Shown piece by piece: positions 1-47,724 of a stretch of DNA of 47,724 nucleotides. The stretch's first letter is position 1; every line of letters begins with the position of its first letter. Under the pieces are notes generated by a model. The model was not told the DNA's origin. It ran no database searches and saw only the letters and a list, made by a program, of their open reading frames with translations. A program made the translations under genes and the position numbers. The stretch is from Deinococcales bacterium. GTDB lineage: Bacteria > Deinococcota > Deinococci > Deinococcales > JAAFIG01. Location: assembly GCA_031414595.1 (NCBI GenBank), contig JANNVX010000051.1, forward strand, positions 1 through 47,724. Direction: 5' to 3'.

Positions 1-126
1 TAAAGATGCCGATTCTCGAGTTTTATCGCCCTTAAAAAAGAAACGCTAAAACGAGTTTTATCTCGTCAACAACAACCACACTGTCAAAGAACTCGCTCGC
101 ATTCGAGATGGTCTCGAACGAAGCGA
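1..126 (-). promoter_or_regulatory. Probable rRNA operon leader with boxB-like hairpin and boxA antiterminator; the rRNA gene would lie outside the window
   Basis: Downstream of the promoter: hairpin TTCGAGA-cca-TCTCGAA (118-102), then GAGTTCTTTGACAG (94-81) resembling rrn boxA. No ORF. The minus strand ends ...CTTTA at the edge, compatible with sequence just before a 16S 5' end (inference). Confidence 0.65.
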
Positions 127-131
127 CAAAG

Positions 132-160
132 AATGTATCACTCGAGAAGACTTGTGTCAA
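132..160 (-). promoter_or_regulatory. Strong sigma70-type promoter (probable rRNA operon promoter) firing out of the left edge
   Basis: Minus strand reads TTGACA (160-155), a 17-nt spacer, then TG-a-TACATT (137-132): a perfect -35 with an extended -10. Confidence 0.85.
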
Positions 161-361
161 CAGGTACGGGATAGGCTCGAGAAACGATAGGATTTCACGT
201 CAGAGACAGTATAAAACAGAATTATAAGTCCAAGAAAACTAAAAAAAGATGCTGTGTGAACTCGAGTATAAAGAAAAAAATGGCTCGAGATAAAAAGACT
301 CGAGCAACACACAAGTACAACGTTACAGACAACAGTAAATATAAAAAGAAGCAATCGGGAA

Positions 362-404
362 GCCCCTCATCAGCCTTCGGCAGCTTCTCCCACAAGGGGA
401 GAAG
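362..404 (+). repeat. REP-like palindromic element of the CCCTCATC...CTTCTCCC-loop-GGGAGAAG type
   Basis: CCCCTCATCAGCCTTCGGCAGCTTCTCCC-ACAAG-GGGAGAAG, with an 8-bp stem at 384-391/397-404. Resembles a widespread intergenic repeat family. Confidence 0.6.
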
Positions 405-464
405 CGCTCTTAAGGACATGGGTGCGGATGGGTGATTGACGGTAAAAAACGTTAGACTCTAAAA

Positions 465-902
465 ATGCCAGTTCTCGAGCATTCAACGACAGAGTTTTTA
501 GAGCATTTTAAGGCTTATGCTGCCCGCGTTTTTTTGTATCCTCAAATAGAGGCTTCGCCGCTTCTCGAGGCTCGGGTTGGTGGGCGGGTTGTGTACTTGT
601 TTGACCGAACGGGTCCTTATAGTGCGGCTAATGGTGAGGCACTGATGATTGTCAATCCGATGGTGGATAGCCTGAGCATGGCAGAAACCCAAGAAGCCGA
701 TTTGAATGTGCTGGGGATTTCTAGACTCGATGGCGTTGGGCGGGTCGTGGCGGTTGAACCAAACCATGTGGTCTTGGAGGCTCGAGCGCTTTTGGTGATT
801 GGGGTGCTGGATGATTCTTGGCGCAAAGTTAAAGTTGGTGATTGGGTTGAGTTCTCGAGTCTCGAGCCAGTTCATGGTTTTTTTGTGAAAAGCATTCGTT
901 AA
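465..902 (+). CDS. Hypothetical protein (145 aa)
   Basis: ATG is preceded by a TAGACT -10 box at 6 nt (leaderless pattern). Protein-like composition, no family recognised. Confidence 0.75.
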   Translation: MPVLEHSTTEFLEHFKAYAARVFLYPQIEASPLLEARVGGRVVYLFDRTGPYSAANGEALMIVNPMVDSLSMAETQEADLNVLGISRLDGVGRVVAVEPNHVVLEARALLVIGVLDDSWRKVKVGDWVEFSSLEPVHGFFVKSIR

Positions 903-955
903 ATTTCTAAAGCCCTTCACAGGCTGTTCTAGGTTGTGTCAGAATAGGGCTTAAG

Positions 956-2629
956 ATGCAATGCCCGACGTGTGCTGAGCCTGTCAAAGCAGGGTGGCGT
1001 TTTTGCCCTGCTTGTGGTGCGATGCTGATGCCAGACCGCGCTCAGGAGCAACGTCGTGTGGCGGTCTTGTTTGTGGATTTGGTTGCCAGTACCAAATTAG
1101 CCAAGAGTCATGGCAGCGAAGAGTATTTTGATTTGATGGGCGAGATTTTAACTGTGCTGGCGGGTGAAATTGAAGCGCTGGATGGACATGTGGTGCAGTT
1201 TCAAGGCGACGCAGTGTTGGCAGCTTTTGGTTTAACCAAAACCCATCCCGATGATGCTGTCCGAGCATTGCGGGCTGCTAGGTCTTGCTTAAGTGCGATT
1301 GAAGCCTATGGTACTCGAGTGGGTTTAGAACTTGAAGGACGGGCTGGAATTGACACCGATATTGCCACCACAGGTTGGGTTGGTAAAGAACTCACACTTT
1401 TTGGCAATGTGGTCAATTTATCAAGGCGTTTGTCGAGTGCGGCTGAACCGGGTGAAGTGCTGGTTTCGGAGCGCATCCGTGATGTCGCCCGAAGCCAAGC
1501 CCAATTTATGTTGGCGCACAGCCGCGTGATTCGTGATTACAGCGAAGAACGTGGTCCATACCGCTTGGTTAATTTTAAGATTGCCAAAAATAATGCGGTG
1601 CAAACACCGTTTCAAGGTAGACGCAACGAAATGCGCTGGCTCGAGAATCTATGGAGTCAAGCCCAGCAAGTCGGTTTGGTAGAAGCTCAGATTGTTGGGG
1701 CAACGGGCGTGGGTAAAAGCCGCTTATTGCAAGAATTTACCCAACGCCTCGAGCAAGAAGCCCGTTGTATTACGCTTCATGCCAAGCAAAAACTTGAAAA
1801 CGATGCACTTGAACGCCTGAGCGAACATGAAGCACTGGTGATTGTTCTCGAGAATGCTGAGCAATTTTCAGATGATGTTCTGGCAAAATTACTGATGCCC
1901 AGCCCTAAACCGCGCTTGGTTTTGCATCATCGGCGCAGTTTAAGATTGCCACAAACTGGAGCAGTACCAATGGAGAGTCTGCGCTTAAATGGCTTTGGGT
2001 TCATTGAAGCTCGGGCTTTACTCGAAAGCCTTGGCGGTCCACAACCGATTAGTCTGGTACAACGTTGGTTGGAAATCTCGGCGGGTAATCCGTGGTTGCT
2101 CGAGCGCCTTGGACGCACCACCCAAGAACCCAATTTCCAAGCCGATGCGCCTCAGTTGCCCGACAGTATCTCGAGGGCGGTGCTTGAACGGCTTGACGAA
2201 TTGCCACGCTCGGCTCGGGAAACATTATCAGCCGCCGCACTTTTTTCCGATGGGGTTTTTGCTGGCGCATTAGAAGCCATTTTGAACCGCGAAGTCAGCA
2301 GTGACATTGAAAAAATGGTGCTTGGTGGCTGGCTAACCGAATTATCACCAAGTGCGATTGTTGGTGAAACCGAATTTGTGTTCTCACTACCGATTGTGCG
2401 ACAAATCGCCACGACCCTAACCCCATTAAAAGGCAAGAAGCTACTGCACTTTGGTTTAGCCGTCTGGTTTCTCGAGCGAGATGCCAATAAAGCCCGTAAC
2501 CACATGCGTTTATCTAACGAAGTCACCCCTTCACGGGTACGGATGGTCAAGCACCGTTCGACCCAAAGCCTAGACCAAGCAGTACAACTCGAGCGCTCAG
2601 AGGCAGTTCAATCAGAGCTTCCCAAATGA
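956..2629 (+). CDS. Zinc-ribbon + class III nucleotide cyclase + P-loop ATPase domain protein
   Basis: N-terminal CPTC...CPAC; cyclase motifs LFVDLVAST, GDAVLAAFG, GNVVNLSRRL; FQGRRNE followed by Walker A GATGVGKS. Confidence 0.85.
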   Translation: MQCPTCAEPVKAGWRFCPACGAMLMPDRAQEQRRVAVLFVDLVASTKLAKSHGSEEYFDLMGEILTVLAGEIEALDGHVVQFQGDAVLAAFGLTKTHPDDAVRALRAARSCLSAIEAYGTRVGLELEGRAGIDTDIATTGWVGKELTLFGNVVNLSRRLSSAAEPGEVLVSERIRDVARSQAQFMLAHSRVIRDYSEERGPYRLVNFKIAKNNAVQTPFQGRRNEMRWLENLWSQAQQVGLVEAQIVGATGVGKSRLLQEFTQRLEQEARCITLHAKQKLENDALERLSEHEALVIVLENAEQFSDDVLAKLLMPSPKPRLVLHHRRSLRLPQTGAVPMESLRLNGFGFIEARALLESLGGPQPISLVQRWLEISAGNPWLLERLGRTTQEPNFQADAPQLPDSISRAVLERLDELPRSARETLSAAALFSDGVFAGALEAILNREVSSDIEKMVLGGWLTELSPSAIVGETEFVFSLPIVRQIATTLTPLKGKKLLHFGLAVWFLERDANKARNHMRLSNEVTPSRVRMVKHRSTQSLDQAVQLERSEAVQSELPK

Positions 2630-3166
2630 GACAACCCAGTATTTTTTGCCATTGTCTGGCACAGTCACAATGGCTGCACCATAACGGTTAAAGTCAGTAT
2701 CCATAAAGACTTGGCAGTGTCCGACGGTACTGTTAATCCAAGCAGTAATCACAGTGCTGGTCTCGGTGAATTCAAATGCCATGATTTCACCTAAGCTCGA
2801 GCCGTTAAATCCTGCGCTTTTGGCTCGAGTGAGAACCGTGCCATCACCCGCGCCATTGTGTGGGTCTGAAGGCATCGCGGTTTTATGATTTTTTGCCATA
2901 AAATCGGCGTGATTATGGGCGGCTTTTTGTAATTGCGTATCCAAGACCAAACTAGGTGATGGTGTCGTAAAATTCTTGGCGGGGAATTGCGAACCTGATG
3001 CCGCACAGTTAATCGGTGTGCCACCCGAAGCGCTTTGGCGTTTTGTATTGATTGCATCGTAAAAAGGCGTATTGGCTTCATTGGTCAGGGTTGGCACATA
3101 AGGCGGACTTGGACAAGCCACCAACAAAGAACCCAAGACCAAAGCTAAACCAATCAATTTTTTCAT
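2612..3166 (-). CDS. CAP/SCP-domain lipoprotein
   Basis: Start moved to MKKLIG (TACACT box 6 nt upstream). Lipobox LVAC; CAP motifs LQKAAHNHADFMA, GEIMA, WINSTVGHC. Confidence 0.85.
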   Translation of the reverse strand: MKKLIGLALVLGSLLVACPSPPYVPTLTNEANTPFYDAINTKRQSASGGTPINCAASGSQFPAKNFTTPSPSLVLDTQLQKAAHNHADFMAKNHKTAMPSDPHNGAGDGTVLTRAKSAGFNGSSLGEIMAFEFTETSTVITAWINSTVGHCQVFMDTDFNRYGAAIVTVPDNGKKYWVVSFGKL

Positions 3167-3281
3167 GCTTTTAGTGTACATCCAAAATAAGTTTTAAGCT
3201 CGAGTCAGTAAATCTTCACGTTATCAACGATACCAAGCCCATTTTGAAACTCAAGCGCAAAGATTCGCGTAAAGTATAAGT

Positions 3282-5135
3282 ATGAAAGCCTCGAGCCTAA
3301 CCTACGGAATTATTGGTGCGATTGCCTGTGTGATTGGTGCAATTTTATTTGAAGTCCTTTTTCCTGCCACCGCTAATAACGCCCCAGAAAACAATAAAGT
3401 CGCCGTGGCACTGCTGATAGACACAAGCGGCAGCATGGAGCAAGAAGGCAAGCTCGAGGAGGTCAAACGGGCAGCTTCTGATTATGTGGCTGGGCAGAAT
3501 CTCGAGACCAACACGCTATTAGAAGGCATGAGCATTAACCGTTTCTCGAGTGATGCCAGTACGGTTTCCTTATTTTCTAAAGACACAGGTCGACACTTAA
3601 ATACCATCGGTCAATTTGTAGCCAACGGTGCAACCGAAATGGCATCTGGTTTAGAAACTGCCGCCCAGTCTTTAGGCGCAGCCGAACTTGGTACAAGCCG
3701 CGTGATTTTACTGTTTACCGATGGTCAACCGGGTTCTAACATCGAACCTGCGGAGGTGGCTAAGCCACGCACCCTGACAACCGCCAATAGTTTACGCGCC
3801 TCTGGCTACCGCATTGTGGCAGTTGGCACAGTGGATGCTGACATTGGTTTTTTGCAAACCCTGACAGGCGACCCAAGTCTGGTTTTTCCGACCAGTTCTG
3901 GTAATTTTGCAGCAGCCTTTAGTAAAGCCGATGCCAAAATCCGTAATCTCTTCTCGAGTGGCGCAGGAGGAAACCGCAACTTTGCCGATGCGCTGATTTT
4001 AGGGGCTTTGGTGACGCTCTTTCTTGGTGCGGCGCTCTTAATTGCCGAGAACACCCTTGGTTTACGTGGACGTTGGTGGCGTGACCTCCTCTGGGTGATT
4101 CCCGCCAGTGCGCTTCTTGGGGTTGGTGGAGCGCTTCTAGGGCAGGTGCTTTTTGCTATTTTTGGTGATGGCGCTCGGGTGATTGGCTGGGCAGTGGTTG
4201 GCACGATTGCGGGTGGGGTGCTTGGCTTGGCAGACCGTTCTCAAGCCAAAGCCATTCGTGGGGCAATTGGCGGCACGGTTGGCGGTGTGGTTGGTGGACT
4301 GGTTTTTAGTCTGTTGGGTGGGGCATTCTCGAGTGGGGCGCTTGAATTACTCGGGCGTTTACTTGGTTTTGCCGCATTGGGCTTTGCAGTTGGTTTAATG
4401 TTGCAACTTGTGCAACAAGCCTTAAAAACCGCTTGGCTGACTGGAATTACCACAGGGTCATACGAGGGCAAGCAGTACATTCTGGGTAAACCCGTGGTGA
4501 CTGTCGGGCGCTCCGATGGCAACGACATTGGCTTGTACCGCGAGAAAAACTTGGCACTAAACCTTGGTACATTTAACTTTAATGCTGGGCGTTGGATGTA
4601 CAACGGCGAGGCTGTGCTGGTCAATGGCAACAGTCTCTCGAGTGCCGCTTTGGTCAATGGTGACACAATTAAATTTGGCGGCACAGAATTCTTGTTTGAA
4701 ACCAAAGATGGAGGCGGTGCGCCGAGGACAGAAGAAGAAATCCCAGAGGCTCGAGTTATTCCCATTCCAGAAATTCCAGTAGTTGCTCCAATCCCAGAGG
4801 CTCGAGTGACACCTATGATTCCAGAAGCTCGAGTTATACCCATTCCAAAAGCCCTCGAGTATTGGAAATTACGCGGAGCAGAAACCCTCGAGTTACCTTT
4901 TGGCACAGTCACACTTGGACGTGGTGAAGAGAATCAAATTGTGATTCATGACCCCAGCATCAGTGGGGAACATGCTCGGCTTGAGGCTCGCGCTGAAAGC
5001 CTGAGCATCACCGATTTGGGCAGCACCAATGGTACTTTTGTCAACCGACGGCAGTTGTCCGAAAATGAAACTGCCCAACTGACCGAAGGCATGAGTTTAA
5101 CGCTTGGTGCGGTGGAGTTCCGCGTCTCGAGATGA
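3282..5135 (+). CDS. vWA domain + multi-TM region + two FHA domains
   Basis: MIDAS motif LLIDTSGSM and LFTDGQP; Gly-rich TM helices; FHA motifs VTVGRS..NDI, then TLGRGEEN, SGEHA, DLGSTNGTFVN. Confidence 0.88.
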   Translation: MKASSLTYGIIGAIACVIGAILFEVLFPATANNAPENNKVAVALLIDTSGSMEQEGKLEEVKRAASDYVAGQNLETNTLLEGMSINRFSSDASTVSLFSKDTGRHLNTIGQFVANGATEMASGLETAAQSLGAAELGTSRVILLFTDGQPGSNIEPAEVAKPRTLTTANSLRASGYRIVAVGTVDADIGFLQTLTGDPSLVFPTSSGNFAAAFSKADAKIRNLFSSGAGGNRNFADALILGALVTLFLGAALLIAENTLGLRGRWWRDLLWVIPASALLGVGGALLGQVLFAIFGDGARVIGWAVVGTIAGGVLGLADRSQAKAIRGAIGGTVGGVVGGLVFSLLGGAFSSGALELLGRLLGFAALGFAVGLMLQLVQQALKTAWLTGITTGSYEGKQYILGKPVVTVGRSDGNDIGLYREKNLALNLGTFNFNAGRWMYNGEAVLVNGNSLSSAALVNGDTIKFGGTEFLFETKDGGGAPRTEEEIPEARVIPIPEIPVVAPIPEARVTPMIPEARVIPIPKALEYWKLRGAETLELPFGTVTLGRGEENQIVIHDPSISGEHARLEARAESLSITDLGSTNGTFVNRRQLSENETAQLTEGMSLTLGAVEFRVSR

Positions 5136-6322
5136 CAAACCACGGACGACTTGAGCCGATGACTTATGAAACTGCGCTTGAATGGTTGTTTGCTCGGACT
5201 CGAGCCGGTGATGTGCGTTCTGGGATTCGCACCAGCGTTTTACTCGAGCAACGCGGGCATCCGCAAAAGACATTTAAGACGATTCATGTAATTGGTACAA
5301 ATGGCAAAGGTAGCACTTGTGCGATGTTAGCGGCTGGTTTGCAAGCCAGTGGTCTAAAAGTCGGGCGTTTTACCTCGCCGCATTTAGAAGATTACCGTGA
5401 ACGAATTGAAGTAAATGGGCAACGGATTCCCAAAGAAACTGTTCTCGAGTTTATAGAGTGGGCGCAAATTCATACAACCGATGCAGCTTTTTTTGATTTA
5501 ACCCTTGTCATGGCACTCGAGTATTTTCGCCAAGCAGCAGTAGATTTGGCAGTCATTGAAGCTGGCGTGGGCGCTCGACATGATGCCACCTCGAGTATTG
5601 AGCATGTACAAGCCACCATCATCACGAACATAGACCTTGACCATGAAGCCACGATTGGGATTGGTAACTACCCAACTGTCCTTGAGAACATCGCTTGGGA
5701 AAAAGCAGGAGGGATTCGCTTCGGAGTTCCAGTTCTAACTGCCGCAAAAGGTAAAGCATTAGAGGTCATTTGTACCGTGGCTCGAGAAAAAAATGCACCT
5801 CTGCACATTCTTTCAGACTCAGCTTTATTTGCCTTACCTCATGCCCCACTACTACAAGGCAGACATCAACTCGAGAATGCGGCTTTGGCAGTAGGCTGTT
5901 TACGATTACTTGGGTATTCGGAAAACACTGTTGAAGCCGCGCTTGGTGCTTCTTGGGCTGGGCGACTCGAGACCATCCAAGTTGACGAAACCCAATTTAT
6001 ACTTGATGGGGCGCACAATCCATCTGGCGCTCATGCCTTAGCAGCAAGTTTAGCTGGACAAAAATTCAGTCTCATTTTTGCTGCCATGAGCCGCAAGCGT
6101 GTCCCAGAAATTCTCGAGCCTTTACTGGAACTCAGCACCGAACTGCATTTTGTCTCGGTCAGTCCGCAAGGGGTTGACCCACTCGAGTTAGCCCGAAGCT
6201 ATGGTGGCACGGCACACCCCAGTCTCGAGGTAGCACTACAAGCAGTAGCATCTCGAGAAAAGGTCTTAATTGCTGGTTCGCTGTATTTGGTTGGTGCGGC
6301 TCGAGCTTATTTATTACAATAG
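5132..6322 (+). CDS. folC: Bifunctional folylpolyglutamate synthase/dihydrofolate synthase
   Basis: IHVIGTNGKGST, FTSPHL, EAGVGARHDAT, LDGAHNP, GSLYLVG. True start may be the ATG at 5159. Confidence 0.95.
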   Translation: MTNHGRLEPMTYETALEWLFARTRAGDVRSGIRTSVLLEQRGHPQKTFKTIHVIGTNGKGSTCAMLAAGLQASGLKVGRFTSPHLEDYRERIEVNGQRIPKETVLEFIEWAQIHTTDAAFFDLTLVMALEYFRQAAVDLAVIEAGVGARHDATSSIEHVQATIITNIDLDHEATIGIGNYPTVLENIAWEKAGGIRFGVPVLTAAKGKALEVICTVAREKNAPLHILSDSALFALPHAPLLQGRHQLENAALAVGCLRLLGYSENTVEAALGASWAGRLETIQVDETQFILDGAHNPSGAHALAASLAGQKFSLIFAAMSRKRVPEILEPLLELSTELHFVSVSPQGVDPLELARSYGGTAHPSLEVALQAVASREKVLIAGSLYLVGAARAYLLQ

Positions 6323-6513
6323 GGCAACCGTCAAAGTTTGAGTTTACGCCCAATTTACGCCCTATCTTGTACTATCTGTTCATGTCTTGGAAAAATGGCG
6401 ATTTGCTCATGGGTTTCTCGAAATCTCAGGCTTGGCTATCCTAAGTCGGATTGAGACGCAATTGAGACGTTTTTGTACTAGACTGTAGTAGAAATTTCAA
6501 TTTAGGGGGCGGT

Positions 6514-6921
6514 ATGGGTAGAATTCGGTTTATTTTGGTCTTGTTGGTTTTGGGTGGTTTTGGACTCTCGCAACTCGGTTCGGTCAGTGCTTTTGGCAGT
6601 TATCGCGAACAGGTGGTGAAGCAATTTAAGCTCACCAACAACCGTATTGGCTGTACCTATTGTCATGTCAGCGCCGACGGTGGTGCGCCGTGGAATTCCT
6701 TTGGACAACGGGTTCAAAATAATTTATCGGGTGACATCAGCAAAGCCCTATTTGATACTCTGTCCGAGAAAAAAGATTCTGATGGCGATGGTTACTTAGA
6801 CATGCTCGAGGTCTTTGCGGGGACATTACCGGGCAACAAAGACAGCGCTCCATTGGTTGTGGCAACTGCCTTGAATACTACTTTTGAAAAAGCTGGTGGC
6901 TTGGATCAGTACAAACCATAA
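6514..6921 (+). CDS. Small exported protein with one c-type heme motif and a DxDxDG Ca-binding-like loop
   Basis: Signal peptide; CTYCH; WNSFG; DSDGDGYLDMLEVFAGTLPG. Confidence 0.8.
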   Translation: MGRIRFILVLLVLGGFGLSQLGSVSAFGSYREQVVKQFKLTNNRIGCTYCHVSADGGAPWNSFGQRVQNNLSGDISKALFDTLSEKKDSDGDGYLDMLEVFAGTLPGNKDSAPLVVATALNTTFEKAGGLDQYKP

Positions 6922-7011
6922 CCGGTAGTTATTACGTAGACACTTAATGAGCATTCTCAAAGCTGTTTTATAAATCAAACCAACCCGCTAGAAGCTATTT
7001 CGGAGGTCATT

Positions 7012-7446
7012 ATGAAGTTACTCGAGAAGTTCGTTATCGCGGCACTTTCCCTAGGTTTTGCGGCTTGCGCTCCCGCCGCTGTGGATGGCAAACAAGTTGC
7101 CCTCTCGAGCCTGAACACTTTTGCCGATGGCTCTGCCAGCACCGCTAAAGGTGTGGCAACACTGGTTGCCCAGACCGATGGGAAAACCAAAATTGTTGTT
7201 GCAGTAACAGGTCTGACCAAAAGCACCAATCATATTGGACATGTCCATAACGGTGCATGTGCTGCCCAAGGTCCTGTGGCTCTGGTGTTGTTGCGCCTTT
7301 CTGCCGATGCCAATGGCAACGCCACTGCCGAAACAACCGTAGACACCGCCAAATTAACAGGTAGCCAATATGTCCAGTATCACCAACGCGATACTGGCGC
7401 AGAGGGTGGAATTGGCGGCGGAATTATTTGCGGAGATATTAAGTAA
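7012..7446 (+). CDS. Cu/Zn-SOD-like or CHRD-like fold lipoprotein
   Basis: RBS GGAGG; lipobox FAAC; HIGHVHNGAC, YVQYH and C-terminal ICGDI typical of SOD-like small proteins. The full Zn-ligand set is not evident. Confidence 0.7.
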   Translation: MKLLEKFVIAALSLGFAACAPAAVDGKQVALSSLNTFADGSASTAKGVATLVAQTDGKTKIVVAVTGLTKSTNHIGHVHNGACAAQGPVALVLLRLSADANGNATAETTVDTAKLTGSQYVQYHQRDTGAEGGIGGGIICGDIK

Positions 7447-7460
7447 TTAAGATAAAAAAA

Positions 7461-7492
7461 GGAGGAGGAAAAACTGCTGTTGTTCCTCCTTC
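7461..7492 (+). terminator. Intergenic stem-loop (terminator or mRNA-stabilising)
   Basis: GGAGGAGGAA...TTCCTCCTTC inverted repeat between two co-oriented genes. Confidence 0.45.
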
Positions 7493-7516
7493 TTCCATAG
7501 CTCTTAAAGGAGTTTT

Positions 7517-9901
7517 ATGAAATTCACGGCTGCTCGAGTGCTGACAGGTTTCCTCGCACTTGGTTTGGTTGGTGTTGCGGCAACACAACTTAATTCTTTG
7601 GCTCAAGATAATCCCAAAGTCTTACCACGCTCGAGTAAATCTGCGACCTTGGCAATTACCACCGATGATGCTCGAGTGGTGATGGTCAATCCTGAAGATG
7701 ATTCGGTTTCAGTTTTTGACATGGACACCAATCGGCGAATCACAACCCTTAAAACAGGTGATGAACCTAGTAGTGTAGTGATTGCACCAGACGACAATAC
7801 TTTTTTTGTGGCAAATCGGGCTGATGCCACCGTGACTCGAGTTTCGGGTCTAAAAACTGGTGCATTTGTGGTTTCTGGAACAGTACAAGTCGGTTCTGAA
7901 CCAACAGGTGTGGCACTTTCGCCAACTGGTGCAAAATTATTTGTAGCCGAATTTGCCCAGTCTCGAGTTTCGGTTTGGGATACCAAAAGCATGACCCGAA
8001 TTGGAACGTGGGCGATTAAGAATCCGCGTGGTTTGGCAGTCACTAATAATGGGAATTCCGATGATAGGGATGAAACCGTGGTGATTCCAGAGTTTTACGG
8101 TAAGCCCGTGCCAGATGCCGAGGGTACGGATACCAGTCGGCTGGGTAATGTACGGCTTTTTAATGTTGGGACACTGCGCCAAGAATTGGGCATTGGACTC
8201 GAGGCATTAGACAGTGGTTTTATTCCAGATGGTACAAATAAGGGTACGGTTAAAACCAGTCCCAATCAGTTGTGGGGCGCAACCATTCAAAACGGCAAAG
8301 TCTATATGCCAAGCATCAGCGCTTCACCGGCTGCTCCCGCTAAATTTAATGGCAATGTTTACCCAGTTTTATATGTGGCAAACCTCAGCAGCAAACTCGA
8401 GGACAAGGGCGTAAACGGCACGACTAACCTCGCTAGAAAAGTCGCCGATGCGATTCCTGCAGGACAAGCTCGGCATTTTCTGGCTGATATTGTAGACCTT
8501 GGTTTTGTTGGCGAATCAAACATTGGCTATGTGCTTTCGAGGGGTGCGGATGTGGTGCAGCGCATTGTTCTCGAGCCAACTGGGATGGCATTGGGCAGCA
8601 CGTTTAACAAGCAAATTGACTTAGCCAAAGTACCGACGGGCAATAAAGCCTGTCAGACTCCGACGGGCATTGTAATTGCCCACGATGGACCAAGGGCATA
8701 TGTCAATTGTTGGATTAGTCATAACCTTGGAGTGGTGGATTTAGCCACGCAGAGTGTTAATGCCACGCTCGAGTCAACAGCCGCCCCAAGAGGCGAAGAA
8801 CTGGCAGTCAATAAAGGCGCTCGTTTTTACTTTACGGGTCGTGGACGTTGGAGCAAAGAATCTTGGTCGAGTTGTGGTTCGTGTCACCCAGACGGCTTAT
8901 CGGATAACATCACTTGGATTTTTGGGGCAGGACCTCGGCAAACTACAGCCATGGATGGCAGTTTTAGTCATGGGGCTGGCGAGCAGAAACAACGGGTCTT
9001 TAATTGGACTGGTATTTTTGATGAAGTCCATGATTTTGAACGCAACACCCGCGATGTCTCGGGTGGGTTTGGGGCAGTCACCAGTGGTGGTTGTGGCGAC
9101 CTGAACGAAGAAACCCGGACCGAACTTGGTGGGAACGTAGATAAACCCGTGCGTGAATCTCAGAACACCACACCCGGCAACTGCACCAAGGATTGGGACG
9201 AAATCGAAGCCTTCACCAAGACTGTGCGCCCAGCCAAAGCGTTGCGTGACCTTGACCCAGAAAGCGTAGCCAGAGGGGCGCAACTCTTTGGAGCGCCGAC
9301 CAACCGAGTCAACGCCGGCAATTGCACTGCTTGTCATGGTGGGGTAGGTTGGACTGTCTCGAGAGTTTTCTTTAATCCTAGCACCACAACCAATGCTGCC
9401 CTAGGCACTCAGGACTTTAAGTTACCACCCAATGTGCCAGCCACTTGGAATTTTAATACCAAACAAATCAGTACCCAAGCCCCAATTACCGACACAACCA
9501 CAGGCGCACCAGAAGCGGCAGCCGTTGCGCCTAAACAAATCAGTTGTGTGCTGCGGAATATCGGTACATTTGGTTTGCCAGGCGACACGGCTAAAACCGA
9601 TGCCCTCGAGAAAAAACCAGATGGCACTCGGGCGCAAGGACGCGGCGGCTTTAATGTACCGAGTCTGTATGGCATGAGTCTTGGCGCTCCGTTCCTGCAT
9701 CATGGTCAAGCCCAGACGCTCGAGGAGTTATTCACTGACCCACGTTGGCAGAATCACTTACGGGCAGCCAATCCTGTATTTTTAAGCAGTGGCAATACAT
9801 CTCAGAGTCGCACTGATTTAATCAATTTTATTTTATCTATAGATGCCAATACCCCAGAACAAGCTGTACCAAGTGGTTTTGACCTTTGTCCAGTTCGCTA
9901 A
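7517..9901 (+). CDS. Exported YVTN/YncE-type beta-propeller fused to a diheme cytochrome c domain (bCcP/MauG superfamily-like)
   Basis: RBS AGGAG; signal peptide; propeller repeats (VMVNPEDDSVSVFD, VGSEPTGVALSP); CGSCHPDG and CTACH; FNVPSL...APFLHHG. Confidence 0.88.
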   Translation: MKFTAARVLTGFLALGLVGVAATQLNSLAQDNPKVLPRSSKSATLAITTDDARVVMVNPEDDSVSVFDMDTNRRITTLKTGDEPSSVVIAPDDNTFFVANRADATVTRVSGLKTGAFVVSGTVQVGSEPTGVALSPTGAKLFVAEFAQSRVSVWDTKSMTRIGTWAIKNPRGLAVTNNGNSDDRDETVVIPEFYGKPVPDAEGTDTSRLGNVRLFNVGTLRQELGIGLEALDSGFIPDGTNKGTVKTSPNQLWGATIQNGKVYMPSISASPAAPAKFNGNVYPVLYVANLSSKLEDKGVNGTTNLARKVADAIPAGQARHFLADIVDLGFVGESNIGYVLSRGADVVQRIVLEPTGMALGSTFNKQIDLAKVPTGNKACQTPTGIVIAHDGPRAYVNCWISHNLGVVDLATQSVNATLESTAAPRGEELAVNKGARFYFTGRGRWSKESWSSCGSCHPDGLSDNITWIFGAGPRQTTAMDGSFSHGAGEQKQRVFNWTGIFDEVHDFERNTRDVSGGFGAVTSGGCGDLNEETRTELGGNVDKPVRESQNTTPGNCTKDWDEIEAFTKTVRPAKALRDLDPESVARGAQLFGAPTNRVNAGNCTACHGGVGWTVSRVFFNPSTTTNAALGTQDFKLPPNVPATWNFNTKQISTQAPITDTTTGAPEAAAVAPKQISCVLRNIGTFGLPGDTAKTDALEKKPDGTRAQGRGGFNVPSLYGMSLGAPFLHHGQAQTLEELFTDPRWQNHLRAANPVFLSSGNTSQSRTDLINFILSIDANTPEQAVPSGFDLCPVR

Positions 9902-9913
9902 AGTTGATACCCG

Positions 9914-9950
9914 AATACGCATACAGCAAAATTTCTGTGTGCGTATTTTT
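9914..9950 (+). terminator. Rho-independent terminator
   Basis: AATACGCATACAG-loop-CTGTGTGCGTATT followed by a T-run, just after the stop codon. Confidence 0.75.
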
Positions 9951-10073
9951 ATCGTAAGCGTTATCTGTCACACTTTTGACTTGTTCTACTCGACACAATC
10001 GCCCCAGAATTGTTAGACTGTACGAACGCTCGTTACAATTCCTATTCTCGAGCGCTCGTCCGTAGGAGGATAT

Positions 10074-11672
10074 ATGAAGAAAGCAGCAATGGCTCTGACT
10101 TTGCTCGGCACAGGTGCGTTAATCGCGGCTGTGGCACAAAGTAATAAACCTATTGTGGTTGGTTCGGTGGGGCAACCCGTTTCGTTAGCATCCGGTAAAA
10201 TCTCGGATGGCAACAGTATTTTTGTGCAACAACAAATCTATGATCGCTTACTCGAGTTTAAGGCTGGCACAGCCGAAGTCATGCCCGGTTTAGCACTCTC
10301 GGCTCGCCCTAATGCCAATGCCACCAGTTGGTTATTTACTTTGCGTGGCGGAGTTCGTTTCCATGACAACACTGTGTTAGATGCCAAAGCCGTCAAAGCC
10401 AATTTTGATTTTTGGTGGGATGACACCCGCGCGGGTTTCTTCAAGAGCGGTAACAGCATTGTTCCAGACATCTTTGAAGCCTACAAAAGCGGTAAGAGCT
10501 TAATTAAGAGCGTCGAAGTGGTCAACAACTTGCAAATTCGGGTCAATATGAACTCGCCATTTGCCAACTTAGATGAGGTCTTTGCAACAGGTTACTTTGG
10601 TATTGTCAGCCCAACCGCCCTTGCTAAAGTAGGCGAAGATAAATACGGTTCGGCAAATACTTTAGCCGTCGGTACAGGTCCATTTGTGGTCAAAAGCTGG
10701 CAGACCGGCGACCGCATTCTGCTTGAAGCCAATAAAAACTACTGGCGTAAAGGCTTGCCAAAAGCTCCTGGTATGATTGTGCGCTTTATTTCTGATGCGG
10801 CAGCTCGAGTCGCCGAACTTCGGGCTGGCAACATTGACATGATTCCAACAGGTGCATTGCCATACGACACTTTGCCTGCCCTCAAAGCTGATGCCAATGT
10901 CAAACCATTGTTCCGTCCAGGCTTTAATGTCGGTTACTTAGCCCTGAATCAAGTCGCCGAATTTGGCGGCGCAAAGAACCCACTGGCAAACCAGAAAGTT
11001 CGTTTGGCAGTTGCTAGTGCAATTGATAAAAAGTCCTTGGTCAATAGCTTCTACGGCGAATACGGCGTGACCAATGCCTACTTGCCACCAGTGGTGATGA
11101 ACTGGAGCTACCCAAAGAACCAAAAAGATTATGTCTTTAACCCAGAAGCTGCTAAGAAACTGCTTGCCGAAGCTGGCTACCCAAATGGCTTTAGCATGGA
11201 ACTCTGGTACATGCCAGTCAGCCGTCCATATTTTCCAAATGCTAAGCCACTTGCCGAAACAATGGCAAAAGACTTGGCTGCCGTTGGTATCAAAGTCGAA
11301 CTGAAATCTAAAGATTGGGGCGCATACTTAGACGATGTAGACGCTGGCAAATTCCAAGCCTACATGCTCGGTTGGACTGGCGATTACAACGACCCAGACA
11401 ACTTCTACACCCCGTTAATCGGACCCGGCACAACCAAAGAAACTGGCTACAGCAATCCTAAACTCTTTGCCCTCCTTGACGAAGCCCGTAAAGCCACCAC
11501 CAAAGCCAAAAAAGGCGAACTCTACGGACAAGTTGCCGATATTTTATTTGATGATATTGTCAAAATGCCAATTGTTCACAGCCGCCCATTGCTGGCACAC
11601 CGTGCCGCCCTTGAGGGTTGGATTCCCGGACCTCTCGGTAGCGAGCCTTTGAGCGAAGTTACTGTTAAGTAA
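10074..11672 (+). CDS. dppA: Peptide ABC transporter substrate-binding protein (family 5, DppA-like)
   Basis: RBS AGGAGG; PGLA, LRGGVRFHD, GTGPF, RPYFPN, GWTGDYNDPDNF. Confidence 0.9.
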   Translation: MKKAAMALTLLGTGALIAAVAQSNKPIVVGSVGQPVSLASGKISDGNSIFVQQQIYDRLLEFKAGTAEVMPGLALSARPNANATSWLFTLRGGVRFHDNTVLDAKAVKANFDFWWDDTRAGFFKSGNSIVPDIFEAYKSGKSLIKSVEVVNNLQIRVNMNSPFANLDEVFATGYFGIVSPTALAKVGEDKYGSANTLAVGTGPFVVKSWQTGDRILLEANKNYWRKGLPKAPGMIVRFISDAAARVAELRAGNIDMIPTGALPYDTLPALKADANVKPLFRPGFNVGYLALNQVAEFGGAKNPLANQKVRLAVASAIDKKSLVNSFYGEYGVTNAYLPPVVMNWSYPKNQKDYVFNPEAAKKLLAEAGYPNGFSMELWYMPVSRPYFPNAKPLAETMAKDLAAVGIKVELKSKDWGAYLDDVDAGKFQAYMLGWTGDYNDPDNFYTPLIGPGTTKETGYSNPKLFALLDEARKATTKAKKGELYGQVADILFDDIVKMPIVHSRPLLAHRAALEGWIPGPLGSEPLSEVTVK

Positions 11673-11680
11673 AGTATTAA

Positions 11681-11735
11681 GCTATGGGCTATGGGCTTTG
11701 AGGATTTCCCTCGAGTTCATAGCCCACAGCCCATA
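11681..11735. repeat. Heptamer (GCTWTGR) repeat arranged as an inverted-repeat hairpin
   Basis: GCTATGG-GCTATGG-GCTTTGA ... TCATAGC-CCACAGC-CCATA, with a CTCGAG in the loop. Confidence 0.75.
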
Positions 11736-11750
11736 AAAAAGGGATTTCTT

Positions 11751-12761
11751 TTGACTGCTTATTTTTTTCGTCGTTTGCTGGGTTTAGTCCCTGTGCTTCT
11801 TGGCATCAGTATTTTGGTGTTTAGTTTTGTTCGCGCTATTCCCGGCGATCCAGCAAGGGTCATGCTTGGTGAACGTGCCACCGAAGCCGCCGTGCTACAA
11901 ATCCGTAAGGACATGGGTTTAGACCGCCCTATAGTTGAACAGTACCTCAAATACATGGGTGGGCTTTTTAAGGGCGACCTCGGCACAAGTATTTTCTCAC
12001 AAATTCCAGTGGCTGATGACATGAAACGCCGTTTTCCAGCCACCCTCGAGTTAAGCCTCGCGGCGATGCTCTTTGCGCTTCTTGTAGGTGTGCCGCTCGG
12101 TATTCTAGCCGCCGTGCGGCGCAATAGCAGTGTGGATAACATTGCCATGGCAATTGCTTTAATTGGTGTCTCAATGCCCGTTTTTTGGCTTGGGATGATT
12201 ATGAAATACATTTTTTCGATTTCCACCAAAATTTTCCCGCCTTCGGCTCGAATGGATGATATTCTTTCGTTTAGTTTTGTGCCAATTACCAATATGCTCG
12301 TCTTGGACGGTATTTTACGCCTTAACCCTGCGATTGTTTGGGATGCAATGTTGCACCTTGTCATGCCCGCCGTAGCACTCGGCACAATTCCAATGGCGAT
12401 TATTGCCCGTATGACCCGCTCGAGCATGGTCGAAGTTTTAAGCCAAGACTATGTGCGGACAGCAAAGGCTAAGGGCTTAGTCCAGCGTTCAGTGATTTGG
12501 AAACACGCCCTTCGTAATGCCATGCTGCCCGTGATTACCGTGGTTGGTTTATCTTTTGGCGGACTCTTAAGTGGCGCAGTCTTAACCGAATCGATTTTTG
12601 CGTGGAGTGGCGTTGGGTCTTGGATTTACGAAGGCATTTCGCAACGCGATTACCCAGTGATTCAAAGCGGTGTGCTGCTGGTCAGTTTTGTTTTTGTGGT
12701 GGTGAACCTAATGGTGGACATGAGTTACGCCCTTTTTGATCCGAGAATTCAGTATAGATAA
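11751..12761 (+). CDS. dppB: Peptide ABC transporter permease (DppB-like)
   Basis: PGDPAR, GDLGTS, RFPATLEL, DYVRTAKAKGL, HALRNA. Start is probably the TTG at 11751, since the upstream part of the ORF call is repeat-derived. Confidence 0.92.
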   Translation: MTAYFFRRLLGLVPVLLGISILVFSFVRAIPGDPARVMLGERATEAAVLQIRKDMGLDRPIVEQYLKYMGGLFKGDLGTSIFSQIPVADDMKRRFPATLELSLAAMLFALLVGVPLGILAAVRRNSSVDNIAMAIALIGVSMPVFWLGMIMKYIFSISTKIFPPSARMDDILSFSFVPITNMLVLDGILRLNPAIVWDAMLHLVMPAVALGTIPMAIIARMTRSSMVEVLSQDYVRTAKAKGLVQRSVIWKHALRNAMLPVITVVGLSFGGLLSGAVLTESIFAWSGVGSWIYEGISQRDYPVIQSGVLLVSFVFVVVNLMVDMSYALFDPRIQYR

Positions 12762-12764
12762 ACC

Positions 12765-12788
12765 GTAGGGGCAAGGTATGCCTTGCCC
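12765..12788 (+). repeat. GTAG-family REP hairpin
   Basis: GTAG-GGGCAAGG-TATG-CCTTGCCC between dppB and dppC. Confidence 0.75.
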
Positions 12789-12803
12789 GCTCAGGAGTGA
12801 ATA

Positions 12804-13676
12804 ATGCTTGCCGCCGCAAAAATAGAAACACCTTTTTCGATTATCCGTCGTCGGTTTCGCAAGTCTGCACCGGGTAAATTTGGTTTAGCCCTAACGATTC
12901 TTTTTGTAGCGCTGGCACTGCTTGCGCCTGTGTTGCGCCCTTACGATGCCAGTATGGACGGGAACTTATCCGAAAAATTTCAAGCCCCAAGTGTGCAGCA
13001 TCTGATGGGAACAGACGACCTTGGGCGTGACATTGCGGTGCGGGTTTGGCATGGGGCGCAAATCAGTTTGCGGGTCGGCGTGATTTCGGTTTCGATTGCT
13101 TTGTTTATTGGCAGTTTTTTTGGTTTTCTGGCTGGTTTTTTTGGCGGTTGGTTTGATACGGTTCTGGGTTGGATTACCGACTTGATGCTGGCATTTCCGG
13201 GGACGCTATTGGCAATTGGAATTGTGGCAATCAGTCCTAAACCAAGTCTCGAGACAACCCTTCTTGCCATCAGCATTGTGCAAATCCCAGTCTATATTCG
13301 GCTGGCTCGCGGCAGTGTGTTGGGTCTGCGTGACCTCGAGTATGTCCAAGCTGCCAATGCGCTTGGTGCAAATCGTTTGCGGGTACTGTTTAAGCATCTT
13401 GTGCCAAATGCCTTAACGCCCTTGTTGGTGCAAGCCACCTTGTCCATCGCCACGGCGACCCTCGAGACGGCGGGCTTGGGCTTTTTGGGGCTTGGGGCGC
13501 AACCGCCAACCCCCGAATGGGGAACGATGATTGCCGATGCCTTCCGTGGGGCATACTGGGACTCTGCGCCTTGGACAACAATTTTTCCGGGGCTGGCAAT
13601 TCTGGTAAGCGTACTTGGTTATAATTTACTGGGTGATGGTCTGCGTGATGTGCTTGACCCAAGGGCAGTGAATTAG
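12804..13676 (+). CDS. dppC: Peptide ABC transporter permease (DppC-like)
   Basis: RBS AGGAG; HLMGTDDLGRD, EYVQAANALGA, FLGLGAQPPTPEWG, NLLGDGLRDVLDPR. Confidence 0.93.
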   Translation: MLAAAKIETPFSIIRRRFRKSAPGKFGLALTILFVALALLAPVLRPYDASMDGNLSEKFQAPSVQHLMGTDDLGRDIAVRVWHGAQISLRVGVISVSIALFIGSFFGFLAGFFGGWFDTVLGWITDLMLAFPGTLLAIGIVAISPKPSLETTLLAISIVQIPVYIRLARGSVLGLRDLEYVQAANALGANRLRVLFKHLVPNALTPLLVQATLSIATATLETAGLGFLGLGAQPPTPEWGTMIADAFRGAYWDSAPWTTIFPGLAILVSVLGYNLLGDGLRDVLDPRAVN

Positions 13677-13768
13677 TTTTGACAAACTCTTAAGACTGTC
13701 TCAAGGTAAGCCATTACATTTAGGGCGTATGCCACATATAAATGTCAAAAAATAGTGCAGAATAAGGC

Positions 13769-14380
13769 ATGAACCCTTCTGTTTCTCGAGAATCCTCGCC
13801 ACGTGGTGTGTCGCCGCCGCCACTCAGAACACCGCAAACCGTGCGCCTGACAGCCATTGGTGCTTTTTGTGTCTCGGTTTTAGCAGGGATGTTGGCTTCA
13901 TACCTGATGCACCTCCTGTTTGGCAGTGCAGGTCGGGCTGGGTTTGAAGACATTAACCTTGGCGGTTTGCTCGAGTTGCTGGGTTTTGTCTGTGTTTTTT
14001 CTTACGGACTGCTGTGGACTCGTCAGTTTTTTTCTTTACCAATCAGCACTTTACTTTCCTTTGGTTTAGAAACCCCGCCGGCTGCCAAGTTATTTGCCCA
14101 AAAACTCGAGGAGTTTTCGCCAAGTTCGCTCGAGATGGGACAGAGTATTGCGGTGCTGCGCGAGAATGGCAAAGCGATAGGTTTGTTTGATGGCTTGCGA
14201 GACCGCAGTCTCGAGTGGGGCAGTGTGCCGAAAGCCAGTGGCGATGTGGCAGTCACCGAGTTACGTGGCTTACTCTCCAAGCATTCGTTTGTGATTATTG
14301 CCGATGGCGACACAGTACATGGGGTTATTACCCAAGAGATGTTTATTCAGGGCTTTTGGCGCGGTGGGATTTCTAGGTAG
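13769..14380 (+). CDS. Hypothetical membrane protein with two TM helices and a degenerate CBS-like C-terminal domain
   Basis: Two hydrophobic segments, then IAVLRENGKAIGL and VIIADGDTVHGVITQ resembling CBS strands. Confidence 0.65.
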   Translation: MNPSVSRESSPRGVSPPPLRTPQTVRLTAIGAFCVSVLAGMLASYLMHLLFGSAGRAGFEDINLGGLLELLGFVCVFSYGLLWTRQFFSLPISTLLSFGLETPPAAKLFAQKLEEFSPSSLEMGQSIAVLRENGKAIGLFDGLRDRSLEWGSVPKASGDVAVTELRGLLSKHSFVIIADGDTVHGVITQEMFIQGFWRGGISR

Positions 14381-14416
14381 TTTAGAATACATAAATCTAA
14401 TGTAGTTTAGAATACA
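14377..14416. repeat. Perfect 15-bp direct repeat (two copies), possible tandem operator
   Basis: GTAGTTTAGAATACA at 14377-14391 and 14402-14416. Confidence 0.7.
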
Positions 14417-14477
14417 CAACTCCCCAATCTCGAGATGGGCGACATTGTTTCCGTGAACGCTTACGATAGCTGTTACG

Positions 14478-14828
14478 ATGTTAGCCGTTTTACTTAAACC
14501 TCAGAGCCAAAAAAAACATGACTACCGTCTGGTATACCAAACGGCAAACCACGAATCATTAAAGGCGCTGCTTGGCGTTTGGCAGGCAGTAAACCGCCAA
14601 CAGGCTTGGCATCGGTTTGAGATTTTACATGGTGGTTTGGTGTTGCTGAAACTCAAATCTGGGGTGACCGTCAGTGGAAAAATCGAGTTTATGGATGAAC
14701 AATGTACGGTGTCGTTGTTTTTGCACAGCAACCATGAACCCGTACAAATCTCAGGTTCATGGTGTCTTTGGCGCGGGGCGCTCGACTTTTGTTTTTTAGG
14801 TGAGTACCTGCTTTTTAGTCAAGATTGA
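14478..14828 (+). CDS. Hypothetical protein (116 aa)
   Basis: ATG ORF filling the gap before the convergent pckA, with a 14-nt 3' overlap. No family recognised. Confidence 0.5.
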   Translation: MLAVLLKPQSQKKHDYRLVYQTANHESLKALLGVWQAVNRQQAWHRFEILHGGLVLLKLKSGVTVSGKIEFMDEQCTVSLFLHSNHEPVQISGSWCLWRGALDFCFLGEYLLFSQD

Positions 14829-16443
14829 TGTTTGGCGCAGCCATAGAACCGATGTTTGGCGCAGCCAGTAGCACTTCTGGGCTAACACGGTGTTCAAATT
14901 GCTTAAAATTTTGGGCAAACATCAGTGCCAGTTTTTTAGCTTGGGTATCGTACTCATCACCATTTTCCCAAGCATCTCTTGGGTTTAGCACTTGACTTGG
15001 TACACCGTTAATCTCGAGTGGCATGGCAAGGTTAAAAATCGGGTGTTGAATCGTTTGGGCGTTCTCGAGTTGCCCACATAAAGCAGCCCGAATCATGGCT
15101 CGGGTGTGCTTGATGCTGATGCGTGTGCCTGTGCCATAAGCACCGCCGACCCAACCCGTATTGACCAACCAGACTTGGGTGTGGTGTTCTTCGATTTTTT
15201 CACGCAGCAAGTCGGCGTAAATATGCGGTTCCCTGGTCAGGAACGGCGCACCAAAGGCGGTTTCAAAACTGGCTTGAGGTTCGGTAATGCCTTTTTCTGT
15301 TCCCGCAACTTTGGCAGTGTAACCATTTAAGAAGTAATACATGGCTTGTTCTGGGGTCAGTTTAGAAATCGGTGGCAGCACCCCAAAAGCATCGGCGGCT
15401 AAGAAAATAATGTGTTTAGGATGTCCGCCTAGACTGGGCAAACGCGCATTCTTGAGTTGCGTTAGTGGGTAAGCGGCTCGGGTATTCTCGGTCAGGGAAT
15501 CAGAATTTAAGTCGAGTTCACGGGTCTGCATATCAAAAACCACATTCTCGAGAACCGTGCCAAAAGTGCGGGTGGTCTTGTAAATCTGTGGTTCGGCTTC
15601 GGGATTGAGTTTGATCACTTTGGCATAACAACCACCCTCAAAGTTAAATACACCTGTATCTGACCAGCCGTGTTCGTCATCGCCAATCAGGTCGCGTTCT
15701 GGGTCTGCCGAAAGCGTGGTTTTGCCTGTGCCGCTCATGCCAAAGAACAGGGCTACATCTTCGGTTTTGCCAATGTTTGCCGAGCAGTGCATCGGCATGA
15801 CATTACCGGCTGGTAACAAATGATTCAGCACCGTGAAAATACTTTTTTTGATTTCACCTGCGTAACTTGTGCCAACAATAATCACCAGTTTGCGTTTGAG
15901 GCTAATGGCAATTTGGGTCTCAGACCTCGAGCCGTGACGGTCTGGATTGGCTTTGAAACTTGGGGCGCTGATGACCGTAAAACTTGGCGTAAAAAGCGGG
16001 GTTTCGGCTTGTGGACAAGGAATAAATAAATTACGGGCAAAGTGATTATGCCACGCATTTTCGGTCACGACCCGCACCCCAAGGCGGTAACGGGTGTCTG
16101 CCCCAGCAAAGCAGTCTAAGACAAAGGCTTCTTGATTTTGGTAATGATTTAGCACATCTTGGTGCAGTGCTTCAAATTTACTTTCCTCGAGTTCTTGTTG
16201 GTATGGGCTTGCCCACCAGATTTCCGCTCCAAAAATTGGTCCGCGCACCACAAATTTGTCTTTGGCACTGCGTCCGGTGTGCTGTCCAGTGTGGGCAATA
16301 AAAGCGCCAAATCTCGAGAGCCAACCCTCACTGCGACGCACTGCTTCTTCGATTAAGCGGGTGGTTGGCAGATTGTAATGGATGGCTTTAGCCGAGAATC
16401 CTTGGGTCTCGAGTGGTGTGGCACGGGTTGAATCGCTGTGCAT
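14815..16443 (-). CDS. pckA: Phosphoenolpyruvate carboxykinase (ATP)
   Basis: TGRSAKDK, YAGEIKKS, PMHCSAN, FFGMSGTGKTTLS, IGDDEHGW, FEGGCYAK, ENTRAAYP; RBS AAGGAG. Confidence 0.98.
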   Translation of the reverse strand: MHSDSTRATPLETQGFSAKAIHYNLPTTRLIEEAVRRSEGWLSRFGAFIAHTGQHTGRSAKDKFVVRGPIFGAEIWWASPYQQELEESKFEALHQDVLNHYQNQEAFVLDCFAGADTRYRLGVRVVTENAWHNHFARNLFIPCPQAETPLFTPSFTVISAPSFKANPDRHGSRSETQIAISLKRKLVIIVGTSYAGEIKKSIFTVLNHLLPAGNVMPMHCSANIGKTEDVALFFGMSGTGKTTLSADPERDLIGDDEHGWSDTGVFNFEGGCYAKVIKLNPEAEPQIYKTTRTFGTVLENVVFDMQTRELDLNSDSLTENTRAAYPLTQLKNARLPSLGGHPKHIIFLAADAFGVLPPISKLTPEQAMYYFLNGYTAKVAGTEKGITEPQASFETAFGAPFLTREPHIYADLLREKIEEHHTQVWLVNTGWVGGAYGTGTRISIKHTRAMIRAALCGQLENAQTIQHPIFNLAMPLEINGVPSQVLNPRDAWENGDEYDTQAKKLALMFAQNFKQFEHRVSPEVLLAAPNIGSMAAPNINLD

Positions 16444-16613
16444 GTGACTCCTTAAGGTAAAGTTTATTTTTAGAACAAACGATTGTTAGGCGAAGTCTAC
16501 GCGCTAAGTGTGAAAACACGCAAGTCCAAGGTGTTACTGAAATAAGAACAGAGATTCGCGCAGGCTCAAGAATGGTTGTGTCTTAACGCCTTGGTTTGTA
16601 CTACAATGCACTG

Positions 16614-17696
16614 GTGCAAGATATTTATCTCTCGAGATGGGCAAGGCTGCTAACCGATTATTGTTTAGAGGTTTCACCTGGAGAAACCATTCTGATTCAG
16701 ACCAATACACTGGCTGAGCCTTTGGTGCGGGTGCTGCACAATGCGATTTTATTTTGCGATGCTTTTCCTATCTTTAGGATTGGCTATCCGGGGCAAACCA
16801 TGGATTTTCACCAGTATGCCAAAGATATTCATTTGGACACCATTCCCAAAGCCGAAATCGAGCAAATGCGGCATGTGGATGCTTTTTTACGAATCGAAGC
16901 CGAATCAGATTTACGTGGCTTAGAAAGAATTAAACCCGCCAACCTGATGCGCCACCGCAAAGCCTTGAGTCAAATGGGAGCGGCTCGAGCAGGTAAACGC
17001 GGCTGTATTACGCTTTTTCCAACCGAAGGCTATGCCAAAGCTGCCAATATGAGCTTAGAAGAGTTTGAACGTTTTGTGATTGGGGCAATGTTCTTAAATC
17101 TTGATGACCCTTGGCGTGGTTGGCTCGAGATTCGTGGAATGCAGGAACAACTGATTGAACGGGTTAAAAACACCCAAACGGTGCGAATCGAAGCCCCCGG
17201 TACAGACATTACCTTATCGGTGGCGGGTCGGACTTGGCGCAATTCGGATGGCAAACGCAACATGCCTTCTGGCGAAATTTTTACCAGCCCGATAGAAAAC
17301 AGCGCCAATGGGGTGGTACGTTTTACGATTGCCTCGAGTTTTTCTGGATTTTTGGTTTCTGGGGTAGAACTCTGGTTTAAGGATGGCAAAGTGATTAAAG
17401 CCAGTGCCGAAGAAGGCAACGATTATTTACAAAATGCCCTCGAGATAGATGAGGGCGCAAGGTTTTTAGGTGAACTTGGGATTGGCACAAATTTTGGAAT
17501 TAACCAAGCCACCAAAAACATTTTATTTGATGAAAAAATTGGTGGTACAGCCCATCTTGCCATCGGCTCGAGTTACACCGAATGTGGTGGGCTGAACAAA
17601 AGCGCCTTGCATTGGGATTTAATTCTTGACATGCGAAAAAGTGGCAGAATCACCACCGATGGCACAGTTTTTCAGGAGAACGGTAAATTTGTATAA
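16614..17696 (+). CDS. M29 family (thermophilic metalloprotease) aminopeptidase
   Basis: NMPSGEIFTSP, GELGIGTN, LFDEKIGGTAHLAIG, SALHWDLI. Start is probably the GTG at 16614 (TACAAT box 6 nt upstream). Confidence 0.93.
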   Translation: MQDIYLSRWARLLTDYCLEVSPGETILIQTNTLAEPLVRVLHNAILFCDAFPIFRIGYPGQTMDFHQYAKDIHLDTIPKAEIEQMRHVDAFLRIEAESDLRGLERIKPANLMRHRKALSQMGAARAGKRGCITLFPTEGYAKAANMSLEEFERFVIGAMFLNLDDPWRGWLEIRGMQEQLIERVKNTQTVRIEAPGTDITLSVAGRTWRNSDGKRNMPSGEIFTSPIENSANGVVRFTIASSFSGFLVSGVELWFKDGKVIKASAEEGNDYLQNALEIDEGARFLGELGIGTNFGINQATKNILFDEKIGGTAHLAIGSSYTECGGLNKSALHWDLILDMRKSGRITTDGTVFQENGKFV

Positions 17697-17697
17697 A

Positions 17698-17722
17698 AAC
17701 CCCCTCAAAACTCGAGGGGGTT
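17698..17722. terminator. Hairpin terminator between convergent genes
   Basis: AACCCCCTC-AAAACTC-GAGGGGGTT with an A-run on the left. Confidence 0.75.
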
Positions 17723-17740
17723 CGTCTACACAGCTTTAGT

Positions 17741-18460
17741 TTACTTACCGCCAAAACCCATCGAGCCTTTAACCACTTTATCTTCGTTGGGTTGGAGCTT
17801 AAAGGCGGCTGCATCTTTGCCGTCAAGTAAGCCAAGTGCAAAGACGCTATACGACTTACCGCCAGCCACACTGATGCCTTTGAGGTTATAGACCACAGGG
17901 GTCATTGCTTTAGCTGGAACGATATTCAAATTAACCCCCATTGGGCTAACCAAAACCGTTTGGCTTTTGCGGTACATCAAGTTATTAATCACTTTGGCAT
18001 TGTTCATGTCCACGGCTAGTGCGTCTACATTTGGTGATTTGTACGACAAGTGATAAACCGTGATTTGGGCTTTGTCTTTGTTGCGGTTTGGAACACGATC
18101 CTTAAAAACTTCTAAGGCGCGGTCAGCTGCTAAATTGACTGCGGCAACCGTGGTATAAGTCGAGGCTTTGACTTCAAAACCCGGTACTTTGAACAAGACA
18201 GCCGCTTTATCCTTGGCAACGGTCACGGTCACATCGTACTTACCAACTGGAACATCGCCGTATGGGGTCACACCAGTGTACGGTGCGCCATCCACCGTTT
18301 TAATTTCCATACCGTCCATCCCTTTTAAGTAGACATCTACGGCTGGGGCATCGGAAATAGCGTGAACAACCCGCACATACCCAACTTTTTGCATTTGGTT
18401 GGCTAATGCGAGTGAAACGGTTGCTGCACCAAGGGCGGCTAAAAACATTACTTTTTTCAT
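17741..18460 (-). CDS. Exported DUF4397-domain protein
   Basis: RBS GGAGG; signal peptide; VRVVHAISDAPAVDVY and a second repeat ITVYHLSYKSPNVD. Confidence 0.88.
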   Translation of the reverse strand: MKKVMFLAALGAATVSLALANQMQKVGYVRVVHAISDAPAVDVYLKGMDGMEIKTVDGAPYTGVTPYGDVPVGKYDVTVTVAKDKAAVLFKVPGFEVKASTYTTVAAVNLAADRALEVFKDRVPNRNKDKAQITVYHLSYKSPNVDALAVDMNNAKVINNLMYRKSQTVLVSPMGVNLNIVPAKAMTPVVYNLKGISVAGGKSYSVFALGLLDGKDAAAFKLQPNEDKVVKGSMGFGGK

Positions 18461-18505
18461 AAATCCTCCAAGAGCTTGAACGGATATGTTCCATTCCTAC
18501 TTGGA

Positions 18506-18586
18506 TATACGAGCCAAGAAATTCTTTTGGATGTGGACTCGAGTCTGAATCCGCCTCGAGTCCAAAAGCGCCAGTCTTTGCGTATA
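18506..18586. promoter_or_regulatory. Pair of divergent ECF-sigma-like promoters TCCAAAAG-N12-CGTATA
   Basis: Same motif and spacing on the minus strand (18531-18506) and the plus strand (18561-18586), each facing its adjacent gene. Confidence 0.65.
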
Positions 18587-18593
18587 ACTTAGT

Positions 18594-20012
18594 ATGAAAC
18601 TGACTTGGAATTTGGCAGCTTGGCTACGTGGTTTTAATGCAGTAGTTTTAATCACCGCCTTGGGTTTATTGGCACGCCTACTTCTGAATGTGCCATTTCC
18701 ATTGCAAGAATTATTTAATCGCTTAACCCAATTTTTGGGCATCCCAGAAATGTTTCAACTGATTCATCGTTTTCTTGGTTACGGGGCTGGCGGTAAGGTC
18801 TTTGCTTTTGCCGGTAGCCTTGGGTTGTGGCTGGTGCTGCTCAGTGCTTTAGGCGTGGTCAGCGCACCAATTGCCAGTCTGATGGTGTTGGCTGTTTGTC
18901 TGTGGCTTGTGCCGTTCTGGGTGGCTGTTCCAACTGCGCTGGTTTATTTCGGGGTTCGGAGCGTACTCGAGTCTAAAGTCATGGGTTTTTCTGATTCACG
19001 GCGAAGCAGTCTAAAGTGGCTCAGTCTTGGCAGTGGTACATTGGTTTTTGGTGGGGCTGCCGCTTTGGCTCGCAGCCTCTTACCAAGTTCGACCCCAAGC
19101 CTAGCAAAGACAATGGCTGGCAATAGCAAACTGCCGAGTGGAATCACTGCCCAAGCAGATTTTTACAGCATTTCTAAAAATCTCGAAGCCTTTGACCCCA
19201 AACTTGAAGCCAACAACTGGCAACTCGAGGTTAAGGGCTTGGTCAAAACCAAAAAAAGCTATTCACTCGAAGACCTTAAAACCCGTCCGATAAGAGATTT
19301 AGAAGCCACGATGGTCTGTATTTCCAATGCCGTTGGTGGTGGTTTAATTGGTAATGCCATTTGGACTGGCTTTTCTTTGGGCGAATTACTGCTCGAGCTT
19401 GGCATCGAAAAAGAAGCAAGGTATCTACTCTGGCGGGCAGCCGATGGGTACACCGAGTCGCTACCACTGCAAGCCGCCCTCGAGCAGGATGTGATTTTGG
19501 TTTATGCAATGAACTACGAGCCATTATCGCAAAAGCATGGTTTTCCGTTGCGGGTGATTATTCCCGGGCGGCTTGGCATGAAACAACCGCGTTGGATTAC
19601 TGGTATTGAACTGTCGGCGACCGACCAAGCTGGTTATTGGGTTGAACGTGGCTGGAGCAAAGACGCATATGCCCAAACCATGAGCCGAATAGACAGCCCA
19701 AGCGAAAACGCGGGGTTTTTGAAAGCCGAAACGATTAAAGAAATTTCTGGAATTGCCTTTGCTGGAAATACCGCAATCACCAGAGTTGAAGTCTCGAGCG
19801 ATGGCGGTCTGGTTTGGCGTGATGCCGAATTACTGCCACGCCGTTCGCCTTACGCTTGGACACAGTGGCGTATCGCTTGGACACCCGCCGCAGGTCCGCA
19901 TCAATTGGTGGTACGGGCGTATGCCAATGGTGTCTTGCAACCTGAGACCGAACGCGATGCACTGCCTGAAGCCTCGAGCGGTTGGCACAAATTTATCAAC
20001 AATTTATCATAA
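18594..20012 (+). CDS. Membrane-anchored molybdopterin-dependent oxidoreductase (sulfite oxidase family)
   Basis: N-terminal TM helices and an SRR twin-Arg-like segment; MVCISN (Mo-ligand Cys), GNAIWTG, HGFPLRVIIPG, GMKQPRWI; Ig-like dimerisation domain RVEVSSDGG. Confidence 0.92.
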   Translation: MKLTWNLAAWLRGFNAVVLITALGLLARLLLNVPFPLQELFNRLTQFLGIPEMFQLIHRFLGYGAGGKVFAFAGSLGLWLVLLSALGVVSAPIASLMVLAVCLWLVPFWVAVPTALVYFGVRSVLESKVMGFSDSRRSSLKWLSLGSGTLVFGGAAALARSLLPSSTPSLAKTMAGNSKLPSGITAQADFYSISKNLEAFDPKLEANNWQLEVKGLVKTKKSYSLEDLKTRPIRDLEATMVCISNAVGGGLIGNAIWTGFSLGELLLELGIEKEARYLLWRAADGYTESLPLQAALEQDVILVYAMNYEPLSQKHGFPLRVIIPGRLGMKQPRWITGIELSATDQAGYWVERGWSKDAYAQTMSRIDSPSENAGFLKAETIKEISGIAFAGNTAITRVEVSSDGGLVWRDAELLPRRSPYAWTQWRIAWTPAAGPHQLVVRAYANGVLQPETERDALPEASSGWHKFINNLS

Positions 20013-20079
20013 AGACGCAGGTTTTGAATTTATCAAGCATCTTTAGAAATGCGTAAAAATCACATCCTGCACAAGATGG

Positions 20080-20517
20080 TTAGAAGTTAGAAGCCGAACT
20101 ACCTGCGGCGGCAGCAGCATCCTCTTCGTCCATTTTGGCTTTCAGTTCTTTGCGTTTGACCAGCATTTCTTGAATCGTTGAACGCAAATTCTTGCCAGAC
20201 AGTGGTTTATTGACAAAAGCATCTGCACCAGCTAATTTGGCACGTTGGCGTGATTCATCATCGGTGTGGGCAGTTAAAATAATAATTGGGGTCGCCCGTA
20301 ACCTCGAGACCCGTTTGGCTCTCGAGCAAACTTCAATGCCATCTAAAAACGGCATCGTCACATCGAGAATCATCAGGTCTGGGGTGTTGTCTTTGAGCCA
20401 TGCCAGCGCTGCTCGCCCATCGTTCATTTGAATTACATTATGCCCATCAGCCGAAAGAATCATCTCGAGTAAGCTGCGGATTTGTTCCGAATCATCGGCG
20501 GTTAGAATGTCTGCCAT
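20080..20517 (-). CDS. Single-domain response regulator (receiver)
   Basis: ILTADDS, ILDVTMP..DG, IIILTA, FVNKP. Start moved to MADIL (TACAAT box 6 nt upstream). Confidence 0.93.
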   Translation of the reverse strand: MADILTADDSEQIRSLLEMILSADGHNVIQMNDGRAALAWLKDNTPDLMILDVTMPFLDGIEVCSRAKRVSRLRATPIIILTAHTDDESRQRAKLAGADAFVNKPLSGKNLRSTIQEMLVKRKELKAKMDEEDAAAAAGSSASNF

Positions 20518-20555
20518 GCTGCCATTGTACCGCAAAAAGAACGCAAAGAGAACGG

Positions 20556-21977
20556 CTACTTGGCAAAACCCAAACGAGCAAGGCGGTACAAGCGGTCTAG
20601 TGGCATTTTGCGTAACATCGTATTGGCAGTTTTGGTGCTGACGATGGTTTGTTCAACACTCGAGATTAAACGCTCAAAGACATCTTCGGGGATATTGAGG
20701 GCTGGGGTCAGCCTCGCCACCCGCTTACTCGAGATTGAAAAATTCGCCACCACACCACCTTCGTAAATCGTGCGAACCGCGAGGATACCACTTAGTTCAC
20801 TGACCAATTCCTCGAGTCCTGGAATGATTTTTGGCGGCAGGACAGTGCGAAACTGTAACGCCAGTAATAAGCCAGCTCCTCGCACATCCTCGAGTAAAGC
20901 TGGATACTTGGCTTTTAAGGCAAACAAACGCTCTAAGCCAATTTTTCCAAGCCGAGCCGAACGAGCCGGTAAGTCCTCGTCTACGATTAACTCGAGACAG
21001 CGAATACCGACTGCCATTGCAAGGCTGTTGCCCCCAAAGGTATTGCTGTGCAGTTTACTCGATAAGCCCGCCAGCAAGGAATTAAAGATTTTTTTACGGG
21101 CAATGGTTGCCCCAATCGGTACGATACCGCCACCAAGCGGCTTTGCCAGCGTGATAATATCGGGTTCTAAACCTGCGGCAAGACTGGCAAAATAATGTCC
21201 GGTGCGCCCCAAGCCAGTTTGGATTTCATCGGCAATGACAATAATTCCATGCTTGCGGCAAATCTCGCCGACCCCAGATAAAAAGCCTTCTGGTGGGTTA
21301 ATCACCCCAGCCTCTCCTTGGGTTGGCTCGAGAATCACGGCGCTGATGCTGTCCGCGCCAAGTTTTTGAACTGCACTGGCAAAGGCTTCAAGGTCGCCAA
21401 AGGGCAGGGTTGTAATGTCTGGCATCAAGGGACGAAAAGGGATTTGGTACTCTTCGTTGGGAGTCAGCGACAACGCCCCAAAGGTTTTTCCGTGGTACGC
21501 CCCCTTAAAGTTAATGATGTATTTGGCTTTTGGACGGGCTGTTTTTACAAATTTAAGGGCTGTTTCGATGGCTTCTGCCCCAGAGTTACTAAAAAAAACT
21601 TTTGAATCAGCATGACTAGGCGCAAACTGTGCCAGCAATGCCACCAAATTTGTCTCGAGTGCCGAACGCCAATGGCTGATGCTCTGCGAGGGAATGCCAA
21701 TTGTGCGGTCACGCGCCAAGAACCCTTGCATAAATTCAATTAACGGCGGGTACTGGTCGCCAAACGGAATCGCCGAATACCCACCCGCATTGATTTTTTT
21801 TAGCCCTCGAGCATCCTCGAGTTCCCAAGGGGTGATGGTCTTGAATGGTCCAGCAATACCAATCGTGTCAAAGACCCGAAACAAATCGCCGTTGCCAAAA
21901 GCCAATTCGTCGCGCAAGCCATCGGTGTAAATACCATCTAATACATCCGCGCTGCGGACTGGAAGTTTAATGATCAT
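20556..21977 (-). CDS. Class III PLP-dependent aminotransferase (substrate uncertain)
   Basis: NSGAEAIE, YHGKT, LEPTQGEAG, ADEIQTGLGRTG, LAKPLGGG; TAAACT box 7 nt upstream. Confidence 0.92.
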   Translation of the reverse strand: MIIKLPVRSADVLDGIYTDGLRDELAFGNGDLFRVFDTIGIAGPFKTITPWELEDARGLKKINAGGYSAIPFGDQYPPLIEFMQGFLARDRTIGIPSQSISHWRSALETNLVALLAQFAPSHADSKVFFSNSGAEAIETALKFVKTARPKAKYIINFKGAYHGKTFGALSLTPNEEYQIPFRPLMPDITTLPFGDLEAFASAVQKLGADSISAVILEPTQGEAGVINPPEGFLSGVGEICRKHGIIVIADEIQTGLGRTGHYFASLAAGLEPDIITLAKPLGGGIVPIGATIARKKIFNSLLAGLSSKLHSNTFGGNSLAMAVGIRCLELIVDEDLPARSARLGKIGLERLFALKAKYPALLEDVRGAGLLLALQFRTVLPPKIIPGLEELVSELSGILAVRTIYEGGVVANFSISSKRVARLTPALNIPEDVFERLISSVEQTIVSTKTANTMLRKMPLDRLYRLARLGFAK

Positions 21978-22061
21978 TGTTCTAAGTTTAGCGCGTTTTT
22001 GCCCTAGATTTCATTTTCTTGATTAGACATCAAAAATCTGAACTGGTTGTATGCTCTAGTC

Positions 22062-23273
22062 ATGCGAATTCAACTCTTGGCAGGACTGGCACTGATTTTC
22101 TTTGTCTCATGTGCTGGGTATTACCCGTCTCCATCACCAAGCTATTCAAATCCTGTCGGCAACAACCCCAATGCCCAAGCAGGAGTTTTGACAGCCGCCG
22201 ACATAGATGAAAACCTCAACTTAAATTCACTGCAAAAGTACCTGACTGAGCAACGTCGACAAGACAAAAGCCAAATTTTACCGAGTCTGAACACCACAGA
22301 CCGAGTTACGATAGATATTCGGGATTCCCAAGGAATTGGCATGAGTAACGCTCGAGTCCGGATTTTTGATGGAACGACTTTGGTGCTTGAAAGTGTGAGT
22401 GGAGCAAATGGGATTTTTTACTTCTACCCCAGTTATGACGCAGTAACCGCTAAGCAATTGATTGTCAAAGTCCGACCACCGACAGGCACAGACCAAGCCC
22501 TCGAGACAGGATTAAATCTCGAGACTTTAAGTTCAGACCGCCGCTTACAAATAAACCTCAGCCAAGCCAAATCCAATGACCAAGCTCTAGATTTAATGCT
22601 GGTGATAGATGCAACTGGCAGCATGGGCGATGAGATGCAGTACCTGACTAAAGAATTCCAAGCCATTACCCAAGCCATTGCCACAAAATTCCCAAATGTC
22701 AGCACCCGCTTTGCTTTAACCGTCTACCGTGACACTGGCGACGAGTACGTGGTGCGTTCGTTTAACTTTACCGATTCGGTCAGTACCATGCAAAAGCAAC
22801 TGGCAGCCCAAAGCGCCCAAGGTGGCGGCGATTACCCCGAAGCCATGGAACAAGCCCTGAACAATGCAGTCCAAGCCCAGTGGCGCAGTGGCAACACCAC
22901 CCGTCTGGTTTTTTTGGTCGCCGATGCCCCACCGCACGACCAAGACTTGGGTAATGCCATTAAATACGCAAAAGTGGCTCGAGGGTTAGGTTTACGGATT
23001 TACCCTTTGGCAGCCAGTGGCGTAGCCGACACCGCCGAGTATTTAATGCGGATTATGGCAGTTACCACCCACGGGCGTTATTTATTTTTAACCGATGATT
23101 CAGGGGTTGGAAACACCCACACCACACCAAAAGTGCCTTGTTACATCACCACCCGTTTAGACAATTTACTGACTCGAGTGATGAGCAGCGAGCTAAGTGG
23201 TACTCGAGTTGAAGCCACACCAGAACAAATCATTCGCACGGTCGGACAACAAAGTGCTGGGGTTTGCAATTAG
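22062..23273 (+). CDS. vWA-domain lipoprotein
   Basis: Start MRIQLL (TATGCT box 6 nt upstream); lipobox FVSC; LVIDATGSMGDE, GGGDYPEA, LVADAPPH. Confidence 0.88.
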   Translation: MRIQLLAGLALIFFVSCAGYYPSPSPSYSNPVGNNPNAQAGVLTAADIDENLNLNSLQKYLTEQRRQDKSQILPSLNTTDRVTIDIRDSQGIGMSNARVRIFDGTTLVLESVSGANGIFYFYPSYDAVTAKQLIVKVRPPTGTDQALETGLNLETLSSDRRLQINLSQAKSNDQALDLMLVIDATGSMGDEMQYLTKEFQAITQAIATKFPNVSTRFALTVYRDTGDEYVVRSFNFTDSVSTMQKQLAAQSAQGGGDYPEAMEQALNNAVQAQWRSGNTTRLVFLVADAPPHDQDLGNAIKYAKVARGLGLRIYPLAASGVADTAEYLMRIMAVTTHGRYLFLTDDSGVGNTHTTPKVPCYITTRLDNLLTRVMSSELSGTRVEATPEQIIRTVGQQSAGVCN

Positions 23274-23275
23274 AT

Positions 23276-23794
23276 TCACCACATCAGCCCAAAATGCTTT
23301 AAGACCTTACGCTCGAGCATCCGCGCTAGATGGGTGTGTAGCTTGGCATTGTCTGACATCGGGCGTACCAAAATACTGTGCATCCCAGCATTATTTGCAC
23401 CCAACACATCGGTAAAGACCTGATCACCGAGCATTGCAATTTGCTTCGGCGGCAACCCAAGTTCAGTAATTGCCGTTTGAAAAACGGGTGCAAAAGGCTT
23501 ACCCGCCGTGCCACCTGTACCAACAGCTTTAATCCCAAGGGCATCGGTATGAAAACGAATCCGTGCAGGCAAGGCATTCGACACAAAACGTAAAGCAATC
23601 CCAGTGTCCACCAAAGGCGCAAGCCAAACCCGTACCCGCTCGAGGTCTGCTGGCGAACTCTCGAGTTTTCCATGTGGCACAATGGTGTTGTCAATATCTA
23701 AGAGTAATGCCTTTAAGCCTCGCTGCTCGAGAAAGGCTGGGGTGATTTCAAAAACAGAGTTGATTAAATCCTTGGGTTTGAAGCGTTCAAGCAC
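23276..23794 (-). CDS. yqeG: YqeG-family HAD IIIA phosphatase
   Basis: LLDIDNTI, VSN, GKP, GDQVFTDVLGAN. Confidence 0.9.
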   Translation of the reverse strand: MLERFKPKDLINSVFEITPAFLEQRGLKALLLDIDNTIVPHGKLESSPADLERVRVWLAPLVDTGIALRFVSNALPARIRFHTDALGIKAVGTGGTAGKPFAPVFQTAITELGLPPKQIAMLGDQVFTDVLGANNAGMHSILVRPMSDNAKLHTHLARMLERKVLKHFGLMW

Positions 23795-23879
23795 AGATAA
23801 AAACTACCATGCTTGGTGAAGATGAAGGTTTCAATAGTTTTTTATATGGCTTCTCAGGCAAAACGCCTTACAATACGTC

Positions 23880-26800
23880 TTGATGCGTCGTTGGTTTGCG
23901 TTTTTTGCTGGAATAATTGTCTTGTTGGGGCTGGTGGTCTTTTTGGCTGCGGGTTCACAACCAGCCTTGCGTTTTGCCTTGGCGCAAGCCAAAGCGGCTG
24001 GCTTTGAAATAAATGCCAAGACGTTGCGTGGCAATTTGTTCTTGGGTGTTGAAGCGGTGGATGCAACCATCAAAAGCGCCTTTATTAGCGGCTCAGGGGC
24101 TTCGATCAGGGCAAAGTATAACCTTGTAACATTACTGCAAAAAAAAGAGCTTCGGCTCGAGGCATCGGTCTCTGGTGGGCGCTTAAGTTTTGACCCTGCT
24201 GGCTTGCCACCAGTGCCAGAGGGCGGCGAACCACCACCAATTCATGTTTTCTTGGATTCCGCCAATTTGTCAGACACAGTTTTCGAGTTTATTGGTAAGA
24301 ACATTTTTGTACCAGACGCAAAAGTCACACTGCTCAGCCAAAGTGCGCTGCCAAGTCAGAACGGAAAGACCAGAGGCAATGTGCGGGTCAAGCTCGAGTC
24401 CAAAGACGGTGGCGGCTTTGCCACCGCCTTGTACGAATTTGGCAAGGATTTTGAGCCAAATCTGGTGATTGATACCGAACTTGATGCGGCTGTTGCCAAT
24501 TACTGGTTAAAACCAATTCCTATGGATATTCAGGGTGGCAAGTTGCGTGGCACGGTGCGGGTCACGGCAACCAGTGTATCAGCAGATGCGACCCTCGAGA
24601 ATGGGGCGGTTGAAGTATTGCCCAATTTGGTGGCTTCTAACATCGCTGGACGGGCTTCATTTGATACAAACGGGTTGGTCAAAGCCAAATTAACAGGACA
24701 GGGTTTGGGCGGCAGTCTACAAGCTGATTTTGAACTGAGTACCAAACCCAAACAGGAATACTGGAAAATAAACGGTAAACTCCGTCCGCGTTTGGAGCAA
24801 ATCATGAAAACCTTTGCCAATGGCACACCCGGCAAGGGCGCACTCGAGGTGACAGTTTCGGGTGGCGGGTGGCAGAAACTTAAACTTAACGGTTCGGTCA
24901 AAGGTTTAGAAACCCTTGAAGCGGCAGGTTTTCCTGTACAGAATTTACGTGGTACATGGCAATTTACCGACCATCTCGAGGTGAGCGCATCGGCAGTCAC
25001 AAAAATTGGAATGGATAGCTTAAATGCCGTGGCAGACATCAAAAGTGTTGGTGAAAAAATTGTCATTACCCCAGAACTCACAGGAATTTTTCTGAACGCA
25101 CCACTCGAGCTAAGCGGGATTATTCAGGTATTGGGCGAGAAAATCGGGATTAACGCAGGCGGCGCAATTTTACGTGGCGATGTGGATGCCCAAATTAACT
25201 TACAAGGCGAAAAAATTTCTGGAACTGGCAAATTTGGCAGTGTCCAGTTACCACTTCCTAAACCAGTCGTCTCGAGTGTAAACGGCACAGCCAAACTTTC
25301 TGGGACAGTAAATAATTTACTGATTGCAGGTTTTTTGAATCCAGCCAGTCTCGAGATTCCCGCGATTGACTTAAACAACATTTCGGGAGCATATAAACTG
25401 CGTTTTAATGGCAAGGCACTGACCGCCGAAGCCAATCTTGCCGATGGTGCAGTTGTGGCAAATGGGGCGATTATCAATACCGATGGTACGCCCGCTCGAG
25501 GCAGTGTTTTTGTGCGCGGACTGCGTTTTGAACCCGGTGGTCAAGCCGATTACAACGCCCAGTATGTACTGAACGGCGCAGGAATTGCCTTGGCGGGGGT
25601 GGCTCGAGGTTATAACCTTAATTTTAGCGAGGTCAAACTCGATGACCTTACTGGGGTGCTTAGCGTGGCTGTGGGACAAGAAATTCGTGGACGCTGGAAT
25701 GCGAGTAAATTACTGGCAACCTTCACCGATAAATCGCTCAATCTGCGCCCTCGAGACTGGCGGGTTCGGGCGGCTGGCGAAACTGCTTTTGTGGGCGGCG
25801 ACCTGACCTTGACCTATGACCAACTCAAAACCACGGGGAAACTGACTGGCAAAACGCGTTTTGGCACAATCACGGCGCTTGGGCAAGGCTCACAAATTGG
25901 TTTGTCAGGCAGGGCGGGTTTTAATGGGCTTCAGGCAGCGCTAAATGGGGCGTTGCAACTCGAGCCGTTTAATTTACGTTTGGCGGCAGTACCACAAAAT
26001 AAATCTCTTGGTGGAAAAATTCTGCTTGTGGCTGACCAAGACTTTCAAGTCAGTGGTAACTTAGAGAGCAATGGGCAGGATTTACAAATTGGTTTTACAA
26101 AAACTGGTTTAAGTGCCAAGGGCAAATTGGATTTAAGTGCTTTAGCGCCAGTCTTTCCAGTTGGCACAAGGGATTTACTAAAAGGCATTGCTGATATAAA
26201 TATCTCTGGCTCGAGTGGTACTGGCTTGGTGCGTGGGGTGGTGGCTGGAATTCCGATTGAAGCCCGACTTCGCTCCAATAATTTGCAAATTAGCACCGAG
26301 GTTCGAGTGACGGGTGGGCAATTTGCGGGGGCAACCGTGTCTGGGGAAGTTTTCCCCAGTGTCAATGCTCGAGTGAATTACGTGGGGCTGTCGGCTCGAG
26401 TGCGTGGTTCGTATGACAACCTTGGAATTAACGGAAGTGGGACACTACCAGCCTCATTATTAGCGGGTACAGGATTGTCTTTAGCCAGTAATCAATTTAC
26501 CCTGACTGGGCGCTACCAAAACGGTTTACTAACTGCTTCTGGGCGAGTTGGGGGGCTGCAAATTCGCAATGCCAAACTCGAGAATGGGGTGCTTGGCGCA
26601 GATTTTAGCGGGGATTTAGCGGGGACTTACCAAGCAGAACCTTTGCGTTTACAAGGTCTGAACGGCAGTCTTGAACAGCGCGGCTCGAGACTAGAGGTTC
26701 GTGCCACGGCAAAAAGTGCTTTGGGGGTATTCAGGGGGAGTCCTATTTCGGCTGGAGGGGTAACTGCTAATTTTAGTCAGCAGAACAATAAGAACATCTT

Positions 26801-29800
26801 TTGGTTTAATGCCTCGAGTGCCACGGGGACTTTTTCGGGGGTCAAAACCCAAGTCGGCAATGCCAGTGGGGTGCTGAATCTAAACGGTAATGCCCTAGAT
26901 TTAGAAGCTCGAGCCGAACGTGCCACGGCGCAGACATCGGCGGGTCTGGTGACGGCTTTGGGTCTAAGTGCCACAAGCCAAGGCGTGGTGGGACGCTTAC
27001 CAATTCGTTTTAAGGCAGCCAAACTCGAGGCGACTGGCTTTGAGGCGAACGCCCTCTTTAATCAAGTCAGTGGCACAGTCACAATTGCACAAAGCCAGAG
27101 TTTTACCGCCAACTTTGAATCTGGCAAAGTCCAGCACCCAGAAGCAAACGCCACCATTGGGGCTGGACAGATTTCTGGGAATTTACGTAGTCAGAACCTC
27201 GAGACCCGTTTTTCACTGCCCATATTAAATGCTTCGGCTCGAGGCGAAAATGCCAAAATCAGTGCCAAAGGAAGTTTAGGACTGAACTTAGACCAACCAA
27301 GCAAGAATTGGCGTGGCAATCTCGAGGCAGTTGCAGTTAGCGCTGACTGGCGTTTAGGAGCATCTGGAAATTGGCAGAATTTGAATGTTACAGGTTATTT
27401 GCCAACCCGTCTCTCGAGTTTGGCTGGGGTGGAATTACCAACGTATTTACAAACTAACGTGGCAGTAAACGGCAGACTTGGTTTACCGAGTCTGCAATAC
27501 AACCTAGGACTGATTGCCAAACTTCCAGCCTTACAATTAAATGCCAGCCTCAAAGGACAAAACACGGTTTTTCAAGCTCGGCTCGAGGCAAAAGATACGG
27601 CAAAGGGTAAAGGCACACTTGTTTACGCTTCTAGTGGTTTGGCTTCGGTGGATTTCAGCAATTTGGATATAACTGCTCTCAGTCAAGTCCAAGGCACAAT
27701 TTCAGGGCAGCTTGCACTAAACAAAAAATCTTTGCGGGGCAACTTAAACGGCAATCTGGCAGGGTTTCCTGTTACCGCAACTTGGCTCGAGAATGATGCT
27801 TTTAGCGGCGAAATTGGTGGAGTGTTGCCCGTTCAAATGAAGTCTGGTAAATGGCTTTTTCCACTCGAGACGGTACTTGAACTTGAAACTCAAGCCTCCG
27901 AACTGCCGATTCGTGGCAAGGCTAGATTCAACCTCTCGAACTTTCGCGGACAAGGACAACTGGAATTGCTGACGTACAAACAAAACCTTGGCAATGGCGA
28001 ACTGATATTAAATCCGCAAGTCATGCCTTTTCAAATTGCCCTACAAGATGGTTTGCGGTTTCGCCTCGAGAATCCTGCTGGGGCATTGCGTTTTGTGGCT
28101 GAATCTTGGAGTGGTCAGCTTGGTTTGGCGTACACGGCTTTTAACCAAGTTGGCACGGCGACGGCTCGAGTTTCTGGCGGATTGAGCAACCCTAATCTAA
28201 GCCTTGAAACCACGGGATTATTGCAATTAAAAGGCTCTGGCAACCTTGAAAAAGCCCAAGCCAATGGGCGTTTAGCCTTGCAACCACTTTTAGCCTCGCT
28301 TCCCAAAGAATTACAAACTGGTATAAAAGCTGGTTCGGCTGGCTTTGAGGCAACTTGGAAGGCTGGGGTTTTAGGCTTCAAAACTTCGCTCGAGAATACG
28401 CAACTCGACCAACAAGCCGTGCGCTTAAATCTATCAGGGCAGTTTAGAAACACCGTCTGGAATGCCAAAGGTGATGTGGCGACTGGCTCGAGTCTCTCGA
28501 GTTTTGAAGTTTCTAACACGGGCTTCAAAGCCGAAAAACTCGATTTAGATTTGCGTTTGGCACGGCTTTTTGCTTTGGATTTAAGCGGGCGTGTCAGTGG
28601 ACAAATTGAATTGCCGATGTATGACCTTGGCAAGCTCGAGGCGAATCTGAAAATCCTAGAAGCCCGAGGTTTTGGTGTAAGTGCCAATGGCACACTGCAA
28701 GCCAGTCGCGGCTCGGTGACAACAACTTTACGCGGTTCTACTCCCTTAAATCTGGATTATGGTATCTCTGGAGCGGTTTACCCAAACCTCAATGCCGCAC
28801 TGGAACTTGGGCAACTGACTGGTTTGGTTACGGGCAGCCAACTCGAGACCAATAATCGTGTGCTGGATTTGAATTTGCGTGGTTTGTATCTTGAGAAAAA
28901 TTCAAAACTCACAGCAACAATTCGTGGTGATGACCTTCAAGCCAATGCCACATGGGATGCAGCCAACCTAATTGCAACTGGTAAAATCTCGGATTTAAGT
29001 GCTGTTGGCAGACTCGAGATTACCGATTTACAAGGTATTGCGGGTCTGGCAGGAAGTGCCAAAGCCAAACTCGAGTACCAAAAAAACACCTTAAGCATTC
29101 TTGACATTGCGGCAGACGCGGCTGGTTTTAAGGCAACGGGCAGCGCCAAATATGCCGACGGAGCATTACAACTCGAGCAGTTTAAGGTAATTGGCTCGGA
29201 CATTGTTGCCTTCGGGTCTGGGCAGCTTTTGCCCAAACTCGAGCTTCTAGGCACTGCCAAAACCACCTTTGCTTTTGCGCCTACCGATTTAACTTGGGAG
29301 GCTTTGGGGACACTCGAGCAGCCAAAGGTGAGTGCCAAGGGTGTACTACAAGAAGCCAGTCTTGGTTTGGTTGCGCCAAACACTGCCCTAGAAGCCACAT
29401 TTGATGGTCAGAATTGGCGTTTACAATTGGCTGGGCAAGCGCTTTCTGGGGTAATTGAAGGTGGTTTGAGCTTTGTCTCGAGCGCTAATCTGCGCCTTAA
29501 TGCGCCAATTGTTTTTGAAGAGAATCGCTTAACCGCCTCTGGGAATCTGGCATGGAACACCAAAGCTGGTTTTTCGGGTGGTTTGAATGTCCTCGGGCAG
29601 TTATTTGGCGAGTCTGGCGGCTTAAAAATTCTTGGACGCAACGAACTCGAGATTATCAGTACATGGCGTGACTTAAACCTAAAAGCCACTTTACCCAGTC
29701 AAATTGGCTCAGAACTTGAGGCGAAACTTGAGTTAGAGCGTGTGGATGTTGGGGCTTTTTATGGCAAACCCAAAGTTGTTTGGCTCGAGGGCGAGGGCAA

Positions 29801-32800
29801 GGCAACTGGGCAATGGACAAATCCGCAAATTGTTTTTTCGGGCTTACTAAGCAGTACAGATAAAGTCTTAGACTCGAGTCTGAAATTGACCTATAAAAAC
29901 AATCAAGCCGACTTAAGTGTAGCTGGCACGGCTTTGAACGCCCAAGGTACTTGGAACAATGGCACTTGGAAAGCGACAAGCACAACCAGGAACCTCGCGC
30001 TTGAAACGTACTTACCCGATAATCTTCTGCCCAAGGAACTCGAGCAGGTGCTTATTTCTGGTTCGTTTGCAGCTTCGGGAGAGGGCAGCACATGGGCAGT
30101 CAGCAGTCCCAATCTTGATGTTGTAGCAACCGTGGACACACTGGGCAAGGCAAGGGTTCAAGGCAGTGCCGAACTCAGTCCAGAATTACTCGAGACCAAT
30201 CTAAAACTCGAGGTGTTAAACGGCAGCAGCCAAATTGAAGCCAAAATCCAAAATCCACTCGAGACGAGTAAAGCCACCCTAAAAGTGCAAGCTGAACTGA
30301 ATAAACTTGATGCAGGACGACTGGGGACTTTAGGGGTTAAAGGCTTGGTGTCTGGCAAATTGAACTTAACCGGTGCATTACTCGAGCCAGAAGTTAGTGC
30401 TAGTTTAGAAGTTCTCAACGCTGGTTTACAAAATGAAACTTGGTTTGTCAGCAGTAACTTAGAAGCCAAAGGTCAATTACTCAATCCTGCTCTGAACGGC
30501 AAGGCATTTTTATCGGGGACTGGCAAAGGCAATTTTACTTGGGGGGCTGCCGAAATTCTTTCTAAAACCCCGACGGTTCGTTTTAATGGTCTTGCCGAAC
30601 TGCCAATTGCTCGAGTGCAAGGACAACTCGAGGGGAGTTTGCCGAATTTACTTGGACAACTTGAACTCAAAACTTCTCAATTACCCGAAGCTATTTCGTT
30701 GTCTGGATTGGGTGATGGTAACTATAAAATTAGCAGTCCCGAACTTGCCAATGGCACATTCAACCTCAAAACCCAAGACTCTTGGCTCGAGAGTGCTTTA
30801 AGTGGAAAAATCCGCGTTAATGGTCAAACTGACCTTGTGGTGCAGGGTTTAGATGCTACGGTGTTAGGGGATGTTGTACTGGCTGGAACACTGACCAAAC
30901 CAGTCGTGAAGCTCGAGAATACTGCCATCACCAGAACCGATGCGACGGTGCTAAGCGCGGGAGAACTATACCCTGTTCTGGATTTACAAGGCAGCTTAGA
31001 GAGTCGTTTTGAATTCGCTCCTGCAAAGCTGGCGTACACCTTAACGGGAACATTTGAAAAACCAGACCTGAACATTTTTGGCGTACTCGGCACAGCCCAA
31101 CTTGGTTTAATTGCTCCAGACACACAAATCAAAGGCACTTTCGATGGTCAAAATTGGCGTTTGGACTTGGCAGGAGAAGCTCTTTCGGGGGTTCTCGAGG
31201 GGGGGCTGCTGAGTTTGTCTCGAGCCGAATTAAAACTCAATGCGCCGATTGTTTATTTGGATTCGCAATTGACAGCCCTTGGCGACCTAACTTGGAATAC
31301 CAAGCAGGGTTTTGGTGGCAACCTGAATCTGGTTGGGCAATTATTTGGGCAGGACAGCAAACTCGAACTAGCCGGTAAAAATAATTTGGAAGCCAATTTG
31401 CGTTGGAAAAACGGGGCATTACGCGCTTCACTGCCGAATCCGACTGCCGAAAAACTAACAGCCTCTTGGGAATTTTTGGATTTTGACTTGGGTGCATGGT
31501 GGCAAAAACCAGACCAGCTTCGTATTTCGGGGACTGGGCAGGTTTTGGGGACTTGGACAAAGCCAGAATTGGTCTTTGATGGTGCGCTCGACAGCACCGA
31601 CAATTCGCTTGATGCCAAACTAGGAGCGCAGTACCAAGGCAGTGTTATCAGTGCCAAGCTCGAGGGTGCAAAAGCCAAACTCGAGGGAAAGTATGAAAAT
31701 GGTATTTGGAAAGCCACCGGAAGCCTGAAAAAAGTTTCTCTGGCGGCGCTCTTGCCAAGTTCGGTGCAGTCCCTCGAGACCAGCCTTGAATTTAACGCCA
31801 GTGGTGATGACCAAGGTTTGAGTGTTGAATTGCAATCACTCGAGACCAGTGGCAAACTCGAGACGATAGGGGTGTTTAGTGCCAGTGGTGCAGCCAAACT
31901 CGAGGGGCAGTATGAAAAAACTGGTTTAGAAGGCAGTTTGGAATTAAAAAATGTGGAACTTCAAGCACTGGATGGCACAGCTAAAATCAATGGAAAACTC
32001 GGGGCAAAAAATGCACCGCCAGCCTTATTTATCAGTCTGAATAATCTGAATCTCGAGTCTTTTGGCTTTACGGGACGTGCTTTTGCCGAACTTGATTTGG
32101 CTGGAACATTATCCAATCCAATCGTGTCTGGCAATCTGCGCGGTACGGATTTGGGCTTAAAGGATGAAAAATGGTCGGTGGATGCCAATTTAGCTCTTAG
32201 CCGAGAATTACTCAATCCAGAATTCTCGGGCAACTTAGATTTCAAAGGCACGGGCAGTGGACAGTTTAATATTGCTATGTCCGACCTGCTCTCAAACCGC
32301 CCAAATCTGGCACTGACGGGCGAGGCAAAACTCCCATTCCTAAGTGCCAAAGGTAGTCTGGCGGGGCAATTTCCAAACCTACAAGGTAATCTGGATGTGA
32401 CCCTGCCGACTGCACCAATTGCCCTGCGTCAAATTAAACTCGAGGGGATACAGGGGAGTAAATTACAATTATCGGTTCAAGATGTGCTGCAAGGTCAACT
32501 TGAGCTAGTAGCCGCTAAAACCCTGCTTGGCACGGGCTTAAAAGGTAAATTTGCGGTCAATGCCTTCCTCAGTACGGCGCTTGAAGGGATTCTAAACGGC
32601 GCAGATGGTCAGTTAAATGGCGAACTCGAGGTTACAGGGTCGCTCGAGGAACCAATGGTGAGTTTACTTGGTAGCTTAAAAAATGCGGCTGTAAGTGGTG
32701 TCAAACTCGCCGATGCGACAATTGCTGGACAGTATCAAAATGGTTTAGCGGGAATCCTGCGTTTCAAAAATGGCGAAATCAAACTCGAGGACAACCGTTT

Positions 32801-35800
32801 AAGTGCCAGTAACGTTCCGCTTGAGGTGGCTGGGGTGAGGGCGTTAATCAATGCCACAGGACGCACCGCACCGTTTGACCTGAACTTCTCGAGTGCCGTG
32901 TCTGGTAATGCGACTGGCACAATCGAGGGGCGGTACATCAATCAGCAATTGGGGCTAAAACTCGACCTTTTAGCCAGTGGGATTCGGGCGCTTGGTACTG
33001 CCAGCAACAGCCCTGCTGGTTGGGCTGGACAAATAAGTGTAAGCGGCTTACCTAAAGCTGCGCCAATCAGTGGTAAAAGCCTGACTGGAACAGCCCAACT
33101 GAGTATTTCTGGGGCTTTGGCTGAACCAATCCTCAACGGCACTGGTGATTTGTATGGAGCAAAATTTATCCTGAATGGTAGCTTATCGCCACTGAAAGCC
33201 AGTTTACAATTGCTCGAGGCGGGTTCTGGCAGGTTATTACTTGAGGACAACAAGTTATCGGGCAAAATAGTCTACCAAGATGATGTGCTTGCTCTCGAGC
33301 TTGGGGCTTCGGGTTCTTTAAGCATCCCAAGTGCCAATCTTCAAGCCAAAGTTGGTGCATTACAAGCCAGTGCCAAAGTCAGGCTCGAGACCAACCAAAT
33401 CAATGCCAGTTTGGATTTAAGCGATGGTCAAGACAAAGGGCGTTTTACGTTTGACAATGGGCATGTTTTTGGAACAATACAAAACTTGTCTTTAGCCAGT
33501 ACAGGTTTAGCTGGTTACGCTGGAACACTGAACATCAAAGCTGATTTGCAACAAGACCAAAACAGTGATTTTGGTTGGCAAGGCACAGCCGATGCCAATT
33601 GGCAGAACTTAAAAACCCCGCTTGAAGTGCCTTCCCTAGGCTGGAAAATAGATGGTTCTGGCAAGGCTGTTCTTAGCACCAACCCAGTGCGGGTCTTACT
33701 CGAGTACAAAGGAACACCTGGAGTCGCCAGTGGCGATTTGGCGTTTAGAAAAGGCTTATGGCAAGGCGACTTAGACGTGGATTTACAAGGCGCAGAAGGC
33801 AAGGGGGCAGTCAAAGGTAAGGTGCGAGCCGACGAAAAAGGCATCACGGGCGATTTAACCGCTCAGAATTTACCTGTGTCCTACTCGGGTGTGCAGGCAA
33901 CGGTTTCGGGTAAAGTGGATTTGAATGGCGATTCATTTGAATTACTAGGTAGTGGTAAAGCCCTAGGCGGAGATATTCGCTTGGATGGCAAAGGTGGTTT
34001 GTCTGACCTCATACCTCTGCTCGAGGCGTACACCAAAACCCAACCGGGTGACTTACCCATAAATCTGAATGCCAGTGTTTTTACAGTGCGTTTACAAGAC
34101 CTTGCCCAGATTCGATTCTTTGCCCCTTACTTAAAAGGACGAGTCAATGGCAGATTAAAAATCGTTGGTGACGCAATTGGTTTTCAACTGAACTTACCCG
34201 AAGTGAGTTTGCCCGATCAAAACGGTCAAAAAATCATTATGGCAGCCAATGTCAACGGAACATTAGCGGGAAATTTAGTCAGTTATTCAGGTGCATTTTT
34301 TGATACGCAAAACCAAAATCCAAACCCTGACACCATTGCCTTAATAGGTGTTGGCAGGTCAAATTTTGTGGGTCGCTTCAATGGCAAAGTTGCTACTGGA
34401 CAACTCGAGTTGCGTCGCGCCCCACTTCATGCTTTAGCAGCCAGTATCCTTGGAGAAATGCCCGGTACTGCCCTTGCGACTGGTTTTGCACGTTATGAAA
34501 TCCCAGTGGACAACTTATTAGCCTCAACCATCAAAATGGATTTTGTACCGCTCGAGGTCTCTGGTGGTGGTGATGTGCTGCGTGGCAAAGGGCGCTTAAT
34601 TTATAGCAATGGCAATCTGCAATTTGATGACCTGATTTTGCGTGGCAAGGGCGAATGGCGAATCAATGGCAATTATGCCAAAGACAAAGTGGATTTAGCA
34701 ATGTCGTTTAAGAACACCGTCTTTACCCCCATTTTAGATTTAATCCCGCAAATTAAAGACTACGACCCTCGAGCCACGGGTAGTTTGGATTTGCAACTGA
34801 GTGGGGCTTACGGCAAACCTGATGCTAAAGTCAGCCTCAAAGACCTGACCGCTTCAATCAGTGGGGTGCAACTAACCGCCAAAGAACTGCTTGGCAGCTT
34901 AGACAAAGGCGCATTGCAAGTTCGTGGTGTTCTGGTTTCCGATGACACACTTGGCGCAACCCTTGACACCACCGCCAAAGCCAAACTGATTTCCTATACC
35001 CCTATTCAACTCGAGGACTTAGAAGCCAATGCCTCGGGTAGCTTGAACATCAGCCCAATTGGTTTAATAAAAGACATTAAAGCCCGAGTTTACGGTGATT
35101 CTGGTGGTTTTAAGCTCGATATGGCTGGCAAAAAAGGTGGCAACTTGGCAATTCGAGGGGACATTAGCCCACGCCTAAAATTAAAACTCGAGGGTAAAGC
35201 CCTGATGATGCCAATTCCAGATTACTTTGTGGCAGATAGTTTACTCGATGCCGTCCTGACTTTTGAAGGAGACGGCGGACGTTACTATGATGTCGGTGGG
35301 CAGTTAAACATTGCGCGTTTACAAACCCAGTTACAACAAAATAATAGCCCCGCAAGCACCCCCAAACCAAGCACCCCCAGCAACAGTAGACCCAATCCGT
35401 TTTTACAACAAGTGCGTTTTCGGGGCATTGAAATCACGGCGGCTCAAGGTTTACGGGTTTCAGAGTCATTTGCCACCCTCGAGGCTGGCGGCAAGTTGCT
35501 GCTCACGGGAACAATGGCAAACCCCGAACTCAGTGGGGCGCTCGAAGCTGTGGGAGGTTCTGGCGGACGCGGCTCGGTACGCCTTGGGATTAACAATTAC
35601 AACATTCAAACGGCGGTGGCTGCTTTTAGCCCCATCGAAGGAATTTATCCAAGTATCGAAATTAAATCTAAAGGCGAAGTCAAAGCCTCTTGCACGACGG
35701 TCGCCACACCATCCACAACAACAGTTCTGGCTATCCCAATAGACCTCACCATTCGGGTACGGTGGCTGCCAGACAGTAAAAACCCAAATCTAAAACGCAT

Positions 35801-36389
35801 AGATGTACAACCTACCGTACAAGGTAACTGCCCAGACAATGGCACATACCGCCGTTTGGAAGCCGCCGAATTGTACTCGCTAGTCACCCTCGGCAGCAGC
35901 AACGCCAATCTTGGTGGACTGGCACAACAATCGCTGGACACGGTTTTATCGGTCTTTATTTTGGGGGAACTGACCCGACAAATTAAAGCCGCCACGGGCA
36001 TAGACATAGATTTTCGCAGTAACCTGATTGAAGTCGTTGCCCAGAACATCTCCGACCCTGCCACCCAAGCGGCGATTAACTTTACGCTGAATTTTGGCGT
36101 GGATTTATCTCGAGCCGTGCGTTTGAATGTCCAATTGAACAACAATATCAATCGCACCCTTGGCGGAGAAGTTGGCTTAAATATCCAATCCGAAGATGGT
36201 CAGTTTGGAATTCGTTTTAGCACCCCATTTAACTTTGTAGGCAATAATTTCTTTAATACCACCAAACCAGAAGTGCAACTGACTTGGAATTTCTTACCGA
36301 GTGCGGGTGTGAGCTTGACTGGGTTTTTCTTGCCGAATCAACCGCAATTTACTTTTGGTATTAAACTTGGTTTTAGCATTAGGTTTTAG
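23880..36389 (+). CDS. tamB: Giant TamB/AsmA-like translocation-and-assembly module protein (4169 aa)
   Basis: Single N-terminal TM anchor; long Gly/Leu-rich beta-strand repeats with GxLxxP motifs; DUF490-like C-terminal region (LLLTGTMANPELSG); ends in the beta-signal-like GFSIRF. Confidence 0.85.
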   Translation: MMRRWFAFFAGIIVLLGLVVFLAAGSQPALRFALAQAKAAGFEINAKTLRGNLFLGVEAVDATIKSAFISGSGASIRAKYNLVTLLQKKELRLEASVSGGRLSFDPAGLPPVPEGGEPPPIHVFLDSANLSDTVFEFIGKNIFVPDAKVTLLSQSALPSQNGKTRGNVRVKLESKDGGGFATALYEFGKDFEPNLVIDTELDAAVANYWLKPIPMDIQGGKLRGTVRVTATSVSADATLENGAVEVLPNLVASNIAGRASFDTNGLVKAKLTGQGLGGSLQADFELSTKPKQEYWKINGKLRPRLEQIMKTFANGTPGKGALEVTVSGGGWQKLKLNGSVKGLETLEAAGFPVQNLRGTWQFTDHLEVSASAVTKIGMDSLNAVADIKSVGEKIVITPELTGIFLNAPLELSGIIQVLGEKIGINAGGAILRGDVDAQINLQGEKISGTGKFGSVQLPLPKPVVSSVNGTAKLSGTVNNLLIAGFLNPASLEIPAIDLNNISGAYKLRFNGKALTAEANLADGAVVANGAIINTDGTPARGSVFVRGLRFEPGGQADYNAQYVLNGAGIALAGVARGYNLNFSEVKLDDLTGVLSVAVGQEIRGRWNASKLLATFTDKSLNLRPRDWRVRAAGETAFVGGDLTLTYDQLKTTGKLTGKTRFGTITALGQGSQIGLSGRAGFNGLQAALNGALQLEPFNLRLAAVPQNKSLGGKILLVADQDFQVSGNLESNGQDLQIGFTKTGLSAKGKLDLSALAPVFPVGTRDLLKGIADINISGSSGTGLVRGVVAGIPIEARLRSNNLQISTEVRVTGGQFAGATVSGEVFPSVNARVNYVGLSARVRGSYDNLGINGSGTLPASLLAGTGLSLASNQFTLTGRYQNGLLTASGRVGGLQIRNAKLENGVLGADFSGDLAGTYQAEPLRLQGLNGSLEQRGSRLEVRATAKSALGVFRGSPISAGGVTANFSQQNNKNIFWFNASSATGTFSGVKTQVGNASGVLNLNGNALDLEARAERATAQTSAGLVTALGLSATSQGVVGRLPIRFKAAKLEATGFEANALFNQVSGTVTIAQSQSFTANFESGKVQHPEANATIGAGQISGNLRSQNLETRFSLPILNASARGENAKISAKGSLGLNLDQPSKNWRGNLEAVAVSADWRLGASGNWQNLNVTGYLPTRLSSLAGVELPTYLQTNVAVNGRLGLPSLQYNLGLIAKLPALQLNASLKGQNTVFQARLEAKDTAKGKGTLVYASSGLASVDFSNLDITALSQVQGTISGQLALNKKSLRGNLNGNLAGFPVTATWLENDAFSGEIGGVLPVQMKSGKWLFPLETVLELETQASELPIRGKARFNLSNFRGQGQLELLTYKQNLGNGELILNPQVMPFQIALQDGLRFRLENPAGALRFVAESWSGQLGLAYTAFNQVGTATARVSGGLSNPNLSLETTGLLQLKGSGNLEKAQANGRLALQPLLASLPKELQTGIKAGSAGFEATWKAGVLGFKTSLENTQLDQQAVRLNLSGQFRNTVWNAKGDVATGSSLSSFEVSNTGFKAEKLDLDLRLARLFALDLSGRVSGQIELPMYDLGKLEANLKILEARGFGVSANGTLQASRGSVTTTLRGSTPLNLDYGISGAVYPNLNAALELGQLTGLVTGSQLETNNRVLDLNLRGLYLEKNSKLTATIRGDDLQANATWDAANLIATGKISDLSAVGRLEITDLQGIAGLAGSAKAKLEYQKNTLSILDIAADAAGFKATGSAKYADGALQLEQFKVIGSDIVAFGSGQLLPKLELLGTAKTTFAFAPTDLTWEALGTLEQPKVSAKGVLQEASLGLVAPNTALEATFDGQNWRLQLAGQALSGVIEGGLSFVSSANLRLNAPIVFEENRLTASGNLAWNTKAGFSGGLNVLGQLFGESGGLKILGRNELEIISTWRDLNLKATLPSQIGSELEAKLELERVDVGAFYGKPKVVWLEGEGKATGQWTNPQIVFSGLLSSTDKVLDSSLKLTYKNNQADLSVAGTALNAQGTWNNGTWKATSTTRNLALETYLPDNLLPKELEQVLISGSFAASGEGSTWAVSSPNLDVVATVDTLGKARVQGSAELSPELLETNLKLEVLNGSSQIEAKIQNPLETSKATLKVQAELNKLDAGRLGTLGVKGLVSGKLNLTGALLEPEVSASLEVLNAGLQNETWFVSSNLEAKGQLLNPALNGKAFLSGTGKGNFTWGAAEILSKTPTVRFNGLAELPIARVQGQLEGSLPNLLGQLELKTSQLPEAISLSGLGDGNYKISSPELANGTFNLKTQDSWLESALSGKIRVNGQTDLVVQGLDATVLGDVVLAGTLTKPVVKLENTAITRTDATVLSAGELYPVLDLQGSLESRFEFAPAKLAYTLTGTFEKPDLNIFGVLGTAQLGLIAPDTQIKGTFDGQNWRLDLAGEALSGVLEGGLLSLSRAELKLNAPIVYLDSQLTALGDLTWNTKQGFGGNLNLVGQLFGQDSKLELAGKNNLEANLRWKNGALRASLPNPTAEKLTASWEFLDFDLGAWWQKPDQLRISGTGQVLGTWTKPELVFDGALDSTDNSLDAKLGAQYQGSVISAKLEGAKAKLEGKYENGIWKATGSLKKVSLAALLPSSVQSLETSLEFNASGDDQGLSVELQSLETSGKLETIGVFSASGAAKLEGQYEKTGLEGSLELKNVELQALDGTAKINGKLGAKNAPPALFISLNNLNLESFGFTGRAFAELDLAGTLSNPIVSGNLRGTDLGLKDEKWSVDANLALSRELLNPEFSGNLDFKGTGSGQFNIAMSDLLSNRPNLALTGEAKLPFLSAKGSLAGQFPNLQGNLDVTLPTAPIALRQIKLEGIQGSKLQLSVQDVLQGQLELVAAKTLLGTGLKGKFAVNAFLSTALEGILNGADGQLNGELEVTGSLEEPMVSLLGSLKNAAVSGVKLADATIAGQYQNGLAGILRFKNGEIKLEDNRLSASNVPLEVAGVRALINATGRTAPFDLNFSSAVSGNATGTIEGRYINQQLGLKLDLLASGIRALGTASNSPAGWAGQISVSGLPKAAPISGKSLTGTAQLSISGALAEPILNGTGDLYGAKFILNGSLSPLKASLQLLEAGSGRLLLEDNKLSGKIVYQDDVLALELGASGSLSIPSANLQAKVGALQASAKVRLETNQINASLDLSDGQDKGRFTFDNGHVFGTIQNLSLASTGLAGYAGTLNIKADLQQDQNSDFGWQGTADANWQNLKTPLEVPSLGWKIDGSGKAVLSTNPVRVLLEYKGTPGVASGDLAFRKGLWQGDLDVDLQGAEGKGAVKGKVRADEKGITGDLTAQNLPVSYSGVQATVSGKVDLNGDSFELLGSGKALGGDIRLDGKGGLSDLIPLLEAYTKTQPGDLPINLNASVFTVRLQDLAQIRFFAPYLKGRVNGRLKIVGDAIGFQLNLPEVSLPDQNGQKIIMAANVNGTLAGNLVSYSGAFFDTQNQNPNPDTIALIGVGRSNFVGRFNGKVATGQLELRRAPLHALAASILGEMPGTALATGFARYEIPVDNLLASTIKMDFVPLEVSGGGDVLRGKGRLIYSNGNLQFDDLILRGKGEWRINGNYAKDKVDLAMSFKNTVFTPILDLIPQIKDYDPRATGSLDLQLSGAYGKPDAKVSLKDLTASISGVQLTAKELLGSLDKGALQVRGVLVSDDTLGATLDTTAKAKLISYTPIQLEDLEANASGSLNISPIGLIKDIKARVYGDSGGFKLDMAGKKGGNLAIRGDISPRLKLKLEGKALMMPIPDYFVADSLLDAVLTFEGDGGRYYDVGGQLNIARLQTQLQQNNSPASTPKPSTPSNSRPNPFLQQVRFRGIEITAAQGLRVSESFATLEAGGKLLLTGTMANPELSGALEAVGGSGGRGSVRLGINNYNIQTAVAAFSPIEGIYPSIEIKSKGEVKASCTTVATPSTTTVLAIPIDLTIRVRWLPDSKNPNLKRIDVQPTVQGNCPDNGTYRRLEAAELYSLVTLGSSNANLGGLAQQSLDTVLSVFILGELTRQIKAATGIDIDFRSNLIEVVAQNISDPATQAAINFTLNFGVDLSRAVRLNVQLNNNINRTLGGEVGLNIQSEDGQFGIRFSTPFNFVGNNFFNTTKPEVQLTWNFLPSAGVSLTGFFLPNQPQFTFGIKLGFSIRF

Positions 36390-36427
36390 GCTTTGGGCTA
36401 TGAGCTATGAGCTTTGGGCTTTGAGGA
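36390..36427. repeat. Five tandem heptamers GCTWTGR (same family as 11681-11735)
   Basis: GCTTTGG-GCTATGA-GCTATGA-GCTTTGG-GCTTTGA-GGA immediately after the tamB stop. Confidence 0.8.
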
Positions 36428-36452
36428 AAAACATTCTTCAAAATAGCTGAGC

Positions 36453-37307
36453 CTAAAGAATTGGGCTACACTCGAGAATCACCAGTTCGGCAGGGCAAAA
36501 AAGCCGAATTGGGATGCCCCCAGTGCCTAAACCCCTCGAGACAAAACCAAGGGCAGTTTCTTGAATAAACCCCTGTTGGTAGCGCTCACCGTACCTCGTG
36601 ACACTGGCAAGCGCTCCGATACCCGGCAATCGAACTTGTCCGCCATGGGTGTGTCCAGACAGCATCAAGGAGACTCGAGAATCCAGTAGCGGCAGAATAT
36701 CGGGGTTATGCGACATCAATAGCACAGCTTGATTCTCTTTGGCTTGGGCAATGGCAGCGCGGCTGTTGACCGTGCCGTACCAGAAATCATCCACGCCACC
36801 AAGGTAGAGGTCTTTACGCAAGCTCTTACCTGTGTTTATCAGCATCGGAATGCCGTTTGCTTCTAAATTGCGAATTAAATCTGAAATCCCAGCCGCACCA
36901 CTCCAGCGCAAAGAATAATCATGATTGCCCAATACGGCATATGCACCCAACGGAACTTTACTGAGTGGCTCGAGGGCGGCAGCCAAGGCTTCGAGCATCG
37001 CGTAGCCTTTTTTACCATATGTGTCAAAAGCGTCGCCATGAACCAAATCGCCAGTTAAAAGTACCAAGTCGGGTTTTTCTTTGAGGGTGGCGGCAACCCA
37101 AGCCTGTACATGCTCGAGACCATGAGCGCCGCCAAAATGTAAATCGGTTAAATGGGCGATGCGTAAGGGTTGCTCGAGGTGCTTTAGTTTTAAGTGGTGC
37201 TTATTTATTTCAAAGCTCATGGCTTGGGCATAAGCTGCACCTAGGGTCAATGGCGGCAATGCCAAGCCCCCAAGGACAAGATTACGAATAATGGTGCGGC
37301 GGTTCAT
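36453..37307 (-). CDS. Metallophosphoesterase (YkuE/YaeI-like) with twin-Arg-like leader
   Basis: MNRR leader; DLH, GD, GNHD, SHNPD, SGHTHGGQ. Confidence 0.92.
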   Translation of the reverse strand: MNRRTIIRNLVLGGLALPPLTLGAAYAQAMSFEINKHHLKLKHLEQPLRIAHLTDLHFGGAHGLEHVQAWVAATLKEKPDLVLLTGDLVHGDAFDTYGKKGYAMLEALAAALEPLSKVPLGAYAVLGNHDYSLRWSGAAGISDLIRNLEANGIPMLINTGKSLRKDLYLGGVDDFWYGTVNSRAAIAQAKENQAVLLMSHNPDILPLLDSRVSLMLSGHTHGGQVRLPGIGALASVTRYGERYQQGFIQETALGFVSRGLGTGGIPIRLFCPAELVILECSPIL

Positions 37308-37428
37308 GGCTTAGCTTAATTGCTTTAGGTGAGGCGCTTCTCATCTAGTTTAGGACAGTGTTTCTCATGCAATACAAACTCATTTTACTGTTAGTGCCAC
37401 CTCATGCGGTTATGAAACTCTAAAGGTC

Positions 37429-37932
37429 ATGAAAAAACTTTTTTGGCAAGTGCTGCTTGGTTTGGCTTTCTTTGCTGGTGTTGCCCAAGCACAAACCACA
37501 CCTCCAGTTCCCGCAACAATTTGTTTTATCAGTGCCAAGAAAATACTAGCGGCTCACCCGCAAGGCGCAAAGGTACTCGAGGCGCAACAAAAAGCCCAAG
37601 CCGAACTACAAGAATTATCCGATAAAGTTCAAGCCCTGCAAACGAAAATTGCCAATAATACAGCGACACCAACCGAACGACAACAATACGAAACCCTTGT
37701 CAAAACAGGTCAGGCGCGGCAAGCTGCCTTAAAAACCCAAATTGATAAGTTGCTCGAGCCAATCACCAAAGCTGTTGACCTTGCTGTGACTAAAGTTGCC
37801 CTTATCAGGGGTTGCAGCGTGGTACTTGATCGGGTTATCGCGGCACAATCTGGTTTGGTGATTTATGTCAATCCCAATACTGTTCTTGATATTTCTGATG
37901 ATGTGATTCTCGAGATAACAAAACCCGCATAA
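37429..37932 (+). CDS. skp: OmpH/Skp family periplasmic chaperone
   Basis: Signal peptide; short beta strand, long coiled coil, C-terminal VVLD...YVNP..LDISDDVI. Confidence 0.85.
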   Translation: MKKLFWQVLLGLAFFAGVAQAQTTPPVPATICFISAKKILAAHPQGAKVLEAQQKAQAELQELSDKVQALQTKIANNTATPTERQQYETLVKTGQARQAALKTQIDKLLEPITKAVDLAVTKVALIRGCSVVLDRVIAAQSGLVIYVNPNTVLDISDDVILEITKPA

Positions 37933-37987
37933 AATCATTACCAACTGGTAGCCACAGTATTTTGACTAAGAATTTACCCAGCTACTC

Positions 37988-38020
37988 AGAGCCAAACCAG
38001 TTTAGAACTGGCTTGGCTCT
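37988..38020. terminator. Hairpin between convergent skp and ilvC
   Basis: AGAGCCAAACCAGTT-TAG-AACTGGCTTGGCTCT. Confidence 0.7.
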
Positions 38021-38031
38021 AAAGACGATAC

Positions 38032-39075
<1,044 letters not shown>

Positions 39076-39081
39076 TCAATG

Positions 39082-39106
39082 TTTGGTATACCAAAAAGCA
39101 TACCAA
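39082..39106. promoter_or_regulatory. Perfect 14-bp palindrome plus an extra half-site upstream of ilvC (GntR/FadR-like operator)
   Basis: TTTGGTATACCAAA (39082-39095) and ATACCAA (39100-39106), next to a minus-strand TATGCT -10-like box. Confidence 0.6.
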
Positions 39107-39142
39107 GATTTTTGTTCGATTTCGAGGTTTTTTACCCCTGTT

Positions 39143-39550
39143 TTACTGTAATTCGTTGCCATTGATCGAGGTCAGCCCGTCTTTACCGCGAACTGTAACC
39201 TTGAAATCTTCTTGCTCTCGAGCCTCCACACGGCATTTAATGCCTTCAGGAACGCTTGTCCAACCGTAATCAAAAGTTTTTTTCTGTACGACAATTCGGT
39301 TTACTTTTGATTGAGCGCAAACCTTGCTTAACGCCAAGGCAATCTCATTTTGGCTCAGTTTTGGGTCTTCAGATAAAATGGCAAGGCTGACTTTGTACAA
39401 TGTAGAACTATGAGATTGAACTGTTTGACTATAACCCCAACTTGCCAAAACATCGGTGTTTTGATCTTCAAAATTGCCACAGCCAAATAAAGCACACCAA
39501 ATAAGGGTTAAAAATTGCAAAATACCCGACGCACCTGGAACGACATCCAT
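39143..39550 (-). CDS. Hypothetical exported or membrane-anchored protein (possibly pilin-like globular domain)
   Basis: RBS GGAGG before the ATG at 39550 (MDVVPG); hydrophobic segment ending LFGC; two further Cys. Confidence 0.6.
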   Translation of the reverse strand: MDVVPGASGILQFLTLIWCALFGCGNFEDQNTDVLASWGYSQTVQSHSSTLYKVSLAILSEDPKLSQNEIALALSKVCAQSKVNRIVVQKKTFDYGWTSVPEGIKCRVEAREQEDFKVTVRGKDGLTSINGNELQ

Positions 39551-39580
39551 AAATACCTCCGATGCTATTGTACTCACATT

Positions 39581-40120
39581 ATGGCAGATAAAATCCGACC
39601 ACAATACGAAAATCTTGGTGTGGAAGGCTATTATCAAACCCACGGGGAAACCTACCGCAACCCGCACGAAAAACAAATTCATGTTTTACTCGAGCAATTC
39701 GCTCCTCTACTCGATTTAAGTAACACCCTCGATTTGGCTTGCGGTAGTGGCGAAGTGACCTTAAAACTCCTCGAGTTTGGGGCGGTGATGTCTGGAATAG
39801 ACCCGTTCACTGCCAGCGCCTACTTCAAACGTACAGGTTTAGAGGCAGAAGACTTGAGTTTTGAAGCAATAGCAGATGGGGTTCTCGAGAATCGAAGCTA
39901 CAGTTTGATTGTTTGCAGTTTTGCAATGCACCTTTTTTCGGTCTCGAGATTGCCGCTTTTAATTTATCAACTCTCCAATATTTCGCCGCAATTGCTGATT
40001 TTATCGCCGCATAAACGCCCAATCTTAAAACCAGAATGGGGCTATGTGGTCAAAACCGCAATAAACCATGAACGGGTTAAAGGAAAGCTGTACAAGTCGG
40101 CGTTTTTTGAGGGCGGCTAA
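39581..40120 (+). CDS. Class I SAM-dependent methyltransferase-like protein
   Basis: LDLACGSGE, GIDPF, YSLIVCSFAMH. Start is probably MADKIR at 39581. Confidence 0.82.
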   Translation: MADKIRPQYENLGVEGYYQTHGETYRNPHEKQIHVLLEQFAPLLDLSNTLDLACGSGEVTLKLLEFGAVMSGIDPFTASAYFKRTGLEAEDLSFEAIADGVLENRSYSLIVCSFAMHLFSVSRLPLLIYQLSNISPQLLILSPHKRPILKPEWGYVVKTAINHERVKGKLYKSAFFEGG

Positions 40121-40171
40121 ACTGACCATACAATTCATCTTTTTTGTGATGAAATAGAAGATGTGAACACA

Positions 40172-40852
40172 ATGCGTCTTCTCGTCTCGAGCTTGCTGCT
40201 GTTTGTGGGTTTGGTTTTCGCCCAAGCCACAGGGGTCATACTGGCACAATTCACAGGTGTACAAGGCGAATGGATAGCCAAAGCAGTCAACCGCACCATC
40301 AGCTTAAAAATTGAAGAAGTTGGTGGGGTGATTACCGGCACACTCGACGGCATGGGTGACACCTTTAGCTTAAAAGGACAATTGAATGGGCTTAAAGCCG
40401 AAGGCACAGCCACAAGTGCCAGTGGCGAAGCCTATTTTTTCTTTGAAGTGAAGGGCGATTCTCTTAGTCTGACTTTGGCGAACTTTGACCAAAATGGCAA
40501 ACCAGACTCGAGCAGCGCCGTAACGGTGGTCTTGGACAGAGATTTTGGACCTAAAGCCCAAGCTGGTTTTAGTGTCCCCGGTTTTGCGCCGCCGCCGATA
40601 GACCCTTTAATTGCCACTTGGCGCAATGCCAGTATTCTTTTAAGCCTCAAAAACATTGGACCGAATAAATACACTGGCACGATAGAAATAGCCAAACAAA
40701 AAGCAGTTATAACTGCCACAGGCAACCACATGAACCTTAAGGGGAGTTTTAAGCTCGGCAAACAAAACAAAGTCTTTAGTGCCAAGCTCGAGAATGACCG
40801 CTTAAAATTTGTGCTGGACGGCAAAACCCAAATCCTCGGGCGAGCGCGTTGA
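40172..40852 (+). CDS. Hypothetical exported beta-rich protein
   Basis: Signal peptide ending VFA-Q; two beta-rich halves separated by a Pro-rich linker. Alternative GTG start at 40163. Confidence 0.75.
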   Translation: MRLLVSSLLLFVGLVFAQATGVILAQFTGVQGEWIAKAVNRTISLKIEEVGGVITGTLDGMGDTFSLKGQLNGLKAEGTATSASGEAYFFFEVKGDSLSLTLANFDQNGKPDSSSAVTVVLDRDFGPKAQAGFSVPGFAPPPIDPLIATWRNASILLSLKNIGPNKYTGTIEIAKQKAVITATGNHMNLKGSFKLGKQNKVFSAKLENDRLKFVLDGKTQILGRAR

Positions 40853-40909
40853 AATAGGCAAGCGCTTACGATAGTATGCTGTTCGCCACAAGGCAATTTT
40901 GGAGGAATT

Positions 40910-42166
40910 ATGAACTTACGCAAAGCGTTTGGTATATCGTTGGTACTCGCGGCTGGAGTCGCGGGTTTAAGTCAAGTCGGCGCTCAAGAAAAAACACAAA
41001 TGGAATTTGTGACCACCAGCCTGACCCCATTTGCAGATTTTTTTAATCCGTTGGTAGCAAAATACAACACCAACAACCCAAGTCAGAACCTCAAATGGAC
41101 GGATTTGCCACAAGCTGCAATTCAACAAAAAGTCTTGTCTGGCGTAGCGGCTGGCAACCCGCCAAATGCGGTACAAATGAACAGCACCCAAATTTTAGAA
41201 CTTGCCCAGCAAGGCGCACTCGAGAATTTAAGTGGTTTGCTGGACAGCAAAACCCTAAATGTCTACCAAAAACAAGCCTTGGCTGCCTTTACTTTCGACG
41301 GTAAAGTTTACGGTTTACCAGATTATGCCAGCCCGCGAATTATTTTATTTAACCGCGAGATTCTTAAAAAAGCTGGTCTGGATGGGCAAGACTTACCACG
41401 TACCCAAGGCGGTGTGATTGCTTGGGCAAAAATCATTGCCGAAAAAGCAGGAGTCTTTGGTTTTTCGCCACTGATTGCCAATGCTGATTTATTAAAGGTA
41501 TTCCAAGAAGAAGGCTTGCCGCTTTTTAGCAATGACCGCAAAAAAGCCGTCTTTAACAGTTCAGCCCATGTAGCGCTGTTGCAACGCTACATAGATTTGC
41601 GTAAATCCAATGTCTTTAGCGAAGAAAGCATGAAAGGCATCGGCGCAAGCTATAATCTCTACACCGCCGGTAAGCTCGGCATGTGCATTGTTGGTATTAC
41701 TTTTGTACCTCGGCTTGCCACCGATTCACCCGCGATTTTTAAGACCACCGCGATTGCTGCCAACCCAATCGCCGCAGGGCAAGTTACCCAAGCCAGTACC
41801 TTTGCTTATGCTGTCCCCAGTGGTACAAAAAATCCTAAAGCCAGTGCTACCTTGGCGGCTTGGCTGACCAACGACGACAACCAACTGGCATTTGCAATCC
41901 GTGTCAAAACTGTTTTCCCAACTACCGTTAAAGCCGCTCGAGACCCCTTCTTTGTCAGTGGTCGTAGCAGTACCGACTTGGTGGAACAAGCCCGTTTTGC
42001 TGGTTCACAAACCATGAAAAGCGGCAAGGAATTAACCCCAGTTGTACCAAATGCCAGCACCCTCAACAAAGCCGTTAAAGATAATGTTGAAGCTGCGATT
42101 TTTGGACAAAAAACCGCCAAAGCTGCACTTGATGCCGCCGTCGCCATCTGGAACGCCAACCTTTAA
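40910..42166 (+). CDS. Carbohydrate ABC transporter substrate-binding protein (family 1)
   Basis: RBS GGAGG; signal peptide; AAGNPPN, DGKVYGLP, LFNREILKKAG, C-terminal TAKAALD. Confidence 0.9.
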   Translation: MNLRKAFGISLVLAAGVAGLSQVGAQEKTQMEFVTTSLTPFADFFNPLVAKYNTNNPSQNLKWTDLPQAAIQQKVLSGVAAGNPPNAVQMNSTQILELAQQGALENLSGLLDSKTLNVYQKQALAAFTFDGKVYGLPDYASPRIILFNREILKKAGLDGQDLPRTQGGVIAWAKIIAEKAGVFGFSPLIANADLLKVFQEEGLPLFSNDRKKAVFNSSAHVALLQRYIDLRKSNVFSEESMKGIGASYNLYTAGKLGMCIVGITFVPRLATDSPAIFKTTAIAANPIAAGQVTQASTFAYAVPSGTKNPKASATLAAWLTNDDNQLAFAIRVKTVFPTTVKAARDPFFVSGRSSTDLVEQARFAGSQTMKSGKELTPVVPNASTLNKAVKDNVEAAIFGQKTAKAALDAAVAIWNANL

Positions 42167-42178
42167 TTTGCCCTCGAG

Positions 42179-42204
42179 AAACCCCTGCACTTGGCAGGGG
42201 TTTT
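42179..42204. terminator. Bidirectional rho-independent terminator
   Basis: AAACCCCTGC-ACTTG-GCAGGGGTTTT between convergent genes. Confidence 0.8.
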
Positions 42205-43228
42205 ATGTTTTTATGATTTGCCCTTCGGCAGCCCGAAAAAGCCTATCGTTGAGCGCCCTGCCTAAGCCAGTGTTCTCAAACTGATGTGCCAAAATATGGG
42301 TGCAGCCCACTTTGTCAAGCCAGCGCATCCCAGCAAATAATTTGGATGCAATACTCGAGAAATCCGTACCTAAATCAAAACGAGTCGCTTGAATACCTGT
42401 CAGAATTTCTAAACTAGGGCTTGGCAGTAACAAACCTAGTTTTTGGGGTTGATACATTTTAGCCGTCTCGAGCAGAGAAGCCATATTCCCCAACAGCAGT
42501 AACTTTGCTTTAGGGCTGTAATGCTTGAGTAACATGCCCGGTGCGGGTTGTACAGCAGATTCCTCGAGAACCGCTTCGTTGGGTAGTAAAACTGTTCCAA
42601 TTAAGGCTTCTATCTCCTCGAGTGAAACTCCACCTGGACGAAGCAACATCGGCACTCCAAGCAAACTTAAGACCGTACTTTCAACCCCAATACGTGACTT
42701 TCCACCATCTAAGACTGCATCTACCCGCCCATCCAAATCCTCGAGAACCATATCGGCATTGGTCGGCGAAGGACGCGAAAATAAATTGGCACTCGGCGCA
42801 GCAATCGGTACGCCACAAGCTGCAATCAGGGCTTGAGCTACGGCATGGGCTGGCACTCGAGCCGCCACGCTACTGCCACCAGCCGTGACTTCAAACGGTA
42901 CAATTTTTTGTTTTGGTAAGACTAGGGTTAAAGCCCCCGGCATGAATTTTTGTGCCAGTCTCGAGACAAGGCTTTCTAAGCCGTCCAGAACGGCAATTTT
43001 TGAGAACTGTTCGGCGTTCTCAAGATGCAGAATAAGCGGGTCGGATGAAGGGCGTTTTTTTGCCTGAAAAATTCGCTGGACTGCCACGGCATCTAAACCA
43101 TTTGCGCCTAAGCCGTAAACAGTTTCGGTAGGAAATGCCACCAAACCACCGGCTTGGATAATTTGGGCTGCCTCGAGTATAAGGTTTAGCTCGGGATTTA
43201 TTGGGTTGACTTTGAAGACTTGGGTCAT
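42203..43228 (-). CDS. sua5: L-threonylcarbamoyladenylate synthase (Sua5 type)
   Basis: VAFPTETVYGLGA, AKKRP, AAPSAN, GVESTV, PGMLLKHYSP and the Sua5 C-terminal domain GLGRALNDRL. Confidence 0.96.
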   Translation of the reverse strand: MTQVFKVNPINPELNLILEAAQIIQAGGLVAFPTETVYGLGANGLDAVAVQRIFQAKKRPSSDPLILHLENAEQFSKIAVLDGLESLVSRLAQKFMPGALTLVLPKQKIVPFEVTAGGSSVAARVPAHAVAQALIAACGVPIAAPSANLFSRPSPTNADMVLEDLDGRVDAVLDGGKSRIGVESTVLSLLGVPMLLRPGGVSLEEIEALIGTVLLPNEAVLEESAVQPAPGMLLKHYSPKAKLLLLGNMASLLETAKMYQPQKLGLLLPSPSLEILTGIQATRFDLGTDFSSIASKLFAGMRWLDKVGCTHILAHQFENTGLGRALNDRLFRAAEGQIIKT

Positions 43229-43308
43229 ACGGGAATGTAGGCTTCTGGGGTATTGCCTAGTTTCTTGGTGCGGTTCACAAGACGTTTATCAAAAGTGGCA
43301 AAACGCCC
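43225..43308 (-). pseudogene. C-terminal remnant of a PIN-domain (VapC-like) toxin gene
   Basis: An alternative minus frame overlapping the antitoxin 3' end reads GRFATFDKRLVNRTKKLGNTPEAYIPV*, a typical PIN C-terminal TFD motif. The frame has no start and is closed just upstream. Confidence 0.65.
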
Positions 43309-43592
43309 TGTTCAAAACGCCGCCAATCACGTCGAATCATTCGAGTCACTGCCATATCCATATCCTCAATCGAAACAGCTTTGCCTTGGTGAGGTTTTAA
43401 GGCTTGCATTTGGGAAAGCTGCGCTTGGATGTCCTCAGCACTACGTTTTTCTACCTTTGCTTTCGGCTCGAGAATCACCGATACGCCTTCTTGACGCACT
43501 ATAAATTCAGTCCCGACTTTAAGCTGCATGGCTTCGCGCACCGCTCTAGGGATAACCACTTGTCCTTTACTCGATAACCGCGTTAATTCCAT
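43275..43592 (-). CDS. AbrB/MazE/SpoVT-family DNA-binding protein (antitoxin-like)
   Basis: TRLSSKGQVVIPRAVREAMQLKVG and C-terminal VSIEDMD. Confidence 0.9.
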   Translation of the reverse strand: MELTRLSSKGQVVIPRAVREAMQLKVGTEFIVRQEGVSVILEPKAKVEKRSAEDIQAQLSQMQALKPHQGKAVSIEDMDMAVTRMIRRDWRRFEQGVLPLLINVL

Positions 43593-43598
43593 CGTAAG

Positions 43599-43627
43599 AT
43601 GATAGTAAGACCAAACCCTTTTGTCAA
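43599..43627 (-). promoter_or_regulatory. Sigma70 promoter for a leaderless AbrB-family transcript
   Basis: TTGACA-17 nt-TATCAT-6 nt-ATG, with the -10 box flanked by a CTTAC direct repeat. Confidence 0.8.
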
Positions 43628-43642
43628 TTCATACCAAATTGT

Positions 43643-43673
43643 GTTAATCAGTCGCGTATTTTGACTGATTAAC
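43643..43673 (-). terminator. Stem-loop downstream of the GH13 gene
   Basis: GTTAATCAGTC-N9-GACTGATTAAC, a perfect 11-bp stem with no strong U-tract. Confidence 0.6.
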
Positions 43674-43702
43674 CGACTAACAGGAGTGACAACAAAACCG
43701 AA

Positions 43703-46700
43703 TTAACGCTTGGTTTTTTTTGCTTTGCGCCCAGCCACCAAAGAATCGGTTAGGGCAGCAAAGCCAACTTCATCCCCTCGAGCCAGAAGGCTGGCTTGTT
43801 CTGCCCATGTTTCCAGACTTGGCGCAAGTCGAATTTTTGCAGCTTGAATAGCAGTTTTTAGGGTGGCATTGTCCGCAGCCGCTAGGACTGAGAAAGTGGT
43901 GATGTTAGCGGCGATTAAGGCTGATGCGATTTTTGGACCAATTCCTTCGATACGGGTGAGGTCATCAGGGGCTTGGACAGGATTGCCCCCCGTCGCTGGA
44001 AGCTCCGTCGCCCCTACGCTAGGTTTTGATTTAGCAATTGTGGGTTTGGTGGTGGCTTTGGTTTTGGTTGTCACCAGCACACCTTTTCTCGAGGAAGATG
44101 GGGCGGGAGTTGCGACTTTTTTCTTGGTGGTTTTGGCTGGTTTTTTAGGTTTGGCAATGGCAGTTTTCTTGGGTTTTTTAGTGACTGTTTTTTTACTGGC
44201 TTTTGCTACTTTTTTGCTGGGTGAAACCGGAAAATCTAAGCAGTAACCATTGTCAACCACGGCGGCTTCGGTTGTCTCGAGCAGTTTACTTTGGCTCGAG
44301 TTGCGGCTGGCACTGACCACCCACTGGGCAAAGGCTTCGGCATTGACATAGCGCTTGGTTTCAAAGGTATTTAAGCCAATGGCAAGATCGCTATTGACAT
44401 CAAGGATTAAAAATTCAATCAGGTCAGCACTGGTTTTGGCTTCCTCGAGTGCCTCTAGGTTGGCGGTCAGTAACAACACCCGAGCCGCACTGCGCTGGGC
44501 ATAACCATTGCTTAAGTCCCGAAAGGCTCTGGTTAATTGGCGCTCGAGTAGCCACTCGGCAGCCACGGCTTGTGGCGCAGCTTCGGTCAGAATGGCAACC
44601 CGTTTTAAGGTAGCCAATGCCAGTTGCTCTAAGGCGATTTCGGCGGTGCTGGCTTTTATACCCTCCAAGTCGGAACGCAAACCAACCGCAAACATATCCC
44701 CAGACAATTCTTTTTTGGTGTGCAATTCGATACCATCGCTTAAGGCTTTGGCTTTGGCTTCGAATTCGCCAAATAAAAGCGCTGTTGGCTCGAGCAGCGC
44801 CCGTGCATGGCTTGAATTCACAAGGTCATTCCACGGGGTCAGGATTTTTTCTAAGTACAATTCTTGGACTGCCGTTTCGATGTGTTCGACCCCGCGCCCA
44901 CCAAGCATCTGCTCGAGTCTGGCATAACGCCCATCGGTATCAGCAACTTCGCGCCAGTCTAGCAGCACGGCTCTGCCGTATGCCCCGAGTTCGATTTGGA
45001 AACCAGCTTGCCCAAGTTTGAGACTGTTTTTAATGTACTCGAGATTTGAGACGTTATCGCGATAAATCACAAATTGATTGCTTTTATTTGAAAGCTGTAG
45101 CGCCTCAACGATTCCAGAAGCGCGTTCGCTGTATAAGCACGAGTTCACCGTGACATTGGCATAATGGGTCGAATTATTATAAAAAACCAAGGCGCGTTCA
45201 AAACTCGAGCGGTTTGAGAAGGCAAAAACATGGTCATGATTGACTTCAAAAAGTGCAAAGTGTTCAACTTCGGCAAATAAATACCGTTTTTTAAGGAGTG
45301 GAAAAATCTGGGTTTGGTGGTGTGCCATAAAGCCAAGGTCTGGTTTTTCGTCATAGTACGCCCGTTGGTATTCCATACCGTACTTCTCGGTGTAGCCTTC
45401 GACCTGCCCATGCCCAAGCATTGGTAAACCCGGCAAGGTGGCACACAAGGTCATAATCCCAAAATACTTATCGGTTTTACCAAACTGCTCGACTGCTGTT
45501 TTTTCGTCGGGGTTACTTAAAAAATTGACATAGCGCTTCAAAATTTCAGGTTCAAACTCGAGCGTGTTTTTAATCACATCGCGGTACTCGGCGTTGCGTT
45601 CATCTCGTAACATGACCATAAAAGCACTGTTATAGACGCGGTGCATTCCTAGAGTACGCACAAAATAGCCTTCCATCATCCAGAACGCCTCGGCAAGCAG
45701 CAGCGTGTCTGGGACTTCGGTGGCTGCCCTGTCCACCACTTCACGCCAAAATTCATTCGGCATGATTTGGTCAAATTCTTCGCGGGTCATGCCGTACTCG
45801 TTTCTCGAGGCAATCCCTTCACCTGAACCAGGTTCTGGAAACCAAAGGCGCTTGATGTGGCGCTTGGCAAGGGTCATGGCAGCATCAAAACGAATAATCG
45901 GGAATTGCCGAGCCACCCTAAAAATGGTTTGAATCACCGCTTCTCTGGCGGCTGGGTTCATATAATCCAGTTGAGCAGTATCGTTCCACGGCAGGCTTGT
46001 GCCGTCGTTGCCATGATAAATAATTCGGGTTTGACCATTCTGACTCACATACTTAAAAGTCACCGCCGCATCGGATTTATCGTAATAATGATCCTCGAGA
46101 AAAACCTGCATTCGCTTATCGGTGCTTAAATTCTGCGAGTCATAGGTGTAGCTTGGGTACGGCGATTCGGTGCGTTGCAAAAACCAATCGGGGTGTTCTG
46201 CCATCCATTTGCTATCAATGCCGGTATGATTTGGAACCATATCCGAAGCCATACGGATACCGTAACGCCAGGCTCGAGCCTTCAAATTCTCTAAAGCCGC
46301 ATCGCCACCCAGCGCACGGGCAATGCTGTAATCCCACAAGCTGTAAGCACTGGCGACTGCATCAGGGTTGCCCATACGGTGCTTAATTTCTTTACTGGCA
46401 GCGCTGCGTTCCCACAAACCAATCAGCCACAGCCCCGTAATCCCCCAACGCGCCATATTCTCGAGTTCGGCATCTGGAATTTGATTCAATGTGCGAATTT
46501 CTTGTTTGTACTGTTTAGATAACTGGTCAAGCCAGACAAAGGCATTTTTAGCCATCAAGACCACTCGAGGCATCCAATTTTGATCGAGCGTAAAGGCTTC
46601 GGGTTCATCCATCAGCATCTGACGTGAGACACTGCGAATTTGGGCTTCGGCTTTGAACTCTGAGCCACCGCCAAATTCACGCACATTCTGCGCCACAAAA

Positions 46701-47446
46701 AAACGGGCTTCTTCGGCAAATAAATCTAAGCCCCCACGTAATTTTAGTTCTAAAGTAGCAAAACGCCCAGCCGTACCACGGCGCTGGAACACTCCACCAA
46801 AACGCCCCATCAGCCCCCGAAGTTGTGCCTCGAGCGAATCTGGATGTTGCATTGCGGGAAGGCGCAAGGCTTTCCACAGGCTTGTACCCCCAAAACTTGG
46901 TTGCCCATCCAAAAAAGATTCGAGACTCGAGATGACACTGCGGTAAGCACTAGAACTTGAAATCACTTCGTCTTCAAATAAATCTTTGTAGGGCGTAAAG
47001 GCTGGATTGTTGTTCTCGAGCCAAAGCAGCAGCATTTCCTCGAGCAGAATTTCTTTGTTGGCAGGGTTGGCTAGGTAGTCCCCCTGTTTTTGCTGCCCTT
47101 TATACACAGGGGTTGGCGGGAATTCTTGGGTAAAACGCGCCAAGGTTGCTTCTAAGCGGTCGCCGTACTGGGTTCGGAGTGCCTCGAGTGCTTCTTGCCA
47201 GAGTCTTGGAGCATGATTCTCGCGGTATTCGAGCAGTATGCCGTGCAGCACCTCGTCTATTAAGCCCATGGCGTTGATGTCGCCGGCTCTGGCATTGCGC
47301 CCCGGCGTGACCGCGTTGAGGGTCGCCGCAAAGCGCCGGGCTGCCGCAAAATCGGCGAAAATCACCCGACCAGAAGTGGTGAACAACGCCTCATCAAAAT
47401 TATGGCGGTCACGGACAGAACCAAGAATGTGAAACTCGAGCATCAT
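43703..47446 (-). CDS. GH13 alpha-amylase-family protein with Lys-rich linker and C-terminal helix-hairpin-helix domain
   Basis: DMVPNH, IRFDAA, LLAEAFW, SNPDE catalytic-region motifs; KKPKKTA low-complexity tract; DDLTRIEGIGPKIA HhH motif. Confidence 0.9.
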   Translation of the reverse strand: MMLEFHILGSVRDRHNFDEALFTTSGRVIFADFAAARRFAATLNAVTPGRNARAGDINAMGLIDEVLHGILLEYRENHAPRLWQEALEALRTQYGDRLEATLARFTQEFPPTPVYKGQQKQGDYLANPANKEILLEEMLLLWLENNNPAFTPYKDLFEDEVISSSSAYRSVISSLESFLDGQPSFGGTSLWKALRLPAMQHPDSLEAQLRGLMGRFGGVFQRRGTAGRFATLELKLRGGLDLFAEEARFFVAQNVREFGGGSEFKAEAQIRSVSRQMLMDEPEAFTLDQNWMPRVVLMAKNAFVWLDQLSKQYKQEIRTLNQIPDAELENMARWGITGLWLIGLWERSAASKEIKHRMGNPDAVASAYSLWDYSIARALGGDAALENLKARAWRYGIRMASDMVPNHTGIDSKWMAEHPDWFLQRTESPYPSYTYDSQNLSTDKRMQVFLEDHYYDKSDAAVTFKYVSQNGQTRIIYHGNDGTSLPWNDTAQLDYMNPAAREAVIQTIFRVARQFPIIRFDAAMTLAKRHIKRLWFPEPGSGEGIASRNEYGMTREEFDQIMPNEFWREVVDRAATEVPDTLLLAEAFWMMEGYFVRTLGMHRVYNSAFMVMLRDERNAEYRDVIKNTLEFEPEILKRYVNFLSNPDEKTAVEQFGKTDKYFGIMTLCATLPGLPMLGHGQVEGYTEKYGMEYQRAYYDEKPDLGFMAHHQTQIFPLLKKRYLFAEVEHFALFEVNHDHVFAFSNRSSFERALVFYNNSTHYANVTVNSCLYSERASGIVEALQLSNKSNQFVIYRDNVSNLEYIKNSLKLGQAGFQIELGAYGRAVLLDWREVADTDGRYARLEQMLGGRGVEHIETAVQELYLEKILTPWNDLVNSSHARALLEPTALLFGEFEAKAKALSDGIELHTKKELSGDMFAVGLRSDLEGIKASTAEIALEQLALATLKRVAILTEAAPQAVAAEWLLERQLTRAFRDLSNGYAQRSAARVLLLTANLEALEEAKTSADLIEFLILDVNSDLAIGLNTFETKRYVNAEAFAQWVVSASRNSSQSKLLETTEAAVVDNGYCLDFPVSPSKKVAKASKKTVTKKPKKTAIAKPKKPAKTTKKKVATPAPSSSRKGVLVTTKTKATTKPTIAKSKPSVGATELPATGGNPVQAPDDLTRIEGIGPKIASALIAANITTFSVLAAADNATLKTAIQAAKIRLAPSLETWAEQASLLARGDEVGFAALTDSLVAGRKAKKTKR

Positions 47447-47649
47447 GAGAGGTACGATACCAAAAAAGGTTAGGGGTTTGTGATTGCGGCTACACTAAAC
47501 AATTTACGGCGCAAACCAGAGACTACGGACTCCACGACAAAACACCTTTCGGTACTCGCATAGCTCGCCAATGTCCGACACCGCACTAAGGAACTGTCCA
47601 AGAATAACTTCCTGATTTCAAATAGACCAAAAACAGACAATTGGTCACA

Positions 47650-47723
47650 GGGCGGACACGGGGGTCCGCCCCTACCTGACGTATTTTTATGGATTTTGTA
47701 GGGACAGACCCCTGTGTCTGTCC
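47650..47723. repeat. Inverted pair of GTAG-family REP hairpins (REPIN/BIME-like)
   Basis: Minus strand GTAG-GGGCGGAC-N6-GTCCGCCC (47675-47650); plus strand GTAG-GGACAGAC-N6-GTCTGTCC (47698-47723). Confidence 0.8.
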
Positions 47724-47724
47724 T

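Follow-up and report, generated by a model that had tools for sequence, protein, structure and literature searches.

The DNA examined here, referred to as the window, is a contig of 47,724 nucleotides (positions 1..47724; contig C51) from the genome of an uncultured lineage of Deinococcota (labeled G000; 4.49 Mb in 120 contigs, 47.2% GC). Its features discussed below are collected in Table 1, and all of them bear copies of the palindromic hexamer CTCGAG. Site positions, reading frames and gene assignments derive from a rough model of open reading frames (ORFs) and not from curated gene calls.

Table 1. Features of the window and the CTCGAG sites they contain.
Feature	Position	Strand	CTCGAG sites and remarks
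ORF-free stretch	1..305		six sites; bases 1-276 are a repeat also found at contig ends of G000 and its relatives
Mur-ligase-like gene	5132..6322	+	13 sites (10.9/kb); densest long gene
PEP carboxykinase gene	14815..16443	-	7 sites
Giant ORF (4169 aa)	23880..36389	+	78 sites (6.2/kb)
Ketol-acid reductoisomerase gene	38032..39066	-	1 site (1.0/kb)

The window contains 253 copies of CTCGAG (5.3/kb, ranging from 11 to 33 per 4 kb), against 5.4 +/- 2.3 and at most 12 in 100 dinucleotide-preserving shuffles of the same sequence. Within coding DNA 151 copies lie in frame 0 (CTC GAG, encoding Leu-Glu), 41 in frame 1 (nCT CGA Gnn) and 46 in frame 2 (nnC TCG AGn), and 15 more occur in 3261 intergenic bases; GAGCTC, GGCC and CGATCG are each absent. 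A previous sequence-only reading had counted 43 copies in positions 1-6000 and six in 1-305 (now located at 15, 141, 176, 261, 284 and 299), and had placed the motif both between genes and within them in all three frames. Both counts proved exact, and the frame counts of window and genome agree with that placement. An independent assembly of public sequencing runs yielded a 37,391-base contig covering window positions 14000-18000 with 0 differences, although the run may itself be the source data; for related strains in a second study, the 18 CTCGAG sites of this stretch were free of differences among the 40 of 318 differences listed.

Individual genes illustrate how sites are distributed and exchanged. 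Orthologs of the PEP carboxykinase gene carry 6-16 sites within the family of G000, 0 in a motif-free genome from another family (G158) and 0-4 in other outgroups; some positions are common across genera, and others coincide with amino acid replacements that create Leu-Glu or x-Arg. In the corresponding PckA tree the family is monophyletic and G158 falls outside it (these two features alone were used, as six high-GC rows were wrong-strand ORFs). The Mur-ligase-like gene shows several gains and losses of sites among close relatives, some of which (at 5745, 5781, 6043 and 6236) involve at least three base differences within the hexamer. The ketol-acid reductoisomerase gene exemplifies a strongly constrained gene with few sites, and the giant ORF matched no Pfam family.

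Across the G000 genome CTCGAG occurs 23,235 times (5.2/kb, or about once per 190 bases), ranks first among all hexamers and exceeds its zero-order expectation 23.9-fold. Frames 0, 1 and 2 of coding DNA hold 12,082, 3,992 and 4,299 sites, and density is 5.34/kb in intergenic versus 5.14/kb in coding DNA. When genes were shuffled so as to preserve amino acids and per-gene codons, 2021 +/- 30 sites were expected and 20,420 observed, a 10.1-fold excess that amounts to 9.2-, 9.4- and 15.6-fold in the three respective frames. The flanks of the sites are nearly uninformative, and all 18 variants with one mismatch are scarce (only 173-1368 copies apiece, transition neighbors being the commonest), so that the word is exactly the hexamer. 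Spacing of sites is near-exponential (coefficient of variation 0.99; dispersion index 1.01 at 1 kb) and thus offers no strong evidence of selection for even coverage. Pairs of sites are scarce below about 20 bp and mildly so to about 60 bp, those 8-20 bp apart occurring at 0.23-0.54 of the plateau; a search for helical or other short-range periodicity among sites revealed none.

A scan of 364 genomes of the phylum placed these observations in a phylogenetic setting. All 19 genomes of the family, one of them a single-contig assembly, carry CTCGAG at 4.3-6.8/kb. In a genus belonging to another family, two species (G156 and G157) reach 7-8.6/kb while a third (G158) has 0.3/kb; many other lineages and genera show intermediate densities of 2-3.5/kb, and the roughly 1/kb of some outgroups is explained by frequent use of the codons CTC and GAG where GC content is high. 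The motif is present or absent lineage by lineage within Deinococcota. In G000 and two relatives (G003 and G005) approximately 40 of the 64 hexamer palindromes have observed/expected ratios below 0.1, and the spared words AAATTT, CAATTG, TTGCAA and AGCGCT stand at 1.8-2.2; a further genome, G042, combines a 10.7-fold enrichment of CTCGAG with no general avoidance of palindromes. Islands poor in the motif hold cargo of kinds typically imported: a cluster for polysaccharide, a locus for an Rhs toxin and a cluster of pilin-like genes. A scan of viral contigs for three clustered sites returned at least 128 stretches, and among 80 listed loci of at least 2 kb none had the signature of the family; the matches listed were mostly high-GC phage DNA, which uses CTC and GAG often, and are uninformative on phages of these hosts. 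Our literature search found no publication of this CTCGAG motif.

Comparison of G000 with its relatives, using the ORF model and sampled alignments, indicates how the sites are maintained. Four-fold degenerate positions within the motif differed less often than those of the same codons elsewhere in each of four relatives: 17/425 (4.0%) versus 20.2% in G005, 6/128 (4.7%) versus 28.1% in G001, 18/157 (11.5%) versus 35.8% in G004, and 161/1347 (12.0%) versus 55.5% in G003, such that change is 3-6 times slower inside the motif than outside. Intergenic bases behave similarly, 7.1% differing from G003 within the motif versus 21.2%. Conservation of site positions in orthologs, a comparison proposed in the sequence-only reading, is pronounced: at 78% identity, G003 retains 1022 of 1437 sites in place (71%), compared with 28.5% over all hexamers and the highest value of 3577. 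One-mismatch words became the motif in 23/193 cases in G005 and 135/663 in G003 (medians 0.011 and 0.016), at the top of about 4000 hexamers in this respect. All six positions are protected, and transitions at the outer and inner C are equally frequent (129 versus 126), with neither a cytosine-specific hotspot nor a depleted deamination product in the motif. Sites with a neighbor closer than 40 bp are conserved less (rho 0.148, p 0.003 in G005; p 0.036 in G003; same sign, not significant, in G004 and G001). Changes affecting at least three bases of one hexamer are two to three times in excess (13/81 in G005 and 8/29 in G001, each versus 8.1%), and their flanks are more divergent (0.16-0.18 versus 0.10-0.11). 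One-step "writing" of the motif was rejected as a source of these changes, the excess being real but modest and lying in divergent flanks.

Codons and proteins are affected as well. A Leu codon preceding GAG is CTC in 85.6% of cases in G000 and in 8.3% elsewhere; outside the motif CTC and GAG are rare (8% and 21%), and odds ratios for synonymous codon choice at the motif are 47-66. Of 20,173 Leu-Glu dipeptides, 12,102 (60%) are spelled CTCGAG, and Leu-Glu has an observed/expected ratio of 2.23, versus 0.98 for Glu-Leu, and 1.20 for Leu-Glu in the motif-free G158. Conserved Leu-Glu positions in one chaperonin-like gene are encoded by CTC GAG in G157, G156, G042 and G000, and by CTT GAA, TTG GAA or CTG GAA in G158.

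These data define a directional force that is specific to the sequence and works at the level of the DNA. It holds CTCGAG at 4-9 copies/kb, slows loss of sites about fivefold at otherwise neutral positions, and converts neighboring words to the motif at a rate higher than that seen for any other hexamer and its neighbors. It has changed codons and proteins, about doubling the frequency of Leu-Glu in the proteome, and acts alike on genes in all frames and on spacers, with little or no effect on islands of recent acquisition. The core of the sequence-only reading, that CTCGAG is a genome-wide, maintained motif system resembling HIP1 and no by-product of codon bias, is borne out by the shuffles, the four-fold-site conservation and the Leu-Glu data: enrichment persists when amino acids and codons are preserved, is not confined to one frame, and extends to the rest of the genome, to 18/18 other genomes of the family and to contigs from public runs. 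Conservation at neutral sites fits drive, ordinary selection, or a repair bias blocking loss equally well.

Enzymes that might recognize the word were sought in the same genomes. G000 has about 30 DNA methyltransferase genes and G157 about 16. In G158 (95% complete) four families gave no match and a fifth a single weak one; none was seen in G156, an assembly 58% complete. Searches of five representative genomes with five Pfam families, and a clustering of 29 C5 ORFs, yielded no conserved orphan methyltransferase: 0/24 G000 enzymes have a counterpart in all five genomes, and no C5 cluster covers the genera of the family. PF01555 enzymes are missing from the single-contig genome (G013), whose D12 enzymes lack homologs in G000, and C5 methyltransferases are missing from G010 (91% complete). 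A TaqI-like specificity domain occurs in 6/16 family genomes, 0/3 of group g23 and 3/3 of the non-enriched g9. One candidate on another G000 contig (C89), with Eco57I and TaqI_C domains, is found in some family members only; among solved structures it is closest to CamA and BseCI instead of TaqI, which gives no guide to its specificity. The XhoI-family endonuclease PF04555 is absent from all 19 family genomes, and an XhoI-type restriction-modification system was rejected on this ground; PF04555 occurs only in outgroups G021, G033 and (broken) G031, adjoined by methyltransferases, and best matches in G000 to two of the latter are only 23-29% identical. Vsr (PF03852) is missing from G000 and from 15 other family genomes, and its four occurrences among 75 genomes across the phylum are unrelated to the motif, three being in genomes that are not hyper-enriched; in G042, a C5-methyltransferase gene overlaps a Vsr gene. 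The sequence-only reading had offered three mechanisms without choosing among them. For the first, methyltransferase-linked biased repair, the best-defined, very-short-patch version is not supported by the distribution of Vsr, PF04555 and methyltransferase orthologs; the other two, uptake or recombination bias and a chromosome-organizing protein, are weighed below.

The closest parallels are HIP1 (GCGATCGC) of cyanobacteria and the alternate HIPs GGCGCC, RCCGGY and GCSGC, as reported by Elhai (2015, PMC4390886) and Xu, Lawrence & Durand (2018, PMC5861425). Elhai's model has dense methylated sites used by mismatch repair for strand choice; more recent reports state that transformation rises as much as 7-fold with HIP1, and by over 100-fold if HIP1 is methylated (10.1101/2024.09.10.611283), and propose HIP1 as an uptake sequence (PMC13756078). 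Like CTCGAG, HIPs are short GC-rich palindromes, over-represented 15- to 300-fold, lying in spacers and in all frames of genes and kept in place beyond background; they too are lineage-wide traits with exceptional members that lack the word or use another, and their function is debated. CTCGAG differs in phylum, in word, in having six bases instead of eight, and in being 5-10 times denser (one per 120-230 bases); it also reshapes the proteome (Leu-Glu 2.2-fold) and is accompanied by an almost complete avoidance of the majority of other palindromic hexamers. No cognate orphan methyltransferase was found across the lineage, its motif-rich genomes being rich in methyltransferases and G158 having essentially none. 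On these grounds CTCGAG in Deinococcota is a genuine highly iterated palindrome, the counterpart of HIP1 in another phylum.

Other over-represented words are less similar. The DUS of Neisseria and USS of Pasteurellaceae are asymmetric words of 9-12 bases, found at about 1/kb, enriched as inverted pairs in terminators and thought to accumulate by drive through biased uptake. CTCGAG resembles them as a genome-wide, family-level word accommodated in coding DNA of organisms with competence genes, but is palindromic, has only six bases and reaches 5/kb, its density being the same in genes as in spacers and close pairs being scarce. In E. coli, very-short-patch repair by Dcm/Vsr raises the frequency of CCWGG, a methylation-site palindrome, through a sequence-specific correction bias, but the effect is small and involves one T:G mismatch; CTCGAG departs from it in the lack of Vsr (0/16 family genomes), the protection of six positions and the 24-fold enrichment. 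Chi (RecBCD/AddAB) is likewise short and over-represented, and serves both to mark own DNA and to stimulate recombination, yet is asymmetric, orientation-biased and far rarer, and a palindrome cannot carry orientation; the analogy has been applied to HIP1 by Kamoku & Nielsen (2024).

Several explanations of the maintaining force can be weighed against these data. That CTCGAG is an artefact of codon usage, amino acid composition, a dispersed repeat or assembly is close to inconceivable: high-GC relatives do use CTC and GAG often, but this genome is 47% GC and uses both rarely outside the motif, the tenfold excess over shuffles in all frames rules out codon bias and composition, the random flanks rule out a dispersed repeat or MITE, and the pattern recurs in 19 assemblies and in public-run contigs. 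It is very improbable that the word is a passive survivor, one of few GC-containing palindromes that escape the very extensive restriction systems of the lineage; the near elimination of most hexamer palindromes in three genomes, with a few spared, agrees with such a scheme, but sparing predicts ratios of about 1-2, not 24, predicts neither four-fold-site conservation nor amino acid changes, and does not accommodate the enrichment of G042 without palindrome avoidance. A pure mutational or repair bias, in which some enzyme writes or restores CTCGAG as a neutral by-product, appears distinctly unlikely, even though it would suit the equal densities of genes and spacers, accumulation of the word with residence time (imported islands being poor) and the excess of multi-base changes. 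To suppress loss about fivefold at neutral sites the enzyme would have to sense words that match at five of six bases, wherever the mismatch lies and whatever its type, and no such enzyme is known; moreover Vsr is absent, the multi-base changes in divergent flanks look imported or fast-evolving and not written in one step, and thousands of amino acid replacements have been fixed to make sites.

More weight attaches to a link with methylation, although we regard it as rather doubtful: a methyltransferase would mark CTCGAG, and either methyl-directed mismatch repair would select dense sites for strand choice or a non-Vsr enzyme would correct sequence toward the methylated word. Consistent with this are the abundance of methyltransferases in G000 and G157 and their virtual absence from G158, the methyltransferases adjoining XhoI-family nucleases in three outgroups, the overlapping C5-methyltransferase and Vsr genes of G042, and the report that each alternate HIP has a cognate methyltransferase (Elhai 2015, PMC4390886). 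Methylation of CTCGAG also occurs in nature, m5C being reported at 533/560 sites in Halorubrum (PMC8112702) and methylated CTCGAG in communities, in a host-phage "Group 2", in a hot-spring epigenome preprint. Against it stand the lack of a methyltransferase ortholog across the family, the particular gaps in G013 and G010, the mismatched distribution of the TaqI-like domain, the rarity of Vsr, and the equal transitions at both cytosines together with transition neighbors that are the commonest variants and not depleted. Sites for an abundant nucleoid-associated or chromosome-organizing protein, under weak selection at each, seem an improbable alternative. A palindrome would suit a dimeric reader, protection of six positions and retention of spacer sites are as expected, the depletion of close pairs could be a footprint, and a nucleoid role has been argued for HIP1 from 10-90 kb periodicity (Xu et al. 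2018, PMC5861425); but no candidate protein was found, spacing is near-random with no short-range periodicity, and complete loss of sites in one species of a genus is hard to explain.

We tentatively favor, as a possibility that may well prove wrong, a reading by analogy with HIP1 in which CTCGAG would tag own DNA for preference in natural transformation or recombination. The tag would raise a fragment's chance of uptake, of being spared degradation, or of recombining during transformation, possibly only if methylated, and site-bearing alleles would replace site-less ones; such molecular drive would require no benefit per site and would affect all six positions equally. Multi-base changes in divergent flanks are what imported alleles might be expected to leave. 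The lower conservation of closely spaced sites and their depletion hint at local redundancy, but could simply reflect avoidance of hairpins with 6-bp stems. G013, G157 and G042 encode ComEC and DprA, but so does the motif-free G158, so that core competence genes do not discriminate motif-rich genomes, and no receptor or reader of CTCGAG was found among the candidate families tested. The contrasts with DUS and USS drawn above count against a role in transformation, and the lack of a family-wide methyltransferase ortholog, with none seen in the incomplete G156, against the version requiring methylation. In its fullest form, which we consider somewhat unlikely, the tagging hypothesis would make CTCGAG a palindromic kin tag in a second phylum, read (perhaps when methylated) in transformation or recombination, driven to about one copy per 150 bases, rewriting thousands of codons and residues, and gained or lost as a unit with a large restriction arsenal, as the contrast of G157 and G156 with G158 in one genus suggests.

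HIP1 has gone unexplained for some thirty years, in part because only a single phylum was known to have it. Deinococcota, noted for natural competence and DNA repair, provide a second, independent and denser system for testing hypotheses of HIP function in repair, uptake, Chi-like recombination or nucleoid organization, with natural contrasts in the genus that pairs two motif-saturated species with one that is motif-free and essentially methyltransferase-free, and in the lineages graded at 2-3.5/kb. Unless the sites are methylated, digestion with XhoI should yield fragments of about 190 bases, and the strength of the force is relevant to modeling codon usage and protein evolution in these genomes and to their binning. 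If the kin-tag reading is true, HIP-type palindromes would be a general bacterial device favoring exchange with kin, and not a cyanobacterial oddity.

The hexamer CTCGAG occurs 253 times in the window (5.3/kb), whose sequence is identical to the assembly contig, against 5.4 ± 2.3 copies (maximum 12) in 100 dinucleotide-preserving shuffles. A sequence-only reading had counted 43 copies in positions 1-6000 and six in 1-305, and had proposed that the enrichment is genome-wide; recounting returned both figures exactly (the six at 15, 141, 176, 261, 284 and 299), and the proposal holds for the source genome (G000; 4.49 Mb, 120 contigs, 47.2% GC), where 23,235 copies (5.17/kb; 23.9 times the zero-order expectation) place the word first among all 4096 hexamers. 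The repeated word is exactly this hexamer: flanks in G000 are nearly uninformative (C at -1 and G at +1 are slightly rarer), CTCGA is followed by G in 90% of cases, the motif accounts for 69% of all TCGA, and the 18 one-mismatch variants number merely 173-1368 copies each. The ORF-free repeat that opens the window recurs at G000:C83:1-276 (83% identical) and G005:C767 (97% over 140 bases), with further copies at G003:C1, G006:C11 and G006:C59 (G003 and G005 being same-genus relatives), and probably represents a multi-copy element at which assemblies break.

Under a rough ORF model of G000, a proxy made without a gene caller (3866 ORFs, non-overlapping and no shorter than 300 nt; 88% coding), motif density is 5.14/kb in coding and 5.34/kb in intergenic DNA, and the coding copies divide into 12,082 in frame 0 (CTC GAG), 3,992 in frame 1 (nCT CGA Gnn) and 4,299 in frame 2 (nnC TCG AGn), extending to the whole genome the earlier observation of copies in spacers and all three frames. 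Shuffling synonymous codons within each gene, which preserves the protein and its own, already motif-inflated, codon usage, leaves 2021 ± 30 sites against 20,420 observed; the 10.1-fold excess, distributed as 9.2-, 9.4- and 15.6-fold over frames 0, 1 and 2, rules out codon bias as the origin, and neither the loss under such a shuffle nor the restriction to one frame that the sequence-only reading had named as fatal to its claim was seen. Codon permutation leaves 930 sites, a 22-fold enrichment. Outside the motif CTC makes up 8% of Leu codons and GAG 21% of Glu codons, so CTCGAG is composed of codons that G000 otherwise avoids: the CTC share is 85.6% ahead of GAG versus 8.3% elsewhere (odds ratio 66), and the GAG share 92.6% behind CTC versus 21.0% elsewhere (odds ratio 47). 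The motif encodes 12,102 of 20,173 Leu-Glu dipeptides (60%), 4,005 of 8,112 [SPTA]-Arg-[VADEG] tripeptides (49%, as nCT CGA Gnn) and 4,313 of 11,788 occurrences of x-Ser-[Ser/Arg] (37%, as nnC TCG AGn). The proteome itself is shifted toward Leu-Glu, found at 2.23 times its composition expectation (Glu-Leu, 0.98) and at 1.20 times in G158, a motif-free genome from another family. Replacements at lineage-specific sites of the window's PEP carboxykinase include LKR to LEQ, IKH to LEH, L[CNGQS]G to LEG and TQV to ARV. As a separate observation, this protein resembles Gemmatimonadota and Chloroflexota homologs (54-60%) to about the degree that it resembles those of other Deinococcota outside the family (51-56%), among which that of G158 is exceptional at 62%.

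Sampled DNA of four same-genus relatives was aligned to G000: G005 (75 kb, 92.3% identity), G001 (27 kb, 91.0%), G004 (24 kb, 84.9%) and G003 (271 kb, 77.9%). The conservation of site positions, suggested earlier as a check, exceeds background in each, with CTCGAG kept in place at 356 of 397 sites in G005 (0.686 for all hexamers), 109 of 126 in G001 (0.640), 101 of 135 in G004 (0.429) and 1022 of 1437 in G003 (0.285), where it is the most conserved of 3577 hexamers. The cleanest control compares four-fold third positions of CTC, CGA, TCG and NCT codons in the motif with those outside, which differ at 17/425 (4.0%) versus 20.2% in G005, 6/128 (4.7%) versus 28.1% in G001, 18/157 (11.5%) versus 35.8% in G004 and 161/1347 (12.0%) versus 55.5% in G003; intergenic bases of G003 differ at 7.1% in the motif versus 21.2%. 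One-mismatch words of G000 read CTCGAG in the relative in 23 of 193 cases (G005) and 135 of 663 (G003), against medians over all hexamers of 0.011 and 0.016, placing CTCGAG at the top of some 4000 hexamers. These pairwise counts are unpolarised, and at equilibrium a high rate per neighbour follows from the abundance of the motif, so that the independent information lies in the roughly five-fold suppression of change at neutral positions.

In the window, 11,107 positions align across all five genomes, and 78 of these columns carry CTCGAG in at least one genome, 30 being common to all five and 13 private to G003, the most distant. Turnover in the pairwise alignments consists chiefly of synonymous transitions, with no deamination hotspot at one motif cytosine among those counted (outer 129, inner 126 overall; in frame 0, CTC GAA 87 and CTT GAG 85). 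Changes of at least three of the six bases with the motif on one side account for 13 of 81 cases in G005 and 8 of 29 in G001 (8.1% of all differing hexamers in each) and 8 of 47 in G004 (12%), a two- to three-fold excess genome-wide. Gains or losses with three or four bases changed occur at window positions 5745, 5781, 6043, 6236 and 16147 between genomes about 8% apart (for example CCAAAG/CTCGAG and ATTTAG/CTCGAG), and flanks (±40 nt) diverge by 0.16-0.18 at multi-base changes versus 0.10-0.11 at single-base ones; recombination-imported alleles or fast-evolving segments fit these changes better than one-step writing.

Gaps between sites in G000 are near-exponential (mean 191, median 138, CV 0.99), with dispersion indices of 1.01 (1 kb) and 1.56 (5 kb), and pair distances show no periodicity besides the codon period of 3. 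Close copies are scarce: tandem CTCGAG (gap 6), which would generate GAGCTC (six copies in G000), is absent against 121 expected, and pairs stand at 0.23-0.54 of the plateau at 8-20 bp and 0.8 at 31-60 bp, with a flat course further out; a 6-bp-stem hairpin formed by near copies may be enough to explain this deficit. Where the nearest neighbour is under 40 bp away, site conservation is lower in G005 (0.71-0.81 versus 0.91-1.0; rho 0.148, p 0.003) and G003 (p 0.036), with the same sign, not significant, in G004 and G001. Only eight overlapping 5-kb windows (2.5-kb steps) in all of G000 hold eight sites or fewer, and they mark three islands of typical horizontally exchanged cargo, listed below with the other features. 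These islands are motif-poor, yet still carry 1-1.6 sites/kb, so CTCGAG accumulates with residence time.

Locations of features in the window and in the genomes compared
Feature	Location	Strand	Remarks
ORF-free repeat	window 1-276 (to about 305)		six CTCGAG; also at contig ends elsewhere
PEP carboxykinase gene	window 14815-16443	-	lineage-specific sites match amino-acid replacements
Giant 4169-aa ORF	window 23880-36389	+	78 CTCGAG; no Pfam family reaches E 1e-5
Motif-poor island 1	G000:C46:24000-43999		low-GC polysaccharide/O-antigen cluster
Motif-poor island 2	G000:C14:20000-39999		SIR2-like gene and 3646-aa Rhs/PT-HINT polymorphic-toxin-like gene, SUKH neighbour
Motif-poor island 3	G000:C8:34000-46000		two pilin-like N-methyl proteins and 1194-aa protein without family
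XhoI-family endonuclease gene	G031:C1 ~1.094-1.096 Mb		TGA and TAG stops; adjoins intact 583-aa gamma-class methyltransferase
C5-methyltransferase gene overlapping Vsr gene	G042:C11 ~83.9-86.4 kb		followed by SNF2/ResIII helicase

The relatives' records are MAG Deinococcales, so the window's lineage is uncultured. Among the 41 nearest genomes (rounded genome sizes), all 19 of its family, in five genera, carry 4.3-6.8 sites/kb, and the order's remaining four families 0.03-2.9/kb. Across 364 scanned genomes of the phylum, density is high in two species of genus g23 of family f3, G156 (8.6/kb; 58% complete) and G157 (7.0/kb), versus 0.30/kb in the third, G158 (95% complete, five contigs), and it is 3.6/kb in G042 (genus g19, 67.5% GC). 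None of the statements made here depends on G327, a genome marked as unpublished. Densities reach 2-3.5/kb in genera g26, g27 and g13 of family f5, 2-2.8/kb in g34, g40, g41, g51, g56 and g14 of family f2 and about 1.6/kb in g6, the reversed word GAGCTC being about 4 to 100 times rarer in every one of these genera; in the large genus g7 (111 species; 0.01-0.36/kb) and in g9 (about 0.9/kb) the two words are about equally frequent. A 527-aa chaperonin-like protein of G157 is 91% identical to those of G158 and G156, 85-86% to those of G020 and G042 and 77% to that of G000, one marker supporting g23 as a real group within f3. In its gene, conserved Leu-Glu is written CTC GAG in G157 (11 sites), G156 (8), G042 (8) and G000 (5), as CTT GAA, TTG GAA and CTG GAA in G158 (one site) and as CTG GAA in G020 (none). 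Codon odds ratios from 20-96 kb samples are 79 and 66 in G157 plus G156, 21 and 6.9 in G042, and 0.9 in G158.

Roughly 40 of the 64 possible palindromic hexamers fall below 0.1 of expectation in G000, G003 and G005, among them GGCGCC, TGCGCA, CGATCG, GACGTC, GAGCTC, GTGCAC and CGTACG as well as ATCGAT, GTCGAC and TTCGAA; tetramers GGCC and GATC stand at 0.01 and 0.14, and those escaping are CTCGAG (24-fold), AAATTT, CAATTG, TTGCAA and AGCGCT (1.8-2.2) and GAATTC (1.3). Small samples of G157 and G156 resemble G000, and in G158 and G042 most palindromes are near 1, with no general avoidance. Such near-total avoidance implies that the restriction arsenal is, or once was, very large, in line with a high count of DNA methyltransferase genes (about 30 in G000, about 16 in G157). 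G158, a 2.3-Mb Deinococcaceae genome lacking the enrichment though its two congeners are saturated, yielded no methyltransferase with PF07669, PF01555, PF00145 or PF02384 and one weak match to PF02086 (E 2.6e-4); none was found in G156, but this genome is 58% complete and such genes bin poorly.

In the search for a CTCGAG methyltransferase that the first reading suggested, no family-wide ortholog emerged among the 24 G000 ORFs and 29 C5-type ORFs compared: none of the 24 has a counterpart in all five genus representatives (at least 30% identity, half length), PF01555 enzymes are lacking from the single-contig genome G013, whose two D12-class enzymes have orthologs in G011 (62%, 77%) and none in G000, and C5 enzymes are lacking from G010 (91% complete). 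Clustering the C5 ORFs gave one notable multi-genome group (at least 50% identity), in six genomes of the window's genus, g1, plus G157 (e.g. G000:C22:27952-28836; G157:C27) and in no other family genus, which suggests that the two motif-rich lineages have exchanged R-M genes. An Eco57I plus TaqI_C enzyme on G000:C89 has CamA and BseCI as closest solved relatives; the TaqI_C domain occurs in 6 of 16 family genomes and in all three of non-enriched g9, and is missing from all three of g23 and from G042. The XhoI-family nuclease (PF04555) is absent from all 19 family genomes but occurs in G021 and G033 and, interrupted by stops, in G031, beside a 340-aa N4/N6 or 583-aa gamma-class enzyme, to which the best G000 matches are merely 23-29% identical over comparable lengths; the G031 locus may be a decaying R-M pair leaving an orphan methylase. 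Vsr (PF03852) has no match in G000 or in 15 other family genomes and occurs in 4 of 75 genomes overall: G042 and three that are not hyper-enriched, G309, G029 and G148. Among CTCGAG-enriched genomes, a Dcm-Vsr pair was seen in G042 alone, and since its Vsr gene overlaps the end of the C5-methyltransferase gene, Dcm-Vsr bias could contribute there if the specificity were CTCGAG. Deinococcota are competent for natural transformation; ComEC and DprA occur in G013, G157, G042 and G158 and were not found in G156.

This hyper-abundance is real and strong, and apparently unpublished: a full-text literature search, in which subscription journals were mostly uncovered, gave no report of it, the matches being cloning primers or unrelated. 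It is of the type of cyanobacterial HIP1, likewise a short palindrome, here with another word in another phylum, denser and with a visible proteome cost. HIP1 is 15-300 times over-represented, is conserved within and between ORFs, and has a 10-90 kb periodicity, with a nucleoid role favoured (Xu et al. 2018, PMC5861425); alternate HIPs (GGCGCC, RCCGGY, GCSGC) are all cyanobacterial, each tied to a cognate methyltransferase, and methyl-dependent mismatch repair is proposed (Elhai 2015, PMC4390886); HIP1 raises transformation up to 7-fold, and over 100-fold when methylated, through uptake or processing and/or Chi-like action (Kamoku & Nielsen 2024, 10.1101/2024.09.10.611283); and its abundance correlates with so-called type IV secretion system proteins, and it is proposed to be a recognition sequence for DNA uptake (Rodriguez-Cruz et al. 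2026, PMC13756078). Methylated CTCGAG at ordinary density is described for Halorubrum sp. BOL3-1 (m5C at 533 of 560 sites; PMC8112702) and for Fimbriimonadia and one hot-spring host-phage group (10.64898/2026.06.24.734251).

Conservation at neutral sites fits selection, transformation or recombination drive, and loss-blocking repair equally. We tentatively rank first a transformation or recombination tag, short of even probability; the arguments are the new HIP1 experiments, a phylum known to be competent, protection that is equal at all positions, a density that depends on residence time, and hints that sites are locally redundant and alleles imported. Second and rather less probable is a function or repair that depends on methylation: the methyltransferase-free G158 argues for it, and the lack of Vsr and of any conserved enzyme in the family against it; it and the tag are compatible if the tag requires methylation. 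That CTCGAG is a nucleoid-protein site we consider improbable, and that it is the product of a repair bias devoid of function equally so. Whichever applies, a sequence-specific force acts on the DNA at all six positions and in every context; it has the strength to fix amino-acid changes and is a heritable trait of lineages, yet one that can be lost.
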